This document shows, piece after piece, positions 1 to 64,000 of a stretch of 64,000 nt of DNA. The DNA lies in contig CAVQMQ010000008.1 of the NCBI GenBank assembly GCA_963713645.1, forward strand, positions 6,473 through 70,472, read 5' to 3'. The position numbers and the translations under genes are program-made. This stretch comes from an uncultured Acidobacteriaceae bacterium (GTDB lineage Bacteria > Acidobacteriota > Terriglobia > Terriglobales > Acidobacteriaceae). A model generated the notes under the pieces. That model searched no databases and was not told the origin of the DNA. It saw only the letters and a program-made list of their open reading frames with translations. Numbering within the stretch: the first letter of the stretch is position 1; each line of letters opens with the position of its first letter.

Positions 1-144
1 GACGCGATCTTCACCGACTATCGGACTGCGTTCTCAAAACAAATGAGCAAGTTGGGTTACTGGAGCGATTGGAAGCTATTCAACTCATCGGATTTTGGAG
101 TTCCTCAGCTCCGCAGATCGAGATTAACTCAAGAGGCTTTCTAA
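1..144 (+). pseudogene. C5 DNA cytosine methyltransferase fragment (5' end outside window), stops just after motif VIII
   Basis: Frame +1 reads DAIFTDYRTAFSKQMSKLGYWSDWKLFNSSDFGVPQLRRSRLTQEAF* (TAA 142-144). SDFGVPQLR is C5-MTase motif VIII; the TRD and motifs IX-X are missing. Confidence 0.75.
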
Positions 145-447
145 GTTGACTTCTGAAAGTCCGTTATACGACTCGGTGTGAATCAGTGCACCACCCATAA
201 AGTACTTATCCCAAATTCCATCAGTGTCTTCTCCCTCAGCATGAAGGCAAAAGATAGTGCTTGGGTAGCGCATAGACCATGCACACAGGGAGTCCTCATG
301 CTCATACCACTTCCGAGGGTTCCGTGAATCCCCGTCAGGCCGTAGTGCGGCTGATGCTGTTTCGTCAGATGCGATCAACTCGGCAAAGTCGATTTCAGAT
401 ATTGGATTTCGTGCCTGCCGCAAGCTGTACTGCGTGTAATATCCCAT
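124..447 (-). CDS. hypothetical protein, phage-like (107 aa)
   Basis: Clean ATG ORF. The MGYYT...KWYEHE...YP..IF.L..EGE...W..YF pattern recalls small phage hypotheticals (recognition from memory only). Confidence 0.55.
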   Translation of the reverse strand: MGYYTQYSLRQARNPISEIDFAELIASDETASAALRPDGDSRNPRKWYEHEDSLCAWSMRYPSTIFCLHAEGEDTDGIWDKYFMGGALIHTESYNGLSEVNLESLLS

Positions 448-563
448 CGTCGCTCCTTTCTAAATCTCTGGCCAAAGGATCTCGGGAAATAGCCAAGCTC
501 AGAAATCCCGACGATGTTCTATTGTAGAACATTTTTGTGCTTCGCAGAGGATACTCTTTCGTT

Positions 564-809
564 GTGCCGCAACGTCAAGGTGGAACGAATATCTCTGGAA
601 AGCGGATAGCGGAAGCACGATGTGCTGCCAAGCCTCCGTTGACGCAGGAGGAGCTCTCGGGCAAGTTGGCCCTGCTTGGTGTTCTGATGGATCGGGCTGC
701 GATTGCGAAGGTCGAAAACAACCTGCGACGTGTCCTCGACTACGAATTAAAGGCATTCGCGACAGCCTTGGATGTTGAGGTCGACTGGCTACTGGGAGGC
801 GGTCAGTGA
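564..809 (+). CDS. XRE-family helix-turn-helix regulator
   Basis: SGKRIAEAR...LTQEELSGKL...DRAAIAKVE...FATALDVEVDWLL. Stop overlaps the next GTG start (GTGA 806-809). Start uncertain (537 or GTG 564). Confidence 0.8.
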   Translation: MPQRQGGTNISGKRIAEARCAAKPPLTQEELSGKLALLGVLMDRAAIAKVENNLRRVLDYELKAFATALDVEVDWLLGGGQ

Positions 810-1459
810 AAGACCCAACCTCCCAACTCCGTACAGCTACCCGACGGGCTAAGTCAGACGTGGCGAACAAGCTAATCAGCATGTTTCTCCACGATTTGAG
901 CAAGGTAATCTCACAGAATTGGCAACTCAGAGTGGACGGGGAGGAATACGGGAGCCTTGTTCGGCAATCTTTCGCAAACCAATGTCCATATTGCTCCCGC
1001 GATCTCGCGGCATCGGAAGCGGTGATTGAGCACCTGGATGGGATGAACCGTATTCGGGCGGGTTTTCACGTTCCGGGAAATGTGTTGGTTGCATGCAGGA
1101 AATGTAACAGCGAAAAGCGCCGTGATGACGCGTTAAGGGTTCTTTTGCTTGCCGAGACAGGCTGGGAGTCCTTTTTGTCACACGATGGGACTCGGTGCGC
1201 CGCATCGTGCCAGACATGCCGGTATTGGGGAACGATCTTTCCAGATGCGGACGAACGGGGAATGAGGTTATATGAAAACCTGCTGCGTATTCGTGTCTTT
1301 CGTGGTAGGTTTACAGAGTATCAAGCACTCCTTCCGACACTTATGGAGGCTTTACCTGCCCTCCTTACAAAACTGTATTCCGACTGCCAAATCTTTGCAG
1401 AGACAGAAATCAAGTTGCTTCTGGAAAGGTTCAAGGAGACCCCCGGGATTAAACTTTAA
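806..1459 (+). CDS. HNH endonuclease with zinc-binding cysteines
   Basis: CPYC...IEHLDG...GNVLVACRKCNSEK is an HNH/Zn-finger signature, followed by a second cluster CAASCQTC. Confidence 0.8.
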   Translation: MKDPTSQLRTATRRAKSDVANKLISMFLHDLSKVISQNWQLRVDGEEYGSLVRQSFANQCPYCSRDLAASEAVIEHLDGMNRIRAGFHVPGNVLVACRKCNSEKRRDDALRVLLLAETGWESFLSHDGTRCAASCQTCRYWGTIFPDADERGMRLYENLLRIRVFRGRFTEYQALLPTLMEALPALLTKLYSDCQIFAETEIKLLLERFKETPGIKL

Positions 1460-1467
1460 TCTGTGGA

Positions 1468-1764
1468 TTGTATTGCAGTGACCGCGCGCAGAATACACGC
1501 TCCGAAGCGCTAAATCTGATTCGCAACCGCAAAGGACGGCTTCCTCATATTGTTGTCGTAACGGAAGAACCGAGTCCAAGCAGGCTTGCATCGATTGCAA
1601 TTGGCACTGGCGATATCGATTGCGTTTATCACTTTGCGCTCCACGAGCTTCTAGAAACAATCGAAGAGTGCGGATCGGATGACGCGAAAGAACTTATGTC
1701 AACAATGACCAACGGAAAACGCCTCCGCGATATATCCGATCTTCCGCTCGATCTTGCCGTGTAA
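1468..1764 (+). pseudogene. C-terminal third of an NgoMIV-family type II restriction endonuclease
   Basis: SDRAQNTRSEALNLIRNRKGRLPHIVVVT...GTGDIDCVYHFAL...GKRLRDISDLPLDLAV matches the NgoMIV C-terminus. In-frame TAA at 1450-1452 just upstream, so the N-terminal part is absent. Confidence 0.85.
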
Positions 1765-1775
1765 AGAGGCTTCAA

Positions 1776-2192
1776 GTGGCAGATACACTCACGGCTGAGC
1801 GGCGCTCAGAGAATATGCGGCGCATCCGCAGTAAAGGAACCAAGCCTGAGTTGCTTGTGCGCCGTTTTGTTCATGCGCAAGGCTTTCGGTATAGGTTGCA
1901 TGTTGCCAATCTTCCTGGAAAACCTGACCTCGTGTTTCCTAAGCTGAATAAGGTTATTTTTGTTCACGGATGCTTTTGGCATTTGCATAAGGGGTGCCGC
2001 GAAGGCCGCATTCCCGAATCACGGCGTGAATACTGGAAGCCGAAGTTGCTTAAGAATGTTGAACGAGACTGTTCGCATGTCGCAGCTCTTCGCACACTAG
2101 GATGGAAGATTCTCGTAATTTGGGAATGCGAACTGAAGGACTTCGAGCAAGTCGAAAAGAAATTGCTTGAGTTTCTGATGCGGCGAATTTGA
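1776..2192 (+). CDS. vsr: very short patch repair endonuclease
   Basis: MADTLTAERRSENMRRIRSKGTKPE...LPGKPDLVF...FVHGCFWH...IWECE, in the usual position beside a C5-MTase. Confidence 0.92.
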   Translation: MADTLTAERRSENMRRIRSKGTKPELLVRRFVHAQGFRYRLHVANLPGKPDLVFPKLNKVIFVHGCFWHLHKGCREGRIPESRREYWKPKLLKNVERDCSHVAALRTLGWKILVIWECELKDFEQVEKKLLEFLMRRI

Positions 2193-2635
2193 AGCGGGAG
2201 TTGCCGCGGATTCCGATGGCGCCGGAGTTTCGCAAGTATGCGGAGATTGGCGCGGCGTTGATGAAACTGCATATTGAATACGAGAAGCAAGAAGAATATC
2301 CGCTGGAGCGCAGGGAGACGGGCAAGCTAGACTGGCGCGTGGAGAAGATGTCTCTCTCGAAGGACAAGACGGTGCTGAAGTACAACGAGTTTTTGACGCT
2401 GAGCGGGATTCCGGCGGAGGCGCAGGAGTACCGGCTGGGCAACCGGAGCGCGCTGGAGTGGGTGGTGGACCAGTACAGGGTTTCGACCGATGCGCGGTCG
2501 GGGATTGTGAACGATCCGAACCGGGAGGACGATCCCGAATATATAGTGCGGCTGATTGGGCAGGTGGTGACGGTGAGCGTGGAGACGGTGCGGCTGGTGC
2601 GGGAGTTGGCTGGGCTGTCGATCGATCAGGTTTGA
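2183..2635 (+). pseudogene. C-terminal specificity-domain remnant of a Type ISP restriction-modification enzyme
   Basis: ANLKRELPRIP...YRLGNRSALEWVVDQY...SGIVNDPN...YIVRLIGQVVTVSVET is typical of Type ISP C-termini. No credible start or RBS; GC-rich codon style differs from the upstream cassette. Confidence 0.8.
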
Positions 2636-2666
2636 ACGCGGCTTATCGAGATTGATGCTTGCCGAG

Positions 2667-2812
2667 GGAACCTCTGATTAAGTGATAGAGTCGAGCAAAG
2701 CTTCCCTCAGGGGCTAAAGCCCACGCTGATTTTGCTGCATTTGCGGCACGACTAAAGTCGTGCCCTTTCAAAACATCGACTCAATCAAAACATCGACTTT
2801 ATCAGAGGTTCC
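2667..2812. repeat. 146-bp element with 17-bp terminal inverted repeats enclosing REP-like hairpins
   Basis: GGAACCTCTGATTAAGT (2667-2683) vs ACTTTATCAGAGGTTCC (2796-2812), 16/17 match. Internal hairpins GGGC-TAAA-GCCC and GGCACGAC-TAAA-GTCGTGCC (2745-2764). Confidence 0.55.
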
Positions 2813-3028
2813 TTAGATGCCCATGCCGAATTCGCTGGCTTGCTGTTCGCCGGCATTCGAGTAGAAGTCATACGGGGTGCGGCGCTTGAATTTATAGCGG
2901 CTGCGCAGTTCGCGGCCCAGATAGATGCCGAGGGCCAGAGCGGCCACTCCCACCGAACACCATCCGATCACGCGCAATGCACTTGAAGACTCTTCGACAG
3001 GCGCGAGGGCTTCGGGTTCAGTGGTCAT
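2813..3028 (-). CDS. small single-pass membrane protein (71 aa)
   Basis: ATG ORF with one hydrophobic segment (VIGWCSVGVAALALGIYLG) followed by a basic patch. Confidence 0.6.
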   Translation of the reverse strand: MTTEPEALAPVEESSSALRVIGWCSVGVAALALGIYLGRELRSRYKFKRRTPYDFYSNAGEQQASEFGMGI

Positions 3029-3211
3029 AGCAACGATCTCCTGCGCTCATAATACCGCAGTTACGGTTAATTTGGCGCAAACCTGGACAGCAGTTTTCCG
3101 GATTTTGTTGCTCAGTGATGTTCGCGGATCTTTCAAGGAATGCTGGTTGTGCCGAGGGACGAGAAGCGGCAGCAGCCCTTGGGATACCATAAGAGCAGTC
3201 GAGGGAACCGC

Positions 3212-3508
3212 ATGTTTGTCGTTGTCTGGCAGTTCGAGATTGCCGAGGAGAAAATTGCCGCGTTTGAGGCCGCTTACGGGCCGGAAGGTGCATGGGCGCA
3301 GCTTTTCCGCTCCTCGCCGAGCTACCTGGGCACCGAGTTGCTGCGCGACGCCTACGTGCCGGGCAACTACCTGACCATCGACCGCTGGGAGAGCGAAGAG
3401 GCCTTTCGGGCCTTCCGCAAAGACAACGACACCGCCTACGAGACGCTGGACCGCGATTGCGACTCGCTGACCAGCCGGGAGATGCGGATTGGGGCATATG
3501 CGGGCTGA
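3212..3508 (+). CDS. antibiotic-biosynthesis-monooxygenase (ABM)-like protein
   Basis: MFVVVWQFEI...FEAAYGPEGAW...YLGTELL...YLTIDRWESEEAF. ATG 3212 has a GAGGG RBS upstream. Confidence 0.7.
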   Translation: MFVVVWQFEIAEEKIAAFEAAYGPEGAWAQLFRSSPSYLGTELLRDAYVPGNYLTIDRWESEEAFRAFRKDNDTAYETLDRDCDSLTSREMRIGAYAG

Positions 3509-3773
3509 AGGGATGCGCCTCTGCGGATGCCTCCGGGATGGTGCAGTCCGACAAATCAGGGCAAGAATAGGCGCAAGTGGGATTGTCCTAAGTGTCATGA
3601 ATTGAATAACTTTCCTGATCATTAACAGTATTCGCCAAATCTTCGCTATTTTTTTCTATCAATCTCTGTCCAGCCCTGCTACAATCCCATCGAAATGCCT
3701 TCCAGGAATTTTGATTCTCACTCACTCAATTTTGGAGTGCGACGGCCTGGATTGCCCCCAAGGAGATGAACTG

Positions 3774-4850
3774 ATGGCCATTGCCGATGATCGCGCCAAA
3801 GCCGTAGAACTTGCCCTTTCACAGATCGAAAAACAGTTTGGTAAAGGGTCGATTGTCCGGCTCGGGTCGCGGGAGGCGTTGCTGCCGATTGCGGTGATCT
3901 CCACTGGCTCGATCAGCTTTGATGCGGCGCTGGGAGTAGGTGGCGTGCCGCGCGGGCGCGTGATTGAGATTTTTGGGCCAGAGTCGTCGGGCAAGACGAC
4001 GATTACGCTGCAGATCATTGCCGAGGCGCAGCGGTTGGGTGGGTTGGCGGCCTTTGTAGATGCCGAGCATGCGCTCGACCCCGGCTACGCGAAAAAACTA
4101 GGCGTGGACACCGACAATTTGCTGGTCTCGCAGCCGGACAGCGGCGAGCAGGCGCTGGAGATTACCGAGGCGCTGGTGCGGAGTGGCGCGATTGACGTGC
4201 TGGTGGTGGATTCAGTGGCCGCGCTGGTTCCCAAGGCCGAGTTGGACGGCGAGATGGGCGACTCGCATATGGGTTTGCAGGCGCGGTTGATGTCGCAGGC
4301 GCTGCGCAAGCTGACCGGGACGGTATCGAAATCGCGCACGGCGCTGATCTTCATCAATCAGCTGCGCGAAAAGATTGGCGTGATGTTCGGCAATCCCGAG
4401 ACGACGACCGGCGGCCGCGCGCTGAAATTTTACTCCTCGGTCCGCGTGGACATTCGCCGCATTGCTGCCGTGAAGGAAGGCGATGTGGTGACCGGCTCGC
4501 GCACCAAGGTCAAGATCGTGAAGAACAAGGTGGCCGCGCCCTTCCGCGAGGCGGAGTTCGACATTTTATACGGCGAGGGGATCAGCCGCGAGGGCGATGT
4601 GCTGGATCTGGCCGTGGCCAATAACATCGTCGAGAAATCCGGTGCGTGGTACAGCTACGCCGGCGAACGCATTGGCCAGGGCCGCGAAAACACGCGCACC
4701 TTCCTCAAGGAAAATAAGGAAATTTTCGCCAAGATGGATACCGAGCTGCGCAAGAAGCTGGGGATTGGCGGCGGCAGCGCAGAGGTTCCTGCAGTGCCGG
4801 TGGCCGGACCGGCAGAGGCCAAGGAAGCCGTGCGTGCGCGCAAGGGGTAA
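3774..4850 (+). CDS. recA: recombinase RecA
   Basis: [49 protein letters not shown] at 3761-3765 supports ATG 3774. Confidence 0.99.
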
Positions 4851-4922
4851 TCTTCGCCAAATGACACTGAACGCGGCTGCCTGCGGGTAGCCGCTTTTCG
4901 TTGGTGTGAATCTCCGCATTCC

Positions 4923-5444
4923 CTATGCCTTCTTGAATCGGATGAATGGCGCCAGCGCTTCCTGCCAGCGCAAGAGTTTTTCTTCGCGCGTCATCCCCGC
5001 ATTGGCTGGACTGGTGGATGGAAGCGTCTGCAGCGGGATAGGGTGGATGCCGGCGGGTAGTGGCAGGACCAGGCGGCGGAAGAGCTTTTCAGCCTCCTGG
5101 CCGTTGAAGCAGATCATTTCAATGCGCGGATGACAGCTTAGAAATGCGTTGAAATTATTCGGCTGCACGGTTTCGAGCAGGATATTTGCATCGCTGCTTC
5201 CCGAGCGCTCGGCGGCATGGCAGACATCCCAGAGAGCGATGCCGCTTTGCTTCAACTGGCGGAGCCGATGCTGGTAAGGCAGGTCAGGCGAAGCGCCGAC
5301 GAGTTCTCCCATGATCCACCAGAAGCTGTTGCGCGGATGAGCGTAGTATTCAACCTGCTCCAGCGACTTGACGCCCGGCAACGTGCCGAGGATCAGCACG
5401 CGGGCATCCGGGGCCGCAATCGCATCGAATCCGACAGATCTCAT
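4923..5444 (-). CDS. uracil-DNA-glycosylase superfamily protein (hypoxanthine/deoxyinosine glycosylase type)
   Basis: VLILGTLPG..SL...YYAHPRNSFW...IALWDV...FNG...LPSTSPANA. ATG 5444 chosen as start. Confidence 0.85.
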   Translation of the reverse strand: MRSVGFDAIAAPDARVLILGTLPGVKSLEQVEYYAHPRNSFWWIMGELVGASPDLPYQHRLRQLKQSGIALWDVCHAAERSGSSDANILLETVQPNNFNAFLSCHPRIEMICFNGQEAEKLFRRLVLPLPAGIHPIPLQTLPSTSPANAGMTREEKLLRWQEALAPFIRFKKA

Positions 5445-5549
5445 AGAAGATAGTCTATTCGGAAAAGCGTGCCCGGAAGGCAGTTCACAACGCGGGATTC
5501 CGGCGAGGCCTCGCCGCCACGCGCTGCTAGAATCCGCATAGAGACACCG

Positions 5550-6056
5550 ATGAGCGCAAAGGCCCTCTATCCCGGAACGTTTGATCCGCCGACCAACGGT
5601 CACATTGACCTGATCCAGCGGGGGGCACGGCTTTTTGAGCACCTCACGGTCGCCATTCTCAATAATCCGGTCAAGAATCCGCTGTTCACGGTTGATGAGC
5701 GGGTAGAGATGCTGCGCGAGTCGACCAGCGCGCTCGACAATGTATCAGTAGCCACCTTTGACGGCATGATGGTGGACTTTGCCCGCGAGCTGGGCGCGAC
5801 AGCAGTTCTGCGCGGCATTCGAGCTATCTCCGACTACGAGCATGAGTTCCAGATGGCGCTGATGAACCGGCGGATGGCCCCGGATATTGAGACGGTCTTC
5901 TTGCAGCCGGCGGGGCGCTACTCGTTTGTCAGCTCGCGGATGGTCAAGGAAGTGGTCAGCTTTGGCGGCGATGTTGCGGGCCTCGTGCCTCCGAATGTGC
6001 TGACGCGGCTGCGCGGGCGCATTGGCGGGAAAATTGTCGGCCTGCGGGGCGAGTAA
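5550..6056 (+). CDS. coaD: pantetheine-phosphate adenylyltransferase
   Basis: ALYPGTFDPPTNGHIDLI...LRGIRAISDYEHEFQMALMNR...SFVSSRMVKEV. Confidence 0.97.
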   Translation: MSAKALYPGTFDPPTNGHIDLIQRGARLFEHLTVAILNNPVKNPLFTVDERVEMLRESTSALDNVSVATFDGMMVDFARELGATAVLRGIRAISDYEHEFQMALMNRRMAPDIETVFLQPAGRYSFVSSRMVKEVVSFGGDVAGLVPPNVLTRLRGRIGGKIVGLRGE

Positions 6057-6189
6057 GGGCAGATTTTTCAGGATGTGAATTTTGCCGGCTTGCGGGGCGG
6101 TTCACGCAGCATTTTGTTGGCATAGACCAGAAGAAAAAGTGCAAAAAGACTGCGTTTTCTGCGCTTTTTTTCCTGTATTTCGGGCTGAT

Positions 6190-8316
6190 TCAGGCGCTTT
6201 TTGGGCCATTTTTGACGGGAATGGGCGCGGATTTGGGTTGCGGGTCTTCGCCCATTTGAGCGGCGCGCAGCTTTGCCTGCACGCGGGCGAGGTTGCCGGC
6301 GGTTCCTGTGTATCTCGGGAAGTGGTTCTCGGGCGTGAAAACTTCCAGCGCCAGCCGGTAAGCGTCAGCCGCATCGTCCAGTTCTCCCATCCACTCAAGC
6401 GCATGGCCGAGGTTGTTTTGCGTCATCGCCCAGTCGAGCGGAACCTTCTCCCGCGTCCGTTCCTTGAGCGCCTCGCGGTAGGCCGCGACCGCTGCATGAA
6501 GGCGTTCCGTGTTGCCCTCGCGTTCGCCGAGCATCGAGAGCGCTGTGCCGAGGTTGTTTTGCGTCATGGCCCACTGGAGCGGAACCTTCTCTCGCGTCCA
6601 TTCCTTGAGCGCCTCGCGGTAGGCCGCGACCGCTGCTTCCAACTGCTCAGTGCCGCTCTCGCGTTGGCCGAGAGTCCAGAGAACAGCGCCGAGGTTGTTT
6701 TGCGTCATCGCCCAGTCGAGCGGAACCTTCTCCCGCGTATATTCCTTGAGCGCTTCGCGGTAGGCCGCAACCGCGGCTTCCAACTGCTCAGTGCCGCTCT
6801 CGCGTTCGCCGAGAGTCCAGAGAACAGTGCCGAGGTTGTTTTGCGTCATCGCCCAGTCGAGCGGAACCTTCTCCCGCGTATATTCCTTGAGCGCCTCGCG
6901 GTAGGCCGCGACCGCTGCTTCCAACTGCTCAGTGCCGCTCTCGCGTTCGCCGAGTCTCCAGAGCGCAAGACCGAGGTTGTTTTGCGTCGTGGCCCATTGG
7001 AGCGGAACCCTCTCCCGCGTATATTCTTTGAGCGCCTCGCGATAGGCTACGACCGCTGTTTCCAGGCGTTCTGTGTTGCCCTCGCGCTCGCCGAGTCTCC
7101 AGAGCGCGAGGCCCAGGTTGTTTTGTGTCATCGCCCAGTCGAGCGGAACCTTCTCCTGCGTATATTCCTTGAGCGCCTCGCAATAGGCTGCAACCGCGGC
7201 TTCCAATTGCTCCGTGCCGCTATTTCGTTCGCCGAGAGTCGAGAGAACAGTGCCAAGGTTGTTTTGCGTCATCGCCCACAAGAGCGGAACCTTCTCCCGC
7301 GTATATTCCTTGAGCGCCTCGCGGTAGGCTGTGATCGCAGCTTCCAATTGCTCAGTGCCGCTCTCGCGTTGGCCTAGTCTCAAGAACGCATTGCCGAGGT
7401 TGTTTTGTGTCATCGCCCAGTCGAGCGGAACCTTCTCTCGTGTCCGTTCCTTGAGCGCCTCGCGGTAGGCCGCGATGGCCCGTTTGAGCGCGTCAGAATC
7501 GCCACGCTGTTCTCCAATCGTGAACTCTGCCAACGCATAGGAGCGGAGCAGAAGACCGCGTTGATCCGGTCTCATCGACTCGGGGAGATTGGCAACGATT
7601 TTGCCGAGCTTTTCAGCCACGGGGATGAGGACATCGCCAACATATTTGCCCGGGTTCACGGCTGGCAGCGCCAGTTGCGCCGCAATAGCGGCAAGAGCTG
7701 CTGCCAGTTCAGCATCGAACTTTTGTGTGAGGAGCATCTCCTGGTCGAAGGTAAACCGTCCCTGCGCCGCAACTTTATACGCCGGTGAGGTGAAGCGCAG
7801 CTTTACGACCTGAGAATCTTTTATGACCTGGCCCCAAATGAGCAGATCTCCTTTGTATTTCTTGTGATCGAGATAAAGCTGGCCTTTACGATTGGCGTCG
7901 AGTGCGTCATCTCCCGGATTGCCCGTCTCTTTGCCGCAGAATTCCTTTCCGGCGTGAAGAATCTGCACCGTTTCCCCCAGCTGCTCTGTGAGAGTATCAA
8001 CGATATGTTTCCGGTGCGAGTTCTCTTTGTCGCCCCTGAGTTCCGCTACATAGATTGCAACCTTGCCCGGCTTGGGCTTGCCGTCGGGATGCCTGCGCAA
8101 ATTCAGAACAAGGTCAAAGAGAGCAAAGAGGATGGCAAGGAAAATCCAAACAGCTAAAGTAACTATTGGAGTGAGAACTTCCGGTTTGGCTTGCTTCTTG
8201 ATCGAGTCCGGAAGATATTGCGTCAGATTGAATACGGCAATAATCGCAGGGACTGCCAGCAGGAAGAGGCCTGCAATGGCTTTCGGATCGAGAAGAATAT
8301 TTAACAGGCGCTTCAC
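6190..8316 (-). CDS. membrane-anchored tetratricopeptide-like repeat protein (708 aa)
   Basis: Two N-terminal hydrophobic segments, a ~200-aa non-repeat domain, then 7 complete 47-aa repeats (xWAMTQNNLG...AYREALKEYTREKVPL) plus partial copies. Confidence 0.9.
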   Translation of the reverse strand: MKRLLNILLDPKAIAGLFLLAVPAIIAVFNLTQYLPDSIKKQAKPEVLTPIVTLAVWIFLAILFALFDLVLNLRRHPDGKPKPGKVAIYVAELRGDKENSHRKHIVDTLTEQLGETVQILHAGKEFCGKETGNPGDDALDANRKGQLYLDHKKYKGDLLIWGQVIKDSQVVKLRFTSPAYKVAAQGRFTFDQEMLLTQKFDAELAAALAAIAAQLALPAVNPGKYVGDVLIPVAEKLGKIVANLPESMRPDQRGLLLRSYALAEFTIGEQRGDSDALKRAIAAYREALKERTREKVPLDWAMTQNNLGNAFLRLGQRESGTEQLEAAITAYREALKEYTREKVPLLWAMTQNNLGTVLSTLGERNSGTEQLEAAVAAYCEALKEYTQEKVPLDWAMTQNNLGLALWRLGEREGNTERLETAVVAYREALKEYTRERVPLQWATTQNNLGLALWRLGERESGTEQLEAAVAAYREALKEYTREKVPLDWAMTQNNLGTVLWTLGERESGTEQLEAAVAAYREALKEYTREKVPLDWAMTQNNLGAVLWTLGQRESGTEQLEAAVAAYREALKEWTREKVPLQWAMTQNNLGTALSMLGEREGNTERLHAAVAAYREALKERTREKVPLDWAMTQNNLGHALEWMGELDDAADAYRLALEVFTPENHFPRYTGTAGNLARVQAKLRAAQMGEDPQPKSAPIPVKNGPKSA
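6405..7485 (-). repeat. intragenic 141-bp tandem repeat (TPR units)
   Basis: GGTTGTTTTG recurs at 6411 and 6552 (141-bp period) and onward; near-identical units; boundaries approximate. Confidence 0.9.
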
Positions 8317-8513
8317 AGGGCGCTCCTTAAAACTGCGGAAGAGAGATGCAATCCATCATGTCACGAGGTGGTCTGGAATTACACCAAGAATCCGTAGGGT
8401 GAGGGATGGAATTCTTTCGACTTCGCTGTAAGAACTTGTTGAAAAAGTAACTCGCAGCAGAGAAATCCGCCGGGCAATTGCATGAATCAAGAATCGGCGC
8501 TGGTGGGGATCGC

Positions 8514-8608
8514 CGCTCCCCTACGGGGCGCGGAAATTTGCGGCCACTGGTTCCCCGGATTTCGCTTCGCTGCATCCGGGGCTATTGTCGCAGCGTCCCT
8601 ACGGGACG
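8514..8608. repeat. cluster of short REP-like hairpins upstream of tyrS
   Basis: CCCCGGAT-N13-ATCCGGGG and CGTCCC-TAC-GGGACG (8594-8608), plus a related CCCCTACGGGG. Confidence 0.4.
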
Positions 8609-8708
8609 AAAGAAAGCGCGGTTGAGACAAGCGGTGTTGACGCGGTTGCCCTGAGAAAGTCCGCTGCGTCCGGGACTGGCGGTAGTGGACCTTATACTGA
8701 AAGACGGC

Positions 8709-9947
8709 ATGAGCGAGTTTATTGCTGTAGACGAACAGATGGACCTGCTGCAAAAGGGCGCGGCGGAGATTATCCGAGTGAGCGACCTGCGCGAGCGCTT
8801 GGAAGAGAGCCGCAAAACCGGGCGGCCGTTGCGCGTGAAGGCCGGCTTTGACCCCACCGCGCCTGACCTGCACCTGGGCCACACCGTGCTGATGCGCAAG
8901 CTGCGGCACTTTCAGCAGTTGGGCCATACGGTCATCTTTCTGGTGGGCGACTTTACCGCGCTGATCGGCGACCCGACGGGCCGCAACGTGACGCGCAAGC
9001 CGCTCACCCGCGAACAGATTGATGTGAACGCGCAAACGTATCTGGATCAGGCCTTCAAGATTCTCGACAGAGAGCTGACCGAGGTGCGCTATAACTCCGA
9101 GTGGCTGGACAAGCTGGGCTTTGAGGGAACGATCCGGCTGACGGCGCACTTTACCGTCTCGCAGATGCTGGAGCGGGATGAGTTCCACAAACGCTTCCAA
9201 GCCGAGCAGCCGATCAGCATGCATGAGTTTCTGTATCCGGTGATGCAGGGGTACGATTCGGTGGCGTTGGAGGCGGATGTGGAGCTGGGCGGCACCGATC
9301 AGCGCTTCAACCTGGGCTGCGGGCGCGAGTTGCAACGGCACTATGGGCAGAAGCCGCAAATCGTGCTGATGACGCCGATTCTCGAAGGGCTGGACGGCGT
9401 GCAGAAGATGTCTAAGTCGCTGAATAATGCGATAGGCATCAACGAGCCTCCCTCAGAGATGTACGGCAAGCTGATGAGCATTAGCGATGAGCTGATGTGG
9501 AAGTATTATCTCTTCCTGACCGATCTAACGCAATCGGAGATTGACGCCCTACGCAGAGCAGTGGCGGCAGGTTCGATGCATCCGATGGAAGTGAAGAAGT
9601 GGCTGGCGCGGGAGATTACCGGGGGCTTCCACGGCGGGGAAGAAGCTGCGGACGCGGATGAGAACTGGGCGCGGATGTTTCAGCAGAAGGCTGTCGCTGA
9701 GGACCTCGAAGAGGTTTTGATCACGTTCGCGGATGTGACCGGGCCTAAAGGGGAGTTACATATTCCTAAACTGTTAGTAAAGATGGGACTCGCGGCCAGC
9801 GGCACAGAAGCGAATCGCAAGATAGCCGAAAATGCAGTCAAGCTTGATGGAGAATTGTTCGGGCGTGCCAGGGTTTACTTCATCGAAGTGCCGGCGCGGA
9901 TAGTGGTGAGGCTGGGCAAACGGGCCAAAGTTGCCGTGATTTCGTAA
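8709..9947 (+). CDS. tyrS: tyrosine--tRNA ligase
   Basis: [13 protein letters not shown] (HIGH-like), [19 protein letters not shown] and a C-terminal S4 domain. Confidence 0.97.
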
Positions 9948-9989
9948 ATTATTTTGTTTTTTTGTTTCGGCAGGTTGGCGTCCTGCCAT

Positions 9990-10035
9990 CCCACCCATGC
10001 GACAAAAACAAGTACGTCGCATGGATGGGGCACCC
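9990..10035. repeat. REP-like hairpin ending GGGCACCC
   Basis: CCCACCCATGCGAC-AAAAACAAGTAC-GTCGCATGGATGGG-GCACCC between convergent tyrS and asnS; near-identical to copies at 21511 and 62848. Confidence 0.8.
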
Positions 10036-10083
10036 AGCTTTGTTCTACTGCAAAGTATCCAAGCAAAAAACATCTGAGTTGTT

Positions 10084-11427
10084 CTACGGATAGATGCGGT
10101 GCAGAGTGCGCGCAAATGGAATCGTTTCGCGGACGTGGTCGAGTCCGCAGATCCAGGCAACGGCGCGCTCGATTCCCATGCCGAAACCACTGTGGGGCAC
10201 ACTGCCGTAGCGGCGCAGGTCGAGGTACCACTGGAAGGCTTCCTTGGGCAGGTTGTGCTGCTCGATTCTTGCGTTGAGCAGTTCATAGCTCGAAACGCGC
10301 TGCGAGCCGCCGATGATTTCGCCGTAGCCCTCGGGAGCGAGGACATCGACGCAGAGTGCGTAGCGAGGGTCTTGAGAGTCCGGCTCCATGTAAAAGGCCT
10401 TCACGTTGGCTGGATAGCGATGGACCATCACCGGACGGTCAAACTGCGAGCTGAGCCAGGTTTCGTCGGGCGAGCCGAAGTCGTTGCCGTACTCAAAAGG
10501 AGCTTCGAGATGGCCGTCTTTATGCGCCTGATTGAGCATATCGGCGGCTTCGTCATAGCGCAGGCGCGGGAAGGGCGGCGCGATGGATGCGAGCTTTTCC
10601 GGATCGCGGCCGATGACTGCTAGCTCCGGTGCGCGGTTTTTCAGGACGCTTTGCACGATGTGCGAGAGGAAGTTTTCGGCCAGTTCGAGCAGGCCGTCGA
10701 GGTCGAGATAAGCGACCTCCGGCTCGATCATCCAGAACTCAGTGAGATGGCGGCGGGTCTTGGATTTTTCGGCGCGGAAGGTTGGGCCGAAGCTGTAGAC
10801 CTTGCCCAATGCGAGCGCGGTAGACTCGATGTAAAGCTGGCCGGACTGAGTGAGGAAGGCTGGATCGCCAAAGTAATCGACTGGGAAGAGCGTCGAAGTC
10901 CCTTCGCAGGCTGCCGGAGTGAGGATCGGTGGATCGGTGCGGATGAAGCCGTTGGTGTCGAAATACTCGGCAGCCGCGCGCATTATCTCGGCGCGGATGC
11001 GCAGGATGGCTGACTGACGCGGGGAGCGGACCCAGAGATGGCGGTGCTCCATCAGGAAATCAACGCCGTGGTCTTTGAGGCTGATGGGGTAAGGGTCGGA
11101 CTCGGGGATGCGGTGAACGACTTCGAGTCCTTCGACATCGAGTTCGAAGCCGCCGGGGGCGCGCTTGTCGGCACGGACTTTGCCGGTGACGATGACCGAG
11201 GATTCCTGGGTGAGTCCCTTGAGGGATTCAAAGACCTCGGCGGGAACGCTCTTGACATGCGCCACGCCCTGCACGGTTCCAGTGCCGTCGCGAAAGATGG
11301 GAAAGAGCAGTTTGCCGCTCTCGCGCAGATTATAGAGCCAGCCGCGCAGGGTGACGGATTGGCCTTCATGCTGGCCGAGGGTGGCAATGGTAGCGATGGG
11401 CGGAGTTACGGCGGTCTCTTCGGACAT
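10084..11427 (-). CDS. asnS: asparagine--tRNA ligase
   Basis: OB-fold VTLRGW...[54 protein letters not shown]. Confidence 0.96.
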
Positions 11428-11530
11428 TTGGTTGCGCTCCCTGAGCGGCGGTGTCTTCCGGATGCCAGAAAAATCCCCCGCCAAAGATTTAAGGATAACG
11501 CGGGCGGCTTTCTTGCGTATCCTTATCCGC

Positions 11531-13723
11531 ATGAACCATTGCATGGAGCAGACCTTTCGATTGGGATTGGTGTTCTGGGTTGGGATCAGCGCTGCGGCAG
11601 CGCAGACGATTCCGAGCACGACAGCGCAAGCGATTCACGGCCGCGACGGGATTGTATTGCCTGCGCCGCCGGCAGCCGAGGCGGTTCCGGTTATTGACGA
11701 TTATTTCGGAACCAAGATCACTGACAAGTATCGTTGGCTGGAAGATGCCAAGAGCCTGGAGACGCAAACCTTTATCGAGGCCCAGAACGCGTATACGGAT
11801 CGCTATATGCGCCAGGCGAAGATACGGCCCGATCTGGTGGATGATCTGGATGCGTTGGAGCATGTTTCGGAGTGGGGCCTGCCGGTGGAGAGGGGTGGGA
11901 ATCTTTTCTTTGAGAAGCGGCTGGCCGGCGAAGAGCAGGCGTCAATCTACGTGCGCCGGGGGTGGGCGGCAAAAGACGAGCGGTTGATCGATCCGGCAAA
12001 GCTGAGCCGGGATGCGAATTCTTCGGTTGAATTGCTGGATGTATCGCGCGACGGCTTGTTAGTCGCTTATGCGGTGCGGGAAAGCGGCGCGGAAGAGACG
12101 GCGATCCATGTGGCGGAGGTGAAGACGGGCAAAACGCTGGAAGATGAACTGCCGCTTGCGGTCTACCGCTCGGTGAACTTCACCGTGGATGGCAAAGGAG
12201 TCTATTACACGCGGGTGGGGAAGGCTGGGACACTGCTTTATCAGCATCTAATTGGAATGCGCCTCAGCCGGGATGTGCTGCTTTTTGGGCGTGAGTTTTT
12301 CAGCGAGCAGCTGGGCGCAACGGATCTCTTCACATCGAGTGTTACCGATGACGGGCGCTACCTGGTGGTGGAGATTGATCGCGGCGTACCGGCGCGGCGG
12401 GTGGATATTGTCTTTCGCGATCTGAAGAAGCCGGGTTCGCCTTTTGAGCTATTGGTCTGGGGACTGGATGCGCGGTTCAAGGCGGTTTGGACCAAGGGCG
12501 AGTGGTACGTGGAGACGAATTATCAGGCGGCGAAGGGGAGGGTCTTAAAGGCCGAACCGGGAGTTTTGCCAGACGTCTGGCCGACAGTGATTCCTGAAGG
12601 GCTGGCGCCGATTGAGAATTTTTCGATTGTGGGCGGAAAGATTTATCTGACGCGATTGAATGACGGCAAGCCGGGGAACGCAGCCTATGCGCTGGATGGA
12701 AAAGCGGCAGGGAAACTAGACGCGGAGGGAATCGCGGCGGTTTCAGCGGTTGCGGGCGGGACCGAGGCCCGGTACGGATTCTTGAGGGTGGAGTCGGTGC
12801 TGAATCCGCCGGTTGTCTACCGGCTGGATACTTTGACCGGCAAACGCGAGGTCTTTGGGCAGACAAAGGCGCCTTTCGACGCGGCGCGGTACGAGGTGAA
12901 GCAGGTCTTTGTGAAGTCGAAGGACGGCATGGAAATCCCAATATTTATCGCAGGGAAGAAAGGGCTGAAGCAGGACGGGACGGAGCGGTTGCTGATGACG
13001 GGAACGGGCAGCTTCGGCGAGAGCAATCTGCCACGCTGGAGTCCGGTCTACGCCTGGTGGTTGCAGCAGGGCGGATGGCTGGCATTGCCAGGCGTGCGCG
13101 GCGGAGGTGAGTACGGAGAAAGCTGGCACCGGCAAGCGATACTTGACACAAAACAGACCGCCTTCGACGACTGGTTCGCCGCAGCGGAGTATCTGATTGC
13201 GAACAAGTACACTTCATCGGCGCATCTCGCGATTCTTGGCCGAGGCGCAGGCGGATTGCTAGTTGGAGTTGCGCTTACCCAGCACCCGGAGCTTTTTTCA
13301 GCAGCGGTCTGCGCCGATCCTCTTTTGGATATGCTGCGGTATCAAAAGTTTGGCAATGGGGCGCTGTGGACCGGGGAGTTTGGATCGGCGGAGAAGGAAA
13401 AGCAGTTTCCTTATTTGGCTAAATACTCTCCCTATCAAAATGTGAAGGCGAAGACGGCTTATCCGGCGGTTCTTCTCACGACTTCCGACACTGGCGCCTG
13501 GGCAGATCCGCTCCATGTGCGCAAAATGACGGCGCTGCTACAGGCGCGCTCCACAGGAGGGCGTCCGATCCTTCTCAGGGAAACAGCCCTCGGACCTGCG
13601 CTAACCGCCGTAGGGGGTGAGGCGTTTGCGATCCGTTCAGGCGTAGAGCCGCAGATGCAGTTACACGCCGACGAACTGGCGTTTCTTTGGACAGAAACGG
13701 GTCCAAGTCCAACGGCGCACTAG
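11531..13723 (+). CDS. secreted prolyl-oligopeptidase (S9A) homologue, apparently catalytically dead
   Basis: Signal peptide, DKYRWLED, beta-propeller region and [11 protein letters not shown] are present, but the nucleophile elbow reads GRGAGG rather than GxSxGG. Start 11531 or 11543. Confidence 0.85.
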
Positions 13724-13803
13724 CTAAAAGCAGAAATGGATTGACCCGCAGAGGGAAATTCCGGCGTGATCTCATGTCTTTACCGATTACTTCCGATAAG
13801 GGG

Positions 13804-13959
13804 ATGGGAACTCCCGTGTGCTTCGCTTGCCGCGATGGCCACTTGTATCGCAGCCTGACGAATGAGCCAGTCTTGCGCTTCAATGAAGTGGCCTGTTGCA
13901 CCAAGTGTGGTTTGAAGTCAGCGCAATCCCGGCCATTCTGGAATGGCTTTGTGGAATGA
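13804..13959 (+). CDS. putative small zinc-ribbon protein (51 aa)
   Basis: MGTPVCFAC...CCTKC has two CxxC pairs and fills the gap between two + strand genes; could be spurious. Confidence 0.35.
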   Translation: MGTPVCFACRDGHLYRSLTNEPVLRFNEVACCTKCGLKSAQSRPFWNGFVE

Positions 13960-14019
13960 GCAAAGACGGGATTTTTTGGTGCCCCGATGGAATTGCCGAG
14001 ACTAGGGAGACGAGCTGAA

Positions 14020-15408
14020 ATGCCGCAGATCGTATTGGAGACCAGCAAAAAGGATGGCATTTTGGAAGCCGACCGATTGGCTGCGCTCCACGTAACCGGG
14101 ATTTTGGACACGGAGCCGGAGGCAATCTACGACACGCTGACGCGCCTGACCGCCGAGTATTTTCAGGCGGATGTGGTTGTGTTGGGATTTGGGGATGAGA
14201 CCCGGCTCTGGGCCAAGTCCAGCTGGGGCGAGCAAATTCGCGAGGTTCCGCGGAAAAACTCGATTTTTGATATGGTTCTTGCCGAAAACGGCCCTGTCGT
14301 TGTCTCCGATGTCAGACTGCATCCGCAAATGAAGGGAAAGGAGATGCAACTCCGGCGCTATGGTTTGCGCGCCTTCGTCAGCGTTCCGGTGCGCGCTGCC
14401 GAGGGTGAGATTCTGGGGACGCTCACCGTTTTACATAAGCTGCCGAACTCTAGCATCGGCGCGGAGGAAGTGGGCATTCTGGAGAGCCTGGCCGAGATGG
14501 TGACCAACCAGTTGGAACTGGGCAAGCTGCGGAAAGCCTACACCGGCCGGCGGGTGCGCCGGAGCCGTGCAACCCGGAAAGAGACCAAGGCGGCAGCGGC
14601 TGAAAATCACAGCTGGCCGCAGGTGGCGGATCTGCGCCGCGCGCTGGATCAAGGTCAATTTGTGCTCTATTACCAGCCGGAGGTAGAACTTGCGACGCGC
14701 AGAATCGTTGGCCTGGAAGCATTAATTCGCTGGCAGCATCCGGTGCGGGGACTTGTGCCGCCGGGGGATTTTATTCCGTTAGCGGAGGAATCCGGCCTGA
14801 TATTGCCGATCGGGGACTGGGGTCTGGCCGAGGCATGTCAGCAGATTCAGAACTGGAATCAACAGAGCGCCACCTATGAATCGTTGCGCGTCTGCGTCAA
14901 CCTCTCTGCGCGGCAATTCTCCCGGCAGGGTCTGGCGGACCATGTGGCGAGCCTGCTGGCCCAGTCAGGCGTTGCCAACCACCAACTCGGCCTGGAGTTG
15001 ACCGAATCGAGCCTGATGCCTAATATGGGCATTGCCCTCGAAGTCCTGATCAACCTGCGCCGGTTGGGTGTCTCGCTGCTGATGGATGACTTTGGCACCG
15101 GCTACAGCTCACTAAACCAACTGCACACATTTCCTTTTGACGTACTCAAGATTGACCGCTCGTTTGTCTCCCGCATGGCGGAAGGCGATCAAGCGCTGCA
15201 AATAGTCCGAACCATTATTGAACTGGCTCGCGTGCTGGGGATGGATGTGGTGGCGGAAGGCATTGAGACCCGCGAACAATACCGGCTGCTGAAGCAAATG
15301 GGATGCCGTTTTGGCCAGGGGTACCTGATGGCGCGGCCAATGACGGCCGAGGCTGTGACTCGGCTGCTCGAACTCCCCGGAAGGGTTCTGCCCGACCAGA
15401 TGGAATGA
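14020..15408 (+). CDS. GAF-EAL c-di-GMP phosphodiesterase
   Basis: N-terminal RLAAL...ILDTEPE GAF domain; [36 protein letters not shown] and GQGY intact; no GGDEF domain. Confidence 0.9.
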
Positions 15409-15575
15409 GATTCGACGGCCTGCGCAGCTGCCTGTAAGACAACCTGGATTTGTAGGACAACCCAGAGCGTTTCATTTTGAAACTGGATTGGAGCGCGTCC
15501 TTATCTGGAATCCCTTATTTCAGAAAGATGGGAAAGCTCTCACCATTTGCATTCGCTCGCAGGTATGCTCCAGCC

Positions 15576-16304
15576 ATGCAACAGAGTGATGCAAACACGA
15601 CTTCTGTCAATTCGGCAAGCTTCGCCACGTTACTGGCCTCGCTGGCCGCCCCGGCGAAAAAGCCGTCGAGTGGTTGGAGCAATGAGGGGCTGGAGGACGA
15701 TGTGGCCACGCTGAGCTACGAGCATGCCTTGCGCGCCCATGCCCGCTACAGGCCGGAGACTACTCCGGCAACGTTGGACGACCAGTCTCTGACACAGGCA
15801 CCCGATCCGGTTTCCTCCTATCAGCGCACCGCCGAGCCGCAAGTATCCACCACAACGGAAGAGGCGCGACCAGCCTATGCCGGATCGCCGGCCTTCAACC
15901 CGGCAGCGGCGGAATCCAGCTTCGGGAAAAGCCATAGTTATGGCGGATCTCGCCGGATGGCAACGCGCATGGAACGGAACCTGCTGCGGGCCAGCGTCAC
16001 CATCCGCATGAGCGAGGCGGAGTGTGAGCAACTGCATCGGCGCGCGGCAGAGGCAGGAGTAACGGTTTCGTCGTATCTGCGCTCCTGCACATTTGAGGCG
16101 GAAGCGCTGAGGGCGCAGGTGAAAGAGACACTGGCACAGTTGCGGGCGGTGACGCAGCCGATGAAAACGGCTGCTGTTCCGGCCGAGCGAGCCAGTCGGC
16201 CGGGTTTTTGGCGGCGATTATGGATACGTCTCTGGCGCAAAGGACCTCACACGGGTGACGTGCCGGACGAATCAGGAAGTGGCCGGCGCATGGCTCGCGC
16301 ATAG
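15576..16304 (+). CDS. hypothetical protein with a MobC/CopG-like ribbon-helix-helix domain
   Basis: ASVTIRMSEAECEQLHRRAAEAGVTVSSYLRSC, flanked by low-complexity sequence. Confidence 0.65.
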   Translation: MQQSDANTTSVNSASFATLLASLAAPAKKPSSGWSNEGLEDDVATLSYEHALRAHARYRPETTPATLDDQSLTQAPDPVSSYQRTAEPQVSTTTEEARPAYAGSPAFNPAAAESSFGKSHSYGGSRRMATRMERNLLRASVTIRMSEAECEQLHRRAAEAGVTVSSYLRSCTFEAEALRAQVKETLAQLRAVTQPMKTAAVPAERASRPGFWRRLWIRLWRKGPHTGDVPDESGSGRRMARA

Positions 16305-16314
16305 CAGAGCATCG

Positions 16315-17829
16315 TCATTCCACTTCCAGCACCAGGCACTTCAGGTATTCGGTCTCGGGCAGGCCCAGAATCACCGGATGGTCGGGCGCTGCGCCACGGC
16401 GCTCGTGCAAGCGGACGCGACGATGCGCGTCCGCTGCCGCCGAGGTAACGGCGGCTTCAAGATCGGCCCAGCTTACATGATGCGAGCAGGAACAGGTGAT
16501 GAGCAGGCCGCCGGGACGCATCATGCGCAAAGCTCGCAGATTGAGTTCCTTGTAGCCGCGCAAGGCTCCTTCTACTGCGCGCTGGCTTTTGGCGAAAGCA
16601 GGCGGGTCGAGAACGATGGTGTCGAAGATCTCGCAGGCATCCGACCAGTCGCGGAGAATCTGGAAGGCGTCGGCCTCAACCCAATCGACTTCGCCGGTGA
16701 GCTGCGCCCGGTTCGCTTCCAGGTTGCGTTCGGCGACTTCGAGGGATGAACGGGACGAGTCGATGCCCGTCACTCTTTTGCAGATCCGCGCCAGATGAAG
16801 CGCGAAGCCGCCCTGATAGGTACAGACATCCAGCGCCCGGCCGCCTGGAGCGAGGAGCCACGCCCACCGATGAGCGGCAATGTAGTTTGCGCTCTGGTCA
16901 AGAAAGGCTCCAGTCTTCTGCCCGGCGTTGGCATCGAAATGGAAGAGCAGGCCGTTGAGCTTGAACTGTGTGCTGGTGATGGGGTTGGCGGGGTCGGTGG
17001 CCCAGAGCGGGGTGAGGTTGGGTGCGGCCAGCCCTTCCAACTCACGCATGCGCGGGTCAGGGCGTTCCAAAATGGTGGACGGATTCAGCTTTTCTTGAAG
17101 CACGCGAACGCAGGTTGCGCGGACGGCCGGATTGTCGAGTCCCTTGGTCAGCAGTTGCAGGATGATGAGGTCGCCGTATTTATCGATGATCAGGCCGGGC
17201 AGTTCGTCGGCTTCGCTGAAGCAGAGACGGCAGGAGTCTGCTTGATCCATCAGTCGAGGCATGTGACGGATCAGTCGAGGCAAGCGGCGGAGAATGGCGG
17301 AGCGGAGGCGGGCTTCAAGCAGCGCCAGCCACGCGGCTTCATCCAGCGCCTCGCGGGAGACCAGCCGCAGCGCAATCTGCGAGGTGGGGCTATAGAGCGC
17401 GGTTCCCAGCAGCAGGCCGCGGCTATCGGCAACCGGCAGCAACGCTGGCGGTTCGCCGGGGCCGGCTTCGATGAACTCGATGTCCGAGGCGTAGACCCAG
17501 AGATGGCCGACGCGAAGCCGATCAGCGGCGCGGCGGCTGATCGTAGCGCCAATGACCCTTGAACGCTGTTTGGCCGGTTGCGAGGCTTGATTGTGCGGCT
17601 TGGTGCTGGTGGGCCGAGGCTTTGGCTTAGGGTAGGGTTTTGCTGGGGAATCCTGGCCGGAAGAGTGCGCGACCGGCGGGTTCTCGCGCTGCGGACCGCG
17701 GGAAGCGGCCTGTTTGCTTTGGTTAAGCGGCACCCTGGGACTGCCCGGAAAGGTTTTTCCCCCCTTAGCCTTGGCTGTCCAGGGCGCTGCTTGAGTTGTT
17801 TCAGGTTTCGGCCTGCGCGGTTTTGTCAT
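16315..17829 (-). CDS. class I SAM-dependent rRNA methyltransferase (RlmI-like, PUA domain)
   Basis: GHLWVYASDI, GQKTGAFLDQ, LDVCTYQGGF, IVLDPPAFAKS, ETEYLK. Long Pro/Lys-rich N-terminal extension, so start uncertain. Confidence 0.85.
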   Translation of the reverse strand: MTKPRRPKPETTQAAPWTAKAKGGKTFPGSPRVPLNQSKQAASRGPQRENPPVAHSSGQDSPAKPYPKPKPRPTSTKPHNQASQPAKQRSRVIGATISRRAADRLRVGHLWVYASDIEFIEAGPGEPPALLPVADSRGLLLGTALYSPTSQIALRLVSREALDEAAWLALLEARLRSAILRRLPRLIRHMPRLMDQADSCRLCFSEADELPGLIIDKYGDLIILQLLTKGLDNPAVRATCVRVLQEKLNPSTILERPDPRMRELEGLAAPNLTPLWATDPANPITSTQFKLNGLLFHFDANAGQKTGAFLDQSANYIAAHRWAWLLAPGGRALDVCTYQGGFALHLARICKRVTGIDSSRSSLEVAERNLEANRAQLTGEVDWVEADAFQILRDWSDACEIFDTIVLDPPAFAKSQRAVEGALRGYKELNLRALRMMRPGGLLITCSCSHHVSWADLEAAVTSAAADAHRRVRLHERRGAAPDHPVILGLPETEYLKCLVLEVE

Positions 17830-17867
17830 TTGCTCCCTTGAGCCGGGAGCGAATGGGCCGCCGGCGG

Positions 17868-18296
17868 TTACTTAACCTGAAGAGTTTCCAGGTAGCGGCT
17901 CAGATTACTGATTCTAAGCTGCTTCTCCTGGGGGTTGGTCTGGTTCATCTTACCAAGGATTGGTCCCCAAACCGGCATTTGTGCCGAACCATGCGCGCGC
18001 ATTTCTGTTCCAAACTGCAAAATGCTCACGATGTGCGTATCCGGGAACTTCCCGTGGTTATTACGGCTCAGCATTGTTAGATCCGATGCCGGCGTTTTCA
18101 ATGCCGGTGCGACGGGGCCGTTGCCCTTGCCGTCGGTGCCGTGGCAAGGTGCGCAATAGCTTGTAAACATCAGTTTGCCGCTGGTGGGCGTGGTTTTGTC
18201 CACCGGGATAGTGACTTTTCCGTTTGGCTGATCTGCCGAGGCCATGGCAACAATAAATACCGCAGCCAAGGCTGTAAGTATGAGGGGTTTGAACAT
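17868..18296 (-). CDS. monoheme cytochrome c
   Basis: Signal peptide, CAPCH, distal Met in HGSAQMPVWG. Confidence 0.88.
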   Translation of the reverse strand: MFKPLILTALAAVFIVAMASADQPNGKVTIPVDKTTPTSGKLMFTSYCAPCHGTDGKGNGPVAPALKTPASDLTMLSRNNHGKFPDTHIVSILQFGTEMRAHGSAQMPVWGPILGKMNQTNPQEKQLRISNLSRYLETLQVK

Positions 18297-18614
18297 AAGT
18301 TCCTCCGTTCTGGACCTCTACTCCGAAGGAGACTGTACGCCTTTCTTCAAATAACTTGCCTGTGACGGCGAGCACAGGATGTAAGTTGCGAGTAGTAACT
18401 ATCCCGATCCGGGATGATATATTACGTAAGTTTTTATTCGTCTTGAATCTAGATCAACGTGTATTAGTCGCGAGCATTACTTTTTTATCTTTGCCGGCAA
18501 GCGAACAGCGCGCGGCAGCGCGTTTTTTGATGCTCATTTCATGCTGACGGGCCGGGTGGATGGCTGACCGAGGACGGAGATTCGGGCAGGGTTGCCACTC
18601 GCGCGATTTTTCTG

Positions 18615-18645
18615 TTGACAGACGTTACCAAAAGAAGATAACGTC
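18615..18645 (+). promoter_or_regulatory. possible sigma70 promoter with overlapping inverted-repeat operator
   Basis: TTGACA at 18615-18620, then GACGTTA-N11-TAACGTC (18621-18645) spanning the spacer and a weak -10 (GATAAC). Confidence 0.35.
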
Positions 18646-18767
18646 ACCATCGCCGAAGAGAAGCCGTTTCCGCCGTGCTTCAAACGAGTGCAGCTGATCT
18701 GCGGAATTGAAAAATCGTTTTTCTTAATTTGACAGTTTGAGAAGGATCATCCAACGGGTCCGTTGAT

Positions 18768-18886
18768 TAGAGCGGCTCTCCAATACCCCTGGAGTGGTTG
18801 GAATGGTGCAAGGTGGCTTTTTTCTTAAGGGAAAAAACGACTTTAGAGCATCAGCTCCGCTCTGCTCCAATTGGTGAACCGCTATA
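18768..18886. mobile_element. MITE-like repeat, copy B
   Basis: TAGAGCGGCTCTCCAAT...GTGGCTTTTTTC..GAAAAAACGAC...TCCGCTCTGCTCCAATTGGTGAACCGCTATA; aligns end to end with three other copies. Confidence 0.7.
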
Positions 18887-18986
18887 TTGCCCAACCCCAG
18901 GATCCGGACAAAGATATCGGCATCATGTCTCGAAGCACGATCATTTCTATGATCTCGGTCGGTCATGTGATGTACAAGGAGAAACC

Positions 18987-21477
18987 ATGTCTCAAAAGCC
19001 CACTCCCCCTTGCCGGCGTGCAGCTATTCGCCGGTTGACCGGGTACTTATCAGTACTCGCGGTACTCTTTCTAACTTATGCTGCTCCGCGCGCCTCCGCT
19101 CAGACCGCCTGCAGCGTTGTCTATACAATCAGCAGCCAATGGTCGGGCGGGTTTGGCGCCACGATCGCCATCAACAATACGGGAACCACCGCGATATCCA
19201 ATTGGACACTGACCTGGAGCTTTGCCAACGGGCAGACGGTCTCGGAACTGTGGAACGGTGTCGAGACCCAAAGCGGCGCAAACGTAACAGTAAAGAACGA
19301 GAGCTACAACGGCAGCATTCCCGCCGGAGGAAGTTATACCGGCATGGGATTCAACGGGACCTGGAACAATGTTACCAATGCAATTCCCACATCGTTTGCA
19401 ATCAACGGAGTTACCTGCGGCGGAACGACCAACGTGGGCAGTTTCACGCTGAAGCCTTCGGCGTCTACTTTGTCGATAGCGCAGGGCGCGAGCGGGACGG
19501 ATACGATTTCAGTAACTGATGTAAGTCCATTTACCGGCAGTGTAACTCTGGCTGCATCTGGATTACCTTCTGGTGTAACTGCTGCATTCGGGACTAACCC
19601 GACGACGGGCACCAGCGTGATAACATTCGCCGCAAGCTCGACGGCCGCTGCCGGAACATCGACAGTGACGATCTCCGGTGCCTCCGGCTCGCTGACAGCA
19701 TCCACCACGATAGCGCTGACGATAACTTCGACGGGGACAGGCGGCTTTACGCTGAAGCCTTCGGCGTCCACTTTGTCGATAGCGCAGGGCGCAAGTGGAA
19801 CGGACACAATTACTGTGACCGATGTAAGTCCGTTTGCGGGCAGCGTCACTCTGGCGGCGTCTGGATTGCCGTCGGGAGTTACTGCGGCGTTCGGCACCAA
19901 CCCGGCAGCCAGCACCAGCGTGGTTACATTTACCGTGAGGCTCGACGGCTGCGGCTGGAACTTCCACAATAACAATTAAGGGAACTTCTGGATCGTTGAC
20001 CGCGAGCACGACTATTTCGCTTACGGTAACTGCGATTACGGCAGCCAATGCCACCGTGACGGTGAATCCAGCCAGTACTGGCATTGCAGTGACCAATCAG
20101 CTTCTCGGCATGAACATGGCCGTTTGGAACGATGCGACTCTCGCGGACGCAGTGACCCCGTTCGAGACCGGCGGCATCAAGGCGGTGCGCTGGCCGGGCG
20201 GATCGACTGCCGACGTCTACCATTGGGAAGGCACCAGCAACAACCCTTCAAGCCCGAGTTTGTGCCCCGCCGGCAGTTTCAATTTTCCAAGCGACACATT
20301 TGCGGACTTTGTCAGCGAACTGGCGGTTCCGGCCGGCCTGGATATTGCGCTCACAGCGGCTTACGGCACCAATGCGGCCTGCAATGGGGGCGGCGTGCCA
20401 AGTGAGGCTGCCGCATGGGCGGCCAACGCATTGACTCTCGGCGTGACGGTGAGCCACATGACGGTAGGCAACGAAGTATACGGGCACTGGGAGACCGACA
20501 TGCATTCGGTGCAGTGGGATCCTCCAACATACGCCGCCGCTGTAGGAACTAGCACCAGCAACGGCTACTACGAGCAAATCAAAACGGCATCGCCGAAAAC
20601 GCTGGTGGGTGTCGCTGTCGATGCCGGAGCGCCTGCCGTGGACGATGTCACTGCCGGTTGGGATACGACAGTACTCGCGGACTCGCAATTTGACTTTGTC
20701 GAATACCACTACTATCCGCAGGGCCCGGGGGGTGAAAGCGACAGCTTCCTGGTGCAGCAGGCTGCTCAGGGTTTGACCACGAATATCAACATCATCAAGA
20801 GCGAACTGAGTTCTGCCGGGAAGGCGGCTACGCCCATTTACGTGGGCGAGATGGGCTCGGTATCTTCCAATCCTGGCAAACAGAGCTGGTCGATTACTCA
20901 GGGCTTGTTTGCAGGCCAGGTGCTGGGCGAAATGATGAACGACGGGGTATCGCGCGCAACCTGGTGGATTGGCTTCGGCAATTGCAACGGTACCGCCGGA
21001 AACGATAGTGCTTCGCTCTATGGATGGCAGGATTTCGGAGCCTACAATGTCTTCTCCGACGGATCTTTGGATTCTACCTGCCCGAACGCGGGTTCGCTCG
21101 GCACCCCGAATCCCACGGCGATCGCGTTTCAACTCTTTAGCCAGGTGCTTATCGATGGCGAGCATGTATTGACCCCGAGCGTCACCGGCGACACCACCGA
21201 TGTGGTTGCCTACGCGGCCACCAACAGCGGCGGCGAAGCGCTGGTCTTGTTCAACCGCAACGAAAATAGCAGCGAGACAGTGCAGGTTACAGTGAGCGGC
21301 AAGACAACTTCAACCGCCGTGACGGAAACGACCTATGACAAGGCGATCTACGACGAGTCGAACCCGGCCACAACCAACACCTGGGCTCCGCCGATTACCA
21401 CCAACCTCGGCGCGCCGGCGCTCCCGCTGACGTTAACCCTGGCTCCGTGGAGCATGAACGTGGTGATTATTCACTGA
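18987..21477 (+). pseudogene. secreted CBM2 + two Ser/Thr-rich beta repeats + clan GH-A glycoside hydrolase (GH44/GH51-like), split by a +1 frameshift near 19939
   Basis: CBM2 (CSVVY...QWSGGF...WTLTW...LWNG...GFNG...C); catalytic part RWPGGSTADVYHW, TVGNE, YVGEMG. Removing one G from GTGAGGCTC restores homology to the first repeat and joins the two ORFs (about 829 aa). May be a sequencing error. Confidence 0.85.
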
Positions 21478-21510
21478 GCATTTTCAGGGGTTCTGTAAGA
21501 TGGTTGCTCT

Positions 21511-21556
21511 CCCACCCTAGCGACAAAAACAAGTACGTCGCGAGGGTGGGGCACCC
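21511..21556. repeat. REP-like hairpin ending GGGCACCC
   Basis: CCCACCCTAGCGAC-AAAAACAAGTAC-GTCGCGAGGGTGGG-GCACCC. Confidence 0.8.
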
Positions 21557-21621
21557 AAAGCTTCTACGATCCGTGAAAATGCTATTGAGAGGTAAAGCGG
21601 CGTATTGCGTTGCGACGTTAT

Positions 21622-21663
21622 AAAAAATTGCCCCCAGGCTGCAATGGCCTGGGGGGATTTTTT
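21622..21663. terminator. bidirectional intrinsic terminator
   Basis: A-tract, CCCCCAGGC-N7-GCCTGGGGG stem, T-tract, between convergent genes. Confidence 0.8.
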
Positions 21664-21690
21664 GAGGAGCAAGTATTCTGATCTACAGCG

Positions 21691-22989
21691 CTATTGGCTT
21701 GGCGGCTTGGCGGAAGAGCTGTCCTTCGCCGCAGGAGCGGCGTCTGCGGGTTTGTCAGGCGGAGCAGGCGCGGCTGCTTTCTGTCTGCGGTCGGCGGCCT
21801 TCTGCAACTCTTCGTCCTGCTTTTCTTTTTCCGCGGCGGCCTGCGCGTCGGTCACATAGCGGAAGACCTGCAACCGTCCGGGAAATTGCTCGGTGGTGAA
21901 GACCCGGTTGTACTTGTCGATCGCTACACCCACCAGGGCTTTGAACTGGCCGGGCAACTCGCCGTGTCCCTGGCCGATATATGTGAGCAACTGGCCATCG
22001 CGGTTGAAGACCTGAAGGCGGTCTTCCATCTCGTCGGCCACCCAGATATGCCCGTCGCCATCAACAGCGATACCCTTGGGCCGCGCGAAGCATCCGGGGC
22101 CATCGCCATGCTTGCCGAAGAGGCTGATGAAGTTGCCGTCGGCATCGAAGATCTCGACGCGATTGTTCAGCGTGTCGGTCACGTAGACATTGCCGTCCTG
22201 ATCGAGAGCCACGCCCTGCGGCGCGCCGAAGTCGCCTGGGCTGGTAAGGAAGTGATTCTTGCCGCCGGTGCCGATGCGCCTGAGCAGCTTGAGTGTGTCC
22301 GCGTCGTAGACGATGACCTGGTCCTGCTGAGTATCTACGACGTAGAGAAAACGGTTGGCTGTATCTATGGCCAGGCCGACCGGGTCTTCGAGGCCCTCGG
22401 TGATCTGGCCTTCAACTTCATGTTTCTTGTTGAAGATCATCACACGGTGCATCTTGCCGTCAGAGACAAAGAGGCGGTCATCGTCATCGATGGCCAAACC
22501 GTTGATCCAGCCGAAGTGAGCCTCGTAGCCGTTACGAATCATCTGTACGTCACGTGTAACCGTGTTGAAGATGAAAACAGCGCCCACCTTTTGATCGGCC
22601 ACATAGACCAGGCCATTGGAGTCGATGGCAATGCCGTAGGGGCCGATAAGTTGGAAGGGAAAGGTCTTGGGATTAAATTTTTCAGCCTGCGATTGCCCGC
22701 CCGCCAGGCGGTCCATCCAGGTGGCCTTGGGTTTGTCGTTGGCTGCCGGGGTGTAATCGATCTTTGCGCCGGCATAGTAGTCGAGCCAGCGAACGCGGGC
22801 GATGTTGGGCGGGCTGGGCCAGACTAGCTTGGAGGGGTCAAAGGGGAATTTGCGCGGACCGACAGCGGGCGCAGGAGTGTCGGCCTTTTTCTTCGCTGCG
22901 CTGGCGGGAAAAGGAAGGGTGAGCGAGAGCAGCAGGAAGGCAGCGAGCAGCCTGGGAGCGCGAGGCGAATTCGTGAATAAGTAGTTCAT
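21691..22989 (-). CDS. secreted NHL-repeat beta-propeller protein
   Basis: Signal peptide, WPSPPNIARVRW leader, repeated PxGxAxD...YVxD...RV.IF units. Confidence 0.9.
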   Translation of the reverse strand: MNYLFTNSPRAPRLLAAFLLLSLTLPFPASAAKKKADTPAPAVGPRKFPFDPSKLVWPSPPNIARVRWLDYYAGAKIDYTPAANDKPKATWMDRLAGGQSQAEKFNPKTFPFQLIGPYGIAIDSNGLVYVADQKVGAVFIFNTVTRDVQMIRNGYEAHFGWINGLAIDDDDRLFVSDGKMHRVMIFNKKHEVEGQITEGLEDPVGLAIDTANRFLYVVDTQQDQVIVYDADTLKLLRRIGTGGKNHFLTSPGDFGAPQGVALDQDGNVYVTDTLNNRVEIFDADGNFISLFGKHGDGPGCFARPKGIAVDGDGHIWVADEMEDRLQVFNRDGQLLTYIGQGHGELPGQFKALVGVAIDKYNRVFTTEQFPGRLQVFRYVTDAQAAAEKEKQDEELQKAADRRQKAAAPAPPDKPADAAPAAKDSSSAKPPSQ

Positions 22990-23001
22990 CTCAAACTCCG
23001 T

Positions 23002-24496
23002 TTACTTCTCCGGGGAAGTTGTTTCTTTCATATTCAGGCGGTTCTTGTGGCAGTTGTCGCAGAAGGCCATGTTGTTTTCCTGGTCTTTTACCAACAGGTC
23101 AGCGTGCGATGAGGCATGCGCTTGATGGCAACTGAGGCAACTGAGCGGCGTCTTCACTTTTGTTTGATTCGTCGGGTCCATCACGTCCGAGACAGGATGG
23201 TACTCGACTGGGTGCCCGAGGCCAAAGCGCAAAGGCAGAATAGCCACCTTGTTCTTCTTGTAGTAATCGTCAGGAAGCTTGACCGTGCCGTTAAAGATCG
23301 TCAGCAGATGCTGGTCCGCGACAGGCTGCGGAGCCGAATCCGGTCCGTGGCACTCAAGGCAAAGCGCATTGCCCTTGGCGCGCAGCAGGTGATCGTTGTC
23401 GCCGCCATGCGGAGTGTGGCAAGTTGCGCAGCCTTGCGTAAAGGCGGGCTGATGGTGGAACGGCTTTTTGCCCAGGTCGCCGATGTCGGTGTGGCAGCCG
23501 GTGCAGATGCTCACCGGATCTGTCTTGGGCAGGCCGGGTTCGTTGCTGGCGTGCGGGCTGTGGCAATCGGTGCAGTCGCCTGCCGCGCCGGGGTGCGGCA
23601 CTTTCGCGGAGTCGATGAGCTTGGCTTTGTCGTCGTGGCAGGTAACGCAGAGTGCTTTCACGTCGGTCTGCGTCAGCACGACTTTTCCGTCTTTGGCCGG
23701 CGCGTGGCACATTTCGCAGCTCTTTGCCTCAAAGGGCACATGCTGAAACTTGGCCATCAGCTTGGGCGCGGCGGATTGATGCGGGTCGTGGCACTCCAGG
23801 CAGTTGGCCGTGGCGAAGGGCTGATTCTGATGGGCCTTGGCCAGCTCTGGATCTTTCGCATCGTGGCAATCGAGGCAGAGCGCGGGGGCGGCTTTGGTCA
23901 AATGGAAGCGGTTCTCAACTGTCGGCTCAGCGCCGGTTTTGTGGGTCAGGTGGCAGGCGTCGCAGCCTGCTTCGAGCGCTGCATGGCGGCTGCCCTTCTC
24001 CGGCACATTCAGCCCGGTCTTGTGGCAACTGAGGCAGAGGTTTTCTTTCTCACTGCCCGACATCGGCTTGAGCAACTGATTCTTGTTGTCGCTGACGTGG
24101 GGATCGTGGCAGGTGAGGCAGTCGCGCACCGCCGGCGGATGGACTGTGCCTTTGATGTCGGCGGCTTTTTTATCCGCGTGGCAACTGATGCAGAGCGATA
24201 CCGGCGTCGCGGTGATCAGCTTGACTCGGGTGACATCTTTATTGACGCGGACCTCATGGCAACCGAGGCAGCCGGCGGCCATCGCCGAGTGAACTGACTT
24301 GCCCTTGCTCTTGTCGTCGTGGCACTCCACGCATTTGGCGGCGTCGGTTCTTGGGGTCGAGCGGCACGGGATGAACGGCGGCCGAGGCGCGCGCGGCCAG
24401 CATCGCAAAGAAAATGGCCCAAAGAAAAATCCGCGGCGTGTGACAGCCGGACTTGGCGACCGTTCGGCACCACGCGCGATGAGGAACCAACTGCAT
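23002..24496 (-). CDS. 16-heme c-type cytochrome (paired-CxxCH type); N-terminus separated by a +1 frameshift near 24348
   Basis: 16 CxxCH counted. The signal peptide (IFLWAIFFAMLAARASA-AVHPVPLDPK) lies in another frame from ATG 24496 (GGAG RBS); deleting one base in AAGAACCGAC gives ...PK-TDAAKCVECH. Confidence 0.88.
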
Positions 24497-24514
24497 ACCG
24501 ACTCCGAAACAGGC

Positions 24515-24670
24515 TATAGCGGTTCTCCAATTGGTGTAGAGCGGAGTAGATGCTCTACAGTGGCTTTTTCCTTTCCGGGGTCCCCAGCGACAGGTCTTTG
24601 TCGCTGGGGTGGAAGTAAAAGCCACCCTGCACCATTTCAGCCACCCCACAAGAATTGGAGAACCGCTCAG
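24515..24670. mobile_element. MITE-like repeat, copy A (inverted), with a nested REP hairpin
   Basis: TATAGCGGTTCTCCAATT...AATTGGAGAACCGCTC. The hairpin CCCCAGCGACA-N6-TGTCGCTGGGG (24582-24609) sits in the loop of the central stem. Confidence 0.75.
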
Positions 24671-24766
24671 ATTGCGGGCAGGTTGCCGGCACACGCGGAC
24701 GGGTGCAAGCAACGGAAGAACAACAATTTCTCATGTGTATTAGAAATGGCGGAGGGAATCTGCGAC

Positions 24767-24782
24767 GGTGATTTATATCACA
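24767..24782. promoter_or_regulatory. CRP-type operator
   Basis: GGTGA-tttata-TCACA (9/10 match to TGTGA-N6-TCACA) in the divergent region between the 16-heme and tetraheme-B genes. Confidence 0.55.
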
Positions 24783-24967
24783 GTGCCGACCTTACCGGAG
24801 GGCGCTGTGGTGATCCCAACGCGGGAATCACCACAGCGCTGAACCAAAACGAAAGCGGCTGGAATTCTTAGGTAACGCCGACGCGTGCGGTTGCCAACGA
24901 AGAAGCAGAAACAGAAGCCGATCAGTTGAGGATGCAACCGACTCGCAGGTCAGGAGCGTTTTCCTCA

Positions 24968-25831
24968 ATGATTCGAATTATTTTGTTGGTCCTGCTGTTT
25001 CTTGCTACCGCAAGCTTCGCCCCGGCGCAGATCGTGTCGGCGACGACCGATGTGCTGGGCGCGCACCTGAACTATGGCCGGGGTTGCGCGGCCTGCCATG
25101 CTCCGCACAGCGGATCGGAAGGCAACGGCAACACAAAAAAAGCCGACTCCGCTTCCGGCAATTCTATGCTCTGGGGCGAGGATGTGAGCAGCCTCTACGG
25201 CAAGACCATCACTACAGGCGGAGGCAAATTTGTCGAGACGCTGCCCACCAGCATGTCGGCCACTACGCCGGATGTGAACGGAATGCTGACCTGCCTCAGT
25301 TGCCACGACGGCAACTATGCGTCGAGCGCGATGATGAAGAACCAGCTCTATGAGACGCTGCCCGCGAGTTACGGAACGCATAACACCGTGCCCACACTGC
25401 TGGGCAATAACAGCACCGGCGCTGGCAATTATCTCAACGAGCATCCAACAGGACTAAGCGCGGTGATCAAGTGCGGCGGCAACGGCTGGGATTGCTCACA
25501 GGCCAATGGCGTGGTGAGCATGAAGGGCGCGAACTCCAGCCAGTTTGTGGCTAACTACGGATTCTTTGTGCAGCCAGGGAGTTATAACAACAGCGCCGTG
25601 GTGGTTTGCACCACCTGCCACAATCCGCACACGATGAATGTGGTGACGGTAACTCACGGAACGAACTCCGGCCTGCCTGCGGGCAACTACGCGACGATGT
25701 TCTTTTTACGCGGCCCCTATAACCCGAAGGATACTAACTCGCAGTCAAACCAGACGGCGCAGTTCTGCCGCCAGTGCCACGGAGATTTGTCGAATGAGAT
25801 GAATGGCAGCACGGCGGGAACGGTGTTTTAG
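24968..25831 (+). CDS. secreted tetraheme cytochrome c, OmcE-like layout (paralog B)
   Basis: Signal peptide; GAH...CAACHAPH...LW...CLSCHDG...LNEHP...CTTCHNPH...FLR...CRQCH; CAGGAG RBS. Confidence 0.88.
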   Translation: MIRIILLVLLFLATASFAPAQIVSATTDVLGAHLNYGRGCAACHAPHSGSEGNGNTKKADSASGNSMLWGEDVSSLYGKTITTGGGKFVETLPTSMSATTPDVNGMLTCLSCHDGNYASSAMMKNQLYETLPASYGTHNTVPTLLGNNSTGAGNYLNEHPTGLSAVIKCGGNGWDCSQANGVVSMKGANSSQFVANYGFFVQPGSYNNSAVVVCTTCHNPHTMNVVTVTHGTNSGLPAGNYATMFFLRGPYNPKDTNSQSNQTAQFCRQCHGDLSNEMNGSTAGTVF

Positions 25832-26017
25832 TGCCCGGATATACTGATTGCGTTCGGCGGATATTAAAGAATGAAAAGCCTGGAGGGTTATGCTTTCTCA
25901 TGTCCAGAAATGCGAGGGGCATAGGATAGCCATTCTTTGTACTCGATTAGGCCTTTGACACTTGCCTCGATGTGGTATTCTATATTCGCCTGCTCTGGCG
26001 ACTCTGCGCGATCAACT

Positions 26018-26173
26018 ATGAATCATCACCGTATTCGTGCGCCTAAAAGGCGCACCAGAGCAGATTTCGTTCATATCCTCGTGCAAGTAAAGCTCTTCGC
26101 TCTTGAGCTTGCGGCGACGATTCTATTCGTTGTATGGGTTTATCGTGAGCTAATCCATGAACTCCGGCGCTGA
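26018..26173 (+). CDS. putative small membrane protein (51 aa)
   Basis: Basic N-terminus then FVHILVQVKLFALELAATILFVVWVY; TTGACA upstream (25955) and a GC hairpin with T-tract downstream. Confidence 0.4.
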   Translation: MNHHRIRAPKRRTRADFVHILVQVKLFALELAATILFVVWVYRELIHELRR

Positions 26174-26299
26174 GTTCTTCTATACGCAGGTGTTCGAGCT
26201 GGACAGGTGTTGGGCGCCCCGGGCCGAGACATTCGGACCTAGGGCACTGGGTATTGGTCTTCAGGCCCGGGCCTTTTTATCGCGGCAGCTGAATCGAAA

Positions 26300-26466
26300 G
26301 GCCCGCGGCTAAAGCAGGGTTGCTGGTGAGGCTGGATTCGGCGGCCTGAAGGCCGCTGCTCCCTCCGACTTTTTCATTATGCATTGATGGATGGTTAATT
26401 TCTTTAATCTGGAGCGCGGAGTTTGTGCTTTCCCATGTCCCCAAAAGCGAGGGACATGGGGCACCC
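26300..26466. repeat. REP-like hairpins
   Basis: GCGGCC-TGAA-GGCCGC near 26341 and TCCCATGTCCC-CAAAAGCGA-GGGACATGGG-GCACCC (26431-26466). Confidence 0.65.
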
Positions 26467-26533
26467 AGCTTCTATGAAAGATTGAGATGTGGTCCACCCG
26501 CCGGGGGTCTGATCGCCGCGCACCGCCTCGATT

Positions 26534-27052
26534 TCAATAGGCGGCAACGGCTTTCTTGACGATCGGCCGGAGCGTATCCAGGTCTGAGTAGGGGGAACTC
26601 ATAAATATAATGCCCTGGCCCTTTGTGAATACCACGAACAACCCCTGCACCCCTTCTTGGAAGTACGCGAACGCGTGGTCGCCGATTCCGCTTTCATCTC
26701 GGGTATGGAGTACCCTGGCGTCTTTCATGGCATGTGCCCGCATGCGTGTGAACGCTTGCTCCGGACTCTCGCCCTTTTCCGCCTGGACTAAGGAAATACT
26801 TAAGTACGCCGGCGGCTTGCCCTTTTCTGGCGCCATGCACATACAGGTGTACATCCTGGGCGTCAGAGTCGGCGGCTTGGAGGCCTTAAGCAGTACCATC
26901 AGATCGGCTGGCTGCACTAAGCCGCAGAGCTTCTTCGACGTTTCGGTCTCAAACTGCGCGCCAGCCGGACTCGCGCTCAGCAGCGCCGCCAGTATCATAT
27001 TCGCTGCGATCCAGCAGCGCCTGTCTTTATGCGAGTGCACTCGATTTTGCAT
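26534..27052 (-). CDS. secreted hypothetical protein (DUF3558-like cysteine pattern)
   Basis: Signal-like ILAALLSASPAGA-Q, LCGLV...TCMC, GIGDHAF. Confidence 0.55.
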   Translation of the reverse strand: MQNRVHSHKDRRCWIAANMILAALLSASPAGAQFETETSKKLCGLVQPADLMVLLKASKPPTLTPRMYTCMCMAPEKGKPPAYLSISLVQAEKGESPEQAFTRMRAHAMKDARVLHTRDESGIGDHAFAYFQEGVQGLFVVFTKGQGIIFMSSPYSDLDTLRPIVKKAVAAY

Positions 27053-27877
27053 CGGAGCTTCCATGGTTTTCACGCGCACCTCTGCGCAATGCAAGTTGCA
27101 TCGGATAGGAACTCGAAGATTATAGCATTTGGCAGGTGGGCGGGTCCCCGCAAGATCGCTTTGTGTAAGGACCGAAACCGTCGCACTCGGCGGCTATCCG
27201 TCGAGAAAAATGAAAGGCAGCGCCCTTCAAACGGACAGCGATCCTGCGACTGCACCTCCGCGCTCGCCGTCTGCAAGAACATCCTCTCTGCGTTATACCT
27301 CAGCGCCCTCAGTGTCTCTGCGTTTGATTTTTCCTAATCCGGCGTAGTCGGAACCAAAGGGGTTGTGGCTATGATGCGGTGTGGACATCGAACTGCTAAC
27401 GGAAGGCGAGTTTAGAATCGGACGCTCGAAAAACCCGTTCCCTGTCGTCAAGAGCTGTGCCCCCTCAGCTCCCCACGGGCTGACCTGCCTCCCACTGGTT
27501 GGAAATTTGGTAGCATTTTGGTAACAAATACCGCCGACTGGGCCGGTTTTGCAGGTTTATCCGTCTCATAAGTCTCATTAGGGTATAAATATACTTGACA
27601 AACCAATGGTGAGGGTTAAAGCGTGACACCGCTTGAAAACACGCTTACCTTTTGGTTCTGCAGCAAATAGGTTTGTCTACGCCGTAGAAATGAGCAAATT
27701 TATGAAGGAACTGCCGGAGCATGTGATAGCTCCACCTACGCACGCGGATGGTGAGTCAAGTATATATATGCCGTTCTAACGAACTGATTTTATTTATTCA
27801 TGCGGATTATGAATCAGTATCTTGTACAGTTCGACGGCGAGTTGTCCCACTCACGATCTTCAGATAGAAGCCGCCCC

Positions 27878-28020
27878 CTACTCCGTCCACGGATCGAGCA
27901 GCTTCACTGGAGTCCCTTGCACATCGCGGATATTCCGCGTAACCAGCGTCAGATCGTGCTGTACGGCGGTTGCTGCCAGCAGCGTGTCCACAAGAGGTCT
28001 TGGCCGCACCCCTGACCAAT
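27878..28020 (-). pseudogene. C-terminal remnant of a PIN-domain (VapC-like) toxin
   Basis: RPRPLVDTLLAATAVQHDLTLVTRNIRDVQGTPVKLLDPW is a PIN C-terminal motif; the N-terminal half is absent and a REP hairpin lies just upstream. Confidence 0.75.
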
Positions 28021-28060
28021 CTCCTATAGCCTGGCGTCGGGATCGGGAAACGTCTGTGGT

Positions 28061-28094
28061 TTCCCAGGTCCCAAAAAGCGGAACCTGGGAGACC
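28061..28094. repeat. REP-like hairpin
   Basis: TTCCCAGGTCC-CAAAAAGC-GGAACCTGGGA-GACC, same family as 26431 and 61798. Confidence 0.65.
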
Positions 28095-28107
28095 ATTTAT
28101 TCCGCGC

Positions 28108-29187
28108 TCAAAAATACGCGCAGGAATCGGTGTATGTTCCTCCGTTGGAGTAGGCGGCTGAGCTTAAGTCCCACTTCAGGCTGATGCCATCTCCCTTTCC
28201 TTCGACCGTTACCGAGACAGAAGCACTTCCAACGAAGGCCACGTCGCCATCTGTTTGAGCAATCGTCCGGCTTGTACTGCCCGTTGTTCCGGTAACGCCC
28301 TTATTGTCATGACCAAAGTGGTATCCAGGCCACCCACTTCCGCTGGAGGTATTGCTGAGAGCAAACGGCTGCGGCTTGCAACTGGTATCGCAGGTAATGC
28401 CGGCCTGCTGCTCCCCCAGACTCAAGGTCCACACGGTAATCCCGTAAATATCCTTACCGGTTGCGTCGTAATGAGCCCATGTATAAGTCAGGCCATAGTC
28501 CTTGGGGTGGCTCGCAAGACCGCATGTCCCCTTTGCTTCAGAGGTGGCGTCAGACGCAGGCTGCCGGGAGGTAGTGGCATTTGCGGGCTGGGTTAGATAT
28601 GTCACCCGCGGCCCCCATCCTTCCGCCTTCAGGCGAAGGCGGGTTTCGACCTTCGTCTGCAGGTAGTCCACGACCGGATCAAGCACCGCGCAGTGATCGA
28701 GTCCGGACCAGCAGAACTCCAGCGCTTCGTGGGAGCGCTGATCTCCGCCGATGGTTGCGCTTACCTGAAGGAGGCGATAGGAACCGTCTTCAAGAGGAAG
28801 CCCGAAGTCGGCGAACCTGTCTGCCTGATCTTCCATGTTGCGTTGCCCGTAGGCCGGATCTTCCGGCACGGCAAAACGGGGATTGCTGAGAATGGTTCCG
28901 GTCTGGTCGGCAAGGATGCGGTACTCGGGCACCGTGATCAACGTGTTAAAAGGCTTGCCTGCAAGGGCCGTCATGTCGCCGGACTCGAGCGTCTCTACGC
29001 TGAAGGAAATCGCTCCGGAGGTTGCAGTGGCGTACTCATTGTAGAGTCCTTCCGCATAATTGGCGACGAGCGGAGGTTGCGTGAAAGCGAGGGTTGGTTT
29101 CAGGGCTTGCTGCGTTCTGGCGATCGGCCCACTGGCCAAAAGTGAGACGAGCAGAATTCCGGTCACGTTCCAATTTGTGCTGTTCAT
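28108..29187 (-). CDS. secreted hypothetical protein (359 aa, 6 Cys)
   Basis: ATG with GAGAGG RBS, signal peptide, Gly/Ser/Thr-rich beta-type C-terminal half; no family recognised. Confidence 0.7.
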   Translation of the reverse strand: MNSTNWNVTGILLVSLLASGPIARTQQALKPTLAFTQPPLVANYAEGLYNEYATATSGAISFSVETLESGDMTALAGKPFNTLITVPEYRILADQTGTILSNPRFAVPEDPAYGQRNMEDQADRFADFGLPLEDGSYRLLQVSATIGGDQRSHEALEFCWSGLDHCAVLDPVVDYLQTKVETRLRLKAEGWGPRVTYLTQPANATTSRQPASDATSEAKGTCGLASHPKDYGLTYTWAHYDATGKDIYGITVWTLSLGEQQAGITCDTSCKPQPFALSNTSSGSGWPGYHFGHDNKGVTGTTGSTSRTIAQTDGDVAFVGSASVSVTVEGKGDGISLKWDLSSAAYSNGGTYTDSCAYF

Positions 29188-29245
29188 AGGAACCTCTCCA
29201 TTTTCGGATTGTGATGGTCACGGATTGTGGGTGGACGCGGATTAC

Positions 29246-29362
29246 TAGAGCGGTTCTCCAATTTCTGTGGAGTAGCTGAAATTGTGCAAGGTGACTTTTT
29301 CTTGAGTAAAAAGTCACTTGAGTACATCAATTCCGCTCTACACCAATTGGAAAACGGCTATA
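29246..29362. mobile_element. MITE-like repeat, copy C
   Basis: TAGAGCGGTTCTCCAATT...GTGACTTTTTC-TTGA-GTAAAAAGTCAC...TCCGCTCTACACCAATTGGAAAACGGCTATA. Confidence 0.75.
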
Positions 29363-29687
29363 GCCGCGCCTTGGGTTCTGAAACCAGGCAACTGCAAAGC
29401 AAGGTTTTTAGTTAATTGCACTACAGATAGGGGAAGATGGAGCAGACACTGCTTTGTTCCCGTGCAGGGCCAATAGGAACGATGCTTCGTGAATCTGGGT
29501 TGCGTTGGCGTGTCAAGCGCTGACTAAGGAGGTCCAGCTAGTCACAGACTGTACCCTGGAAGGTTCTGGATGTCAAGACGGACATTTGTGTGCACAGGGG
29601 CAAATAGGACGCGGTGTCACTCACCATTTAGGCTTAAGCCGTTCTAATCTATGGCTACACTACTCCTTGACTCGCGGTGATAATTTC

Positions 29688-31574
29688 TTATTTTTTTACG
29701 CCGACAATTTTGCGCACGCTGGTTTGCGTGACGGAGCCGTCGGCGTTATGCGCGGCCTGGTGGCAGACCATGACACAGGTGTTGGCGGTGCGGTTGTAGC
29801 TGATGGGCAGGCCGCCGTTCGAGGCCACTACGTTGACATCGAAATTGATCAGCCGCTCACCGGTGATGGTTCCGCTGGTGGCTCCCATGCCGTGAGCGGT
29901 GTGGCACGCAGAGCAACTGAAGCCGGAGTTGATGTGGGTGCTGTGCTGGCTCCAACTGGTGTTTTTGATGATCTGGTTTCCGAGGTCGTGGCATTTGCCG
30001 CAGAGACCGTAAGGTCCGTTGACGCTGAGATCGGGATTGGGAAAGAGATTGTTGATGAGCTGGCCAGGTGCGGCGGCCTGGCTGAACTCGTAGCGGCGTT
30101 CGAGGATATGCGTCCAGCGCGAGCCGTGCGGACCATTGGAGCCAATGCCGCCGAACTCGCGGTTGTCATCGCTGTTGTGGCAGTCGGAGCAGAGAATCTG
30201 CGTACCCATAGCTCGGCCCTGCGTAGCTCCGTCAAGGTTGAGCATATTGGTCAGCAGGCTGGGCTGGGTGAGCGTGCTGTTGTTCGTATGCGTGACCGGA
30301 TGGCTCGATGTGGCCGTGGCCGCGAACTGCGGAATCTGGTTGAGCGGGTCACCGGCTGAGACGGCGCGGACCGGGAAGTAGCCGTAGATGGGCTGCACCT
30401 GCTTGCCCGAGCTTGTGCCGTGGCAGCGCAGGCAGCTTTCATATTGGTTGACGGCGGGGGTGAGGACGGTGATGCCGTCGGTGGCGCTGATGCCCGCCGC
30501 GTCTTTTTGCGAAACGCGAATCGCCGGAGCGGGCGGGAATGTGCCGACAACCTCGGACCCGTGGGCGCTGTGGCAATCGACGCAGGTGGCGTGGCGGTTG
30601 TTGTTGAGCAGCGTGCTCTCGGCGGCGTCGTGCGGGTTGGCCGAGGTGGGGAAGGGATGGCCCACCTTTGGCGTGGCGTACTCGGCAAAGACGTTGGCGT
30701 AGGTGGGCATCGGCGAGACGTTCGCGCCATTGTGGCAGGCGATGCAGTCCTGCTCGTTCGGTCCGCGCAAAATGCGCGATGCCCCGGCTGCATTGTGTGG
30801 CGCGTGGCAGGCGATGCAAGCTGCTCCGGCGACGGCTGGATAGCTGCCCAGCAACGCGGTTGGAGAAATTTTATCGGTCGAAAGAGCATGGGCGCTGATG
30901 GCCCAGTCAGCGAGCGGGTTGACGTGGCCGCTCAACTGGCGGGTGGGGTCGTGACAAGCGAGGCAAAGCTGGCCGCTGGAGCTATCTTTTACGAGAAAGT
31001 TCAGCGAGACAGTGTCTTTGGCCTGGACGTGGGGATTGTGGCAAGAGGAGCACTCGACATTGCCCTTGATCAGCTTGACCGCGCCGGTGGGGTCGGCGGT
31101 TTTGCCGCCGGCGGCAAGCGTTGCAACGAGGTCGATATTGTCTTTGAGAGGCGTGACCAGGCTGAAGGGGTGTGAGTTCTGCAGGTTGCTGCCAAAAACA
31201 TCCGTGGAGTACATCGATCCATGCGTGGTGACTTGGCCGTAGACCACCGTAGTGCCAAGAGCAACGGTACCGTCGTGGCAACTGAGGCACTGATTGCTGT
31301 CAGCGCCGAGAGTAGGCTGGCGGCTTTTATTTGTTTCAGTATCGCTGCTGTAGACGGAGTAGGTCTGCGTGGTGAGCTTCTGGTTCCACAGTCCGCGATT
31401 GAGTCCTGAGTGGGGCGCGTGGCAGTAAGCGCAGGCATCGGGGCGCGCGCCGGTGATGGGCGACTTGCTGCCGGGGCCGAAGCTATGCATGCCCATCACG
31501 TCGCCGGAGATTTGCGCGGAGAGCGCGCTGGCGGAAGCAAGAAGCAAAAAAGAGCAAAGAAACCGGAGGTTCAC
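29688..31574 (-). CDS. secreted 12-heme cytochrome c with an N-terminal OmcE-like tetraheme module
   Basis: Minus strand confirmed from the sequence (GTG at 31574, TAA at 29688-29690). 11 CxxCH plus a terminal CVMVCH; start overlaps the upstream NHL stop (GTGA). Confidence 0.9.
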   Translation of the reverse strand: MNLRFLCSFLLLASASALSAQISGDVMGMHSFGPGSKSPITGARPDACAYCHAPHSGLNRGLWNQKLTTQTYSVYSSDTETNKSRQPTLGADSNQCLSCHDGTVALGTTVVYGQVTTHGSMYSTDVFGSNLQNSHPFSLVTPLKDNIDLVATLAAGGKTADPTGAVKLIKGNVECSSCHNPHVQAKDTVSLNFLVKDSSSGQLCLACHDPTRQLSGHVNPLADWAISAHALSTDKISPTALLGSYPAVAGAACIACHAPHNAAGASRILRGPNEQDCIACHNGANVSPMPTYANVFAEYATPKVGHPFPTSANPHDAAESTLLNNNRHATCVDCHSAHGSEVVGTFPPAPAIRVSQKDAAGISATDGITVLTPAVNQYESCLRCHGTSSGKQVQPIYGYFPVRAVSAGDPLNQIPQFAATATSSHPVTHTNNSTLTQPSLLTNMLNLDGATQGRAMGTQILCSDCHNSDDNREFGGIGSNGPHGSRWTHILERRYEFSQAAAPGQLINNLFPNPDLSVNGPYGLCGKCHDLGNQIIKNTSWSQHSTHINSGFSCSACHTAHGMGATSGTITGERLINFDVNVVASNGGLPISYNRTANTCVMVCHQAAHNADGSVTQTSVRKIVGVKK

Positions 31575-32641
31575 CTGGTTCCTCCGGCAGCGGATTTTTT
31601 CAGAGCCGCGTATTGAAAGACCTGAACGCGGCGATTAAACGAATCGACGACGAAGACGTGATCGGATGAATCGATGAAGAGGCCGGAGGGCAACTGAAAC
31701 TGGCCGGCGTGGGTTCCTGCTTCGCCGAAGTTATAGAGGAGTTCTCCTTGGCGGTTGAAGACCTGCACCATGCCCCACTGGGCATCGACGATGTAGAGAT
31801 CGCCTTCAGAGTCCGCGCTGACGGCTTTGGGGCGGAAGATTGCGCCGGGCGAGTCGCCGAGCTTGCCAATGGCGTACTGGAATGCGCCGGAGCGGTCGAA
31901 GACCTGGATGCGGAAGTTCATGGCATCGACGACGATGAGGTTGGGTCCGTCGAGGCGCAACTCGGTGGGGAGATTGAATTCGCCGTCGGCCTGGCCGGAT
32001 TTGCCGATGGTCTGAAGGACGCGGCCTTCCATGTCGAGAACATAGACCTGGTCGCGCAGCGTGTCCGTCACATAGATGCGCTGGGCTGCGGAGTCAACGG
32101 CGATGCCAGTGGGACGCTTGAAAAAACCTTCGCCTTTGACGCTCCCGAGGACGCGGAGGAATTTGCCGCTGGGTGCGAAGACGAAGATCTTGCCCGCGTC
32201 GGAGTCAGTGACATAGATATTGTCCTGGGCATCGACGGCGATGCACTGCGGGGTGCGCATCGGGTTTTTGTCTTTCTCGTTGCGCTCGATGAATTTGTAT
32301 TTGCGCTCGGTGAAGTCGAAGATATGCACGCCCTCTGCGCCAGGATCGGTGACAAGGATGCGGCCGTGGGAGTCAACGGCGATGCTGTAGGGGCGGACGA
32401 GAGAGTGATAATCGGGCGCGCCGGCGATCACATCAACGAGCTTGTTCCAGAAGCCGCGATTGGGCTTGACTTCAAACTCAGAGCTGAAATTGCGCTGCCA
32501 GGTGAGCTTGCGGCCGCCATCGAGCGACATCTCCCACTGCTCGGGCGTTGTGGCGTGGGGCTTGTTTGCCGCGGTTGCGCAGAGCGGAGTGAGCGCGATG
32601 ACGGCCAGCAACAGGGCCGCGCGCTGAGGTTCCCGCCGCAT
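31571..32641 (-). CDS. secreted NHL-repeat beta-propeller protein
   Basis: Signal peptide; RPYSIAVD, RPTGIAVD, LPTELRLD, RPKAVSAD, LPSGLFID repeats; ATG 5 nt after the barrel stop. Confidence 0.9.
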   Translation of the reverse strand: MRREPQRAALLLAVIALTPLCATAANKPHATTPEQWEMSLDGGRKLTWQRNFSSEFEVKPNRGFWNKLVDVIAGAPDYHSLVRPYSIAVDSHGRILVTDPGAEGVHIFDFTERKYKFIERNEKDKNPMRTPQCIAVDAQDNIYVTDSDAGKIFVFAPSGKFLRVLGSVKGEGFFKRPTGIAVDSAAQRIYVTDTLRDQVYVLDMEGRVLQTIGKSGQADGEFNLPTELRLDGPNLIVVDAMNFRIQVFDRSGAFQYAIGKLGDSPGAIFRPKAVSADSEGDLYIVDAQWGMVQVFNRQGELLYNFGEAGTHAGQFQLPSGLFIDSSDHVFVVDSFNRRVQVFQYAALKKSAAGGTR

Positions 32642-32646
32642 CGCTC

Positions 32647-34500
32647 TCAGAAGAAGTTGAACCAACGCGAGACTCCGATATAGAACGAGGATACAACCTG
32701 CGGCGCTGTGCCGGAGGTGCTAAAGCCCTGCTCGATGCGGGCGAAACCGCTGTTGAAATTCAACTTGCGGAATTGGTACTGCACCAGGGTATTGAACTGG
32801 TTGCTCTGGTTGGTGGAGGAGATCGAGTTGCTGAATGTATTGCTGAGGGATTTGGAATAGGCCGCCGCGATGACGAATTTCTTCACCGGCGTGCTCGATA
32901 GTCCAATGGAATAACTGTTGCCGCCGAAGAGGCTGACCAGATCAGAGTCGCTGGTCGTCGTGCCAACCGGAACTGGCACCAGCCCGGAGCCGGTTTCAAG
33001 AGCCTGTCCGCTGGCTTTGGAGTAGCTGCCAGTAGCGGTGATCAGCGGTCCATAGCCGATGCTGGCGTTGTAACTCTGGCTGCTGTTGGCGGTGCCTGCA
33101 TCTTCAGTCAAACCTGTGCGCGAGGCTCCCGCGCCGGCGCTCACGTTGAATTTTCCCCAGCGGCGGCGGGCATTGGCCGAGTAGTTATAGAAGGAGTTCG
33201 TATAGGTGACGAGCAGAGTCTGAACATTCTGGGCGTAGCCGAAGGAGCCGTTGACCTGCCAGCCAAGAAGCTGCTTGGAGTAGTTTTCCGTGGTTGAAAA
33301 TCCCAGGGAGTTTTCTCCGGTTTTTTCGGCGGTATTTTCAGTCACCGTCATTGCCGCGTTGAAGGTGCCGTCGAGCAGCGCATAAGCGTAGGTTGCGCTT
33401 GCGCCGTAGGATTGCACGCCGTAGTCTTGGCCGAGGTAGGATTGGGAGCGGCGTTCGGCGAAGACAGACCCCTGCAGATCGGCGAGCGGAGCGTAACTCG
33501 CTACCGCCAGCAGATCGAGCGAGTTGGAGGACTGGTCTGAATCTGTTCCGGAGACCACGCCGCCAGCCGCGACGACGGACTGCTCCAATTGCCCGGCGAG
33601 ATTGTCAGAGTAATTCGCGCTGACCGAGACGGTGAGCTTGCCGGCGGGATGCACGGCAGCGAGGGCGTTCATCATGTCAATGGTTCCGCTAGAGCCTGCG
33701 CCGAGGTATTCGCTGTTCCAACTGGAGCGGTTGATGCCGGCGGAGACTGAGCCTTTGAGGGGCAGAACATGCGAGACATTGAAGCCGAGGGCGCTGCTGC
33801 TGGACTTAGATTCTGAATCCGCTTCGCCGGAGACGACTTCGGGGATGAGCGCATGGCCGCCGCCGAGGGAATAATAGGCGCCCATGACGAAGCCCGCGTA
33901 TTTATAGCCGGAGTGCAGGTTGAGGGAATGGAATGCGTTTTGTCCCTGATCGCTGGTTCCGTAGACGGAATACTGGCTCGAGCCCATCTGGAATCCGGCG
34001 GAAAAACTTGGCGCGTCTGGGAGGTTCTCGCTCCAGTTGAAGCCGAAGGTATCGCTGTTGCCGTGGGTGACGTAATTGGCCATGCCGGGCACGGCGTAGT
34101 TGCCCTCGCTGTTGTAGGCCTTGGAATAGTTGATGGAACCGGGGAAGCGGCTGCCGCCGAAGATGTTGGCGGAGGCATCGATGCCACTGGCATCGGAGAT
34201 GGACTGGAAGTTGGAATTGGCCCGCGATTGATTCAGGTAGAGACCGACATTGAAGGAAAGAAAATTCGGGTTGTAATAGGAGCCGTTGAAATTGGCTGCT
34301 CCGCCGACGGTCCAGGTATGATCGGAAGCCGTCTGATTGCCGTAATCGGCGGTATAACCCGGCGCAATCGTGCCACTCAGGTCGGTGCTGAAGTCGCCGA
34401 ATTTGATTTGTGCGCTGGCCGGAAAAGCGAGCAGCAGAAACCCAGCCAGCAGGAAAGATGCTGCGGGCCAGGAATTCGTTGCTGTGCGACTGCTGTGCAT
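32647..34500 (-). CDS. outer-membrane beta-barrel protein (617 aa)
   Basis: Signal peptide, many alternating-hydrophobic Ser/Gly/Tyr-rich strands, no Cys, C-terminal aromatic signature IGVSRWFNFF. Confidence 0.82.
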   Translation of the reverse strand: MHSSRTATNSWPAASFLLAGFLLLAFPASAQIKFGDFSTDLSGTIAPGYTADYGNQTASDHTWTVGGAANFNGSYYNPNFLSFNVGLYLNQSRANSNFQSISDASGIDASANIFGGSRFPGSINYSKAYNSEGNYAVPGMANYVTHGNSDTFGFNWSENLPDAPSFSAGFQMGSSQYSVYGTSDQGQNAFHSLNLHSGYKYAGFVMGAYYSLGGGHALIPEVVSGEADSESKSSSSALGFNVSHVLPLKGSVSAGINRSSWNSEYLGAGSSGTIDMMNALAAVHPAGKLTVSVSANYSDNLAGQLEQSVVAAGGVVSGTDSDQSSNSLDLLAVASYAPLADLQGSVFAERRSQSYLGQDYGVQSYGASATYAYALLDGTFNAAMTVTENTAEKTGENSLGFSTTENYSKQLLGWQVNGSFGYAQNVQTLLVTYTNSFYNYSANARRRWGKFNVSAGAGASRTGLTEDAGTANSSQSYNASIGYGPLITATGSYSKASGQALETGSGLVPVPVGTTTSDSDLVSLFGGNSYSIGLSSTPVKKFVIAAAYSKSLSNTFSNSISSTNQSNQFNTLVQYQFRKLNFNSGFARIEQGFSTSGTAPQVVSSFYIGVSRWFNFF

Positions 34501-34577
34501 ACTGCCTTGAATCTCATTCCCTTATCCGGTATCGCTTGCCGTCCGACTTTCAATGCAGCGTTGCCGGTTGCCTCTTG

Positions 34578-34694
34578 TAGAGCGGTTCTCCAATCGGTGT
34601 GCCCTTGCCAACACTGTGCAGGTGGCTTTCTCTTCGGGAAGAAAGCCACTCAGCGGTAGTGGTTTCGGTGTACTGCAATTGGAGAACCGCTGAG
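34578..34694. mobile_element. MITE-like repeat, copy D (diverged)
   Basis: TAGAGCGGTTCTCCAAT...GTGGCTTTCTC-TTCG-GGAAGAAAGCCAC...AATTGGAGAACCGCT. Confidence 0.7.
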
Positions 34695-34730
34695 GGCCAG
34701 CGCCTGGAATCCAGGCGCGTTTCGCATTGC

Positions 34731-35756
34731 TTACAGAATCTCGACCTTCGTGCTCTGCCGCAGCTTTTTATCCAGGTCGGCGCGCAGGTCGTTTTTCTTC
34801 TTCTCGTGCAGTTCTTTTTCCAGTTGCGCTTTCACCTCTTCAAATTTCGCTTTGCCTGCCGGGGTGTGCACGTTGAGGTGAACGATGGTGTAGGCCTGAT
34901 CCATCTGGATGAGATCGCTGACATCGCCGGGCTTCATTGCCGCGAGAGCCTTGATCACCTGCGGGGCAAGCTGGTCAACAGGAAGAGGCTTATGCTGGCC
35001 CATCATTACGCGGTAATCGTCGTCAGAGAGCTTCTCGGCGAGCAGGCCAAATTCCTCCGCTGTCTTTGCGGCTTTCGCTTGTTGCAGCGCCTGCTCGGCG
35101 CGCTTGCGGCCTTCCTTCGACTGATCGGCGGTGGCGTTTGGGGGAGGGAGAACGGAAATCGTCTGGAAGGTGTAGGACTCGGGGTGCTGGAATCGGGATG
35201 GATTCTTTTCGTAGTAAGCCCGCAGTTCTTCCGGCGTGACACTGCTCCTGCTTTCTACTTCAATTTTCAGAAAGGCTTCAATCAGCAGCGAGCGGCGAAT
35301 CTTCTCTTCGAGCAATTTTTCAGAACCGTGAAAGTCGGCCTGCAGGGATGCGTTGAATTCTTCGGGGGTTGCGTATTGCTTGCGGAAATCCTCTTCGGCA
35401 TGTTGCAGCTTCGCTGCGGGCACGGTCATCTTGCGGCGCTGCGCTTCCTGATAGACCATCTCTTCGAAGACGATCATCTTCAGCGCGCCATCGCGGATCT
35501 GAGATTCCAGTTCTTTGGGGACGCCGTTGTGTTGGCGGGCGTAGGGAAAGATCGCATATTCTTCGCGGACCAGATCGGCATCGGTGAGGACCGTGCCGTT
35601 GACGCGCGCCACGGGCTTATCCGCGATCTGCGTGAGCGCATTCGGCTGCTGTGTAGCTTGCTGCTTGAGGACGGTTGGTGCGTGAGAGGCCACCTGTGCG
35701 TCGGCAGCGGTGAGTGCCAGCAGAAGGAATCCGCAAGTTGTGAGTTTGTGCATCAT
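34731..35756 (-). CDS. SurA/PrsA-like peptidylprolyl isomerase (parvulin) chaperone
   Basis: Signal peptide, KPVARVNG, SurA-N-like helices, YYEKN..RF, F..LA..LSDD, KPGDVSDLI. Confidence 0.85.
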   Translation of the reverse strand: MMHKLTTCGFLLLALTAADAQVASHAPTVLKQQATQQPNALTQIADKPVARVNGTVLTDADLVREEYAIFPYARQHNGVPKELESQIRDGALKMIVFEEMVYQEAQRRKMTVPAAKLQHAEEDFRKQYATPEEFNASLQADFHGSEKLLEEKIRRSLLIEAFLKIEVESRSSVTPEELRAYYEKNPSRFQHPESYTFQTISVLPPPNATADQSKEGRKRAEQALQQAKAAKTAEEFGLLAEKLSDDDYRVMMGQHKPLPVDQLAPQVIKALAAMKPGDVSDLIQMDQAYTIVHLNVHTPAGKAKFEEVKAQLEKELHEKKKNDLRADLDKKLRQSTKVEIL

Positions 35757-35795
35757 GGTGGACCTTCAGATTCCGGTTTCCGTCGAGTGTTTTGC

Positions 35796-35826
35796 AAAAA
35801 AATGGGGAGGGAAACTGCCCCTCCCC
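35796..35826 (-). terminator. intrinsic terminator directly after tetraheme paralog A
   Basis: Minus strand GGGGAGGG(G)-CAGTTT-CCCTCCCC-A-TTTTTTT, 16 nt after the stop codon. Confidence 0.8.
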
Positions 35827-35842
35827 GTTCTATGCAGGTCGA

Positions 35843-36712
35843 TTAGAAGGTTGTGACAGCGGTGCTGCCGTTCATTTCGTTGGACTCGCCACCGTGGCAC
35901 TGGCGGCAGAACTGCGCGGTCTGGTTGCTGTTCGCAGTGCCGCTGGCCGGGTTGTAGGGTCCGCGCAGGAAGAACATGGTCGCGTAGTTGCCGCTGGTCA
36001 GGCCGGACTTCGGTCCGTTGGTGACCTTGACCACGTTCATCAAGTGCTGGTTGTGGCAGGTGGTGCAAACCACAACGGGCTGGTTGTTATAGGTGCCAGG
36101 CGAGACAAAGAATCCGTAGTTGGTGACGAAGAGGCTGGAGCCCGCTCCGTTCATCTGCACCGCGCCCGTCGCGCTGATGGTGCAATCCCAGTTGTACTGG
36201 CCGCCGCAACCCATGACGGCATTGAGTCCTACCGGGTGATCGTTGAGGTAGTTGCCGGTGGTGGTGCCGTCGTTGCCGAGCAGGGTTGGGATGGTGTTGG
36301 CGGTACCGTAGGTGGCGGGCAGGGTCTCATAGACCTGGTTCTTCATCATGGCACCCTGCGCGTAGTTGCCGTCGTGGCAGCTGAGGCAGGTGAGCAGGCC
36401 GGAAACGTCAGGCGTGATGGCCGCCATGCTGGTGGGCAGGACTTCTACATCAGCTCCGCCGCCAGTGGTGATGGTTTTGCCGTAGAGGCTACCGACATCC
36501 TCGCCCCAGAGAGCGACGTTGCCCGAGGTTGGATCGGCGGTCTTGGCGTTGCCGTTGCCGTATGCGCCACTATGTGGGGCATGACAGGCAGCGCAGCCGC
36601 GGCCGTAATTGAGATGTGCGCCGAGTACGTCGGTAGACGGCGTGGTGATCTGGGCCGCCGCAAAGCCGGCGCCTGCCAGAAACATCAGGGAGATTAAAGA
36701 AATGCGTTTCAT
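35843..36712 (-). CDS. secreted tetraheme cytochrome c, OmcE-like layout (paralog A)
   Basis: AGGAGG RBS, signal peptide; GAH...CAACHAPH...LW...CLSCHDG...LNDHPV...CTTCHNQH...FLR...CRQCH; exactly 8 His in the mature chain. Confidence 0.9.
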   Translation of the reverse strand: MKRISLISLMFLAGAGFAAAQITTPSTDVLGAHLNYGRGCAACHAPHSGAYGNGNAKTADPTSGNVALWGEDVGSLYGKTITTGGGADVEVLPTSMAAITPDVSGLLTCLSCHDGNYAQGAMMKNQVYETLPATYGTANTIPTLLGNDGTTTGNYLNDHPVGLNAVMGCGGQYNWDCTISATGAVQMNGAGSSLFVTNYGFFVSPGTYNNQPVVVCTTCHNQHLMNVVKVTNGPKSGLTSGNYATMFFLRGPYNPASGTANSNQTAQFCRQCHGGESNEMNGSTAVTTF

Positions 36713-37002
36713 GTAGTAGAGCCTCCTGGTGCTCACTCTTGCTGCTCGACTGAACTGCGATGTTGGCCTCTCCGGCGCTTTCGTCAGTTCAGCCTTCCTG
36801 GACAACATCTGCCTGACCGATGCCGTAGCCGTGAGCGCAAGCGTTCCTGGGCGGCATCCCTAATTGATTGTTGAGGCTAACGTTCTTGTATCCAGCGTGA
36901 TAGCGGGTTGCCGGAACTCGCACTCCTTTGGCAGACTGTCCCGTACCCTTACCTTGGTGTAAGGGCGAGTGAAAATCGGTTACGGAGTGTATCGTTTTCA
37001 TA

Positions 37003-37226
37003 CGTGAGTCCCATCACCCTGTGTAATGCAGATAGCCGTGGATTAAGGCTTCCGCACACACTCGACATGCTCCCTGTATTTATTCAGGTGACAAGAGTCA
37101 CCCTCTGTGATGTGAGTCACGCATGGTAATTAAAGGCTTCTTTGTGATAGTCATCACACGCCTGCGTGATGCAGAGTGCCTGCCGGATTTTCCCTCCCCG
37201 CTAAAGTAATTGTGAGCAGTCTCACA
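37003..37226. promoter_or_regulatory. array of five CRP-type operators
   Basis: CGTGA-N6-TCACC (37003), GGTGA-N6-TCACC (37087), TGTGA-N6-TCACG (37106), TGTGA-N6-TCACA (37143), and AAT-TGTGA-N6-TCACA-TTT (core at 37211). Confidence 0.75.
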
Positions 37227-37249
37227 TTTGAGCAGAGAAAAGATAAGGA

Positions 37250-38044
37250 ATGGTCAACGAGGCACCAACAGCGATCAAAGCAATTCCCACACTGAAGACG
37301 GTGCAGGTTTACACGATGGCTGGGTTGTGCTTGCTGGGCGGGCTGGCGACGGGTTATTTGCTGGGGGGATCTCATGCGCCGGCTGCTCCTGGGCAACCGG
37401 CGTCCGTCGCCGCAACGGCTCCGGTTCTGCCAAGCGCGGCCAATGCTGCACAGATGCCGGGACTCGCAGAGATGAAGCAGGGAACGGCTGTGCAGGCGCA
37501 ACCGGCTTCAGGCGCAGTACGGTCTCCGCATACTGGCAGCGTGGCAAGCGGCGGACGGATGCCCAGCCTGCAAGAGATGAAGCAGATGGCCGACAAACAG
37601 GCCGCGCCGCTGCTCGAAAAGCTGAAGAGCGATCCCAACAACGGCGCATTGCTGGTGCAGGTGGGAGGCATTTATCATTCGACGCACCAGTTCGCCGAGG
37701 CGGTTGCCTATTACGGCAAAGCCGTGCAGGTTGAGCCGAAGAACGTTGACTATCGCACAAAGCTGGCGATCAGCATCTATCGAGGCGGCGACGCGGATGG
37801 AGCGATCGCTCAACTGAATCAGACGTTGAGTATCGACCCCAAGAACGCGAATGCTCTCTTCAACCTGGGTATGATCCGGTTGCAGGGCAAGCAGGACGGC
37901 AAGGGCGCGTTGGCAGCCTGGCAGATGTTGCTCAAGTCCAATCCGCAATTGAGTCCCGACCGCAAGGCGGCTGTACTGAAACTGATGGCCGATGTGATGA
38001 CGACGCTTGGCGAAGAGCCGGGAACGCGAGGCGCAAAGCAATGA
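37250..38044 (+). CDS. membrane-anchored TPR protein
   Basis: N-terminal TM (VYTMAGLCLLGGLATGYLL), Pro/Ala linker, TPRs (DPNN, EPKNV, DPKNANALFNLG). Confidence 0.85.
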   Translation: MVNEAPTAIKAIPTLKTVQVYTMAGLCLLGGLATGYLLGGSHAPAAPGQPASVAATAPVLPSAANAAQMPGLAEMKQGTAVQAQPASGAVRSPHTGSVASGGRMPSLQEMKQMADKQAAPLLEKLKSDPNNGALLVQVGGIYHSTHQFAEAVAYYGKAVQVEPKNVDYRTKLAISIYRGGDADGAIAQLNQTLSIDPKNANALFNLGMIRLQGKQDGKGALAAWQMLLKSNPQLSPDRKAAVLKLMADVMTTLGEEPGTRGAKQ

Positions 38045-38697
38045 CAGATATCCGACAAACCAGAGAATGGACGCGAGGGCAGGCAGCTCTGTTGTTCGCG
38101 GTCTGCCTTGTCGTGGGCATTGCGGGTGGCTGGACGATTCGCGGATTCAATACCACGGCAGCAAGCAACTCCGCGCCAATGGCCAATGCAGCTACGGCGC
38201 AAGGGAATAAAGTGGGCACTGCAGCGCCCACTGCCACGCGGCTGAAAGAGATGGCGGATGCCCAGGCAGCGCCTCTGGTGGAGAAGCTTAAAGCAGAGCC
38301 CAAAAATCCTGATCTGCTCATAGGCATCGGCAACCTATATTACGACGCGCAACAGTACCCTATCGCCGTTGACTACTACGAACGCGCGCTTGAGGCCCGG
38401 CCCTCGGATGCAGCCGTGCGCACCGATATGGGGACTGCCTACTGGTATATGGGCGATGCCGACCGGGCGCTTGCCGAGTTCGATAAGGCGCTCGGCTATG
38501 CGCCGAACAATCCCAATACGCTCTTCAATCGCGGCCTGGTGAAGTGGAAGGCAAAAAGGGACGGCGCGAGTGCGGCCGCCGATTGGCGGAAGCTGCTGGC
38601 CGTGGACCCGAACTACGCCGAAAAAGGTCAGGTGAACCAGATGCTGTCCGAAGTGGGAAAGCAAGCGGCAGCGCAGCCTGCGATGTCAGGAAAGTGA
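38041..38697 (+). CDS. membrane-anchored TPR protein (paralog of the preceding gene)
   Basis: N-terminal TM, QAAPLVEKLKAEPKN, PNNPNTLFNRG; ATGA overlap with the upstream stop. Confidence 0.85.
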   Translation: MTDIRQTREWTRGQAALLFAVCLVVGIAGGWTIRGFNTTAASNSAPMANAATAQGNKVGTAAPTATRLKEMADAQAAPLVEKLKAEPKNPDLLIGIGNLYYDAQQYPIAVDYYERALEARPSDAAVRTDMGTAYWYMGDADRALAEFDKALGYAPNNPNTLFNRGLVKWKAKRDGASAAADWRKLLAVDPNYAEKGQVNQMLSEVGKQAAAQPAMSGK

Positions 38698-38843
38698 ATC
38701 TAATCAAGCCTGCGATGCTTTCCATGCAGGATAGCGATTAGTGTATTATTCCGGCTGATGACAAGATGGAGCGGCTCTGGTAAATTCCCCAAGACAGGCA
38801 GTTGGCGACAAGCTCACCCACTATTAAAACGCGGAGCCGGTAG

Positions 38844-41800
38844 ATGATTCGCGCACTGATTGATTTTGCACTCAAGAATAGAGCGCTGGTGTTGGCGGGA
38901 ACGCTGGTGCTGACCGTATGGGGAGTGATTGCCTTTCGCGGGCTGCCGATCGAGGCCTATCCGGACGTCGCCAATAACTATGTACAGGTGATTACGCAGT
39001 GGCCGGGCCGTAGCGCGGAAGAGATTGAGCGCCAGGTTACGGTGCCAGTTGAGATTCAGATGGCAGGTATGCCGCATCTGGTCCACCTGCGATCGACAAC
39101 GCTGGCCGGCATCTCCAGCCTCATGCTCATCTTTGACGATGAGTCGACAAGCGACATCAATCGCGAGCATGTGCTTGAGCGGTTGAGCCAGGTAAGCCTG
39201 CCGGCCAATCTGGTTCCGCAGATGGGGACGGATTGGAGTCCAGTCGGACAGATCTATTGGTACACGCTTGAGAGCACTAACCCGTCCTACGACGTGATGG
39301 AGTTGAAATCTCTTGAAGATTGGGAATTGGAGAAATCCTTCAAAGGCGTCAAGGGAGTAGTGGACGTTTCCAGCTTCGGCGGGCCAACCAAGGAATACCA
39401 GATCAGATTGGACCCGGAGAAGCTCGTATCTTATGGTCTATCTATTGGCCAGGTAGAGCAGCAGTTAGCAAATAACAATACAAACGGCGGCGGAAGCTTT
39501 ATTGAGCAGGGCTCACAGCAGATCAACGTTCAGTCGCTTGGACTGTATTCCAGCGTGCAGGATATTGAAGATACAGTTATCAAAACACAGAGCGGCGCGG
39601 CCATCACTGTTAAGGATATTGCCACGGTGACGCAAGGGGCCAAGATCCGGTTGGGGCAGATCGGCAAGGCGACTCACCGCGAAGATGGCGTAATTGTGGA
39701 TAATCCGGATACCGTTGAGGGGATTGTTCTGCTGCAGAAGGGCGACGATTCCGATCCAGTTTTGCAGGGAATCCATAAGGAAACAGACGCGCTGAACAAC
39801 GGAATCCTTCCCAAAGGCGTCAAGGTGGTTCCATTCCTGGATCGCTCCAAATTGGTGGCCTATACGGTCGAAACAGTCGAGCATAATCTGACGGAAGGAA
39901 TGATTCTAGTCGCGATCATTCTTTTTCTCTTCCTAGGCAACGTACGTGGCGCAATTATAGTTACTCTTACTATTCCTTTCGCGTTGATGTTTGCATCCAT
40001 CTGCCTGGACCTCAGCCATATTCCTGCCAATTTGCTTTCATTGGGAGCGCTGGATTTCGGGATGCTGGTTGATGGATCGGTCGTGATGATCGAAAACATG
40101 GTGCGGCATCTTGCGAATAAAGAAGACCAATCCGCTCCGGCGGAGAAGATTGCACGGGCCGCGCGCGAGGTAATGAAGCCGGTCTTCTTCGCTCGTGGAA
40201 TTATTATCACTTCTTATCTGCCGATTTTCACCTTGAAAGCCGTGGAGGGGCGGCTCTTCAAGCCGATGGCGTGGACAGTTACGTTTGCGCTGATCGGCGC
40301 ACTGGTCTTTGCAATCATTATTGCCCCGGTACTGGCAAGCATCTTTTTCCGCAAAGGAGCGAAGGAGTGGAACAACCCGATTATGCTCTGGCTGATCCGT
40401 CAATATAGCGTCGCGGTCCGTGCAACCATTGAAAACCGCAAAACTACTTTGGGCATCGCCGCGGCGCTTTTTCTCATTGCAGTTTATCTGACGTTTGGCG
40501 GTCCCATTGGGTCGGAGTTTCTTCCCCATCTTGACGAGGGGTCCATCTGGGTGCGTGGCACGCTGCCGCCTAGCGAAGGGCCAACACCAAGTGTTGATTT
40601 CACGAACAAGGCTAGGATTGTCATGGCGTCGTTTCCCGAGGTAACTCAGGTCGTGAGCCAGACCGGGCGTCCCGATGATGGTACTGATACCGCAGGATTC
40701 TTCAATACCGAGTATTTTGTTGACCTGAAACCGAAGAAAGAGTGGCGGCCTGTCTTCAGGCAGGATAAGGACGCACTTATCGCCGCTATCGACACACAGC
40801 TCTCAAAATTCCCTGGAGTGATATGGAATTACTCTCAACCGATTTCTGACAATATGGAGGAAGCGGTTTCAGGTGTCAAGGGTGAGCTTGCGGTCAAGCT
40901 ATACGGGGACGATCTACGCACTCTTGAAAAAAAAGCCGATGAGATTAAGGAGCAGATGCAGGTTGTCAACGGTGTCGAGGACCTGGGCATCTTCCGCATT
41001 GTCGGGCAGCCAAATCTGAATTTACAAGTTGATCGCGACGCGGCCAAACGCTGGGGAATCAACGTATCGGATATTCAGGATGCGGTGCAGACTGCTGTCG
41101 GTGCGAACGCAGTTACGCAAGTACAGCAGGGCGAGGCTCGCTTCGATGTTACGCTGCGCTATCAGCAGCAGTATCGCGATACCCGCGAGGCAATTGAAAA
41201 TGTTCGTCTGCTTGCCCCTTCGGGCGAGCGTGTTTCTCTGAGTCAGGTTACTAAGATCAGCACAGACGATGGAGCCGAGCAGATCAACCGCGAAGTCGGA
41301 CAGCGCTATATCGCAATCAAATATTCGGTGCGTGGACGCGATCTGGGATCGACCGTGGAAGAAGCCATCGCCAAGGTGACCAAGAATGTTCAGTTACCAC
41401 CGGGATACCACTTGGAATGGGCCGGCGAGTATGAGAGCCAGAAGCGCGCCAATGCTCGCATGGAGATTGTGGTGCCGGTAACAGTGATTAGTATTTTTCT
41501 CATCCTGTATACCATGTTCCGTTCGTATAAGTGGGCGGCGCTCATTCTGATCTCAGTCATTCTGTCTTCTATCGGAGGCCCGTTGGCCTTGTTTATCACG
41601 CATACCAATTTTTCGGTCTCGTCGGCTGTCGGCTTCCTTGCACTGTTTGGCGTCTCGGTGCAAACCGGCGTCATCATGATCGAATTCATCAACCAACTGC
41701 GGGCCGGCGGCTACGCGATTGAAGGCGCTGCTATTCGCGGTGCTGTTCTAAGGCTTCGCCCCATTATGATGACCATGTTAGTTGCGACTCTGGGCCTGCT

Positions 41801-41978
41801 GCCGGCAGCGCTGTCGCATGCCATCGGCTCTGACTCTCAGCGGCCGTTTGCCATCGTGATTGTCGGCGGCTTGCTTGCCAATCTGGTGATCGGAATCTTT
41901 TTGCTGCCAACGCTGTACGTATGGTTTGCCAGCGATACCGACAAGCTGCCAGAACCGGAAGCGAACTTTGAAGGCTAA
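38844..41978 (+). CDS. CusA/CzcA-family heavy-metal efflux RND permease
   Basis: LPIEAYPD, GALDFGMLVDGSVVMIEN, FKPMA, RLRPIMMT, GSDSQRPFA; 1044 aa. Confidence 0.93.
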   Translation: MIRALIDFALKNRALVLAGTLVLTVWGVIAFRGLPIEAYPDVANNYVQVITQWPGRSAEEIERQVTVPVEIQMAGMPHLVHLRSTTLAGISSLMLIFDDESTSDINREHVLERLSQVSLPANLVPQMGTDWSPVGQIYWYTLESTNPSYDVMELKSLEDWELEKSFKGVKGVVDVSSFGGPTKEYQIRLDPEKLVSYGLSIGQVEQQLANNNTNGGGSFIEQGSQQINVQSLGLYSSVQDIEDTVIKTQSGAAITVKDIATVTQGAKIRLGQIGKATHREDGVIVDNPDTVEGIVLLQKGDDSDPVLQGIHKETDALNNGILPKGVKVVPFLDRSKLVAYTVETVEHNLTEGMILVAIILFLFLGNVRGAIIVTLTIPFALMFASICLDLSHIPANLLSLGALDFGMLVDGSVVMIENMVRHLANKEDQSAPAEKIARAAREVMKPVFFARGIIITSYLPIFTLKAVEGRLFKPMAWTVTFALIGALVFAIIIAPVLASIFFRKGAKEWNNPIMLWLIRQYSVAVRATIENRKTTLGIAAALFLIAVYLTFGGPIGSEFLPHLDEGSIWVRGTLPPSEGPTPSVDFTNKARIVMASFPEVTQVVSQTGRPDDGTDTAGFFNTEYFVDLKPKKEWRPVFRQDKDALIAAIDTQLSKFPGVIWNYSQPISDNMEEAVSGVKGELAVKLYGDDLRTLEKKADEIKEQMQVVNGVEDLGIFRIVGQPNLNLQVDRDAAKRWGINVSDIQDAVQTAVGANAVTQVQQGEARFDVTLRYQQQYRDTREAIENVRLLAPSGERVSLSQVTKISTDDGAEQINREVGQRYIAIKYSVRGRDLGSTVEEAIAKVTKNVQLPPGYHLEWAGEYESQKRANARMEIVVPVTVISIFLILYTMFRSYKWAALILISVILSSIGGPLALFITHTNFSVSSAVGFLALFGVSVQTGVIMIEFINQLRAGGYAIEGAAIRGAVLRLRPIMMTMLVATLGLLPAALSHAIGSDSQRPFAIVIVGGLLANLVIGIFLLPTLYVWFASDTDKLPEPEANFEG

Positions 41979-42067
41979 GAGCGCACTGCCGGATAGCAGT
42001 GTTGCATCCCCGGAAAATGTGAAATCCATGTGCCGGTGTAACACAGATTTGCGATACAAATCAAGAT

Positions 42068-42114
42068 CGCGGCGAATCTCGCGTGTCTCATAACACTCAG
42101 AGAGATTCGCCGCG
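42068..42114. terminator. 13-bp hairpin between convergent genes
   Basis: CGCGGCGAATCTC-N21-GAGATTCGCCGCG. Confidence 0.5.
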
Positions 42115-42140
42115 TTTACCTATTCTCGTTTGCAGGGGCG

Positions 42141-42719
42141 CTACTTTGCGCCAGCCAGGTTACCCACAAGTGTTAGATCAATATCGACCACCTTGGCGAC
42201 TTTCAAGATGAAGATGCTTGGGTCTTTCAAGCCCCACTGAACGTAGGGAACCTGAAATTGTGTCTTCGCCGTGAGAGTTGCCCCGTCTATGTGAATCTGC
42301 ATGGGTACGGTCAGGTCATGCGGTGTGCCGTGCAGCGTAAATACGCCGGTGACCTGGATCGTTGAGTCGCCCGAGGCGGCGACAGTTCCCGTATAGCTTT
42401 TGGGCATGAAGGAGACCTCGGCGAATTTGGCCACTTCCAGAACGTCTGAGTTCATCTTCTTGTCGCGGCTTGGTTCGCCGCTGTTTCCGCTGCCGGCGGC
42501 GACGACGATGGAGCCGGAGATTGTCTGTGCGCCGCGGTCAAAATCAATTGATCCGGTTTGCACGTGGAAGGTTCCGTCGACGTGATGGCCGCTGCCGCCC
42601 AGCGCAAAGGCAACTTTGCTTGGGTCAGGATTAACGGTGAAGGTTTGATGCTGAGCAAACGCAACCGGGGCGAGGATCAGCGGGAGCGCGAGGAAGAGAG
42701 GGTTTGCAATAGTCTTCAT
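42141..42719 (-). CDS. YceI-family (polyisoprenoid-binding) periplasmic protein
   Basis: Signal peptide; SKVAF...HHVDGTF...SRDKKM..DVLE...FTLHGTPH...FQVPYVQWGL. Confidence 0.88.
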   Translation of the reverse strand: MKTIANPLFLALPLILAPVAFAQHQTFTVNPDPSKVAFALGGSGHHVDGTFHVQTGSIDFDRGAQTISGSIVVAAGSGNSGEPSRDKKMNSDVLEVAKFAEVSFMPKSYTGTVAASGDSTIQVTGVFTLHGTPHDLTVPMQIHIDGATLTAKTQFQVPYVQWGLKDPSIFILKVAKVVDIDLTLVGNLAGAK

Positions 42720-42742
42720 AGTCTGTCTCCTAAATGATGGTG

Positions 42743-44641
42743 TTATCGGTTTTGAATCGGCTGTGCGATTTGTTGCGACAACCAAAGGGCAATGGATGAA
42801 ATATCCTGATCAGAAAGATATTCATGGCCGGGCATATCGGTTCCGGGGACGCCGAATTTTGCAATTTGAGCCAGACGCGCAACTCGATCTACAACTATTC
42901 CTGAAGGCGTCAGGTAGTAGAAAGGTCCAACGGCAAGATCGGGAGGCAGCTGTTTGAAGCTGGATTTCCATGCGAGGCGCGTGTGTCCGTTGGCGCTGTG
43001 GCATGTTGAGCAATGACGCTGAAAGAGCTGTTCGCCGTCTATCGGATTGGCTTGTGCGATCGCAGCGGCAGACGGACGCCAAAGCAACTCGGCACTCTGA
43101 TGCTCCTCGGCTCCGCTGGTTTTGAGGCTCATCAGATAAGCGACAAGATCATCGCCGCGCTGGTTCTGAAAGAGAAACGCATACGAAGGCATGATGGAAG
43201 CGCCGCTGACCTCGGGCGGGTTGTAGAAATGTGCCTTCAGCCACAACTCTGAGCGACGACTGCCAACTTCGGCAAGGTCTGGACCCTGGCGGCGGTTGCC
43301 GATGAGGGGAGGCTTTTGCTGATGGAGTTGCTGGAAGGATTCAACTGGACCCCAGAGCAAGACATCCGGCGAGTTAGGACGTACATACTGGGTGTGGCAG
43401 TTGATGCAGCCCTCAGAGATATAGATTTTCCTTCCGTGTTCGAGTTGCGAGAGCGGAGTTGAAATGCGCGTGGCGTTGACGATGCGATCCAATGAGAGGG
43501 ATGCAATAAGGATCGCTACGGTGAGCAGAAGTTCGCGCTTGCGCCGCAGAAGAAAGCGGAACAGTACCGTTAGCAGGATGACCGCTCCAGCTGCGAGCAC
43601 GAAGAGCGGAGGGATATACCCAAGGTGCTGGCCCATGCCAATGCCGAGCGCGGAACCTGCCCAACCAGCAATCGCGTAGAGCCATCCGGCTTGGCGGCCG
43701 CGCTCCGCGGTAGATGTGGCCGGGCTGAGCAGGGCGGGATAAGCGACCAGCGCCACGGAGTAAAGCGAGACACCGACGGGATAGAAGATAGAGGCTAGAA
43801 CTATGCATCGGGGCGCAAGCAGCAAAAGACACGCGGAACCAAGCACAACGAATGCGGCGGAGAGGATAACTGAGAGACTTCTGCGACGCAGCAGCCATAC
43901 GCTGATCAGAGCCGCGACGAGATGCAGAAGAGCATTGGCGCTGAGGTGCAGTGATCCCTGCCATGTTCCGGCCTTGAGCGATGGCGTGTTCTGAATAATA
44001 AAGAAGGCTGCGGAATCGAGCCATACCAGCGCAGTGAAGCAAGCTAGTACAGAGAAAAACGGTAGTGCGGGCTTCGACGCAACACGCAATTCGTTTAGCG
44101 GCACCAATGCAGGGAACAGCGTTGCTCCGACTCCGGCGAGGCACAACAAGCCTGCTACTACACTTTGCATTTCGGCGGAGGCGATAAAGAATGGAGGCAG
44201 ATTGCAGACAAGGTAGCCAACGCCTGTTCCCAGACCGACGAGGAGCAGGGGATTCCGGTTACCTGTCCATTGGCGCAGGTGAGTGACAAGGGTGACTGTA
44301 AGCAGGCCGAGCCCTGCGCCGATGAGAAACGAGACTGCGATGATTGTGAAAAGCCCGAGAGGTAACAGCGAACTGAACGCAGCTACGCTGCAGATGATGA
44401 GTCCGATGCGAAGACGCAGATTCGGCGCGGGCAAGAAATTCAGCCGCGGCGCAAGAAGGCTGAGAAGAATGCCGCCGCTGGCCATTGCGGCCATGACGGA
44501 ATTTAAGTGATTGCCGCTAATGCCAAGGGTTGCCAACCGCTTGAGAAAAGCGAACTGCGCGAAGATCAGGAAATAGACATAGGTGATTGCGACAAGGCAC
44601 GCGCCCTGCCATCCGGAGCGGCTGTGTCTAGTGTGCGACAT
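42743..44641 (-). CDS. fusion of an MFS-like membrane domain, a cbb3 subunit II (CcoO)-like monoheme domain and a second cytochrome c domain
   Basis: About 12 hydrophobic segments, then GRKIYISEGCINCHTQYVRP...GNRRQGPDL...HFYNP...IMPSY, then CSTCH...MPG. Confidence 0.82.
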   Translation of the reverse strand: MSHTRHSRSGWQGACLVAITYVYFLIFAQFAFLKRLATLGISGNHLNSVMAAMASGGILLSLLAPRLNFLPAPNLRLRIGLIICSVAAFSSLLPLGLFTIIAVSFLIGAGLGLLTVTLVTHLRQWTGNRNPLLLVGLGTGVGYLVCNLPPFFIASAEMQSVVAGLLCLAGVGATLFPALVPLNELRVASKPALPFFSVLACFTALVWLDSAAFFIIQNTPSLKAGTWQGSLHLSANALLHLVAALISVWLLRRRSLSVILSAAFVVLGSACLLLLAPRCIVLASIFYPVGVSLYSVALVAYPALLSPATSTAERGRQAGWLYAIAGWAGSALGIGMGQHLGYIPPLFVLAAGAVILLTVLFRFLLRRKRELLLTVAILIASLSLDRIVNATRISTPLSQLEHGRKIYISEGCINCHTQYVRPNSPDVLLWGPVESFQQLHQQKPPLIGNRRQGPDLAEVGSRRSELWLKAHFYNPPEVSGASIMPSYAFLFQNQRGDDLVAYLMSLKTSGAEEHQSAELLWRPSAAAIAQANPIDGEQLFQRHCSTCHSANGHTRLAWKSSFKQLPPDLAVGPFYYLTPSGIVVDRVARLAQIAKFGVPGTDMPGHEYLSDQDISSIALWLSQQIAQPIQNR

Positions 44642-45038
44642 TGCGTAGCCAGCCTTTGCGCAGACCAATTGCCTGAATGATGACGGATGCACCGTCCGTA
44701 AGGGCGACTGTAGCCCAGCCAGCCTCAAGCCGATGGCTGAGAATCTCAGCAATAACCAGAGAAGCCACGCTGGCGCGGGTGATCGCAGTCAACCCCCATA
44801 TCATTTCAATGCGGCAGTGGCCGGCGCCGCGCAGCGTCAGAAGAGCGCCATAAAAGCAGGCGAGCCCGACGGAGAGTACGAATGCTCCGATGAACGAGAG
44901 GAAGGGCAGCGCATCATCGGGAGCGTGCACGCGCATCAACGTCAACGTAAACGCCGGAGCGAGGATGAGCAGCGTTCCGGTCAATGTGTCCGAAAGGCCG
45001 ATGAGTAGCTGATAGCCAATGAGGATGGAACGGTTCAT
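44628..45038 (-). CDS. small multi-pass membrane protein (136 aa)
   Basis: About four hydrophobic segments; start and stop overlap both neighbours. Confidence 0.75.
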   Translation of the reverse strand: MNRSILIGYQLLIGLSDTLTGTLLILAPAFTLTLMRVHAPDDALPFLSFIGAFVLSVGLACFYGALLTLRGAGHCRIEMIWGLTAITRASVASLVIAEILSHRLEAGWATVALTDGASVIIQAIGLRKGWLRNVAH

Positions 45039-46366
45039 GCGGCCAATTCCTCCACGGCAATTGTGGATATTTTGTTTGGCTTGTGCAGGAGAGACGAGGC
45101 CTCGATGAGCCAGTCAAGGGACGAGGCCAGCATCACGACGCCAACTGCAAGGCGAAGGATGTAGATGGTGTCTCGCGCTGCTGTGGGAACAATGGTGAAG
45201 GCCGGGTCGCCGCCTTCGCGCCATCCGGCGATGAACATCAGCAGAACATAAGCCAGTACGCCAAGGTTCCAGCCGTAGAAGGATCGCTTGCTGGTGAAGA
45301 TCCTGCCGTCTTCGCCGAGAAGTTGGACTAATACGAGAATCAGCAGGCTGGTGACGAAGCCTGCCATCGCCAGCAGGGAATGGCCGACAAGACCGTCGGT
45401 GAATTTGAAGTGATCGAGTACGCCGGGAAGAAAGAATATCCATCCAGTAACAACCAAAGCCGCCCACCAGAGATACGTTGCAATGCGCCAGCGGCGCGTG
45501 TTTTCGTTCCAGGAGAATGCCGCGTAATAAAGAGGGATGAGCGGCACCCAGACGAGCAGGCTGCCGAGAGAGAGAAACTGCGCGGGGCTGTGATGGCTGC
45601 TATCGGCTCGGCCAAGTGCGAAGCATAGAAGAAACTCCGCGAGCAGCGTAATCCACGCGATTACAACCGCTTTGGAGCGGCGTGCAGTTCGCCGGGTCAG
45701 GCCGTAGGGGAGCATCAAGAGAATCGCGACAATGATCAGCGAAGACTCGAGTTGACTTGCGCCGGTGGGGCCGCCGGTATCGGGATTGATCGCCGGGTAG
45801 TAGGACGGACCTGACGCGAGATATATCAGGAATGGAACAGTCAGTAGAAAAGCGAGGGCAAAGATTTTTGCAGATCGTGCGGGGAGGGTTGTGTTGGTTG
45901 CGAACTTCGAGCCACAAACAAATGCGAGGGCGAGTAGCAGCCACAGAGCGAGCATCGCCAGCGGAAAGAAGATGCGCGCGTAGCCGGACCAATCGAGAAA
46001 CAGCTTGCCACTGGAATGGCCGGAGAGCCAGGAGTACGCGCCTGCGCCGAGCGCCGCGGACCACACCCACAGAACCGGCCTGCACCATTGCGCGAAGGGT
46101 TCGCGATCTGCTCCAAAGACCTTGAGAAGGAATGCCGCCAAGGGAAGACTCACCCATCCGTAGAGTTCCAGATTCATGTGAACCATGATCCAGCGCCCGT
46201 AGGTCCATTCGCCTAGGAATGGATTCAGTGCGGGAAAGAGCAGAAGAATTGCGATCAGCATCCCAATCGCATTCGAAACGACAAGCCAGAGCAGGCTATG
46301 CCACACTGCACTGATGACACCGTTGGGCGCATTCTGCGATGAGAGATTCGGCTCAGCCGGATGCAT
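45035..46366 (-). CDS. degenerate heme-copper-oxidase subunit I (CcoN)-like membrane protein
   Basis: WTYGRWIMVHMN (cf. CcoN TFGRLRPLHTN), SSHHS, KFTDGLVGHSL (cf. YTDWTIGHVH); GGAGG RBS before ATG 46366. Confidence 0.7.
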   Translation of the reverse strand: MHPAEPNLSSQNAPNGVISAVWHSLLWLVVSNAIGMLIAILLLFPALNPFLGEWTYGRWIMVHMNLELYGWVSLPLAAFLLKVFGADREPFAQWCRPVLWVWSAALGAGAYSWLSGHSSGKLFLDWSGYARIFFPLAMLALWLLLALAFVCGSKFATNTTLPARSAKIFALAFLLTVPFLIYLASGPSYYPAINPDTGGPTGASQLESSLIIVAILLMLPYGLTRRTARRSKAVVIAWITLLAEFLLCFALGRADSSHHSPAQFLSLGSLLVWVPLIPLYYAAFSWNENTRRWRIATYLWWAALVVTGWIFFLPGVLDHFKFTDGLVGHSLLAMAGFVTSLLILVLVQLLGEDGRIFTSKRSFYGWNLGVLAYVLLMFIAGWREGGDPAFTIVPTAARDTIYILRLAVGVVMLASSLDWLIEASSLLHKPNKISTIAVEELAA

Positions 46367-47054
46367 GAATCCTCCCATCGTGCATTTCGAGCAAACGGTC
46401 ACAACGTCTGGCAAGGTTGCGATCGTGCGTGGCCATCAAGAGAGTCACCTGCTCGGTGGCAACGATCTCCAGCAATAACTCAAAGACCGCGCCGCTGGAT
46501 TTCTCGTCGAGTGAACCGGTCGGCTCATCGGCCAGCAGAATTTTTGGACTGTTCATAAGCGCGCGGCAGAGCGCGGTGCGTTGGCGCTCACCGCCGGAGA
46601 GCTTCTGAATGCGATGGCCGAGGCGATGAGTCAGGCCGGTGCGCTCGGTGAGTTGATGCAGGCGCTGCTGTGCCAGATCACGATCTGTTCCGGCCGCGAC
46701 GGAGGGAATCAAGCAATTCTCTTCTAGCGTGAGATCGGGAATCAGGTTGTGCAACTGAAAGACGAAGCCGACCTCGTGGCGCAGAAGGCGCAGCAGGTTT
46801 CGGCGGCTGTTAACCTCGATGTTATTGACGGCGACGTGCCCGCGATCCGGCGAGTCCAGACCGCCGAACAAGTGCAACAGCGTGCTTTTTCCGCAGCCGG
46901 AGGGGCCGCAGAGGGCAACCGTCTGGCCGGCGAAGGCCTCGAAATCAACGCCCTTGAGCACTGCAATCGCACCGTCGTCGTAGCTCTTCCATACATCCTT
47001 GGAGCGGAGGACGATGCGCGGCTGATTGTTGAGTTGTTCCTTCACAGAATTCAT
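46353..47054 (-). CDS. ABC transporter ATP-binding protein (LolD/MacB type)
   Basis: GPSGCGKST, VFQLHNL, LSGGERQR, LLADEPTG, ATHD. Confidence 0.93.
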   Translation of the reverse strand: MNSVKEQLNNQPRIVLRSKDVWKSYDDGAIAVLKGVDFEAFAGQTVALCGPSGCGKSTLLHLFGGLDSPDRGHVAVNNIEVNSRRNLLRLLRHEVGFVFQLHNLIPDLTLEENCLIPSVAAGTDRDLAQQRLHQLTERTGLTHRLGHRIQKLSGGERQRTALCRALMNSPKILLADEPTGSLDEKSSGAVFELLLEIVATEQVTLLMATHDRNLARRCDRLLEMHDGRIHASG

Positions 47055-48169
47055 TCGAATCGCAGCGCCTCCACCGCTCGGACGCGCATGGCATAGGCTG
47101 CAGGGTAGAGTGCTCCGGCGATGCCGGTGAGCAGCGCCAGCAAGATCACGATCAGCATGACCACTGGTTGAATCGACACATCTACATAGCCGTGAAGAGC
47201 CGGAATCAGCTTGAGCGTGAAGAGCAGACAGGTTCCTGTCACAAGGCCTAACACTGCGCCCAGCAAAGACACGACTGCGGACTCACCGAAGATCATGGTG
47301 GCGATCTGCGCGTTCGAGAAGCCATTGACGCGCAGGATGGCGATCTCGCGAATACGCGTGAAGACCGACATGATCATCGTGTTGGCGACGCCGAGGCCGC
47401 CCAGAACCAAGCCGCATCCGCCGACTGCCCAGGCCGTGGCCTTGAGGATTCTGAATTGCGAATAGGAACGGCTGAACTCCGCGTCTTGGAGGCCGATGAG
47501 GTCGGAGAACTTCGCTGTCACCATCGCCTTGAAAGCATCCGCGTTGTCTTTGTTGCGCAGCTTGACGGTGATGACAGAGGAGGTTCCCTCTTTGTGAAAG
47601 AAGCTCTGCGCTGAACTGAGCGGCATGAAGACGCCGCCATCTTCAAAGCCATTTGCGGTGTGCAGAATCCCGATGACATGAAAGACGCCGTGGCCAATGG
47701 GCACGTGATCATCGAGCTTTGTCGAGAGGAAACCTGCGGCGCGTTCTCCGAGGACAACATCGTCTGCGTGCTGTCCGAACCGGAGCCGATCACCGGCGGT
47801 CCAAGTGGCTTTGCGAATGCGCGCATCGGCAGCGGTGACGCCAAAGCAGGTGATGATGGGATGACCGGCGCTGGAGACGATGCCGAAGAGAACCGGATCA
47901 GCATGAGCGACCATTGGCCATGAGGCGATCTGCTCGACCGCCGCAGCGGGGACATTGCTGAAAAAAAGATCAGAGACATTGCGCTCGAAGACAATGATCT
48001 GGCTATCGCTCGATAGGATTCCGGAGAACATGCCGATAGCGCCTTGCAGGATGGTGACCACCGTTAGCATGGCCGCGACACTGAAGGCGATGCCCGCAAT
48101 GCTGATAAAAGACCGGATGCGATGGCGGCGCAGATTCGTCACAATCAACTTGAGAAAGATCACGAACAC
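47051..48169 (-). CDS. ABC transporter permease (LolE/FtsX/MacB type)
   Basis: RSFISIAGIAFSVAAM, periplasmic domain, NTMIMSVFTRIREIAILR, LYPAAYA...VEALRFE. Confidence 0.9.
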   Translation of the reverse strand: MFVIFLKLIVTNLRRHRIRSFISIAGIAFSVAAMLTVVTILQGAIGMFSGILSSDSQIIVFERNVSDLFFSNVPAAAVEQIASWPMVAHADPVLFGIVSSAGHPIITCFGVTAADARIRKATWTAGDRLRFGQHADDVVLGERAAGFLSTKLDDHVPIGHGVFHVIGILHTANGFEDGGVFMPLSSAQSFFHKEGTSSVITVKLRNKDNADAFKAMVTAKFSDLIGLQDAEFSRSYSQFRILKATAWAVGGCGLVLGGLGVANTMIMSVFTRIREIAILRVNGFSNAQIATMIFGESAVVSLLGAVLGLVTGTCLLFTLKLIPALHGYVDVSIQPVVMLIVILLALLTGIAGALYPAAYAMRVRAVEALRFE

Positions 48170-49092
48170 TCTCCAACGGGAATTGCAGAGAAGTGCCCGG
48201 TGACCCGGACAAGCTCCTCTTCCAGTTCGCTGCGCAGTTTTTCAAGAAACGTCAGGTGGGGCCTGGTTTTCAGAATCCGGAAAAGCGTTCTGTCGCCGAT
48301 GCGAATGAAGCGCGTGAGACGTTGGATCGCATCGGGAATTCCCATTGCCGATGCGGCGTTGGGACGGTCGAGCAGCAGGTCGCGGGCTACTGTTTTCCCT
48401 GCTTGAGCCGCGTTGCCGAGCACATCCTTGAGGTCATCGACCATTTGGTAGCTGAGGCCCCAGCAGTGTGCAATCCGCTCGAGCATTTGCAACTCGCGCG
48501 CAGATGCGCCGCCGATCAGAGCAGGGAGGACCAGCGTAAGACGGATCAATGAAACCGTTTTGCCGCGCGCGATGGTTTCTGTCGTCTGGCGATTGTGAGG
48601 CAGGGTTGCGTAGTGGAGGTCGAGGCTCTGTCCGTTGAGCAGTCCTTCGACGCCGAGACGCTGTTCGATATATTCAAGGGCGCGTGATTGGATCTGCGGT
48701 GAAGCGCCGGAGACCGCGCGCCAGCTCATTGCGTAGGCGCGATTGACGAGCGCAAGGGCTGCAAGAATTGCGCCGGCCTCGCCGTAGGCAAGATGCACGC
48801 ATGGGACTCCGCGGCGCTCGGTTGCATTGTCCATGCAGGGCAGATCATCGAAGAGAAGCGATGCAGTATGAAAATATTCGAGTGCGATGGCAAGGTCTTT
48901 GGCGGAGTCATGCTGGAGTCCGTATGCGGTTGCCATTTGATAGATCATACGCGGGCGGATCAGGCTTCCCGGGTTGTCCAGCACATGACGCAGGGCCTCT
49001 TCCAGATGCGGATCGAGTGCTGCCGGTAGCGGCAGACCCGCACTGAATGCTTGCGAAAATGGCTTTGAACTCACTGTGTTATTCAATTGCAT
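48160..49092 (-). CDS. polyprenyl (trans-isoprenyl) diphosphate synthase
   Basis: FARM FDDLPCMD...RRG, GQSLD, KT, SARM YQMVDDLKD. Confidence 0.9.
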   Translation of the reverse strand: MQLNNTVSSKPFSQAFSAGLPLPAALDPHLEEALRHVLDNPGSLIRPRMIYQMATAYGLQHDSAKDLAIALEYFHTASLLFDDLPCMDNATERRGVPCVHLAYGEAGAILAALALVNRAYAMSWRAVSGASPQIQSRALEYIEQRLGVEGLLNGQSLDLHYATLPHNRQTTETIARGKTVSLIRLTLVLPALIGGASARELQMLERIAHCWGLSYQMVDDLKDVLGNAAQAGKTVARDLLLDRPNAASAMGIPDAIQRLTRFIRIGDRTLFRILKTRPHLTFLEKLRSELEEELVRVTGHFSAIPVGECS

Positions 49093-49427
49093 TGCCGACC
49101 CTCCGGTTCCTACGATGAACTTCACGTGGGCTTCCTGCAACTTTCAAAATAGTTCAGATACCGCGGCTCGCGATGAGGAGCCTGTTTCTAGTCTTCAGAG
49201 TTGAGACGAAAAAGTACAGCCCCGGGGAGCAGTTTTCGCATATCATTCAATGACGATTTGTTCATCTGCGAGATGGGCTCCCATAATTTGGGCCAAGAGA
49301 CAATTTGCCGACAAGAGTATGACAATCCCGTCATTTCGATGCGATCGGGGTGACTGAATGCGATTTGGTTGACTCTGTTGCGATGAGATGAAATCCAGGA
49401 CAGGAGCCAATGCACTAATATCCATTC

Positions 49428-50105
49428 ATGCGGCTCTTGCTGGTCGAGGACGAGATCGATATACAAAGCTTCCTGCGCGCCTCGCTGACGGAGGCGGGAT
49501 ACCTGGTGGAAGTAGCGGCGGATGGGCGAAGCGCTGAACACCTGGCTACGAAAGGGCAATTCGACATACTCATTGTCGATCTCGGCCTCCCTGACCAGGA
49601 TGGTATCAGCCTGATTCTTCGCTTGCGCCAGCTTGGAGTCCACGCGCCAGTACTGATTCTGTCCGCGCGCCGCAGCGTGGATGACAGAGTGCGCGGCCTG
49701 GAGCAGGGCGGTGACGATTACCTGACCAAGCCCTTTGCACTTGCCGAGTTGCTGGCCCGCTTGCGCAATCTGCTCAAGCGCAACAGCCCATCCGCGCAGG
49801 AGGCAACCAAGCTGCGTGTATTGGATCTCGAACTCGATCTTCTGCGCCGCGAGGCGACGCGGTCAGGGCAACTGTTACAGCTTACACAGCAGGAGTTTGT
49901 GCTTCTGGAATATCTCTGCCGCAATACGGGCCGCGTGGTTACTCGCTCCATGATTCTTGAACAGGTGTGGGGGATGCGCATCCAGCCGGACACAAATGTC
50001 GTGGATGTGCATATCTATCGCTTGCGCGGCAAGGTGGATGGCGAGGGGCAGCGGCCGCTGATCCGTACGCTGCGCGGAGTGGGCTATGTCCTCAAAGACG
50101 GCTAA
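49428..50105 (+). CDS. OmpR-family response regulator (CusR-like)
   Basis: LLVEDE, DLGLPD, DDYLTKPF, NVVDVHIYRLRGK, IRTLRGVGY. Confidence 0.93.
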   Translation: MRLLLVEDEIDIQSFLRASLTEAGYLVEVAADGRSAEHLATKGQFDILIVDLGLPDQDGISLILRLRQLGVHAPVLILSARRSVDDRVRGLEQGGDDYLTKPFALAELLARLRNLLKRNSPSAQEATKLRVLDLELDLLRREATRSGQLLQLTQQEFVLLEYLCRNTGRVVTRSMILEQVWGMRIQPDTNVVDVHIYRLRGKVDGEGQRPLIRTLRGVGYVLKDG

Positions 50106-51513
50106 GCCGGTAGTGCGCAGCGCCGCGTGGCGTATCTCGTTGTGGGCCACGCTGGCTTTTGCCTGCGCAACCATGTTGGTTTTCATTTTGCTGCACCGCT
50201 TCGTCGCCAACGATATTCAGCGCCGCAGCGATGCCTGGCTTTCGGGAGAAGTTGAAGTTCTGGGCGATGTAGCCGAGCGCACACCGAAGGACGCTCTGTA
50301 TGGAAGGGTTGTCGGGGAAGTGGCCGAACTCGCCGGCAAGGAAGTTCCCAACAAGGAGCCGGGAAGTGGCAATGCCAATGACTCGGTGTTCTTTCTCCAG
50401 ATTGGCGGCGATGGCTCGCGAAAGTTGTGGGTTGGAGCCGGTGACGGACTGAACAACCTCAAGGCAATTCAGGCGGCGCATGTTCTACCGGAGCGTCCAA
50501 CGGATCTTGCGGTGAGCGGGTTTTCCATTCCGTTTCGAGTGGCGTCAATCCAAATGGACGACGGAAGCCTGATCTATCTTGGACTCTCTGAGCGGGACGA
50601 GTTGAGGGTACTGAGGAATCTTCGTCTTCGCTTTCTGTTTTGGTGGCTGTTGATTGTTTTCTTCGGATTCGGAATTGTCTTTTTCACCACGCGCCGCATG
50701 TTGGGTCATGTTCGCAGAATTACTGAAGCGGCTTCGGGTATCGGCCATTCTGACCTTACAGCCAGGGTGCCGACTACAGCGCGCAGAGATGAAGTAGCGC
50801 AGCTTGCGCTGACTCTCAATCACATGCTGGACCGGATTGAGAGCTCGATGCATCAGTTGCATACGATTACCGACGCACTGGCACACGATCTACGCAGCCC
50901 CTTGACGGCAATCCGCGGAAAGCTGGAGATGTCATTGTCGGCAGCCTCCGAGCGCAGCTCATCCGAGCAGATTGCCTCAGCCATCGAAGAGCTGGACAGG
51001 CTTGCCGACTTTCTGAACAAATCATTGGATGTTGCCGAGGCCAAGGCCGATGCGCTACGACTGAACCGGAGCAAAGTGGATCTGGATGAGCTGCTCAGAG
51101 TGATGAGCGACCTTTACGGGCCATCCATGTCAGAAAAGGGCGTAGAGGTAAGGATCGAGAGCACTGGCCCGTTGTTCGTCGAGGCTGACGCGGCGCTGGT
51201 TCACCGCATGATTGCAAATCTCTTCGACAACGAACTAAAGCACCTGATAGCTGCCGGGACGGTCACAATCCGCTTAAGCACTCAGGAGGGTTTTGCGTGT
51301 TTAGCGCTCACCGACGATGGCCGAGGCTTTGAGCCTAAGGTGCTTGCGCATCTGTTTGAACGGCGCATCAAGGGGCGAGAGTCGAGTGGTCATGGACTGG
51401 GCCTGGCCTTCGTGGATGCAGTTGTGCACGCTCACGGGGGCAGTGTCTCGGCGTGCAATCGCGCCCAGGGCGGTGCGCAAATTGAGGTCAGATTGCCGGC
51501 CATCTCTGCATAA
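50086..51513 (+). CDS. HAMP sensor histidine kinase (CusS-like)
   Basis: Two TMs, HAMP, LAHDLRSPL, NLFDN, DDGRG, GHGLGLA. Confidence 0.92.
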   Translation: MSSKTAKPVVRSAAWRISLWATLAFACATMLVFILLHRFVANDIQRRSDAWLSGEVEVLGDVAERTPKDALYGRVVGEVAELAGKEVPNKEPGSGNANDSVFFLQIGGDGSRKLWVGAGDGLNNLKAIQAAHVLPERPTDLAVSGFSIPFRVASIQMDDGSLIYLGLSERDELRVLRNLRLRFLFWWLLIVFFGFGIVFFTTRRMLGHVRRITEAASGIGHSDLTARVPTTARRDEVAQLALTLNHMLDRIESSMHQLHTITDALAHDLRSPLTAIRGKLEMSLSAASERSSSEQIASAIEELDRLADFLNKSLDVAEAKADALRLNRSKVDLDELLRVMSDLYGPSMSEKGVEVRIESTGPLFVEADAALVHRMIANLFDNELKHLIAAGTVTIRLSTQEGFACLALTDDGRGFEPKVLAHLFERRIKGRESSGHGLGLAFVDAVVHAHGGSVSACNRAQGGAQIEVRLPAISA

Positions 51514-51612
51514 GCGGTTGCTTTTCACGGTCCTGCGATGATGACGAAAACTTCATGTGCCTGGCCGTATTGCCACATGGGTAGCGGTCGATAAAGAAGC
51601 CAGAGGTGATTC

Positions 51613-51801
51613 ATGAGCCTGTCAATTCCTGGTTCCATTGCTCCTGTAACGAGTCAGCCTGATATTCACAAGGCGGCTCCAGCTCCTGTCCCAACCCAAG
51701 CAGTTTCAACCACCGCACAAACAGACACTGTGACCCTGAGTCCTGCAGCATTGAAGGCATCGCAAGGCGGCGACGTCAATCATGACGGCGACTCGCACTG
51801 A
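51613..51801 (+). CDS. small protein (62 aa) with a His/Asp-rich tail
   Basis: GAGGTG RBS; DTVTLSPAA motif and terminal GGDVNHDGDSH. Confidence 0.6.
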   Translation: MSLSIPGSIAPVTSQPDIHKAAPAPVPTQAVSTTAQTDTVTLSPAALKASQGGDVNHDGDSH

Positions 51802-51845
51802 TACAGCATGAAAAGCCCTGCCGTTGACTGATGGGAATAAGCAGG

Positions 51846-51890
51846 AAGAGCCTTGAAAGCCGCTGGCATGGGGAATTGTTCAAGGCTCTT
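51846..51890. terminator. 12-bp hairpin between convergent genes
   Basis: AAGAGCCTTGAA-N21-TTCAAGGCTCTT. Confidence 0.5.
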
Positions 51891-51916
51891 GCTGTGCCGC
51901 AATAGTTCTATCGCAG

Positions 51917-53116
51917 CTATTTAGCAACCGGATCGTCGTTGTGCTGCCGAGCCAGTATCTGCTGCGCGATCATTCGTTCGCGCTTGCCGTCCTGGGGACG
52001 ATCAAGCTGGAAATAGGCGTTGGCCAGTTCCCAGTGCGCATCAAAGTAGTTGGGTTCAGCCTTTACTAACTCTTCCAGCGTCGCCACGGCCTCGGTATAT
52101 CTTCCGGTGGCGTCGTCCAGCTTCGCTAGTTCAAGGCGGGCCAGCGGAACGGTGGGCCGCAGCGACAGAGCGAGTTCAAGCAGCGGCCTCGCGCTCTCAT
52201 AATTTTTCTCTTTGAGCCGGATCGCGCCGAGGCCGATATTGGCGTCGAAGTCGCGAGGGTCGGCGCGCAATGCTTTCTGGTAAGAGAGGGCTGCACCGCT
52301 CATATTCCCCAGTGCATAGTCGGCTTGCCCGATCATCGTAGCAAGTCCGGGAATTGTGGAGTCCAAGCGCATTGCGGCTTCCAGATCGGGGAGGGCGGAG
52401 TCCATTTCTAACCGTTGCAGACGTGTGGAGCCGGCAATTACGTAGGCATCGGCCCTGTGGGTGGCCTGCGCCACCTTCTCCATGAGCGGAACGCCGTCCT
52501 GTCCCTTGCCGGATTGGATCAGACTGTAGGCGAAGAGATATTCCAGGTCCATATTGTCTTTGTTGGCCGGCTCAAGCGGACTCAGCAGATCAACCGCCTC
52601 GGCTTCCCGTCCCAGCTTGATGTAGACGTATCCGAGCATTACGGCGAGATGCACATCGCGGGGCGAGGCCAGGTGCATGGTCTCGAACTGCTGCCGGGCG
52701 TGGGCCAGATCGCCTTTGTTGTAATAGGCCATGCCGAGGTTTGTGCGCACGCCAGCATTGTCCGGGGCGGCTGCCAGTACGCGCATGTCTTCGTCAATGG
52801 CGGCGTCGAATTGGCCGGTGGCGGCCAGGGCTGCGCCGAGTCCGGCGTGGGCCTCTATCATGCCGGGCTGGATCGCCAATGCCTTTTGAAAATCGTCGAT
52901 CGCGGATCGATTGTCGCCACGCTGCTGCGCGGTAACACCGGCACGCAGAAGCGCATCGGCTGAAGCGGGAGTAGGTTGATGAGCGGTTTGCCCGGCAACC
53001 GCGTGTGCGCAGATGGTCAGCAGCAAGAATGCAGATGGAATCCAGTGCGTCGATCGCGAAAACCGGATTGAAGCTGCCAATTGCTGACCTCCAGGGTCCG
53101 TTCTTTGCGCTCTCAA
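51917..53116 (-). CDS. secreted TPR protein
   Basis: Signal-like AFLLLTICAHAVAG and multiple TPRs (AHAGLG, VRTNLGMAYY, ANIGLG); start uncertain. Confidence 0.85.
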   Translation of the reverse strand: MRAQRTDPGGQQLAASIRFSRSTHWIPSAFLLLTICAHAVAGQTAHQPTPASADALLRAGVTAQQRGDNRSAIDDFQKALAIQPGMIEAHAGLGAALAATGQFDAAIDEDMRVLAAAPDNAGVRTNLGMAYYNKGDLAHARQQFETMHLASPRDVHLAVMLGYVYIKLGREAEAVDLLSPLEPANKDNMDLEYLFAYSLIQSGKGQDGVPLMEKVAQATHRADAYVIAGSTRLQRLEMDSALPDLEAAMRLDSTIPGLATMIGQADYALGNMSGAALSYQKALRADPRDFDANIGLGAIRLKEKNYESARPLLELALSLRPTVPLARLELAKLDDATGRYTEAVATLEELVKAEPNYFDAHWELANAYFQLDRPQDGKRERMIAQQILARQHNDDPVAK

Positions 53117-53531
53117 AAAGAACCGCAGCTCTCATTGCAAACGCTTTTCAGCGGTTGAATGAGATTCAGGAAGTTGTTGAAATAGCAGCTAGCAGCCGCG
53201 AATTTCACACGCAAGGGCTAAAGCCCTTATTGGTTTTGCGGCATCTACGGAATGACTGAAGTCATTCCCTGATACAAAACCGGGGTTGTTCAACAAGCTC
53301 CTGGAAGCGGTCTCGCCAACCTTTAATACTAGCGGACTGATTTTCACTCTGTCACGATCAGTGGCGCGGATGATCAAGCGGCTATACCAGAAGTCAATGC
53401 GAAGTTCGCTTTCGATTATGTTAACTTGTCGTTACACCAGATTTTTTGACGAGTTGATTGGCCACGACGCAATTGGGTGTCGAAGGACGGTGAACCCCAA
53501 AAATTCCAGGCGTGGGCCATTATGAGGGTGG

Positions 53532-56500
53532 ATGGGAATACAAGTTGCGCTGAGCCACCGGACGCATTACCGGTACAAGAAGGCGATCTCGCTGGGACCG
53601 CAGGTAATACAGTTGCGTCCGGCGCTTCACTGCCGCACGCCGATTCTCAGCTATTCGCTTGAGGTTACTCCCGCCAATCATCATCTCTACTGGCAACTGG
53701 ACCCGCATCACAACCGCCGCGCGCGCGTGCTCTTTCCGGAGAAGACCAGCGAATTTGCGGTGGATGTGAACCTGGTGGCGGATATATCGCCGTCGAACCC
53801 TTTCGATTTTCTGCTTGAGCCGGGGTTTGAGGAATTTCCATTCAAGTACTCTGCCGAGACGGCCAGGGATTTGCAGGTTTACCTCTCTGTGGATACGCCG
53901 GGACCGCTGCTTCAGGCTTACCTGGAACAATTTCGAGGCATCCGGGACGGCTCGATCAATTTTCTTCTGCATGTGAACCGCAAGGTACAGGCCGATATTG
54001 GCTATGTGACACGGCTGGAGCCGGGAGTGCAGAGCTGCGAAGAGACGTTGCAGGCGCGCACCGGTTCTTGCCGCGACTCCTCGTGGCTGCTGGTGGAGAT
54101 GCTGCGGAATCTGGGCATTGCGGCGCGATTTGTTTCCGGCTACCTGATTCAACTGGCGAGCGCTGAGGAGAACGCGCCGAAAGCTGATTCGGCTGACCTT
54201 CATGCCTGGGCGGAGGCTTATCTGCCGGGTGCGGGCTGGATTGGGCTGGACCCGACCTCGGGTATGGCTGCCAGCGAGGGGCATATTCCACTGGTGTGCA
54301 TGCCGACCGCGGTGCAGGCCGCGCCGATTGAAGGCACTGTAGAGCTGGCAGACACCGCGTTCAGCTACAGCCTCACGGTGCGGCGTTTGAATGAAGCTGC
54401 GGAACCGGGAAGGCCATTTACCGAGGCTGCATGGCAGCGAGTGCGCGAACTGGCGCATGGGATTGACCGGGATCTGGCAGTGAACGATGTGCGCCTGACG
54501 ATGGGCGCTGAGCCGACGTTTGTCGGCGTTGAGACGCCGGAGAGTCCGCAATGGAATATTGACGCGCTGGGCGACGAGAAGCGAACGCAGGGAATGGCGT
54601 TGATTCGAGGGTTGCGCGAGCAGATGGCGCCGGGGGCGCTGCTTCACTTTGGGCAGGGCAAATGGTATCCGGGTGAACCGCTGCCGCGCTGGGCGCTGAG
54701 TTGCTATTGGCGCACGGACGGAGTGCCGGTGTGGAAAGATGTCCGGCTGATTGCAAATGAGGAGCAGGACGACAAATTCGGCGTGGCGGAGGCGCTGAAA
54801 TTTACCACCGCGCTGACGCGGCGTCTTCAAGTGAGCAGCGAAAACATTCTGCCGGCATTTGAGCCGGGAACAGACTCAACGGAACCTGCCGGGTACATTG
54901 TTCCCATTCGCCGCCGGCAGCCGGAAGGGCAGATCGGCTGGTCGAGCCAGTTGTGGTTCCCGCGCCCGGAACGGCTGGAGCTGCTGGCCGGGGATTCTCC
55001 AATCGGCTATCGCATCTCGACCGATTCGATTCCCTGGGTTGCGCCGGATGAGCTTGAATATGTTTACGAGGCCGCGCCGCTCGACGATCACGCCGTTCTG
55101 CCGCTGATCCGGCCTGTGCACATGGAGCTGTTTGCGGCTGAACCCAAGCCCGATCCATTGCCTGCCGTTGCGCGCGATGCAGAGACCGCGCCGGAGCTGA
55201 TTCGCCCCTCGCTGTGCGTTCAGGCTCGCGAAGGGCGGCTGCATGTCTTTTTGCCCTACGCGCCGGTGCTGGCGGATTATCTGGATTTGGTCGCGGCTGT
55301 CGAGGATACCGCGAAACATCTCAAGATGCCGGTCTGGGTTGAGGGATACGCGCCAGCCTCCGATCCGCGGCTGCGAAATTTCAGCGTGACGCCTGATCCC
55401 GGCGTGCTGGAGGTCAATTTGCCGCCAGCCAGCAGTTGGGATGAACTCGAAGAGATCAACCGGGTGCTGGACGAAGAGACGCGGCGCAACCGCCTGACGA
55501 CCGAGAAGCTCGCCTACGACGGCAGCGAGATGGCGACTGGCGGGGGCTGCCACATTGTGATTGGCGGAGCAACGCTGTTTGACAGCCCGATACTGCGCCG
55601 GCCCGACCTTTTGCGCAGCATGTTGATCTTCTGGCAGAACCACCCCGCGCTTTCGTACCTGTTTTCAGGCATGTACGTGGGGCCGACCAGCCAGTGTCCG
55701 CGCGTGGATGAGGCGCGGCTGGATGCGCTGTATGAGCTGGAGGTCGCGTTTCGGCATCTGCCCCAAGGCGATTGCCCGGCGTATGTTGTGGATGGATTGT
55801 TCCGCAACCTGCTTGCGGATGTAACGGGAAATACGCATCGGGCGGAGTTCTGCGTGGACAAGCTCTTTGCGCCGAAGGGCTTTGGCTTGCAGTTGGGACT
55901 GCTTGAGTTGCGTGCCTTTGAGATGGCGCCGCACGTTCGCATGACGCTGCTGCAGATGCTGCTGATTCGCGGCCTGGTCTGCATGTTCTGGAAGACGCCC
56001 TTCGATGGCAAACTGATTCGCTGGGGCACAGAGCTGCACGACCGGTTCATGCTGCCGGATGCGGCCAAGCGCGATCTCTTTGACGTGCTTGGGCAGTTGC
56101 GTCGTTCCAGCATTGATTTCGAAGAAGACTGGTTTGCCGCGCATCTGGAATTTCGTTTTCCGAAGATTGGAAGCATCTTTGTCGAAGGCGTCGAACTGGA
56201 ACTGCGCCACGCACTTGAGCCGTGGAATGTGCTTCCGGAGGAGACGGTTTCAGGAGGCACGGTGCGCAGTGTGGACTCATCGCTGGAGAGAATTCAGGTA
56301 AAGCTCACCGGGCAAACGCGCGAATCGCGTTATGTTGTTGCCTGCAATGGACGGCGTGTTCCGCTGCATCCCACGCCGGAAAACGGCGTCGAGGTCGCCG
56401 GAGTACGCTTTCGCGCGCGCAGGCTTTCCGAGACGCTGCATCCGACAATTCCTGTCCATGCGCCGCTGGTTTTTAACGTGATTGATCGCTTCAAGGGGCG

Positions 56501-56741
56501 CTCGATTGGCCAGTGTACTTATTTTGTTGCGCCTCCCGACGGCCGCATCTACCCAGGCCGCCCGGTGAGCGCTGGCGAGGCCAAAGAGCGGCGGCTGGAG
56601 CGCTTTCAAGCCAGCTTGGGCGCGCCGGTCCAAATGGAAACGCCCGAGGAAGAAACCAATTCGATCTTTCCTTCTACGCTTGACCTGCGTCTGCCGCCTG
56701 CCGGAAAATCAGGGGCAAGAACCCCGGGGACCGAGTCGTGA
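53532..56741 (+). CDS. transglutaminase domain fused to DUF2126-type putative amidoligase
   Basis: Triad GSCRDS / DLHAW / GLDPT; LTMGAEPTFV, VTPDPGVLEVN, GGGCHIVIGG, HPALSYLFSG, ELRAFEM. Confidence 0.9.
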   Translation: MGIQVALSHRTHYRYKKAISLGPQVIQLRPALHCRTPILSYSLEVTPANHHLYWQLDPHHNRRARVLFPEKTSEFAVDVNLVADISPSNPFDFLLEPGFEEFPFKYSAETARDLQVYLSVDTPGPLLQAYLEQFRGIRDGSINFLLHVNRKVQADIGYVTRLEPGVQSCEETLQARTGSCRDSSWLLVEMLRNLGIAARFVSGYLIQLASAEENAPKADSADLHAWAEAYLPGAGWIGLDPTSGMAASEGHIPLVCMPTAVQAAPIEGTVELADTAFSYSLTVRRLNEAAEPGRPFTEAAWQRVRELAHGIDRDLAVNDVRLTMGAEPTFVGVETPESPQWNIDALGDEKRTQGMALIRGLREQMAPGALLHFGQGKWYPGEPLPRWALSCYWRTDGVPVWKDVRLIANEEQDDKFGVAEALKFTTALTRRLQVSSENILPAFEPGTDSTEPAGYIVPIRRRQPEGQIGWSSQLWFPRPERLELLAGDSPIGYRISTDSIPWVAPDELEYVYEAAPLDDHAVLPLIRPVHMELFAAEPKPDPLPAVARDAETAPELIRPSLCVQAREGRLHVFLPYAPVLADYLDLVAAVEDTAKHLKMPVWVEGYAPASDPRLRNFSVTPDPGVLEVNLPPASSWDELEEINRVLDEETRRNRLTTEKLAYDGSEMATGGGCHIVIGGATLFDSPILRRPDLLRSMLIFWQNHPALSYLFSGMYVGPTSQCPRVDEARLDALYELEVAFRHLPQGDCPAYVVDGLFRNLLADVTGNTHRAEFCVDKLFAPKGFGLQLGLLELRAFEMAPHVRMTLLQMLLIRGLVCMFWKTPFDGKLIRWGTELHDRFMLPDAAKRDLFDVLGQLRRSSIDFEEDWFAAHLEFRFPKIGSIFVEGVELELRHALEPWNVLPEETVSGGTVRSVDSSLERIQVKLTGQTRESRYVVACNGRRVPLHPTPENGVEVAGVRFRARRLSETLHPTIPVHAPLVFNVIDRFKGRSIGQCTYFVAPPDGRIYPGRPVSAGEAKERRLERFQASLGAPVQMETPEEETNSIFPSTLDLRLPPAGKSGARTPGTES

Positions 56742-59224
56742 CTGTCAATCTATACCAGAGCCTGCTCCCTTGCGGAGAGGCTTTCAACGAGGCCTCTGCC
56801 GACGGCGCGACTCCCCGCGCGCACTGGGCACGGCTGATGGAATCGCTGCAAGGCATCGGACCCGATGAGCTGGAACGGCGCTGGGGGCGGGCGGAGCGGC
56901 GGATTCGCGAGAACGGCATCACTTACAACATTTACAACGATCCCCTCGGGGCGCAGCGGCCCTGGAAGATCGATGTGCTGCCCTTTTTGATTTCGGCAGA
57001 AGAGTGGCGCTATATCGAGGCGGGCATCATTCAACGCGCCCAGTTGCTGAGCCTGCTGCTCGAAGATCTGTACGGATCGCAGAGTCTGGTTTTGAATGGG
57101 CATTTTCCCGCCGAGTTGCTGTATGCCAACCCGGCCTATCTGCGGCCAATGGTGGGTGTGCGCGTGCCCGCGCAGAGCTATCTGCACATGCTTGCCGTCG
57201 ATCTGGCCCGCTCACCGGACGGGCAATGGTGGGTGGTGTCGGATCGCACGCAGGCTCCGTCGGGCAGCGGTTATGCTCTGGAAAACCGCACCATCGTCTC
57301 CGATGTCCTGCCGGCCCTCTTCAGAGACTCGAATGTGCTGCGGCTTGCGCCGTTTTTCCGCGCACAGCGGGAGGCGCTGACTGCATTGGCCGGAGTCGCG
57401 AACCCGCGCATTGTGTTGCTCACTCCAGGCCCATTCAACGAGACCTACTTTGAGCACTCCTATCTGGCTCGCTATCTGGGCTTCACGCTGGTGGTAGGCG
57501 CCGATCTGACGGTCCGCGATCGCTGCGTGTTTCTCAAGACGGTAGGCGGGCTGGAACAGGTAGATGTGATCCTGCGCAGGGTGGATGACAGCTTCTGCGA
57601 TCCGTTGGAGCTGCGCAGCGATTCGCTGCTCGGCATACCGGGGCTGGTGGATGCAATTGTCGCGGGGAGTGTGAAGGTTGCCAATGCGCTGGGCAGCGGA
57701 GTGATTGAGACGGCGGCGATCATGCCCTTTCTTTCCGGCTTGTCGAGCTATCTAACCGGCGAGCGGCTGAAGCTGCCATCGGTGGCAACCTGGTGGTGCG
57801 GGCAGCCATATGCGCTGGACTGGGTGCTGAAGAATCTTGACTCGGTGGTGGTGAAGCCGGCTTTTCCATCGCGCGGCATGGAGCCGGTCTTTGGCGCGGA
57901 GCTGGAGCAGGGCGCGCGGCACAAGCTGGCCGAGGAGTTATGCGCCCGTCCGCATGATTATGTGGCGCAGGAGCAGATAGTTCTCTCCAATGCGCCGGTT
58001 TGGGATCATGGCAATCTTTACCCGCGCTCTCTGGTTCTGCGTGCTTATGTGCTGAACACCGGCTCGGGGTGGACGGCGATTCCCGGAGGCCTGGTGCGGG
58101 TTGCCGAAGTGGGTGGATCGGTGGTCTCGATGCAGCGCGGCGGGCATAGCAAGGATGTGTGGGCGTTGTCCGACAGCCCTGTAGACACCTTCAGCATGCT
58201 GCATCCGCGCAGCGAGCCTGTGGCGTTACGCCGCGAAGCTCCCAGCGTACCGAGCAGCGTGGCGGATAACGTCTTCTGGCTGGGCCGGTATGTGGAACGG
58301 GCCGAGGCCATGGCTCGCATTACGCGCACGATGGCCGCGCGCGCGCGCCGCGCCGGCGAAGCCGAATTCGGCTGCCTGCTGCGGCTGCATAGCTGTCTTG
58401 GAACTCGCCAGAGCAAGATGCCGAAGCGGCACAAAAACATTACACCGGCGGATTTTGAGCGGGAACTGATCTCTATTGTCAGTGATGCGAGACGCACAGA
58501 CAGCATTGCCTCCACGCTGGGTGAGATTGCGCGCGTCGGGGGCAGCGTGCGCGAACGCCTCTCGGCCGATATGACTTTCCTGCTCGGCCAGTTGTGTACT
58601 TCGATTCCGGCCGGTCAGGACACGCCTTTCCTGGAGATTCCGCCAATGCTGACAGGATGTCTGGAGCTGTTATCGGCGTTTTCAGGCATGGAACGTGAAA
58701 ACATCAATCGCGGCGTCGGATGGCTGTTCATGAGCATTGGCCGGCGGCTGGAGCGCGCGATGTTTCTCTCGCGGCAACTGCGCGAGATTACGCGGCCGCT
58801 CGACGAATCGGATTGGCCGTTGCTGGAGTGCCTGTTGGAAGTGGCCGACAGCTCGATGTCGTACCGGGCGCGCTATTACACCACGCTACAACCCTTGGCG
58901 GTGCTCGATGCATTGATGGCCGATGAGAGCAACCCCCGCTCTCTGGACTTTCAGTTGACGCACCTCCTCCATCTCTACACGCAACTCCCAAGGCATTTGC
59001 CGGAAGACCTGAACGCAATGAGGGAAGCGCTGACATTGCTGCGCGGTTTCGATCTGCGCAAGATGAGCTATCCGCTCCCCGGCGCGGCAAGCTCCGCCAA
59101 GGGACTCAACCGGCTGGAGCATTTCTTGAGAGGGTTGGAAGTGCTGCTGCCCTCCTGGTCAAATAATCTTTCGAGCCGGTACTTCAGCCACGCTCGTACT
59201 TTGCCCATCACCGTAGGCCTATGA
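56738..59224 (+). CDS. circularly permuted type 2 ATP-grasp protein fused to alpha-E (DUF403) domain
   Basis: DRTQAPSGSGYALENR, LLTPGPFNETYFEH, ILRRVDD, GGHSKDVW, FWLGRYVERAE, NPRSLDFQL. Confidence 0.9.
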   Translation: MTVNLYQSLLPCGEAFNEASADGATPRAHWARLMESLQGIGPDELERRWGRAERRIRENGITYNIYNDPLGAQRPWKIDVLPFLISAEEWRYIEAGIIQRAQLLSLLLEDLYGSQSLVLNGHFPAELLYANPAYLRPMVGVRVPAQSYLHMLAVDLARSPDGQWWVVSDRTQAPSGSGYALENRTIVSDVLPALFRDSNVLRLAPFFRAQREALTALAGVANPRIVLLTPGPFNETYFEHSYLARYLGFTLVVGADLTVRDRCVFLKTVGGLEQVDVILRRVDDSFCDPLELRSDSLLGIPGLVDAIVAGSVKVANALGSGVIETAAIMPFLSGLSSYLTGERLKLPSVATWWCGQPYALDWVLKNLDSVVVKPAFPSRGMEPVFGAELEQGARHKLAEELCARPHDYVAQEQIVLSNAPVWDHGNLYPRSLVLRAYVLNTGSGWTAIPGGLVRVAEVGGSVVSMQRGGHSKDVWALSDSPVDTFSMLHPRSEPVALRREAPSVPSSVADNVFWLGRYVERAEAMARITRTMAARARRAGEAEFGCLLRLHSCLGTRQSKMPKRHKNITPADFERELISIVSDARRTDSIASTLGEIARVGGSVRERLSADMTFLLGQLCTSIPAGQDTPFLEIPPMLTGCLELLSAFSGMERENINRGVGWLFMSIGRRLERAMFLSRQLREITRPLDESDWPLLECLLEVADSSMSYRARYYTTLQPLAVLDALMADESNPRSLDFQLTHLLHLYTQLPRHLPEDLNAMREALTLLRGFDLRKMSYPLPGAASSAKGLNRLEHFLRGLEVLLPSWSNNLSSRYFSHARTLPITVGL

Positions 59225-60099
59225 TCTACAAAATCGTTCATCGCACGACGACCAGTTACAGGCATCCGGTCTCGGTGGGCAAGCATGTGGCTTGCCTGCG
59301 TCCACGATCTACGCACAACCTGCATTTGCTCAGTAACGAAGTGCAGATCGAGCCTGCGCCGGCATCGGTCACCGAGCGAGTCGATTATTTCGGAAACCTG
59401 CTCTCCTTCTTCACCGTTCAGGAGCCGCACAAGGAGCTGGTGGTTGAAGCCAGAAGCGAAGTGAGGATGGAAGAGAATCCAGCCCCGTTGCCTGAGGGTA
59501 CGATTGCGTGGGAAGAGGCAGTGCGGCATCTTACCGGTGATCGAAGTGCCGAGGCGTTCGCAGCCTACGAGTTCAGCTTCGAGTCGCCGCGCATCAAGAC
59601 GCGCCCGGAGTTTGCGGCGTATGCGCTTGAGTCCTTCACTCCGCAGCGCGCGCTGATGGAAGGGCTGCTTGATCTGACGGCGCGCATTCACAGCGATTTC
59701 CGCTTTGATTCGAAAGTGACCAATGTCCGCACCACCACCGATGAGGTTTTTCGCAAGCGGCACGGCGTATGCCAGGATTTCGCGCATTTTCAGATTGCCT
59801 GCCTGCGCTCACTGCGGCTCCCGGCGCGCTATGTCAGCGGATACCTGAGGACCCATCCCCCACCGGGCAAGCCGAGGCTGGTGGGCGCCGATGCATCGCA
59901 CGCGTGGGTCTCTGTTTATTGCCCCGGAGAAGGCTGGATCGATCTTGACCCGACGAACAATGTGGTTCCTTCGAGCGGGCACGTGACGCTTGCCTGGGGC
60001 CGGGACTACGGAGACGTTAGCCCGCTGTATGGCGTGATCCAAGGCGGCGGTGACCACATACTCAACGTGGCCGTGGACATCGACGAGATCGAAGCCTGA
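59221..60099 (+). CDS. transglutaminase-family protein
   Basis: GVCQDFAH, ARYVSGY, ASHAW, DLDPTN, GRDYGDVSP. Confidence 0.92.
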   Translation: MIYKIVHRTTTSYRHPVSVGKHVACLRPRSTHNLHLLSNEVQIEPAPASVTERVDYFGNLLSFFTVQEPHKELVVEARSEVRMEENPAPLPEGTIAWEEAVRHLTGDRSAEAFAAYEFSFESPRIKTRPEFAAYALESFTPQRALMEGLLDLTARIHSDFRFDSKVTNVRTTTDEVFRKRHGVCQDFAHFQIACLRSLRLPARYVSGYLRTHPPPGKPRLVGADASHAWVSVYCPGEGWIDLDPTNNVVPSSGHVTLAWGRDYGDVSPLYGVIQGGGDHILNVAVDIDEIEA

Positions 60100-60234
60100 T
60101 TGAGGCAACAGCGAGTTCTGGTTTTCAGGGAAGAGAATATCCCTGTCGTCTCGGTTATGATATACAAAATTGTACGCATTATATGAATCAGGATCACAGG
60201 TTCCTTGTGCTCTGGTACTGACGAGGGGAAGCGG

Positions 60235-60480
60235 TTGAGCGAGGGCAAGATTTCCATCACCGTGAACGGCAGGCCGGTCAAAGTTGCCGAGGGAACCACC
60301 GTGGCCGCAGCGGTGATGATGTCGGGTGAATCATGCAGGCTTTCTGTCAATGGCGAGGCGCGCTCTCCGCTCTGCGGGATGGGCGTCTGCATGGAGTGCC
60401 GCGTAACCATCGACGGAGTATCGCAGCAGCGGAGCTGCCAGTTGGCCTGCGCTCCGGGGATGCAGGTGGTAACGGGATGA
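60235..60480 (+). CDS. (2Fe-2S)-binding protein (HcnA-like)
   Basis: ITVNG...PLCGMGVCMECRVTIDG...SC; TTG start with GAGGGG RBS. Confidence 0.85.
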   Translation: MSEGKISITVNGRPVKVAEGTTVAAAVMMSGESCRLSVNGEARSPLCGMGVCMECRVTIDGVSQQRSCQLACAPGMQVVTG

Positions 60481-61772
60481 GCGCGGCCTACGATCTCGTG
60501 GTAGTGGGGGCCGGCCCTGGCGGGATCGCCGCTGCCGCAGTTGCGGCTGAAGTGGGAAAGCGCGTCTGCCTGCTGGATAACAATCCCTCTCTGGGCGGGC
60601 AGATATGGAGAGGATTTCGCTCCGACAATGCAGGCAAATATCCCCACGGCAGGAAATTTATCCGCTGGACAGACCGGCTGAAGGCTTCGGACTGCGAAAT
60701 ATGGCAGGGTCGGCAGGTGGTGGATGCCCCTGCGCCGCAGCGGCTGCGCCTGGAGTGTGGCACTGAGAGCTGCGATCTGGCTTACAAACGTCTAATTCTG
60801 GCCACCGGCGCTCGGGAGCGGTTCTTACCCTTCCCCGGCTGGACTTTGCCGGGAGTGATGGGCGCTGGAGGCCTGCAGGCATTGGTCAAGGGAGGACTAG
60901 ACCCGCGCGGCAAGCGAGTGGTTGTAGCCGGCAGCGGGCCGTTACTGCTGGCCGTGGCGGCGGGGTTGTCGAGTGCCGGCGCAGTGCTTGTGGGCATCTT
61001 CGAGCAAGCCTCTGTGGCGCAAGTAGCTCAGTTTGGTCTGCACCCGCTGCTGGCCCAGCCGGGAAAAATCGTCGAGGGCGCGGGCTACCGGCTGCGAGCG
61101 CACTCGGCGGCTTACAGGCTGGGCTGGTGGGTGAAACGGGTTGAGGGGCAGTGCCGTGTCAAGCAGGTGATTGTGACGAACGGGCGCACGGAGCGCACCC
61201 TGCATTGCGACTGGCTGGCCTGCGGATTTGGCCTTGTTCCCAATCTGGAGCTGCCACGCCTGCTGGGCAGCCGTATTATTGACGGCACGGTCGAAGTGGA
61301 TTCCCTGCAACAAAGTTCGGTTCCGGGCGTGGCCTGCGTGGGCGAATTGACCGGGATTGGCGGCCTGGAGAAAGCGCTGATCGAAGGCGAAATTGCCGGC
61401 TGGGCCGCGGCGGAGCGCACCTCTGAAGCGAGTAAGCTGCTTGGCCGTCTGCGCCGGGTGCGGGATTTTTCCCGGCGCATGGAGCTCGCTTTCGCTCTGC
61501 GTCCGGAACTCGCAACTTTGCCGGTTCCGGAGACCGTGGTTTGCCGCTGTGAAGATGTTGTGCACGGGGCGCTGCTGGGATGTAACTCAGCGCGCGAAGC
61601 CAGGCTGCATACCCGCTGCGGCATGGGTGCGTGCCAGGGCAGGATCTGCGGTGCGGCTACTGAGTTTCTCTACGGCTGGGGGCAGCCAAGCGTCCGGCCA
61701 CCGGTTTTTCCTGCAAGAATTTCCACGCTCGTTGCTGATTTGGACGCGACTAAGGATTTTGAGGGCTACTGA
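60477..61772 (+). CDS. FAD/NAD(P)-dependent oxidoreductase with BFD-like C-terminus (HcnB / opine- or hydroxyproline-oxidase type)
   Basis: VVGAGPGG, LATGARERFLPFPGWTLPGV, VCRCEDV, TRCGMGACQGRIC; ATGA overlap with the upstream gene. Confidence 0.88.
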   Translation: MSAAYDLVVVGAGPGGIAAAAVAAEVGKRVCLLDNNPSLGGQIWRGFRSDNAGKYPHGRKFIRWTDRLKASDCEIWQGRQVVDAPAPQRLRLECGTESCDLAYKRLILATGARERFLPFPGWTLPGVMGAGGLQALVKGGLDPRGKRVVVAGSGPLLLAVAAGLSSAGAVLVGIFEQASVAQVAQFGLHPLLAQPGKIVEGAGYRLRAHSAAYRLGWWVKRVEGQCRVKQVIVTNGRTERTLHCDWLACGFGLVPNLELPRLLGSRIIDGTVEVDSLQQSSVPGVACVGELTGIGGLEKALIEGEIAGWAAAERTSEASKLLGRLRRVRDFSRRMELAFALRPELATLPVPETVVCRCEDVVHGALLGCNSAREARLHTRCGMGACQGRICGAATEFLYGWGQPSVRPPVFPARISTLVADLDATKDFEGY

Positions 61773-61797
61773 GCTCTTGATGTTTGAGTCTGTGCAT

Positions 61798-61832
61798 TCC
61801 CCGGTCCCCAAAAGCGAGGGACCTGGGCACCC
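61798..61832. repeat. REP-like hairpin ending GGGCACCC
   Basis: CCCGGTCCC-CAAAAGCGA-GGGACCTGG-GCACCC. Confidence 0.65.
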
Positions 61833-62032
61833 GGTGATGGTTTATCCCAAACTCTGCGACGTGCTGCCGATCTTTCAGTTTGTTGCAGATCTTGAATTCC
61901 GCTGACGGCCAATGTATCCAAATGAAGATACATGAGTGGTATGATTTCGGCTGAAACCATTTTTCAGATACTGGCGGGAAAACAACCTGGGTGCGATTCC
62001 AGCGTAGTTTGAAGCCTGAAAGTGAAGGCCAA

Positions 62033-62776
62033 ATGGCACCTTCAGCAACAAAAGAAGCCAAGGATTTGAAGAAGCGGTCGACCAAGGCTGAACATGGGAC
62101 AAGCGTCGATACGGCATTCCAGCGGGTTCGCGATCTGATCGTTCACGGCAATCTTGCGCCGGGCAGTTGGATTGTCGAAGGCGATCTGTGCGAGCACCTG
62201 AACATGAGCCGCACGCCGGTGCGCGGCGCGCTCTATCTGCTGCAACGCGAAGGCTACATTCTCGAGTACCGCAACGGCAGCAAGTCGCGGATGATTGTCG
62301 CCCCATTGACCAAGGAAGACGCCAACGAGCTGTATCCGATCATTGGCCGCATCGAAGGTTTATCCGGACGCCGCGCCGCCGCGCTGCCCCAGGCCGAGCG
62401 GGATGAACTGGCGGTCCGTCTGAAGCAGATCAATGAAAAGCTGGACAAGATTGCGCGGGAGCGGACATATAACGGCCCGGATATCTTTGACCTGGACCAT
62501 GAGTTCCATCGCGTGCTGGTGAAGGCCGGCTCGGGACCGCGGCTGACCGCGCTGCACCGCGCTATTGAGCCGCAGACAGAGCGCTATTGGCGTCTGTACG
62601 CCAGCTCGATCATCAACGAGCTGCATGTTTCTGTCAGCGAGCACGAGGAGATTATCGCCGCGGTGCTGGAGGGCAACCCGGACCGGCTGGAGCGCGCGCT
62701 CTGCGTTAACTGGGAGAATGGCTGCAAGCGGTTGGCGCACGTGATCGATCTCTTCGGCGAGCGCGGAAGCTGGTAG
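62033..62776 (+). CDS. GntR-family regulator (FCD)
   Basis: GNLAPG..IVE..LCE.LNMSRTPVRGAL..L..EG; DHEFH; EHEEI. Confidence 0.92.
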   Translation: MAPSATKEAKDLKKRSTKAEHGTSVDTAFQRVRDLIVHGNLAPGSWIVEGDLCEHLNMSRTPVRGALYLLQREGYILEYRNGSKSRMIVAPLTKEDANELYPIIGRIEGLSGRRAAALPQAERDELAVRLKQINEKLDKIARERTYNGPDIFDLDHEFHRVLVKAGSGPRLTALHRAIEPQTERYWRLYASSIINELHVSVSEHEEIIAAVLEGNPDRLERALCVNWENGCKRLAHVIDLFGERGSW

Positions 62777-62847
62777 GAAATCCCCTGCGCTGCGGATGAA
62801 GGCCTGTTCATGGAGACCCTGGTCTGGGGCATCCGGCATCGTGCTCT

Positions 62848-62960
62848 CCCACTCTAGCGACAAAAACAAGAACGTCGCGAGGGTGGGGCACCCATTTTCG
62901 GTACATATGTCCAGCATTGTGCGTTCCCATTTCCCCAAATTCGAGGGACATGGCGCACCC
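62848..62960. repeat. two tandem REP-like hairpins
   Basis: CCCACTCTAGCGAC-N12-GTCGCGAGGGTGGG-GCACCC (62848-62893) and a degenerate short-type copy (62924-62960). Confidence 0.75.
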
Positions 62961-63001
62961 CCCAGCAGTGCTTCTGGGAGTGCGGATCGTCAGTATGGGC
63001 T

Positions 63002-64000
63002 TCAGCTCAGGTCATGGAAGAAAGCGGCGAGGTCTCCGGCGACCGCTGCTGGTTGCTCAGCCGGGGCGAAGTGCCCGCCGCGCGGAAAGACCGTCCAGCG
63101 TTGGATGTTGTAGATACGCTCCAGATACGAGCGCGGCGGCTCGCCCTCGGAGACGGTTTGGCGCGCGAAAACACCAAATGCGGTGGGCGTGGCGACATAA
63201 GCGGGAACGACCGGGTGCCAGCGATTGTCCCAATAGTCGCGCATCGATGAGGTAATGGTCTGCGTGACCCAGTACAGGGTGAGCGTGGCGCAGAAGAAAT
63301 CATCGGGCGGCATGGTGTCGCTCCAGGAGCGCCATTTCTCGCCAATGTACGCGGCGAGGCCCGCTGGGGAATCGTTGAGCCCATAGCCGAGAGTTTGCGG
63401 CTTGGTGGACTGGATCGCGCTATAGCCGCGCTCCGTGGTTTCCCAGCGCCGGATCACCGCGAGATAGGAACGCTCGGCATCGGTCAGCTCCGTGTCGTTC
63501 ACGACGGGGGCAAGATCCGACTCCAGTGTGGTGAGATGAATCCCGATCACCGACTCGGGATGGTCCAGCGCAAGGATCGTCGTCACCCCGGCCCCAAAGT
63601 CATACCCGCTCGCGCCATAGCGGGAATACCCAAGCTCAGCCATAAGCCGGTGCCAGCGCTCCGCAACATACCTGTAGTTGATACCAACCTTGAGTGGGCG
63701 CGGCGAGAATCCATAGCCGGGCAGGGAGGGTACGACCACGTCGAAGTCCTTGAGCATGGGCAGCATCTCAACGTAATCGAGGAAACTGCTGGGCCAGCCG
63801 TGCGTGAGGATGAGCGGTACGCCTTTGCCCGATGCCGCACGCTGGTGCACAAAGTGAATGCCCTCCCAGGTGAAGTGGTTGAGCGCATTGAGCCGCTGTT
63901 CCCAGGCACGCCAGTCAAACTCATGCGCCCAGTAGGATACGCGGCACCGTAGCCAGTCCAACTCGGTGCCCTGTTCCCAGCCGATGCAGGGTATTTGGTC
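63002..64000 (-). CDS. epoxide hydrolase (alpha/beta hydrolase), 5' end beyond window
   Basis: Frame stays open to base 64000 (GWEQGTELDW); LTHGWPSS, PSLPGYGFS, GYDFGA nucleophile, GGHFAPAEQP. Confidence 0.92.
   Translation of the reverse strand, partial: DQIPCIGWEQGTELDWLRCRVSYWAHEFDWRAWEQRLNALNHFTWEGIHFVHQRAASGKGVPLILTHGWPSSFLDYVEMLPMLKDFDVVVPSLPGYGFSPRPLKVGINYRYVAERWHRLMAELGYSRYGASGYDFGAGVTTILALDHPESVIGIHLTTLESDLAPVVNDTELTDAERSYLAVIRRWETTERGYSAIQSTKPQTLGYGLNDSPAGLAAYIGEKWRSWSDTMPPDDFFCATLTLYWVTQTITSSMRDYWDNRWHPVVPAYVATPTAFGVFARQTVSEGEPPRSYLERIYNIQRWTVFPRGGHFAPAEQPAAVAGDLAAFFHDLS

What the first reader, a model, noticed from the sequence alone, without database searches (positions are those of the whole stretch)
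21691..38697. Candidate cytochrome-nanowire / extracellular electron transfer system in an Acidobacteriaceae-like genome
Seen: 17 kb encoding four secreted multiheme proteins (16, 4, 12 and 4 hemes), an outer-membrane beta-barrel, two NHL propellers, a SurA-like PPIase and two membrane-anchored TPR proteins, mostly co-oriented and partly translationally coupled. Known: Geobacter OmcE/OmcS filament genes lie next to NHL, TPR and further multiheme genes, and porin plus multiheme pairs form outer-membrane conduits. Inference: this is a near-complete filament kit (subunits, export pore, chaperones, periplasmic relay) in a lineage usually treated as aerobic or fermentative polysaccharide degraders. 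It would let such cells respire Fe(III) or humics in peat or soil. I cannot tell whether the locus is already described.
Basis: partly seen in the sequence, partly recalled or inferred. Interest (0 to 1): 0.92.

Follow-up and report, generated by a model that had tools for sequence, protein, structure and literature searches.

The report
OmcE/Uet-type cytochrome conduit in Acidobacteriaceae
This soil or peat Acidobacterium (Terracidiphilus-like) carries a conserved gene cluster related to the Geobacter/Desulfuromonas "OmcE nanowire" and Tenderia "Uet" systems. It probably moves respiratory electrons across the outer membrane, perhaps along a cytochrome filament, but its three-gene core was already reported in a 2026 preprint.

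Summary
Window 21691-38697 encodes cytochromes with 16, 4, 11+1 and 4 haem motifs, two NHL propellers, a SurA-like PPIase, a 617-aa outer-membrane barrel and two membrane-anchored TPR proteins.

Main results:
- The two tetrahaems are remote but clear OmcE-family members (profile vs D. soudanensis OmcE filament 9YUQ, E 4.7e-11; profile-profile probability 99.6%).
- The first ~210 residues of the 12-haem protein are a complete OmcE module.
- Both propellers and the 16-haem protein are homologous to parts of a canonical omcE cluster.
- The barrel models with about 28 strands, and its best structural match is MtrB.
- Gene order is collinear with the Tenderia uet cluster.
- The cluster is syntenic in about 80 Terriglobales species, including cultured Occallatibacter savannae.
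- CRP-type boxes in its promoters are conserved.

Caveats:
- Filament formation and the direction of electron flow are untested.
- The 16-haem gene carries a +1 frameshift in this assembly.
- The porin-NHL-cytochrome core was described as "EET1" by Fiorito et al. (bioRxiv, May 2026).

Verdict: a new member of a known kind, of moderate interest.

The parts
21691..22989 (-). NHL1: six-bladed NHL beta-propeller, Sec signal, no lipobox Cys
   Evidence: Pfam NHL E 5.6e-28. phmmer E 1e-42 to the NHL proteins of a canonical omcE cluster, L084. 75-90% identical in relatives, always downstream of MHC16.
23002..24496 (-). MHC16: 16-haem MtrA/DmsE-like cytochrome, with a +1 frameshift at about 24343-24355 that separates the signal peptide from the haem domain
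   Evidence: 16 CxxCH. TIGR03508 DmsE family 170 bits, below the 192 cut-off. E 2e-54 to the 19-haem cytochrome of L084. Frameshift: 22 nt here versus 21 nt in 35/35 relatives.
24767..24782 (.). CRP-type box (1 mismatch) in the divergent MHC16/tetrahaem-A promoter
24968..25831 (+). T4a: OmcE-family tetrahaem, paralogue of T4b (74% identity)
   Evidence: 4 CxxCH. Scores 382 bits against the A1 profile. Present in most relatives between MHC12 and MHC16.
25832..29687 (.). Lineage-specific insertion slot (186-aa and 359-aa ORFs with no family). Not part of the conserved cluster.
   Evidence: Relatives have only 0.2-2 kb between MHC12 and MHC16. The nearest relative, L004, carries a different cargo there, a 946-aa DNA-methylase-like ORF.
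29688..31574 (-). MHC12: N-terminal complete OmcE-like tetrahaem module (about residues 1-210) fused to 8 further haem sites (7 CxxCH plus CVMVCH)
   Evidence: hhalign of the N-terminus vs OmcE family profile A3: probability 99.2%, E 1.4e-19, 198 columns covering all four motifs. Same against A1. The homologue in Fiorito et al. is a '13-heme OmcE-like MHC', AF3 vs 7TFS TM 0.70.
31571..32641 (-). NHL2: NHL beta-propeller, translationally coupled to MHC12
   Evidence: Pfam NHL and DUF5128. E 1e-55 to the NHL protein next to an OmcE homologue in L083.
32647..34500 (-). Outer-membrane beta-barrel of about 28 strands, MtrB-like
   Evidence: AF2 pLDDT 72, all-beta, about 28 strands. Foldseek top hit is MtrB, 6R2Q_B, TM 0.51, E 3.7e-9. 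The C-terminal ...SRWFNFF is conserved in 70+ relatives. No Pfam or NCBIfam hit.
34731..35756 (-). SurA-like parvulin peptidyl-prolyl isomerase (UetB/OscH-like position)
   Evidence: Pfam Rotamase_2 E 7.9e-21 plus SurA_N. Always lies between the tetrahaem and the barrel.
35843..36712 (-). T4b: OmcE-family tetrahaem, first gene of the operon, candidate filament subunit
   Evidence: Family profile vs 9YUQ E 4.7e-11 and 7TFS E 2.8e-3. hhalign vs OmcE family probability 99.6%. The mature protein has exactly 8 His, with very low charge.
37106..37226 (.). Three CRP-type boxes (TGTGA-N6-TCACA, two perfect) in the divergent T4b/TPR promoter
   Evidence: Conserved upstream of T4b in 53 of 58 relatives, 2.19 per kb versus 0.078 per kb background.
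37250..38044 (+). TPR1: membrane-anchored TPR protein (weak CcmI/NrfG-like)
   Evidence: Pfam TPR families. PF23914 TPR_CcmH_CycH 40.4 bits, below the 42 cut-off. NrfG E 2e-4. Conserved divergently from T4b in about 70 relatives.
38041..38697 (+). TPR2: membrane-anchored TPR protein, overlaps TPR1 by 4 nt

Best explanation
This is the Terriglobales version of the OmcE/Uet type of outer-membrane electron-transfer machine.

Shown here:
- The cluster encodes two OmcE-family tetrahaems.
- It encodes a 12-haem protein whose N-terminus is a full OmcE module.
- It encodes an MtrB-like barrel of about 28 strands, two NHL propellers and a 16-haem MtrA/DmsE-like cytochrome. The propellers and the 16-haem protein are homologous to those of canonical omcE clusters.
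- It also encodes a PPIase and two TPR proteins.
- It is conserved as a unit and preceded by conserved CRP-type boxes.

Inferred mechanism:
1. Quinol electrons leave the inner membrane through a CbcL-like multihaem/cytochrome b fusion, or through a Rieske/cytochrome b module as in relative L086.
2. They pass to the periplasmic 16-haem wire.
3. They cross the outer membrane inside the barrel. The C-terminal eight haems of MHC12 either thread the barrel or meet MHC16 there.
4. They emerge at the OmcE-like head of MHC12.
5. That head may seed or anchor a polymer of the tetrahaem subunits T4b and T4a, using the His-to-neighbour-haem contact known from OmcE filaments.

The PPIase would act as a folding chaperone, the NHL propellers as periplasmic scaffolds, and the TPR proteins as CcmI/NrfG-like maturation or assembly helpers. 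Direction may be outward (to humic or particulate organic matter, or Fe(III)) or inward.
For: - Homology of T4 to OmcE: 9YUQ E 4.7e-11; 7TFS E 2.8e-3; hhalign probability 99.6%, E 5.6e-24; E 9e-16 to the OmcE homologue of L084.
- Ligand blueprint: four CxxCH plus four further conserved His (H33, H47, H159, H223), in the same local contexts as in the OmcE family.
- MHC12 N-terminus equals an OmcE module.
- Accessory homology: NHLs E 1e-42 to 1e-55 and MHC16 E 2e-54 against L084/L083.
- Barrel.
- Synteny over about 80 species and at 35% identity depth. In L086 the cluster directly follows Rieske-cytochrome b-9-haem genes.
- Compartment signature: T4a, T4b, MHC12 and the barrel have 8-12% charged residues, against 23-30% for the NHLs, MHC16 and the PPIase.
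- Haem maturation genes and a CbcL-like protein are present in the genome.
- Petersen et al. 2026 define omcE clusters by this same gene set.
- The uet cluster has the same gene order.
- Fiorito et al. report in-situ transcription of the core in peat.
Against: - There is no direct evidence of polymerisation. AF2 without haems failed (pLDDT 46), so no fold test of T4 was possible.
- T4 is about 70 residues longer than OmcE, and only its N-terminal about 60% aligns confidently.
- The barrel has no detectable sequence similarity to the barrel of the canonical omcE cluster.
- The propellers lack the lipobox seen in Desulfuromonadia.
- MHC16 is frameshifted in this assembly.
- The host lineage is known as aerobic, and no anaerobic respiratory phenotype has been tested.
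Confidence: 0.7

Rival explanations
1. The cluster is a conduit only. The barrel, MHC16 and MHC12 form an Mtr-like trans-outer-membrane wire, and the tetrahaems are monomeric surface or periplasmic electron carriers that do not polymerise. This is how Fiorito et al. frame EET1, as a porin-scaffold-cytochrome system.
For: The barrel's best structural match is MtrB. MHC16 is DmsE/MtrA-like. A tetrahaem with eight His can equally be a self-contained bis-His monomer. T4 differs from OmcE in length and in its C-terminal third. Petersen et al. note that OmcE-like tetrahaem sequences are widespread and that not all need be nanowires.
Against: T4 meets the operational criterion used for nanowire-competent OmcE homologues, namely a neighbouring large barrel and propeller. 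T4 is the first gene behind the regulated promoter, is duplicated, and has the same low-charge composition as the barrel and MHC12 rather than the periplasmic proteins. An OmcE module on MHC12 is hard to explain without an OmcE-type partner.
Confidence: 0.3
2. The same machine works mainly inward. It takes electrons from Fe(II), reduced humics or other cells and passes them to the aerobic or microaerobic chain (cbb3-like genes lie 4-8 kb away), as proposed for Uet in Tenderiales and for the NHL/multihaem clusters of D. ferrophilus.
For: Gene order is collinear with uetA-B-C...H/I-J plus an NrfG-like TPR protein. The D. ferrophilus NHL/multihaem clusters are induced for electron uptake. The hosts are aerobes. 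A FixO-like/cytochrome c fusion and a haem-copper-oxidase-like gene lie nearby. Mto/Mtr conduits are considered reversible.
Against: Peat transcripts of the core extend into deep anoxic layers where no oxidant for an uptake chain is evident. The genome has a CbcL-like protein typical of outward electron transfer. Sequence cannot decide the direction.
Confidence: 0.3
3. In this particular genome the system is decaying or non-functional, because the 16-haem periplasmic wire is a pseudogene.
For: A +1 frameshift lies between the signal peptide and the haem domain, absent from 35 of 35 relatives. A foreign 3.9-kb insert sits inside the cluster.
Against: All other genes are intact and highly conserved. 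The shift is a single extra base, which is also what an assembly or sequencing error would give.
Confidence: 0.2

Closest known systems
omcE nanowire gene cluster of Desulfuromonadia (G. sulfurreducens OmcE filament PDB 7TFS; D. soudanensis WTL OmcE bundle PDB 9YUQ; Petersen et al. 2026, PMC13712944)
   Same: [quoted passage not shown] T4, both NHLs and MHC16 are sequence-homologous to their counterparts.
   Different: - Gene order differs.
- T4 is about 70 residues longer, its C-terminal third is divergent, and it is duplicated.
- The barrel shows no sequence similarity.
- The propellers are not lipoproteins.
- The second multihaem is a 12-haem OmcE-module fusion, not the 8-haem protein.
- A PPIase and two TPR proteins are added.
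- Acidobacteriota are not among the five phyla listed by Petersen et al..
uet (undecahaem electron transfer) cluster uetABCDEFGHIJ-ccsAB-nrfG of 'Ca. Tenderia electrophaga' (bioRxiv 10.1101/2022.05.06.490989)
   Same: The order is the same: tetrahaem (UetA), PPIase (UetB), 28-strand barrel (UetC), NHL (UetH/I), 11-haem extracellular cytochrome (UetJ), with an NrfG-like TPR protein nearby (compared).
   Different: There are no trihaem c7 proteins (UetD/E/G), no cupredoxin (UetF) and no adjacent ccsAB. A 16-haem/NHL pair is present instead. Uet is interpreted as an electron-uptake system. Sequence homology to the Uet proteins was not tested here.
'Acidobacteriota EET1: Porin-NHL-CytC cluster' (Fiorito et al., bioRxiv 10.64898/2026.05.27.727921, May 2026)
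   Same: It is almost certainly the same locus type. It is found in Terriglobales, with an MtrB-like porin (6R2Q, TM 0.48, against my 0.51), an NHL scaffold and a 12-13-haem OmcE-like cytochrome. It occurs in 49 MAGs and is transcribed in peat.
   Different: In the text and supplement I searched, that work describes only the three-gene core. It does not mention the tetrahaem OmcE-family genes, the PPIase, the TPR pair, the 16-haem/NHL1 pair, the CRP boxes, or the correspondence to the omcE and uet clusters.
MtrCAB porin-cytochrome conduit (Shewanella; PDB 6R2Q)
   Same: A large barrel that could sheath a multihaem wire, and a DmsE/MtrA-like periplasmic cytochrome.
   Different: There is no MtrC/OmcA-family surface decahaem. 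The barrel is about 9% identical to MtrB. MHC16 is below the DmsE family cut-off.
osc (omcS companion) cluster of G. sulfurreducens (Shen et al. 2025, as summarised in PMC13194489)
   Same: A dedicated PPIase-type folding factor together with channel and propeller-like proteins sits beside a filament cytochrome.
   Different: The subunit here is OmcE-type, not OmcS-type. Homology to the Osc proteins was not tested, because the paper is not held and no sequences were available.

Membership tests
OmcE-family tetrahaem cytochrome (filament subunit) | Four CxxCH motifs | tested here: met
   T4a and T4b each have four. The motifs are invariant in 34 family members.
OmcE-family tetrahaem cytochrome (filament subunit) | Four further conserved His for bis-His ligation, in OmcE order and context (H before motif 1; CxxCHxPH; NDHP; CxxCHxxH) | tested here: met
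   H33, H47, H159 and H223 are invariant or nearly so. The same motifs are invariant in the OmcE family alignment A3. Mature T4b has exactly 8 His.
OmcE-family tetrahaem cytochrome (filament subunit) | Sequence homology to an OmcE with a solved filament structure | tested here: met
   Profile vs 9YUQ E 4.7e-11 and vs 7TFS E 2.8e-3. hhalign probability 99.6% over 146 columns. A single-sequence search finds nothing.
OmcE-family tetrahaem cytochrome (filament subunit) | OmcE fold and haem packing | tested here: inconclusive
   The AF2 model without haems has pLDDT 46, so no fold search was run.
OmcE-family tetrahaem cytochrome (filament subunit) | Polymerises with an inter-subunit His-haem bond | not testable with these tools
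   This needs AF3 with haems, or cryo-EM.
omcE-type gene cluster (criteria of Petersen et al. 2026) | [quoted passage not shown] | tested here: met
   T4b-PPIase-barrel. The barrel has about 28 strands. However, it shows no sequence similarity to the L084 barrel.
omcE-type gene cluster (criteria of Petersen et al. 2026) | Two beta-propeller lipoproteins | tested here: inconclusive
   Two homologous NHL propellers are present (E 1e-42 to 1e-55). They have Sec-type signals without a canonical lipobox Cys, unlike those of L084.
omcE-type gene cluster (criteria of Petersen et al. 2026) | Two further multihaem cytochromes | tested here: met
   MHC16 is homologous to the 19-haem protein of L084 (E 2e-54). 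MHC12 is present but not homologous to the 8-haem protein.
uet cluster (Tenderiales) | Order tetrahaem-PPIase-28-strand barrel ... NHL-undecahaem, plus an NrfG-like TPR protein | tested here: met
   Architecture as given, compared.
uet cluster (Tenderiales) | Trihaem c7 proteins UetD/E/G and cupredoxin UetF | tested here: not met
   No such genes lie in 21.6-38.7 kb.
uet cluster (Tenderiales) | Sequence homology to the Uet proteins | not tested
MtrCAB conduit | MtrA/DmsE-family decahaem | tested here: inconclusive
   TIGR03508 scores 170 bits against a 192 cut-off.
MtrCAB conduit | MtrC/OmcA-family surface decahaem | tested here: not met
   TIGR03507 reaches only 38.9 bits against a 209 cut-off.

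The most novel reading that the evidence does not exclude
MHC12 may be the base (nucleator or anchor) that Petersen et al. say is missing from omcE operons. Its N-terminus is a complete OmcE module, fused to an eight-haem stalk, and its gene is co-transcribed with the barrel. In this reading MHC12 plugs the 28-strand pore, presents an OmcE-type His/haem interface on the cell surface, and templates polymerisation of the very abundant, so far unannotated long-form OmcE tetrahaems (more than 5,000 90%-identity clusters in metagenomes). If so, CRP-regulated cytochrome filaments would be a common surface structure of nominally aerobic soil and peat Acidobacteriaceae.
Probability: 0.25. Interest if true: 0.8.

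Novelty: new member of a known kind. Interest (0 to 1): 0.5.

Why it matters
Acidobacteriaceae are among the most abundant bacteria in acidic soils and peat and are usually treated as aerobic polymer degraders.

A conserved, regulated OmcE/Uet-type machine in about 80 or more species would give a molecular route for electron exchange with humic or particulate organic matter, or with iron. That process is thought to suppress methane formation in bogs.

The ecological point was already made in the 2026 preprint. This analysis adds five things:
- the cluster is the counterpart of the structurally characterised omcE system;
- it contains true OmcE-family tetrahaems, the candidate wire subunits, which the preprint did not report;
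- the 12-haem protein carries an OmcE module suited to anchoring such a wire;
- the promoters carry conserved CRP-type sites;
- a cultured strain, Occallatibacter savannae AB23, carries the cluster, so the hypothesis can be tested at the bench.

Tried and rejected
- Single-sequence PDB searches with T4b and MHC12 found no OmcE or OmcS. Only the family profile did.
- AF2 of T4b with a 34-sequence alignment gave pLDDT 46. This is expected for a coil-rich haem protein modelled without haems, so I ran no fold search on it.
- hhalign of the barrel family against the 743-aa barrel of canonical omcE cluster L084 found nothing beyond the signal peptide. Barrel homology therefore remains unproven, and only the fold class (MtrB-like) is supported.
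- The D. soudanensis OmcE protein P0271 is not in the contig index. I used Geothermobacteraceae-like loci L083-L085 as the canonical reference instead.
- The Shen et al. 2025 (osc) and Wang et al. 2022 (OmcE) papers are not held.
So I made no phylum-wide tally, no read-level check of the MHC16 frameshift and no RNA evidence of my own.
- Comparison with L004 could not gauge the assembly's indel error rate, because L004 is only about 87% identical.
- I rejected the polysaccharide-export reading of the barrel. The top fold match is MtrB, and the barrel always sits between a PPIase and an NHL/cytochrome pair.
- I rejected the idea that the TPR pair is a bona fide CcmI. The matches are generic TPR hits below family cut-offs.
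That search is weak for gapped repeats, so this is not a refutation.

Full report
**Observation.** ORF listing and motif counting confirm the inventory.

On the minus strand lie:
- NHL1 (21691-22989);
- a 16-CxxCH cytochrome, MHC16 (23002-24496);
- MHC12, with 11 CxxCH plus one CVMVCH (29688-31574);
- NHL2 (31571-32641);
- a 617-aa protein with no Pfam or NCBIfam hit (32647-34500);
- a SurA-like parvulin PPIase (34731-35756);
- a tetrahaem, T4b (35843-36712).

On the plus strand lie a paralogous tetrahaem, T4a (24968-25831, 74% identical), and two overlapping TPR genes with N-terminal hydrophobic anchors (37250-38697). All secreted components have Sec-type signal peptides by inspection. The flanks are ordinary chromosome: RecA, two aminoacyl-tRNA synthetases, a prolyl oligopeptidase, AcrB, a two-component system and others.

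**Two corrections to the observation.**

1. MHC16 is split in this assembly. Its signal peptide (MQLVPH...ARASA/AVHPVPLD, from ATG 24496) is in one frame and the haem domain in another. The distance from the HPVPLD codons to the first CxxCH is 22 nt here and 21 nt in 35 of 35 related loci, so this is a +1 frameshift. It may be a sequencing error or a real lesion.
2. The 3.9 kb between T4a and MHC12 (25832-29687, with two ORFs of no family) is an insertion. Most relatives have T4a within about 1.4 kb between MHC12 and MHC16. The nearest relative has a different cargo, a 946-aa DNA-methylase-like ORF, at the same spot.

**Lineage and conservation.** A scan of species-representative genomes with T4b found 372 relatives. 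The best 80 are all Acidobacteriaceae, Terracidiphilus or Terriglobales, from peat, palsa, SPRUCE and Danish soils. They include the cultured Occallatibacter savannae AB23, and the nearest is an uncultured Terracidiphilus.

tblastn of all window proteins against these loci shows one architecture almost everywhere: TPR2 and TPR1 divergent from T4b-PPIase-barrel-NHL2-MHC12, then T4a in reverse, then MHC16-NHL1.

At much greater divergence (T4 35% identical), locus L086 has the whole set co-directional and directly preceded by Rieske, cytochrome b and 9-haem genes. L087 keeps T4-PPIase-barrel-NHL-MHC12. In L086 the T4 and barrel orthologues are the most diverged (35%), against 48-63% for the rest.

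**What the tetrahaems are.** Single-sequence PDB searches are empty. An exhaustive HMMER search gave 400 50%-identity clusters. An alignment of 34 full-length members (A1) shows four invariant CxxCH plus four further conserved His: H33, H47 (CxxCHxPH), H159 (NDHP) and H223 (CxxCHxxH).

The A1 profile hits PDB 9YUQ with E 4.7e-11. That entry is the D. soudanensis OmcE filament bundle, as confirmed in the paper's data statement. It also hits 7TFS with E 2.8e-3. That entry is the G. sulfurreducens OmcE filament, an identification also given in the supplement of Fiorito et al..

I built an OmcE-family alignment from database relatives of 9YUQ (A3). It has the same invariant motifs. Profile-profile comparison of A1 with A3 gives probability 99.6%, E 5.6e-24, over 146 columns. 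T4a and T4b are therefore a long-form branch of the OmcE family, about 70 residues longer with a divergent C-terminal third.

Mature T4b has exactly eight His. That matches four bis-His haems with none to spare, the situation described for OmcE subunits. The family is very abundant in metagenomes (more than 5,400 90%-identity clusters at E<=1e-10) and is annotated 'hypothetical protein' throughout.

**The 12-haem protein.** Its first ~210 residues align end to end with the OmcE family profile (probability 99.2%, E 1.4e-19, 198 columns). The alignment includes all four haem motifs and the ...FL..s.a.s.LC..CH tail. The same holds against A1, and BLASTP from the L086 tetrahaem agrees. MHC12 is thus a complete OmcE module followed by eight more haem sites.

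Independently, Fiorito et al. report that the AF3 model of the homologous '13-heme OmcE-like MHC' matches 7TFS with TM 0.70.

**The accessory proteins.** I fetched a canonical minimal omcE cluster, L084, which is Geothermobacteraceae-like. Its order is 19-haem, NHL, 8-haem, NHL, OmcE homologue, 743-aa barrel, then a tRNA methylase and, a few genes further on, ffh. That matches the description by Petersen et al..
- NHL1 and NHL2 hit its propellers at E 1e-42 to 1e-55.
- MHC16 hits its 19-haem protein at E 2e-54.
- The barrel does not match its barrel.

The AF2 model of the window barrel (pLDDT 72) is all-beta with about 28 strands. Its best PDB match is MtrB of the Mtr complex (6R2Q_B, TM 0.51, E 3.7e-9), ahead of TonB-dependent receptors and LptD. 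The C-terminal SRWFNFF is conserved. MHC16 scores 170 bits on the DmsE/MtrA model, below the 192 cut-off.

The propellers here lack the lipobox Cys present in L084. The TPR proteins give only generic TPR hits, with weak CcmI/NrfG-like signals below cut-off.

**Compartment signature.** T4a, T4b, MHC12 and the barrel have 8-12% charged and 38-46% S/T/N/G/Q residues. NHL1, NHL2, MHC16 and the PPIase have 23-30% charged residues. This is circumstantial evidence that the tetrahaems and MHC12 share the cell-surface environment with the barrel, while the rest are periplasmic.

**Regulation.** Three TGTGA-N6-TCACA boxes (two perfect) lie within 120 bp of the divergent T4b/TPR promoter. A fourth, with one mismatch, lies in the T4a/MHC16 promoter. 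In 58 related loci, the 700 bp upstream of T4b carry 2.19 such boxes per kb, against 0.078 per kb elsewhere, and 53 of 58 loci have at least one. A CRP/FNR-family regulator therefore probably controls the cluster. Its signal is unknown.

**Rest of the pathway.** The genome (6.2 Mb, 98.7% complete) has three cytochrome c assembly family genes, CcmF-, CcmC- and CcsA-like by size. It has 16 ORFs with three or more CxxCH. One of them is an 11-haem protein fused to a cytochrome b561/HydC-type membrane domain. From my own knowledge, that is the architecture of Geobacter CbcL. An inner-membrane entry or exit point is therefore available.

**Comparison with what is known.**
- Petersen et al. 2026 (PMC13712944) define omcE clusters as two multihaems, two propellers, OmcE and a large barrel. 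They list five phyla, without Acidobacteriota. They also note that no anchor candidate is encoded in omcE operons.
- The uet cluster of Tenderiales has the order tetrahaem UetA, PPIase UetB, 28-strand barrel UetC, then NHL UetH/I, undecahaem UetJ, ccsAB and an NrfG-like TPR protein. This is collinear with the window's core, but it includes trihaem and cupredoxin genes that are absent here.
- Fiorito et al. (bioRxiv, May 2026) describe 'Acidobacteriota EET1: Porin-NHL-CytC' in Terriglobales and UBA7540. They report 49 MAGs, the same Foldseek hit to MtrB, and transcription through deep peat. Their text and supplement do not mention the tetrahaems, the PPIase, the TPR pair, MHC16/NHL1 or nanowires in the sense used here.

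So the locus type is partly published. What is new is its identification as a full OmcE/Uet-type cluster with candidate filament subunits.

**Mechanism and confidence.** I am about 85% confident that this is a trans-outer-membrane multihaem electron conduit of the OmcE/Uet kind. I put about 50% on the tetrahaems forming a filament, and about 25% on MHC12 being its base. Direction of electron flow cannot be read from sequence, because the Uet and D. ferrophilus precedents are uptake systems. In this particular assembly, function also depends on whether the MHC16 frameshift is real.

Noticed in passing
window 24343-24355 (minus strand): There is a +1 frameshift in the 16-haem cytochrome gene, between the signal peptide and the first haem motif. 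The spacing is 22 nt here and 21 nt in 35/35 relatives.
   Followed up: partly
window 25832-29687; L004 17065-20495: The slot between the 3' ends of T4a and MHC12 is variable. Here it holds a 359-aa secreted protein and a 186-aa ORF with no family. The nearest relative has a 946-aa DNA-methyltransferase-like ORF there. Most relatives have nothing.
   Followed up: partly
L086 4412-7180: In a distant relative, the whole cluster is co-directional and directly preceded by Rieske, cytochrome b and a 9-haem cytochrome. This looks like a bc-type quinol module wired to the conduit.
   Followed up: partly
genome contig C34:332669-334927: An 11-haem c-type domain is fused to a cytochrome b561/HydC-type membrane domain (CbcL-like architecture). 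It is a candidate inner-membrane partner.
   Followed up: partly
genome contig C8:4350-5429 (about 1 kb upstream of the window start): A 7-CxxCH, 360-aa secreted cytochrome lies just outside the window. It was not characterised beyond generic cytochrome c3/c7 Pfam hits.
   Followed up: partly
window 42141-46414: This stretch holds a YceI-like protein, a 669-aa protein with FixO-like and cytochrome c domains at its C-terminus, and a 459-aa polytopic membrane protein with no Pfam hit. They lie upstream of MacB/FtsX-type ABC genes and a polyprenyl synthase. It is an unusual respiratory-looking operon next to the cluster.
   Followed up: no
window 18798-21477: A CBM2-containing protein with an internal 196-nt direct repeat (19437-19632 and 19740-19935, 81% identical) is followed by a 493-aa protein with no Pfam hit. 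They lie immediately upstream of the cluster.
   Followed up: no
window 18361-18376: A further CRP-type box (1 mismatch) lies outside the cytochrome promoters, near a small ORF with one CxxCH (17868-18317).
   Followed up: no

What the first reader, a model, noticed from the sequence alone, without database searches (positions are those of the whole stretch)
24968..36712. Two paralogous tetrahemes with the OmcE-type ligand blueprint
Seen: both proteins (24968-25831 and 35843-36712; about 70-75% identical by eye) follow H...CxxCHxPH...LW...CxSCHDG...LN(D/E)HP...CxxCHxxH...FLR...CxxCH. Paralog A has exactly four non-motif His for four hemes, so all can be bis-His. Both keep an extra Cys pair (CGGxxxWDC/CGGxxWDC), a possible disulfide that would suit an extracellular protein. 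Known: OmcE has this motif order as I recall it, and polymerises with one axial His supplied by the neighbouring subunit. Inference: these are filament subunits, possibly an OmcS/OmcT-like pair giving alternative or mixed filaments.
Basis: partly seen in the sequence, partly recalled or inferred. Interest (0 to 1): 0.86.

Follow-up and report, generated by a model that had tools for sequence, protein, structure and literature searches.

The report
Paired OmcE-like nanowire cytochromes, Acidobacteria
The two genes encode four-haem proteins that are distant relatives of OmcE, the subunit of Geobacter's conductive protein "nanowires". They sit in the matching assembly gene cluster of a soil/peat acidobacterium, so this abundant group may also build such wires, although no filament has been shown.

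Summary
Window 24968-25831(+) and 35843-36712(-) encode secreted tetrahaem c-type cytochromes that are 73% identical. Both have the pattern H..CxxCHxPH..LW..CxSCHDG..(D/E)HP..CxxCHxxH..F..CxxCH.

A profile of the family finds, as its two best PDB matches, the only two solved OmcE filaments: 9YUQ (E 2.5e-13) and 7TFS (E 2.8e-4). Profile-profile comparison with true OmcE genes gives 99.4% probability (E 1.5e-21).

The neighbours match the published minimal omcE cluster: two multihaem cytochromes, two NHL propellers and a large MtrB-like barrel, plus a SurA-like chaperone. The gene order recurs in about 55 Terriglobia loci and in a Nitrospirota locus holding a true OmcE.

The 35843 copy is the ancestral in-operon gene and is followed by a conserved terminator hairpin, as true omcE genes are. 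The 24968 copy comes from one old duplication, kept in at least 12 species and under purifying selection.

Polymerisation, and which His crosses between subunits, could not be tested: the AF2 model was poor and Foldseek found nothing. The family differs from OmcE in three ways: a shorter N-terminal arm, a longer stretch between haems 3 and 4, and a conserved 16-residue C-terminal tail.

Verdict: a new member of a known kind. A 2026 preprint probably already describes the cluster, but not the tetrahaem-nanowire link.

The parts
35843..36712 (-). tetB (P0002, 289 aa): the in-operon OmcE-family tetrahaem cytochrome, at the position of omcE and first gene of tetB-surA-barrel-NHL-M628
   Evidence: 4 CxxCH, exactly 4 distal His; OmcE homology; conserved position; ancestral-type copy
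24968..25831 (+). tetA (P0001, 287 aa): the duplicated OmcE-family tetrahaem cytochrome. It is transcribed on its own and lies divergent from M468-NHL432
   Evidence: monophyletic tetA-type clade, 100/99 support, 13 species; all ligands kept; dN/dS about 0.10
35804..35826 (-). Intrinsic terminator/attenuator hairpin (GGGGAGGGG..CCCTCCCC followed by T7), 17 nt after the tetB stop and before the surA-like gene
   Evidence: The same hairpin plus T-run follows most tetB-type and single-copy (in-operon) tet genes among the 81 scanned (47 of 81 positive overall) and is mostly absent after tetA-type copies. Bona fide omcE genes carry a strong terminator at the same distance in 16 of 27 loci
34731..35756 (-). 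SurA-like periplasmic PPIase/chaperone (341 aa)
   Evidence: Rotamase_2, SurA_N; always follows tet; also follows OmcE in the Nitrospirota and several proteobacterial loci
32647..34500 (-). Large outer-membrane beta-barrel (617 aa, ends ..WFNFF), the candidate porin/secretion pore
   Evidence: AF2 pLDDT 77, about 28-30 long antiparallel strands. Best PDB fold match is MtrB of the Mtr complex, 6r2q_B, E 1.7e-10, TM 0.49. hhalign to barrels of true-OmcE clusters gives 87% probability, E 4e-6
31571..32665 (-). NHL-repeat beta-propeller (364 aa)
   Evidence: 30-43% identical propellers flank bona fide omcE genes
29688..31574 (-). M628: a 12-haem cytochrome (11 CxxCH plus CVMVCH). Its first ~210 residues form a complete canonical OmcE module, making it a candidate filament base or adaptor
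   Evidence: hhalign to the OmcE profile: 99.9%, E 3.5e-32, all four haems; haem count; best OmcE-profile hit in the genome; shares the N-terminal DV(L/I/M)GxH motif with the tetrahaems
23002..24408 (-). M468: a 16-haem periplasmic-type cytochrome resembling MtrA/DmsE. In this genome the signal-peptide part lies in another frame (see the passing notes)
   Evidence: DmsE family, 170 bits, below the 192 cut-off; 16 CxxCH
21691..22989 (-). NHL-repeat beta-propeller (432 aa)
37250..38697 (+). Two TPR proteins (264 and 218 aa), divergent from tetB. They are conserved beside the cluster in the two-copy genomes and some others
   Evidence: TPR; weak CcmH/CycH-type TPR
37106..37226 (.). Three CRP/FNR-type TGTGA-N6-TCACA boxes in the tetB/TPR divergent promoter; a fourth (1 mismatch) lies at 24767-24782 upstream of tetA
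   Evidence: 5 sites in the window against 1.3 expected; 4 of them lie at the two tetrahaem promoters

Best explanation
Both genes encode secreted, all-bis-His tetrahaem c-type cytochromes. They belong to a divergent subfamily of the OmcE nanowire-cytochrome family that is restricted to one acidobacterial family.

They are the OmcE equivalents of a conserved seven-gene omcE-type cluster, ordered: 16-haem cytochrome, NHL propeller, tetrahaem, SurA-like chaperone, MtrB-like barrel, NHL propeller, then a 12-haem cytochrome with an OmcE module.

Proposed mechanism (inferred):
1. The 16-haem protein carries electrons through the barrel.
2. The 12-haem protein's OmcE module sits at the cell surface.
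3. The tetrahaem polymerises on it, head to tail, into an insulated haem wire. As in OmcE, one of its four conserved distal His completes a haem of the neighbouring subunit.

tetB (35843-36712) is the ancestral major-subunit gene. It leads the operon and is followed by an attenuating terminator. tetA (24968-25831) is an old duplicate with its own promoter. It keeps every ligand and probably serves as an alternative, or possibly co-polymerising, subunit.

Shown: the homology, the cluster orthology, the history of the duplication and purifying selection. Inferred: export, polymerisation, and the division of labour between the two copies.
For: 1. Sequence. The family profile's two best PDB hits are the only solved OmcE filaments: 9yuq_N at E 2.5e-13 and 7tfs_A at E 2.8e-4 (9YUQ is confirmed as D. 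soudanensis OmcE). hhalign against 25 bona fide OmcE sequences gives 99.4%, E 1.5e-21. The OmcE profile run over the whole 6.2-Mb genome finds only M628, tetB (9e-10) and tetA (2.5e-7) as real hits.

2. Same eight axial His in the same local contexts in both families.

3. Context. The operon M468-NHL-tet-SurA-barrel-NHL-M628 occurs in about 55 of 80 loci. True omcE loci show MHC-MHC-NHL-OmcE-barrel(-NHL). The Nitrospirota locus L113 has the same order including SurA. This meets the published definition of the minimal omcE cluster and the filter used to call nanowire-competent OmcE homologues (PMC13712944).

4. The barrel resembles MtrB.

5. A terminator hairpin lies 35-50 nt after the subunit gene, both here and after true omcE genes. 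This is the arrangement typical of genes for major filament subunits.

6. The duplication is a single event with both copies retained, at dN/dS of about 0.10 and 0.15.

7. tet and the barrel are the fastest-evolving parts of the cluster, as expected for surface-exposed components.
Against: No structural or experimental evidence for polymerisation exists. The AF2 model is poor (pLDDT 54.5) and Foldseek finds nothing.

The subfamily departs from both solved OmcEs where it may matter for subunit contacts:
- The N-terminal His lies 7 residues before haem 1, not about 19.
- There are 48 residues between haems 3 and 4, not 20.
- There is a conserved 16-residue C-terminal tail (..SNE..T.F), where OmcE ends 2 residues after haem 4.

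Four distal His for four haems could also all be satisfied within one subunit.

The neighbouring M628 carries a more canonical OmcE module than the tetrahaems do.

In this genome the 16-haem gene looks frameshifted at its 5' end, so the system may be impaired here, or the assembly may be wrong.

The NHL proteins show no clear lipobox, unlike the 'propeller lipoproteins' of Desulfuromonadia (read by eye).

Confidence: 0.6

Rival explanations
1. The tetrahaems are OmcE homologues that do not polymerise. They would be monomeric outer-surface or released cytochromes that dock on the barrel/M628 complex and pass electrons to soluble or particulate acceptors, a role like MtrC or OmcA.
For: Four distal His suffice for four haems within one subunit. 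The N-terminal arm is shortened and a C-terminal tail is added relative to filament-forming OmcE. Petersen et al. note that OmcE-like tetrahaem genes are widespread and that not all need form wires. The barrel and the 16-haem protein look like a classical Mtr-type conduit.
Against: The genes pass the neighbourhood filter used to pick nanowire-competent homologues. The terminator after the gene implies very high expression relative to the machinery, as for true omcE. The dedicated chaperone and two propellers are conserved with the gene.
Confidence: 0.22
2. The filament, if there is one, is nucleated or built from the canonical OmcE module of M628. The tetrahaems would then be caps, tips or adaptors rather than the repeating subunit. 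The two paralogues could be the two different ends.
For: The first ~210 residues of M628 match the OmcE profile far better than the tetrahaems do (E 3.5e-32 against 1e-9). In several proteobacterial loci the only OmcE-like unit is fused to 7 further haems. M628 and the tetrahaems share the N-terminal DV(L/I/M)GxH motif. The published discussion of the omcE cluster asks for anchor and tip proteins.
Against: A 628-aa protein with a 400-residue extra domain is an unlikely repeating unit of an OmcE-type wire. The tetrahaem, not M628, sits in the omcE position and carries the terminator. True-OmcE clusters in other Acidobacteriota MAGs contain both a free OmcE and an M628-like protein (loci L106, L110, L122). 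Only two residues differ consistently between the tetA and tetB clades, which argues against two distinct structural roles.
Confidence: 0.1
3. They are periplasmic electron shuttles or quinol-dehydrogenase-type tetrahaems (CctA/NrfH-like), unrelated to extracellular structures.
For: There are weak sub-threshold hits to the CctA and NrfH models: 28 bits against cut-offs of 180 and 134.
Against: The hits are far below the cut-offs and cover only single haem motifs. The protein has no membrane anchor. OmcE homology and cluster orthology are strong.
Confidence: 0.03

Closest known systems
OmcE tetrahaem nanowire cytochrome (G. sulfurreducens, PDB 7TFS; D. soudanensis WTL, PDB 9YUQ)
   Same: A secreted protein with four CxxCH motifs and four conserved distal His in the same order and local motifs (N-terminal H, CxxCHxPH, LW, CxSCHDG, (D/N)HP, CxxCHxxH). 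Profile-level homology is clear. The gene sits in the same position of the cluster and is followed by a terminator.
   Different: About 25% identity, not found by single-sequence search. The mature protein is about 267 aa against about 200. The N-terminal His lies 7 rather than about 19 residues before haem 1. There are 48 rather than 20 residues between haems 3 and 4. A 16-residue conserved C-terminal tail ends in an aromatic residue. Many members carry an extra Cys pair. The family is restricted to one acidobacterial family. Polymerisation is not shown.
Minimal omcE nanowire gene cluster of Desulfuromonadia (Petersen et al., mBio 2026, PMC13712944)
   Same: [quoted passage not shown]
   Different: A SurA-like PPIase is added, as it also is in Nitrospirota and some Pseudomonadota OmcE loci. 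The barrel is about 615 aa rather than about 750 aa and is related to the Geobacter barrels only through intermediates. One of the multihaems carries its own OmcE module. There is no glycosylation island. The paper lists five phyla and does not include Acidobacteriota.
'EET1' porin-scaffold-cytochrome cluster of peat Terriglobales (Fiorito et al., bioRxiv 2026, 10.64898/2026.05.27.727921)
   Same: Probably the same cluster. It is described as a conserved, syntenic porin plus scaffold plus multihaem cytochrome system in Terriglobales MAGs, with 'OmcE-like' models, and it is transcribed in deep peat.
   Different: The main text does not mention a tetrahaem, nanowires or filaments: 'tetraheme' and 'nanowire' occur 0 times, and 'filament' occurs only for cable bacteria. 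The cytochromes it models have 8-13 haems. Identity of EET1 with this cluster is my inference and was not checked against its supplementary data.
OmcS/OmcT paralogue pair of Geobacter (from my own knowledge)
   Same: Two closely related nanowire-type cytochrome genes in one locus, one of them in the main position.
   Different: A different family (hexahaem). Here the second copy is divergently oriented and has its own promoter. No data exist on which copy is made.
MtrCAB porin-cytochrome conduit (PDB 6R2Q)
   Same: The best fold match of the barrel is MtrB. The 16-haem protein gives sub-threshold DmsE/MtrA-family hits.
   Different: No MtrC-type cytochrome is present. NHL propellers, a chaperone and OmcE-type units are added.

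Membership tests
OmcE-type tetrahaem nanowire cytochrome | Secreted protein with exactly four CxxCH haem-binding motifs | tested here: met
   80 of 81 family members in the fetched loci have four.
OmcE-type tetrahaem nanowire cytochrome | Four conserved distal His in the order: N-terminal H, CxxCHxPH, (D/N)HP, CxxCHxxH | tested here: met
   H33, H47, H159 and H221 are invariant or >=90% conserved. They match the OmcE-family invariants H32, H57, H158 and H210.
OmcE-type tetrahaem nanowire cytochrome | Significant sequence or profile similarity to experimentally solved OmcE filaments | tested here: met
   hmmsearch against PDB: 9yuq_N at 2.5e-13 and 7tfs_A at 2.8e-4 are the top two hits. hhalign gives 99.4%, E 1.5e-21 over 155 columns covering haems 1-3. 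A single-sequence phmmer search found nothing.
OmcE-type tetrahaem nanowire cytochrome | [quoted passage not shown] 2026 for nanowire-competent homologues) | tested here: met
   the criterion is quoted.
OmcE-type tetrahaem nanowire cytochrome | Compact OmcE architecture: about 20 residues between haems 3 and 4, chain ending 2 residues after haem 4, N-terminal His about 19 residues before haem 1 | tested here: not met
   The values here are 48, 16 and 7 residues respectively. This marks a distinct subfamily.
OmcE-type tetrahaem nanowire cytochrome | OmcE fold and haem-chain geometry | tested here: inconclusive
OmcE-type tetrahaem nanowire cytochrome | Polymerises into a filament, with one haem completed by a His of the adjacent subunit | not testable with these tools
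Mtr-type porin-cytochrome conduit | MtrB-like barrel of about 26 strands sheathing an MtrA/DmsE-family multihaem cytochrome | tested here: inconclusive
   The barrel's best fold match is MtrB, E 1.7e-10, TM 0.49. M468 scores 170 bits on the DmsE family model, below its 192-bit cut-off. The complex was not modelled.
Archaeal extracellular cytochrome nanowires (AvECN, PcECN) | Sequence similarity to the solved archaeal tetrahaem filaments | tested here: not met
   Neither appears among the PDB hits at E<=10 with the family profile. Likeness at the fold level could not be assessed.

The most novel reading that the evidence does not exclude
Many genera of the dominant soil and peat family Acidobacteriaceae (sensu GTDB) would build OmcE-type cytochrome nanowires. 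One clade would keep two interchangeable or co-polymerising subunit genes under CRP/FNR-type control, giving wires with different surfaces or potentials. The 12-haem protein with its own OmcE module would act as the long-sought base or anchor that joins the wire to an Mtr-like porin conduit. This would provide the molecular route for respiration of particulate organic matter in peat.
Probability: 0.3. Interest if true: 0.8.

Novelty: new member of a known kind. Interest (0 to 1): 0.6.

Why it matters
Cytochrome nanowires have been solved from only a few organisms. The latest survey of OmcE homologues lists five phyla and does not include Acidobacteriota.

This subfamily is present in 31% of sampled genomes (43% of genera) of one large acidobacterial family, and it has thousands of metagenomic members from peat and soil. 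[quoted passage not shown] That bears on how carbon is respired without methane in peat.

The locus also offers testable candidates for two open questions about OmcE wires. The first is what anchors the wire to the cell: here the candidate is the 12-haem protein with a canonical OmcE module and the same N-terminal motif. The second is what exports it: here the candidates are the MtrB-like barrel, the SurA-like chaperone and the propellers.

The retained paralogue pair is a natural experiment on subunit exchange.

Tried and rejected
- Single-sequence phmmer against PDB: no hit at E<=10.
- Pfam and NCBIfam: only generic multihaem models, all either generic or below cut-off.
- AF2 of mature tetA with a 47-sequence alignment: pLDDT 54.5. 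Foldseek against PDB gave only noise.
- Direct BLASTP of the barrel against the Nitrospirota barrel: nothing. Direct hhalign of the acidobacterial barrels against the Geobacter barrels: 5.8% probability. Only the link through intermediate barrels works.
- I looked for a conserved ninth His that would mark one paralogue as an 'anchor' in the sense of Petersen et al. The extra His of tetA (138, 230) are not conserved. An inserted His found in 9 of 12 tetB-type orthologues is absent from this genome's tetB. Rejected for this locus.
- I looked for fixed differences between the paralogue clades and found only two (A210/P212 and P220/Q222). There is no evidence of a changed ligand set.
- The Wang et al. 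2022 OmcE paper could not be read, so the identity of the donated His in OmcE was not verified.
- The CctA/NrfH-type shuttle reading was rejected.

Full report
**What is there.** Window 24968-25831 (+) encodes tetA (P0001, 287 aa). Window 35843-36712 (-) encodes tetB (P0002, 289 aa). The two are 73% identical over their full length with two one-residue gaps. Each has a Sec signal peptide ending A-x-A|Q and four CxxCH motifs. tetB has exactly four further His (33, 47, 159, 223). tetA has six (33, 47, 138, 159, 221, 230). Both carry one extra Cys pair: CGGNGWDC in tetA and CGGQYNWDC in tetB. The own genome (6.2 Mb, 98.7% complete) holds only these two copies.

**The family.** A word-indexed search found 3816 homologues, named where named at all as Terracidiphilus or other Terriglobia MAG proteins. 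An exhaustive search of 50%-identity representatives found 385 clusters. In an alignment of 31 members down to about 32% identity, the conserved positions are H33, the four CxxCH, P46-H47, D114-G115, H159-P160, Y197, H221, F266 and E277. That gives exactly four conserved distal His for four haems. In whole-genome sampling the family occurs in 7 of 401 genomes drawn across the phylum, all seven from the window's own family. Within that family it occurs in 125 of 401 genomes and 61 of 142 genera, and about 30 of those genomes have two or more copies. It is therefore a patchily distributed accessory trait of one large acidobacterial family.

**Homology to OmcE.**
- A single-sequence search of PDB finds nothing.
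- A profile of the family finds 9yuq_N (E 2.5e-13) and 7tfs_A (E 2.8e-4) as its two best hits.
- 7TFS is the G. sulfurreducens OmcE filament. 9YUQ is the D. soudanensis OmcE bundle. These are the only solved OmcE wires.
- I fetched 80 loci with bona fide OmcE relatives, using the 7tfs_A stretch printed as the query, and aligned 25 of their proteins.
- The invariants of that set are H32, CxxCHxPH, W66, CxSCHDG, H158-P159, CxxCHxxH and CxxCH. This is the same blueprint as in the tetrahaems.
- Profile against profile gives 99.4% probability, E 1.5e-21, over 155 columns spanning haems 1-3.
- The OmcE profile run over the whole own genome finds, as real hits, only the N-terminus of the neighbouring 628-aa cytochrome (2.6e-31), tetB (9e-10) and tetA (2.5e-7).

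**Differences from OmcE.**

| Feature | This family | OmcE set |
|---|---|---|
| N-terminal His to first haem Cys | 7 residues | about 19 |
| Between haems 3 and 4 | 48 residues | 20 |
| Tail after the haem 4 His | 16 residues | 2 |

The 16-residue tail is conserved (..SNE..T.F/Y). The Cys pair is present in 53 of 81 members.

**Gene context.** tblastn of the window's proteins against 80 related loci shows one dominant, single-strand operon: M468 (16 haems), NHL propeller, tet, SurA-like PPIase, 610-640-aa barrel, NHL propeller, M628 (12 haems). It occurs in about 55 loci (domains; haem counts).

[quoted passage not shown] The authors used a barrel plus a propeller as their filter for nanowire-competent homologues (PMC13712944).

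In the true-OmcE loci, the window's NHL and M468 proteins find relatives directly upstream of omcE. In several non-Geobacter loci, the second NHL, M628 and SurA find relatives downstream. The Nitrospirota locus L113 reads MHC, NHL, OmcE, SurA-like, 612-aa barrel, membrane protein, NHL, OmcE-like, MHC. That is the acidobacterial order.

The window's barrel folds with pLDDT 77 into about 28-30 long strands. Its best PDB match is MtrB of the Mtr complex (E 1.7e-10, TM 0.49). By profile it is related to the barrels of true-OmcE clusters from Acidobacteriota and Nitrospirota (87%, E 4e-6). Those barrels are in turn related to the Geobacter barrels (93%, E 4e-7). The direct comparison with the Geobacter barrels fails.

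**The 628-aa neighbour.** Residues 1-235 of M628 match the OmcE profile along its whole length, haem 4 included (99.9%, E 3.5e-32). M628 is thus a canonical OmcE module fused to eight more haems. Across the family, M628 and the tetrahaems start, right after the signal peptide, with the same motif D-V-(L/I/M)-G-x-H. This fits both proteins docking by the same N-terminal arm, and it makes M628 a candidate base or adaptor. That reading is inference.

**The paralogue pair.** In a maximum-likelihood tree of 80 family members, the tetA-type copies form one clade (support 100/99, 13 species). This clade sits beside the tetB-type copies of the same Terracidiphilus-like genomes, and the whole group has support 92/98.
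- There was therefore one old duplication, and both copies were kept.
- tetB-type genes keep the ancestral place ahead of the surA-like gene.
- tetA-type genes lie on the other strand between M628 and M468, which have been rearranged relative to the common operon.
- Both clades keep every Cys and every conserved His, and only two positions differ consistently between them.
- Median dN/dS is about 0.10 for tetA-type and 0.15 for tetB-type pairs. dS is saturated, so these values are rough. Within the window, tetA against tetB gives dN 0.19 and dS 1.2.
- An independent tandem duplication is seen in L048. Some genomes have three copies.

**Transcription signals.** A strong hairpin plus T7 lies 17 nt after the tetB stop, at 35826-35804 on the minus strand. 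The same hairpin, with a conserved GGGGAGRGG stem and a T-run, lies 35-50 nt after most tetB-type and single-copy (in-operon) tet genes; 47 of the 81 tet genes scanned were positive overall. It is mostly absent after tetA-type copies. Bona fide omcE genes carry a strong terminator at the same distance in 16 of 27 loci. A terminator between a subunit gene and its assembly genes is the usual way to make far more subunit than machinery. CRP/FNR-type boxes cluster at both tetrahaem promoters: 37106, 37143, 37211 and 24767.

**What could not be shown.** AF2 of mature tetA without haems gave pLDDT 54.5, and Foldseek found nothing. The literature says these programs find nothing even for OmcE itself apart from close homologues. 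Polymerisation, the donated His and the cellular location therefore remain inferences.

**Literature.** Petersen et al. (mBio 2026) report OmcE homologues in five phyla and do not name Acidobacteriota. Fiorito et al. (bioRxiv 2026) describe a conserved, transcribed 'porin-scaffold-cytochrome' cluster (EET1) in peat Terriglobales, with 'OmcE-like' cytochromes of 8-13 haems. Their main text mentions no tetrahaem or nanowire. EET1 is very probably this cluster. The cluster is thus already in the literature, but the tetrahaem-OmcE link and the paralogue pair are not, as far as the searchable library shows.

**Verdict.** The pair is a divergent OmcE subfamily, a new member of a known kind, of moderate to good interest.

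Noticed in passing
window 29688-31574 (-): The 628-aa cytochrome is a complete canonical OmcE module (residues ~20-210) fused to eight more haems, with a terminal CVMVCH. It matches the OmcE profile better than the tetrahaems do and shares their N-terminal DV(L/I/M)GxH motif across the family.
   Followed up: yes
window 24337-24361 (-), within 24254-24712 / 23002-24408: The 16-haem gene looks frameshifted at its 5' end. The signal peptide and the conserved 'AVHPVPLD.KN' start lie in one frame (ORF 24254-24712), while the haem domain ('TDAAKCVECH...') lies in another. Relatives L004, L009, L012, L017, L025 and L041 are continuous. This is either a real defect or an assembly error.
   Followed up: partly
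window 35804-35826 (-) and the equivalent place in the L003-L080 loci: The sequence of the terminator stem (GGGGAGRGG / CCYCTCCCC) is itself conserved over deep branches of the family, not just the presence of a hairpin.
   Followed up: partly
window 37106-37226 and 24767-24782: Four of the window's five TGTGA-N6-TCACA sites (<=1 mismatch; 1.3 expected) lie in the two tetrahaem promoters, which suggests shared CRP/FNR-family control.
   Followed up: partly
window 25832-29687: In most two-copy relatives (L004, L009, L010, L016, L036) tetA and M628 are convergent neighbours 20-200 nt apart. This genome, and its 95% relative L006, has a ~3.9-kb insert at that point. The insert holds two secreted proteins with no Pfam or NCBIfam match (26534-27094 and 28108-29187) and a short ORF that looks by eye like the C-terminal end of a PIN/VapC toxin (27878-28096; no Pfam hit).
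   Followed up: partly
L106, L110, L122 (Acidobacteriota MAGs), L155 (Bryobacteraceae): Canonical OmcE proteins, 33-40% identical to G. sulfurreducens OmcE, occur with NHL, barrel, M628-like and M468-like neighbours in other Acidobacteriota MAGs. This phylum is not among the five listed in the 2026 mBio survey.
   Followed up: no
L113 (Nitrospirota MAG) 192-13365: One locus holds three OmcE-like tetrahaems (2733-3458, 9569-10255, 11633-12454), a SurA-like gene, a 612-aa barrel and a 715-aa polytopic membrane protein that looks by eye like a family-39-type glycosyltransferase.
   Followed up: no
tetB-type orthologues in L003-L019 (alignment column 90): Nine of 12 tetB-type orthologues have an inserted His after residue 85, which would be a ninth His. 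This genome's tetB and all tetA-type copies lack it.
   Followed up: no
L048 10001-12162; G652:C1:136819-140866; G704:C25: Independent tandem duplications or triplications of the tetrahaem gene occur in other lineages.
   Followed up: no
window 21691-22989 and 31571-32665: Neither NHL propeller shows a clear lipobox: one has no Cys in its signal peptide and the other reads 'LTPLC'. This differs from the 'beta-propeller lipoproteins' described for Desulfuromonadia omcE clusters.
   Followed up: no

What the first reader, a model, noticed from the sequence alone, without database searches (positions are those of the whole stretch)
29688..31574. OmcE-like module fused to eight further hemes: possible filament base or adaptor
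Seen: the first ~200 mature residues (GMH...CAYCHAPH...LWN...YSS...CLSCHDG...LQNSHP...VECSSCHNPH...FL...LCLACH) form a complete OmcE-type tetraheme unit. Seven more CxxCH and a non-canonical terminal CVMVCH (CX3CH) follow. The gene is coupled to the NHL gene (GTGA overlap), which starts 5 nt after the barrel stop. Inference: it could nucleate or anchor the tetraheme filament and wire it through the barrel.
Basis: partly seen in the sequence, partly recalled or inferred. Interest (0 to 1): 0.7.

Follow-up and report, generated by a model that had tools for sequence, protein, structure and literature searches.

The report
Twelve-haem cytochrome with OmcE-like head
This gene encodes a secreted 12-haem protein whose first 200 residues are a true relative of the OmcE "nanowire" subunit; it always sits next to a large outer-membrane barrel and a propeller protein, so it is a credible but unproven candidate for the part that connects such wires to the cell.

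Summary
Window 29688-31574 (-) encodes a 628-aa Sec-exported cytochrome with 11 CxxCH motifs plus a terminal CVMVCH. Residues 22-215 alone match Geobacter OmcE (PDB 7TFS, E 4.9e-12). A profile of stand-alone OmcE proteins matches them at 2e-34, far better than it matches the window's own two tetrahaems (about 1e-10 and 1e-11).

All 12 haem motifs, including the CX3CH, are invariant in 47 full-length relatives at 27-52% identity. So are OmcE's four distal histidines.

In 80 loci from at least eight phyla the order barrel-NHL-cyt12 is nearly universal: NHL in 75 of 78 loci and barrel in 68 of 69. An OmcE-like tetrahaem lies nearby in 58 of 60. The barrel models as about 28 strands, and its best structural match is MtrB, the sheath around MtrA.

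This is therefore the acidobacterial member of a known but uncharacterised component: one of the "multiheme cytochromes" of minimal omcE clusters, with the same layout as the uet cluster (UetA-PPIase-barrel...NHL-UetJ).

The anchor/adaptor reading is consistent with synteny and homology, but no interaction was tested. The tetrahaems have diverged strongly while the head has not, which argues against strict subunit mimicry. Verdict: a new member of a known kind that carries a useful, testable hypothesis.

The parts
29688..31574 (-). cyt12 gene (P0001): 628-aa Sec-exported c-type cytochrome with 12 haem motifs; stop codon at 29688-29690
   Evidence: 100% identical cluster representative and about 80% identical 629-aa homologues named from Terracidiphilus
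31512..31574 (-). Signal peptide, residues 1-21 (MNLRFLCSFLLLASASALSAQ). Predicted signal peptidase I site after ALSA, so the invariant His30 lies about 9-10 residues into the mature protein
   Evidence: Sequence read directly. Homologues and the stand-alone tetrahaems have the same layout. The cleavage site is inferred, not computed
30930..31511 (-). OmcE-homologous head, residues 22-215: haems 1-4 (C48, C96, C175, C204) and distal His candidates H30, H55, H135 and H182
   Evidence: 7TFS hit at E 4.9e-12; OmcE-family HMM i-E 2.3e-34; hhalign E 1.3e-55; collinear alignment with 7TFS and 20 stand-alone OmcE-like proteins; His conservation 98-100%
29691..30929 (-). C-terminal extension, residues 216-628: haems 5-12. 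It begins exactly where stand-alone OmcE proteins end, 2-3 residues after haem motif 4
   Evidence: Weak sub-threshold similarity of residues 252-390 to the DmsE/MtrA family TIGR03508 (64 bits against a cut-off of 192)
29760..29777 (-). Terminal CVMVCH (CX3CH), residues 600-605: the presumed 12th haem site, inside a short beta-strand region
   Evidence: Invariant C600/C604/H605; CX3CH in 54 of 56 representatives and CX4CH in 2; strands 592-617 in the model
31571..32641 (-). NHL beta-propeller gene (NHL_A), translationally coupled to cyt12 by a GTGA overlap. It starts 5 nt after the barrel stop
   Evidence: Pfam NHL 7.9e-23; overlap read; directly upstream of cyt12 in 75 of 78 loci. Lipoprotein status of this copy is uncertain
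32647..34500 (-). 617-aa outer-membrane beta-barrel (P0003), about 28 strands, C-terminal WFNFF
   Evidence: No Pfam or NCBIfam hit; AF2 pLDDT 78 with about 28 strands; best PDB match MtrB 6R2Q_B at E 1.1e-10; homologous to the barrels of non-acidobacterial clusters by iterated HMM
34731..35756 (-). SurA-like parvulin peptidyl-prolyl isomerase
   Evidence: Pfam Rotamase_2 7.9e-21 plus SurA_N domains; conserved between tetrahaem and barrel in the acidobacterial loci
35843..36808 (-). Tetrahaem 1 (ORF of 321 aa; the true start may lie further in): a divergent OmcE-like protein and the presumed major subunit. A strong terminator-like hairpin follows at 35826-35804
   Evidence: Four CxxCH; aligns with the cyt12 head at E 2e-6; OmcE-family HMM 3.9e-12; hairpin
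24926..25831 (+). Tetrahaem 2, a paralogue 72% identical to tetrahaem 1
23002..24408 (-). 16-haem cytochrome (cyt16), the second multihaem cytochrome of the cluster
   Evidence: 16 CxxCH; Paired_CXXCH_1 2.7e-63; conserved together with NHL_B in the acidobacterial loci
21691..22989 (-). Second NHL beta-propeller (NHL_B), immediately downstream of cyt16
   Evidence: Pfam NHL 5.6e-28; synteny

Best explanation
P0001 is the acidobacterial member of a very widespread, generically annotated family ('cytochrome c3 family protein'), here called cyt12. This family is the constant 12-haem partner in OmcE-type cytochrome-conduit or nanowire gene clusters.

Shown:
- It is Sec-exported and has 12 conserved haem sites.
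- Its head (haems 1-4) is homologous to the OmcE filament subunit and keeps OmcE's four distal histidines.
- The polypeptide continues from the exact point where OmcE ends.
- The gene is translationally coupled to an NHL propeller and sits behind a roughly 28-strand, MtrB-like barrel. This triad is conserved across at least eight phyla, with an OmcE-like tetrahaem nearby.

Inferred mechanism: barrel, NHL propeller and cyt12 form an outer-membrane porin-cytochrome complex. The 8-haem tail collects electrons on the periplasmic side, inside or below the barrel. The OmcE-like head uses the same haem-stacking and histidine-donating surface that joins OmcE subunits to dock the tetrahaem, whether that is a filament or a short oligomer. 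On this reading cyt12 is the wire's cell-proximal adaptor. Its own fourth haem would be served by the fused tail (for example the invariant H229) instead of by a neighbouring subunit.
For: Head homology: 7TFS, E 4.9e-12; i-E 2.3e-34; E 1.3e-55; collinear alignment; stand-alone OmcE proteins stop 2-3 residues after haem 4, while cyt12 continues with GW..S.H.

Conservation: all 12 motifs are invariant. Sixteen non-motif His are 89-100% conserved against the 12 needed for bis-His ligation, so 3-4 are spare. The head is the best-conserved third of the protein: 40.7% mean pairwise identity against 35.8% and 39.1%.

Synteny: NHL 75/78, barrel 68/69, OmcE-like 58/60. In the Desulforhopalus locus L058 the tetrahaem hits both solved OmcE filaments at about 1e-24, and the gene order matches the published minimal omcE cluster (PMC13712944).

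Barrel: about 28 strands, top PDB hit MtrB.

Evolutionary rate: head branches are shorter than those of the stand-alone tetrahaems. This fits the published pattern that cytochromes of porin complexes evolve more slowly than surface ones (PMC12977616).

Literature leads, family identity not verified here: the 12-haem DFE_449 of D. ferrophilus, encoded beside NHL genes, was found in the outer-membrane fraction and likened to MtrA (PMC5815863). UetJ (11 CXXCH, beside NHL, in a cluster with tetrahaem-PPIase-barrel) is highly expressed and predicted to be a bar-shaped haem wire (bioRxiv 10.1101/2022.05.06.490989).
Against: No physical or predicted contact with barrel, NHL or tetrahaem was obtained.

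The AF2 head is poorly modelled (pLDDT below 50 for residues 21-63), and Foldseek found no structural neighbour.

At about 50 residues per haem, cyt12 is bulkier than MtrA (about 33). Threading it through a barrel is not assured.

The window's tetrahaems have diverged strongly: a long branch of 2.09, a lost segment after the N-terminal His and about 80 extra residues. The head did not co-diverge.

The similarity of the middle and C-terminal thirds to the head is no greater than the similarity of these segments to the unrelated cyt16. The tail therefore cannot be called OmcE-like.

Deletion of GSU0616, a cytochrome of the Geobacter omcE neighbourhood, raised rather than lowered metal reduction (PMC1829397). 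Its orthology to cyt12 is unknown.

The authors of the latest OmcE study state that no anchor or tip candidate is encoded in omcE operons (PMC13712944).
Confidence: 0.5

Rival explanations
1. Periplasmic feeder only. On this reading cyt12, held by its NHL partner, is a soluble or peripherally bound periplasmic cytochrome. It passes electrons to whatever sits in the barrel, and its OmcE-like head reflects shared ancestry only: OmcE would have arisen by truncation of such a protein, or cyt12 by fusion. There would be no direct docking to the filament.
For: The signal peptide looks like a plain signal peptidase I type. Slow evolution is typical of periplasmic components (PMC12977616). GSU0616 and DFE_449 were predicted to be periplasmic (PMC1829397, PMC5815863). 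The head did not co-diverge with the acidobacterial tetrahaems.
Against: It does not explain why the head keeps all four OmcE distal histidines at 98-100% and is the most conserved third of the protein. It also does not explain the near-obligate adjacency to the barrel rather than to inner-membrane or periplasmic partners. DFE_449 fractionated with the outer membrane (PMC5815863), though its family identity was not verified.
Confidence: 0.22
2. Extracellular end piece or terminal reductase. On this reading cyt12 is exported through the barrel and forms the distal tip of the wire, or acts as a free surface reductase, as was predicted for UetJ.
For: UetJ was predicted to be extracellular and a haem wire (bioRxiv 10.1101/2022.05.06.490989). 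The OmcE-like head could cap a filament end just as well distally as proximally.
Against: The family is conserved at 30-35% identity across phyla and has short branches, unlike known surface cytochromes. Translational coupling ties it to the barrel and propeller genes rather than to the subunit gene. A strong terminator-like hairpin separates the subunit gene from the machinery genes.
Confidence: 0.12
3. Assembly template only. On this reading the head transiently nucleates head-to-tail polymerisation of tetrahaems at the barrel, together with the PPIase and NHL proteins, but is absent from the finished structure and carries no steady-state current.
For: The osc system of OmcS uses a PPIase chaperone, channel-like proteins and a propeller for assembly (as summarised in PMC13194489 and cited in PMC13712944). 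A PPIase sits in this cluster.
Against: Eight additional invariant haem sites are a costly feature for a pure template. The PPIase is absent from many clusters that do have cyt12.
Confidence: 0.1
4. No wire at all in Acidobacteriota. On this reading the divergent tetrahaems are monomeric surface or periplasmic cytochromes, and the whole cluster is a porin-cytochrome conduit for Fe(III) or humic reduction, or for electron uptake. cyt12 would be its MtrA-like core and the head simply its outer end.
For: The window's tetrahaems match the OmcE family only at about 1e-11, carry large insertions and have a C-terminal extension past haem 4 that OmcE lacks. The phyla listed for OmcE nanowire homologues do not include Acidobacteriota (PMC13712944).
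Against: The tetrahaems keep the eight-histidine OmcE blueprint. There are two highly similar copies, and a terminator-like hairpin follows copy 1, as expected for an abundant structural subunit. This rival overlaps the best explanation with respect to cyt12 itself.
Confidence: 0.25

Closest known systems
OmcE nanowire subunit of Geobacter sulfurreducens (GSU0618, PDB 7TFS) and of Desulfuromonas soudanensis (PDB 9YUQ)
   Same: Residues 22-215 are collinear with OmcE. They share four CxxCH at equivalent spacing, the four distal His (the H of KHDLS, CH-x-P-H, DHP and CH-x-x-H), and the LWN, LCLSCHDG and FL motifs.
   Different: OmcE is a stand-alone protein of about 210-230 aa that ends 2-3 residues after haem 4 and polymerises. 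P0001 continues for 413 more residues with eight further haem sites. No polymerisation is implied.
Minimal omcE gene cluster of Desulfuromonadia (two multihaem cytochromes, two beta-propeller lipoproteins, OmcE, large beta-barrel; PMC13712944)
   Same: The parts list matches: cyt16 and cyt12, two NHL propellers, an OmcE-like tetrahaem and a large barrel. The Desulforhopalus locus L058 shows the canonical order OmcE-NHL-cyt-barrel-NHL-cyt12.
   Different: The acidobacterial order is cyt16-NHL-tetrahaem-PPIase-barrel-NHL-cyt12. There is a second, inverted tetrahaem copy, a PPIase, and much more divergent tetrahaems. Acidobacteriota is not among the phyla listed. I could not establish which Geobacter gene (GSU0615 or GSU0616) is the cyt12 orthologue.
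uet cluster of Candidatus Tenderia electrophaga: UetA tetrahaem, UetB PPIase, UetC barrel, UetH and UetI NHL, UetJ 'undecahaem' (bioRxiv 10.1101/2022.05.06.490989)
   Same: The sequence tetrahaem-PPIase-barrel ... NHL-cytochrome is the same, and the cytochrome has exactly 11 CXXCH. P0001 also has 11 CXXCH, plus the CX3CH that a CXXCH count would miss.
   Different: The uet cluster has three c7 trihaems and a cupredoxin between the barrel and the NHL genes, and it is proposed to work in electron uptake.
MtrAB and other porin-cytochrome complexes (PDB 6R2Q)
   Same: A large barrel whose best structural match is MtrB is encoded next to a Sec-exported multihaem cytochrome. This suggests the same logic of a cytochrome sheathed by a barrel.
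   Different: The barrel has about 28 strands rather than 26. cyt12 scores 64 bits against the 192-bit cut-off of the DmsE/MtrA family, so it is not a member. It is bulkier per haem, there is an obligatory NHL propeller partner, and no MtrC-like lipoprotein cytochrome is present.
osc (omcS-companion) cluster of G. sulfurreducens (Shen et al. 2025, known here only through PMC13194489 and PMC13712944)
   Same: A nanowire subunit gene is accompanied by a PPIase chaperone, channel-like proteins, a propeller-like protein and extra periplasmic multihaem cytochromes (OscI, OscJ).
   Different: The subunit family (OmcS) is different. Homology of OscI or OscJ to cyt12 was not tested, and the paper itself is not held.
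Desulfovibrio ferrophilus IS5 DFE_448-451 cluster (PMC5815863)
   Same: A cytochrome with 12 haem-binding sites (DFE_449) is encoded beside NHL propellers. It was recovered from the outer-membrane fraction and likened to MtrA.
   Different: Family identity with P0001 was not verified. No barrel was described in that paper.

Membership tests
OmcE tetrahaem nanowire subunit family | Four CxxCH plus four conserved distal His in the OmcE order and spacing | tested here: met
   For residues 22-215 only: 7TFS at E 4.9e-12; family HMM i-E 2.3e-34; alignment; His conservation
OmcE tetrahaem nanowire subunit family | Stand-alone subunit of about 210-250 aa that ends just after haem motif 4 | tested here: not met
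   P0001 continues for 413 residues with eight more haem sites. It contains an OmcE-homologous domain but is not an OmcE subunit
OmcE tetrahaem nanowire subunit family | Head-to-tail polymerisation with inter-subunit His-haem ligation | not testable with these tools
   Needs haem-aware multimer modelling or cryo-EM
Multihaem cytochrome of the omcE-type gene cluster (cyt12 / UetJ-like) | Encoded directly after an NHL propeller and a large barrel, with an OmcE-like tetrahaem in the neighbourhood | tested here: met
   Window gene order. Across 80 loci: NHL 75/78, barrel 68/69, tetrahaem 58/60
Multihaem cytochrome of the omcE-type gene cluster (cyt12 / UetJ-like) | 11 CxxCH plus a terminal CX3CH (rarely CX4CH), with full-length collinearity | tested here: met
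   191 clusters at 50% identity with E below 1e-30
Multihaem cytochrome of the omcE-type gene cluster (cyt12 / UetJ-like) | Sequence homology to the named proteins UetJ, DFE_449 or GSU0615/GSU0616 | not tested
   Those sequences could not be fetched. None appeared among the named top hits
DmsE/MtrA decahaem family (TIGR03508) | Score above the curated cut-off of 192.2 bits | tested here: not met
   64.1 bits, partial match to residues 252-390
Porin-cytochrome complex (MtrAB-like) | Large outer-membrane barrel of MtrB-like fold encoded beside the cytochrome | tested here: met
   AF2 model with about 28 strands; Foldseek top hit 6R2Q_B at E 1.1e-10 and TM 0.48
Porin-cytochrome complex (MtrAB-like) | Cytochrome inserted in the barrel lumen | not testable with these tools
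   No complex prediction is available and no model coordinates are returned
Pfam Paired_CXXCH_1 (PF09699) | Score above the gathering threshold of 20.6 bits | tested here: met
   75.1 bits. This is a generic multihaem signature

The most novel reading that the evidence does not exclude
cyt12 is the missing, cluster-encoded base of OmcE-type wires in all phyla that have them. On this reading it is an OmcE subunit whose downstream neighbour has been replaced by a covalently fused 8-haem tail. The tail runs into or through a roughly 28-strand MtrB-like barrel, so one polypeptide both seeds or anchors the filament, through the conserved donor histidine and haem-stacking face of the head, and wires it to the periplasm. 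A corollary is that stand-alone OmcE may have arisen by truncation of a cyt12-like ancestor, or cyt12 by fusion onto OmcE. The latest OmcE paper looked for an anchor with four haems and nine histidines and reported none in the operons (PMC13712944). This candidate is present in practically every operon.
Probability: 0.3. Interest if true: 0.85.

Novelty: new member of a known kind. Interest (0 to 1): 0.5.

Why it matters
How cytochrome nanowires are started, anchored and charged at the cell surface is an openly stated gap (PMC13712944). This analysis shows that one gene, present in practically every OmcE-type cluster and represented by thousands of environmental homologues annotated only as 'cytochrome c3 family protein', carries a bona fide OmcE module at its N-terminus and is locked in synteny with an MtrB-like barrel. 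That yields a concrete, cheap test: head deletions, pull-downs and haem-aware co-folding. The same test applies equally in Geobacter relatives, cable-bacteria relatives, Tenderiales and soil Acidobacteriota. It also places abundant peat and soil Acidobacteriaceae (Terracidiphilus-like) among organisms with a complete OmcE/Uet-type extracellular electron-transfer kit.

Tried and rejected
1. Full-length P0001 against PDB sequences found only a weak hit to the undecahaem 6QVM and no OmcE. Only the isolated head finds 7TFS.

2. Foldseek of the AF2 model (pLDDT 80, pTM 0.80) against PDB gave no match below E 0.7. This is uninformative for coil-rich apo-cytochrome models, and the head is poorly modelled without haem.

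3. I tested the idea that cyt12 is three tandem OmcE-like tetrahaem units, or six di-haem units. hhalign of head against middle gives 98.4% and E 8e-15, with H229, H260, H306 and H338 falling on H30, H55, H135 and H182. The control against the unrelated cyt16 family scores the same (96-98%, E 1e-10 to 1e-14). I therefore rejected it as specific evidence and keep it only as a lead.

4. H118 as a ninth histidine of the head is not conserved.

5. A weak Rieske-like match of residues 573-617 (E 0.23-0.26; Foldseek E about 8) is treated as chance.

6. I tried to tie cyt12 to named Geobacter genes. Two large protein searches returned only generic names and no Geobacter entry among the top 120. The OmcE and osc primary papers are not held.

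7. Lipoprotein status of the NHL partner: the crude lipobox scan was inconclusive. Many acidobacterial copies look like signal peptidase I substrates.

Full report
**What is there.** The ORF at 29688-31574 on the minus strand encodes 628 residues. It starts at a GTG that overlaps the stop of the upstream NHL gene as GTGA, with GGAGGA 7 nt upstream. The NHL gene's ATG (32641) lies 5 nt after the stop of a 617-aa ORF.

A motif scan finds 11 CxxCH and one CVMVCH. Every cysteine outside the signal peptide belongs to one of these 12 motifs.

- The whole protein does not find OmcE in the PDB.
- Residues 22-230 alone hit G. sulfurreducens OmcE (7TFS) at E 4.9e-12, collinear through all four haem motifs.
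- I built a profile from 7TFS and stand-alone OmcE-like proteins taken from related loci. It matches residues 43-209 at i-E 2.3e-34.
- Profile against profile gives E 1.3e-55.
- The alignment shows the shared blueprint: His near the mature N-terminus, CxxCH-x-P-H, LWN, LCLSCHDG, DHP, CxxCH-x-P-H, FL, CxxCH.
- Stand-alone OmcE proteins stop 2-3 residues after the fourth motif. cyt12 continues from exactly that point.

The window's own two tetrahaems are 72% identical to each other, but they match the OmcE profile only at about 1e-10 to 1e-11. They sit on a long branch.

**The family.** An exhaustive search found 2,796 representatives at 50% identity with E below 1e-3, and 191 with E below 1e-30. 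Many of these are full length at 32-54% identity.

In an alignment of 47 full-length members all 12 motifs are invariant, including C600-x3-C604-H605. Of 56 representatives, 54 have CX3CH at the end and 2 have CX4CH. Some also have CX3CH or CX4CH at haem site 6, which shows that these spacings substitute for CxxCH in this family.

Sixteen non-motif histidines are 89-100% conserved. Among them are the four OmcE-equivalent ones (H30, H55, H135, H182) and H229 just after the head. Twelve would suffice for bis-His ligation. The head is the most conserved third of the protein. There is a single copy in the window's genome. Public annotations say only 'cytochrome c3 family protein', and near relatives are named Terracidiphilus.

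**Context.** I fetched 80 loci. They come from Acidobacteriota, Verrucomicrobiota, Planctomycetota, Pseudomonadota (Woeseiaceae, Thioalkalispiraceae and others), Thermodesulfobacteriota (Desulforhopalus), Nitrospirota, Binatia and Kiritimatiellia.

Where the flank suffices:
- an NHL gene lies directly upstream in 75 of 78 loci;
- a barrel lies upstream of that in 68 of 69;
- an OmcE-like cytochrome with 3-5 haems is present in 58 of 60.

The few exceptions are mostly fragmented genes.

Barrels from distant phyla join the acidobacterial ones in an iterated profile, so they form one family. In Desulforhopalus sp. IMCC35007 the order is OmcE-like, NHL, small cytochrome, barrel, NHL, cyt12. Its 217-aa tetrahaem hits both solved OmcE filaments at about 1e-24.

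This is the 'minimal omcE cluster' of the literature: two multihaem cytochromes, two propeller lipoproteins, OmcE and a large barrel (PMC13712944). The acidobacterial order is cyt16-NHL-tetrahaem-PPIase-barrel-NHL-cyt12. This order parallels the uet cluster of Tenderiales, in which UetA (tetrahaem), UetB (PPIase) and UetC (barrel) are followed further on by UetH/UetI (NHL) and UetJ. UetJ is called an undecahaem because it has 11 CXXCH (bioRxiv 10.1101/2022.05.06.490989). The gene is therefore a member of a known, though functionally uncharacterised, component.

**The barrel.** AF2 with a 36-sequence alignment gives an all-beta protein with about 28 strands (pLDDT 78). Its best PDB neighbour is MtrB of the Mtr complex (E 1.1e-10, TM 0.48), ahead of TonB-dependent receptors and ushers. 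By the usual barrel geometry, 28 strands imply a lumen of the order of 35-40 Å. That figure is my estimate, not a computed result.

**Mechanism.** The following points are shown:
- the homology of the head;
- the conservation of the haem sites and histidines;
- the coupling to the NHL gene;
- the barrel-NHL-cyt12 triad;
- the MtrB-like fold of the barrel.

The inference is that the three proteins form an outer-membrane porin-cytochrome complex in which the 8-haem tail takes electrons on the periplasmic side. The head would present the OmcE subunit interface to the tetrahaem. OmcE subunits are joined by a histidine that ligates a haem of the neighbour (PMC9473688, PMC13712944).

A protein made of an OmcE unit fused at its haem-4 end to more haems would have a free donor end and an internally satisfied acceptor end. 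This is close to the 'anchor' that the latest OmcE paper asked for and did not find in the operons (PMC13712944). Which histidine is the donor, and hence the polarity, I could not establish.

**Evidence against, and limits.**
- No interaction was tested.
- The cytochrome model has a poor head, and Foldseek found nothing.
- The head did not co-diverge with the strongly altered acidobacterial tetrahaems.
- In the tree, heads and stand-alone proteins cluster by type, not by lineage. The label needs 2 changes on the tree, and none of 500 shuffles did as well. The split is therefore old, and the two are not being homogenised.
- The idea that the tail consists of two further OmcE-like units failed its control.
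- Links to DFE_449 (outer-membrane fraction, PMC5815863) and to GSU0616 (knock-out with raised metal reduction, PMC1829397) rest on architecture only.

**Earlier notes of this scan.** Notes on the same genome describe the same cluster. Follow-up agents working on other genomes independently listed the 12-haem cytochrome as a possible anchor. I treat these as leads. The claims I rely on were re-tested here. One note's mention of 'Uet' led me to the Tenderiales preprint.

**Verdict.** The gene is a new member of a known kind, and it carries a hypothesis that makes an open question about nanowire anchoring directly testable.

Noticed in passing
window 35804-35826 (-): A strong terminator-like hairpin (9-bp stem with 7 GC pairs, followed by a T7 run) lies 17 nt after the stop of tetrahaem 1 and before the PPIase gene. 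This arrangement would let the subunit gene be expressed far above the downstream machinery genes, as with pilin genes.
   Followed up: no
window 25832-29687: About 3.9 kb separate cyt12 from the inverted tetrahaem 2. In the closest loci (L001-L004, L007) the gap is only 10-200 bp. The extra DNA holds a secreted 359-aa protein (28108-29187, no Pfam or NCBIfam hit, Cys-rich C-terminal half) that has no relative in any of the 80 loci. It looks like an insertion.
   Followed up: partly
window 24926-25831 (+) and 35843-36808 (-): The two tetrahaems are far more diverged from OmcE than the cyt12 head is (family HMM 1e-11 against 2e-34). They lack the roughly 12-residue stretch between the N-terminal His and haem 1, carry about 80 extra residues, and extend about 15 residues past haem 4, ending in Phe. 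Whether they still polymerise is open.
   Followed up: partly
window 29688-30929 (P0001 residues 216-628): The ligand pattern of the head (His, CxxCH-x-P-H, CxxCH, HP, CxxCH-x-P-H, CxxCH) recurs in the middle third and, more loosely, in the last third (H229, H260, H306, H338; H425, H483, H544/H547, H561). The hhalign scores are no better than against the unrelated cyt16, so this remains unproven.
   Followed up: yes
P0204, P0222, P0237, P0254, P0271, P0267, P0270 (family members): In some relatives the sixth haem motif is CX3CH or CX4CH instead of CxxCH. This shows that the spacing is interchangeable at a haem site within this family.
   Followed up: no
L076 (Woeseiaceae) 8255-13810: A tandem duplication NHL-cyt12-NHL-cyt12 lies behind a single barrel. 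The two heads are quite different from each other (tree branches 1.25 and 0.76).
   Followed up: no
window 31571-32641 (-) and acidobacterial NHL_A orthologues: Many acidobacterial NHL_A proteins have AxA-type signal ends (for example ...TPAWA|) rather than a lipobox, unlike the Desulforhopalus copies (LIGGC). The 'propeller lipoprotein' of the published cluster may therefore be a soluble periplasmic protein here.
   Followed up: partly
P0001 residues 573-617 (window 29724-29858): There is a weak sequence resemblance to Rieske box II around the CX3CH (E 0.23-0.26 to PetC chains), in a short beta-hairpin region of the model. This is probably chance.
   Followed up: no
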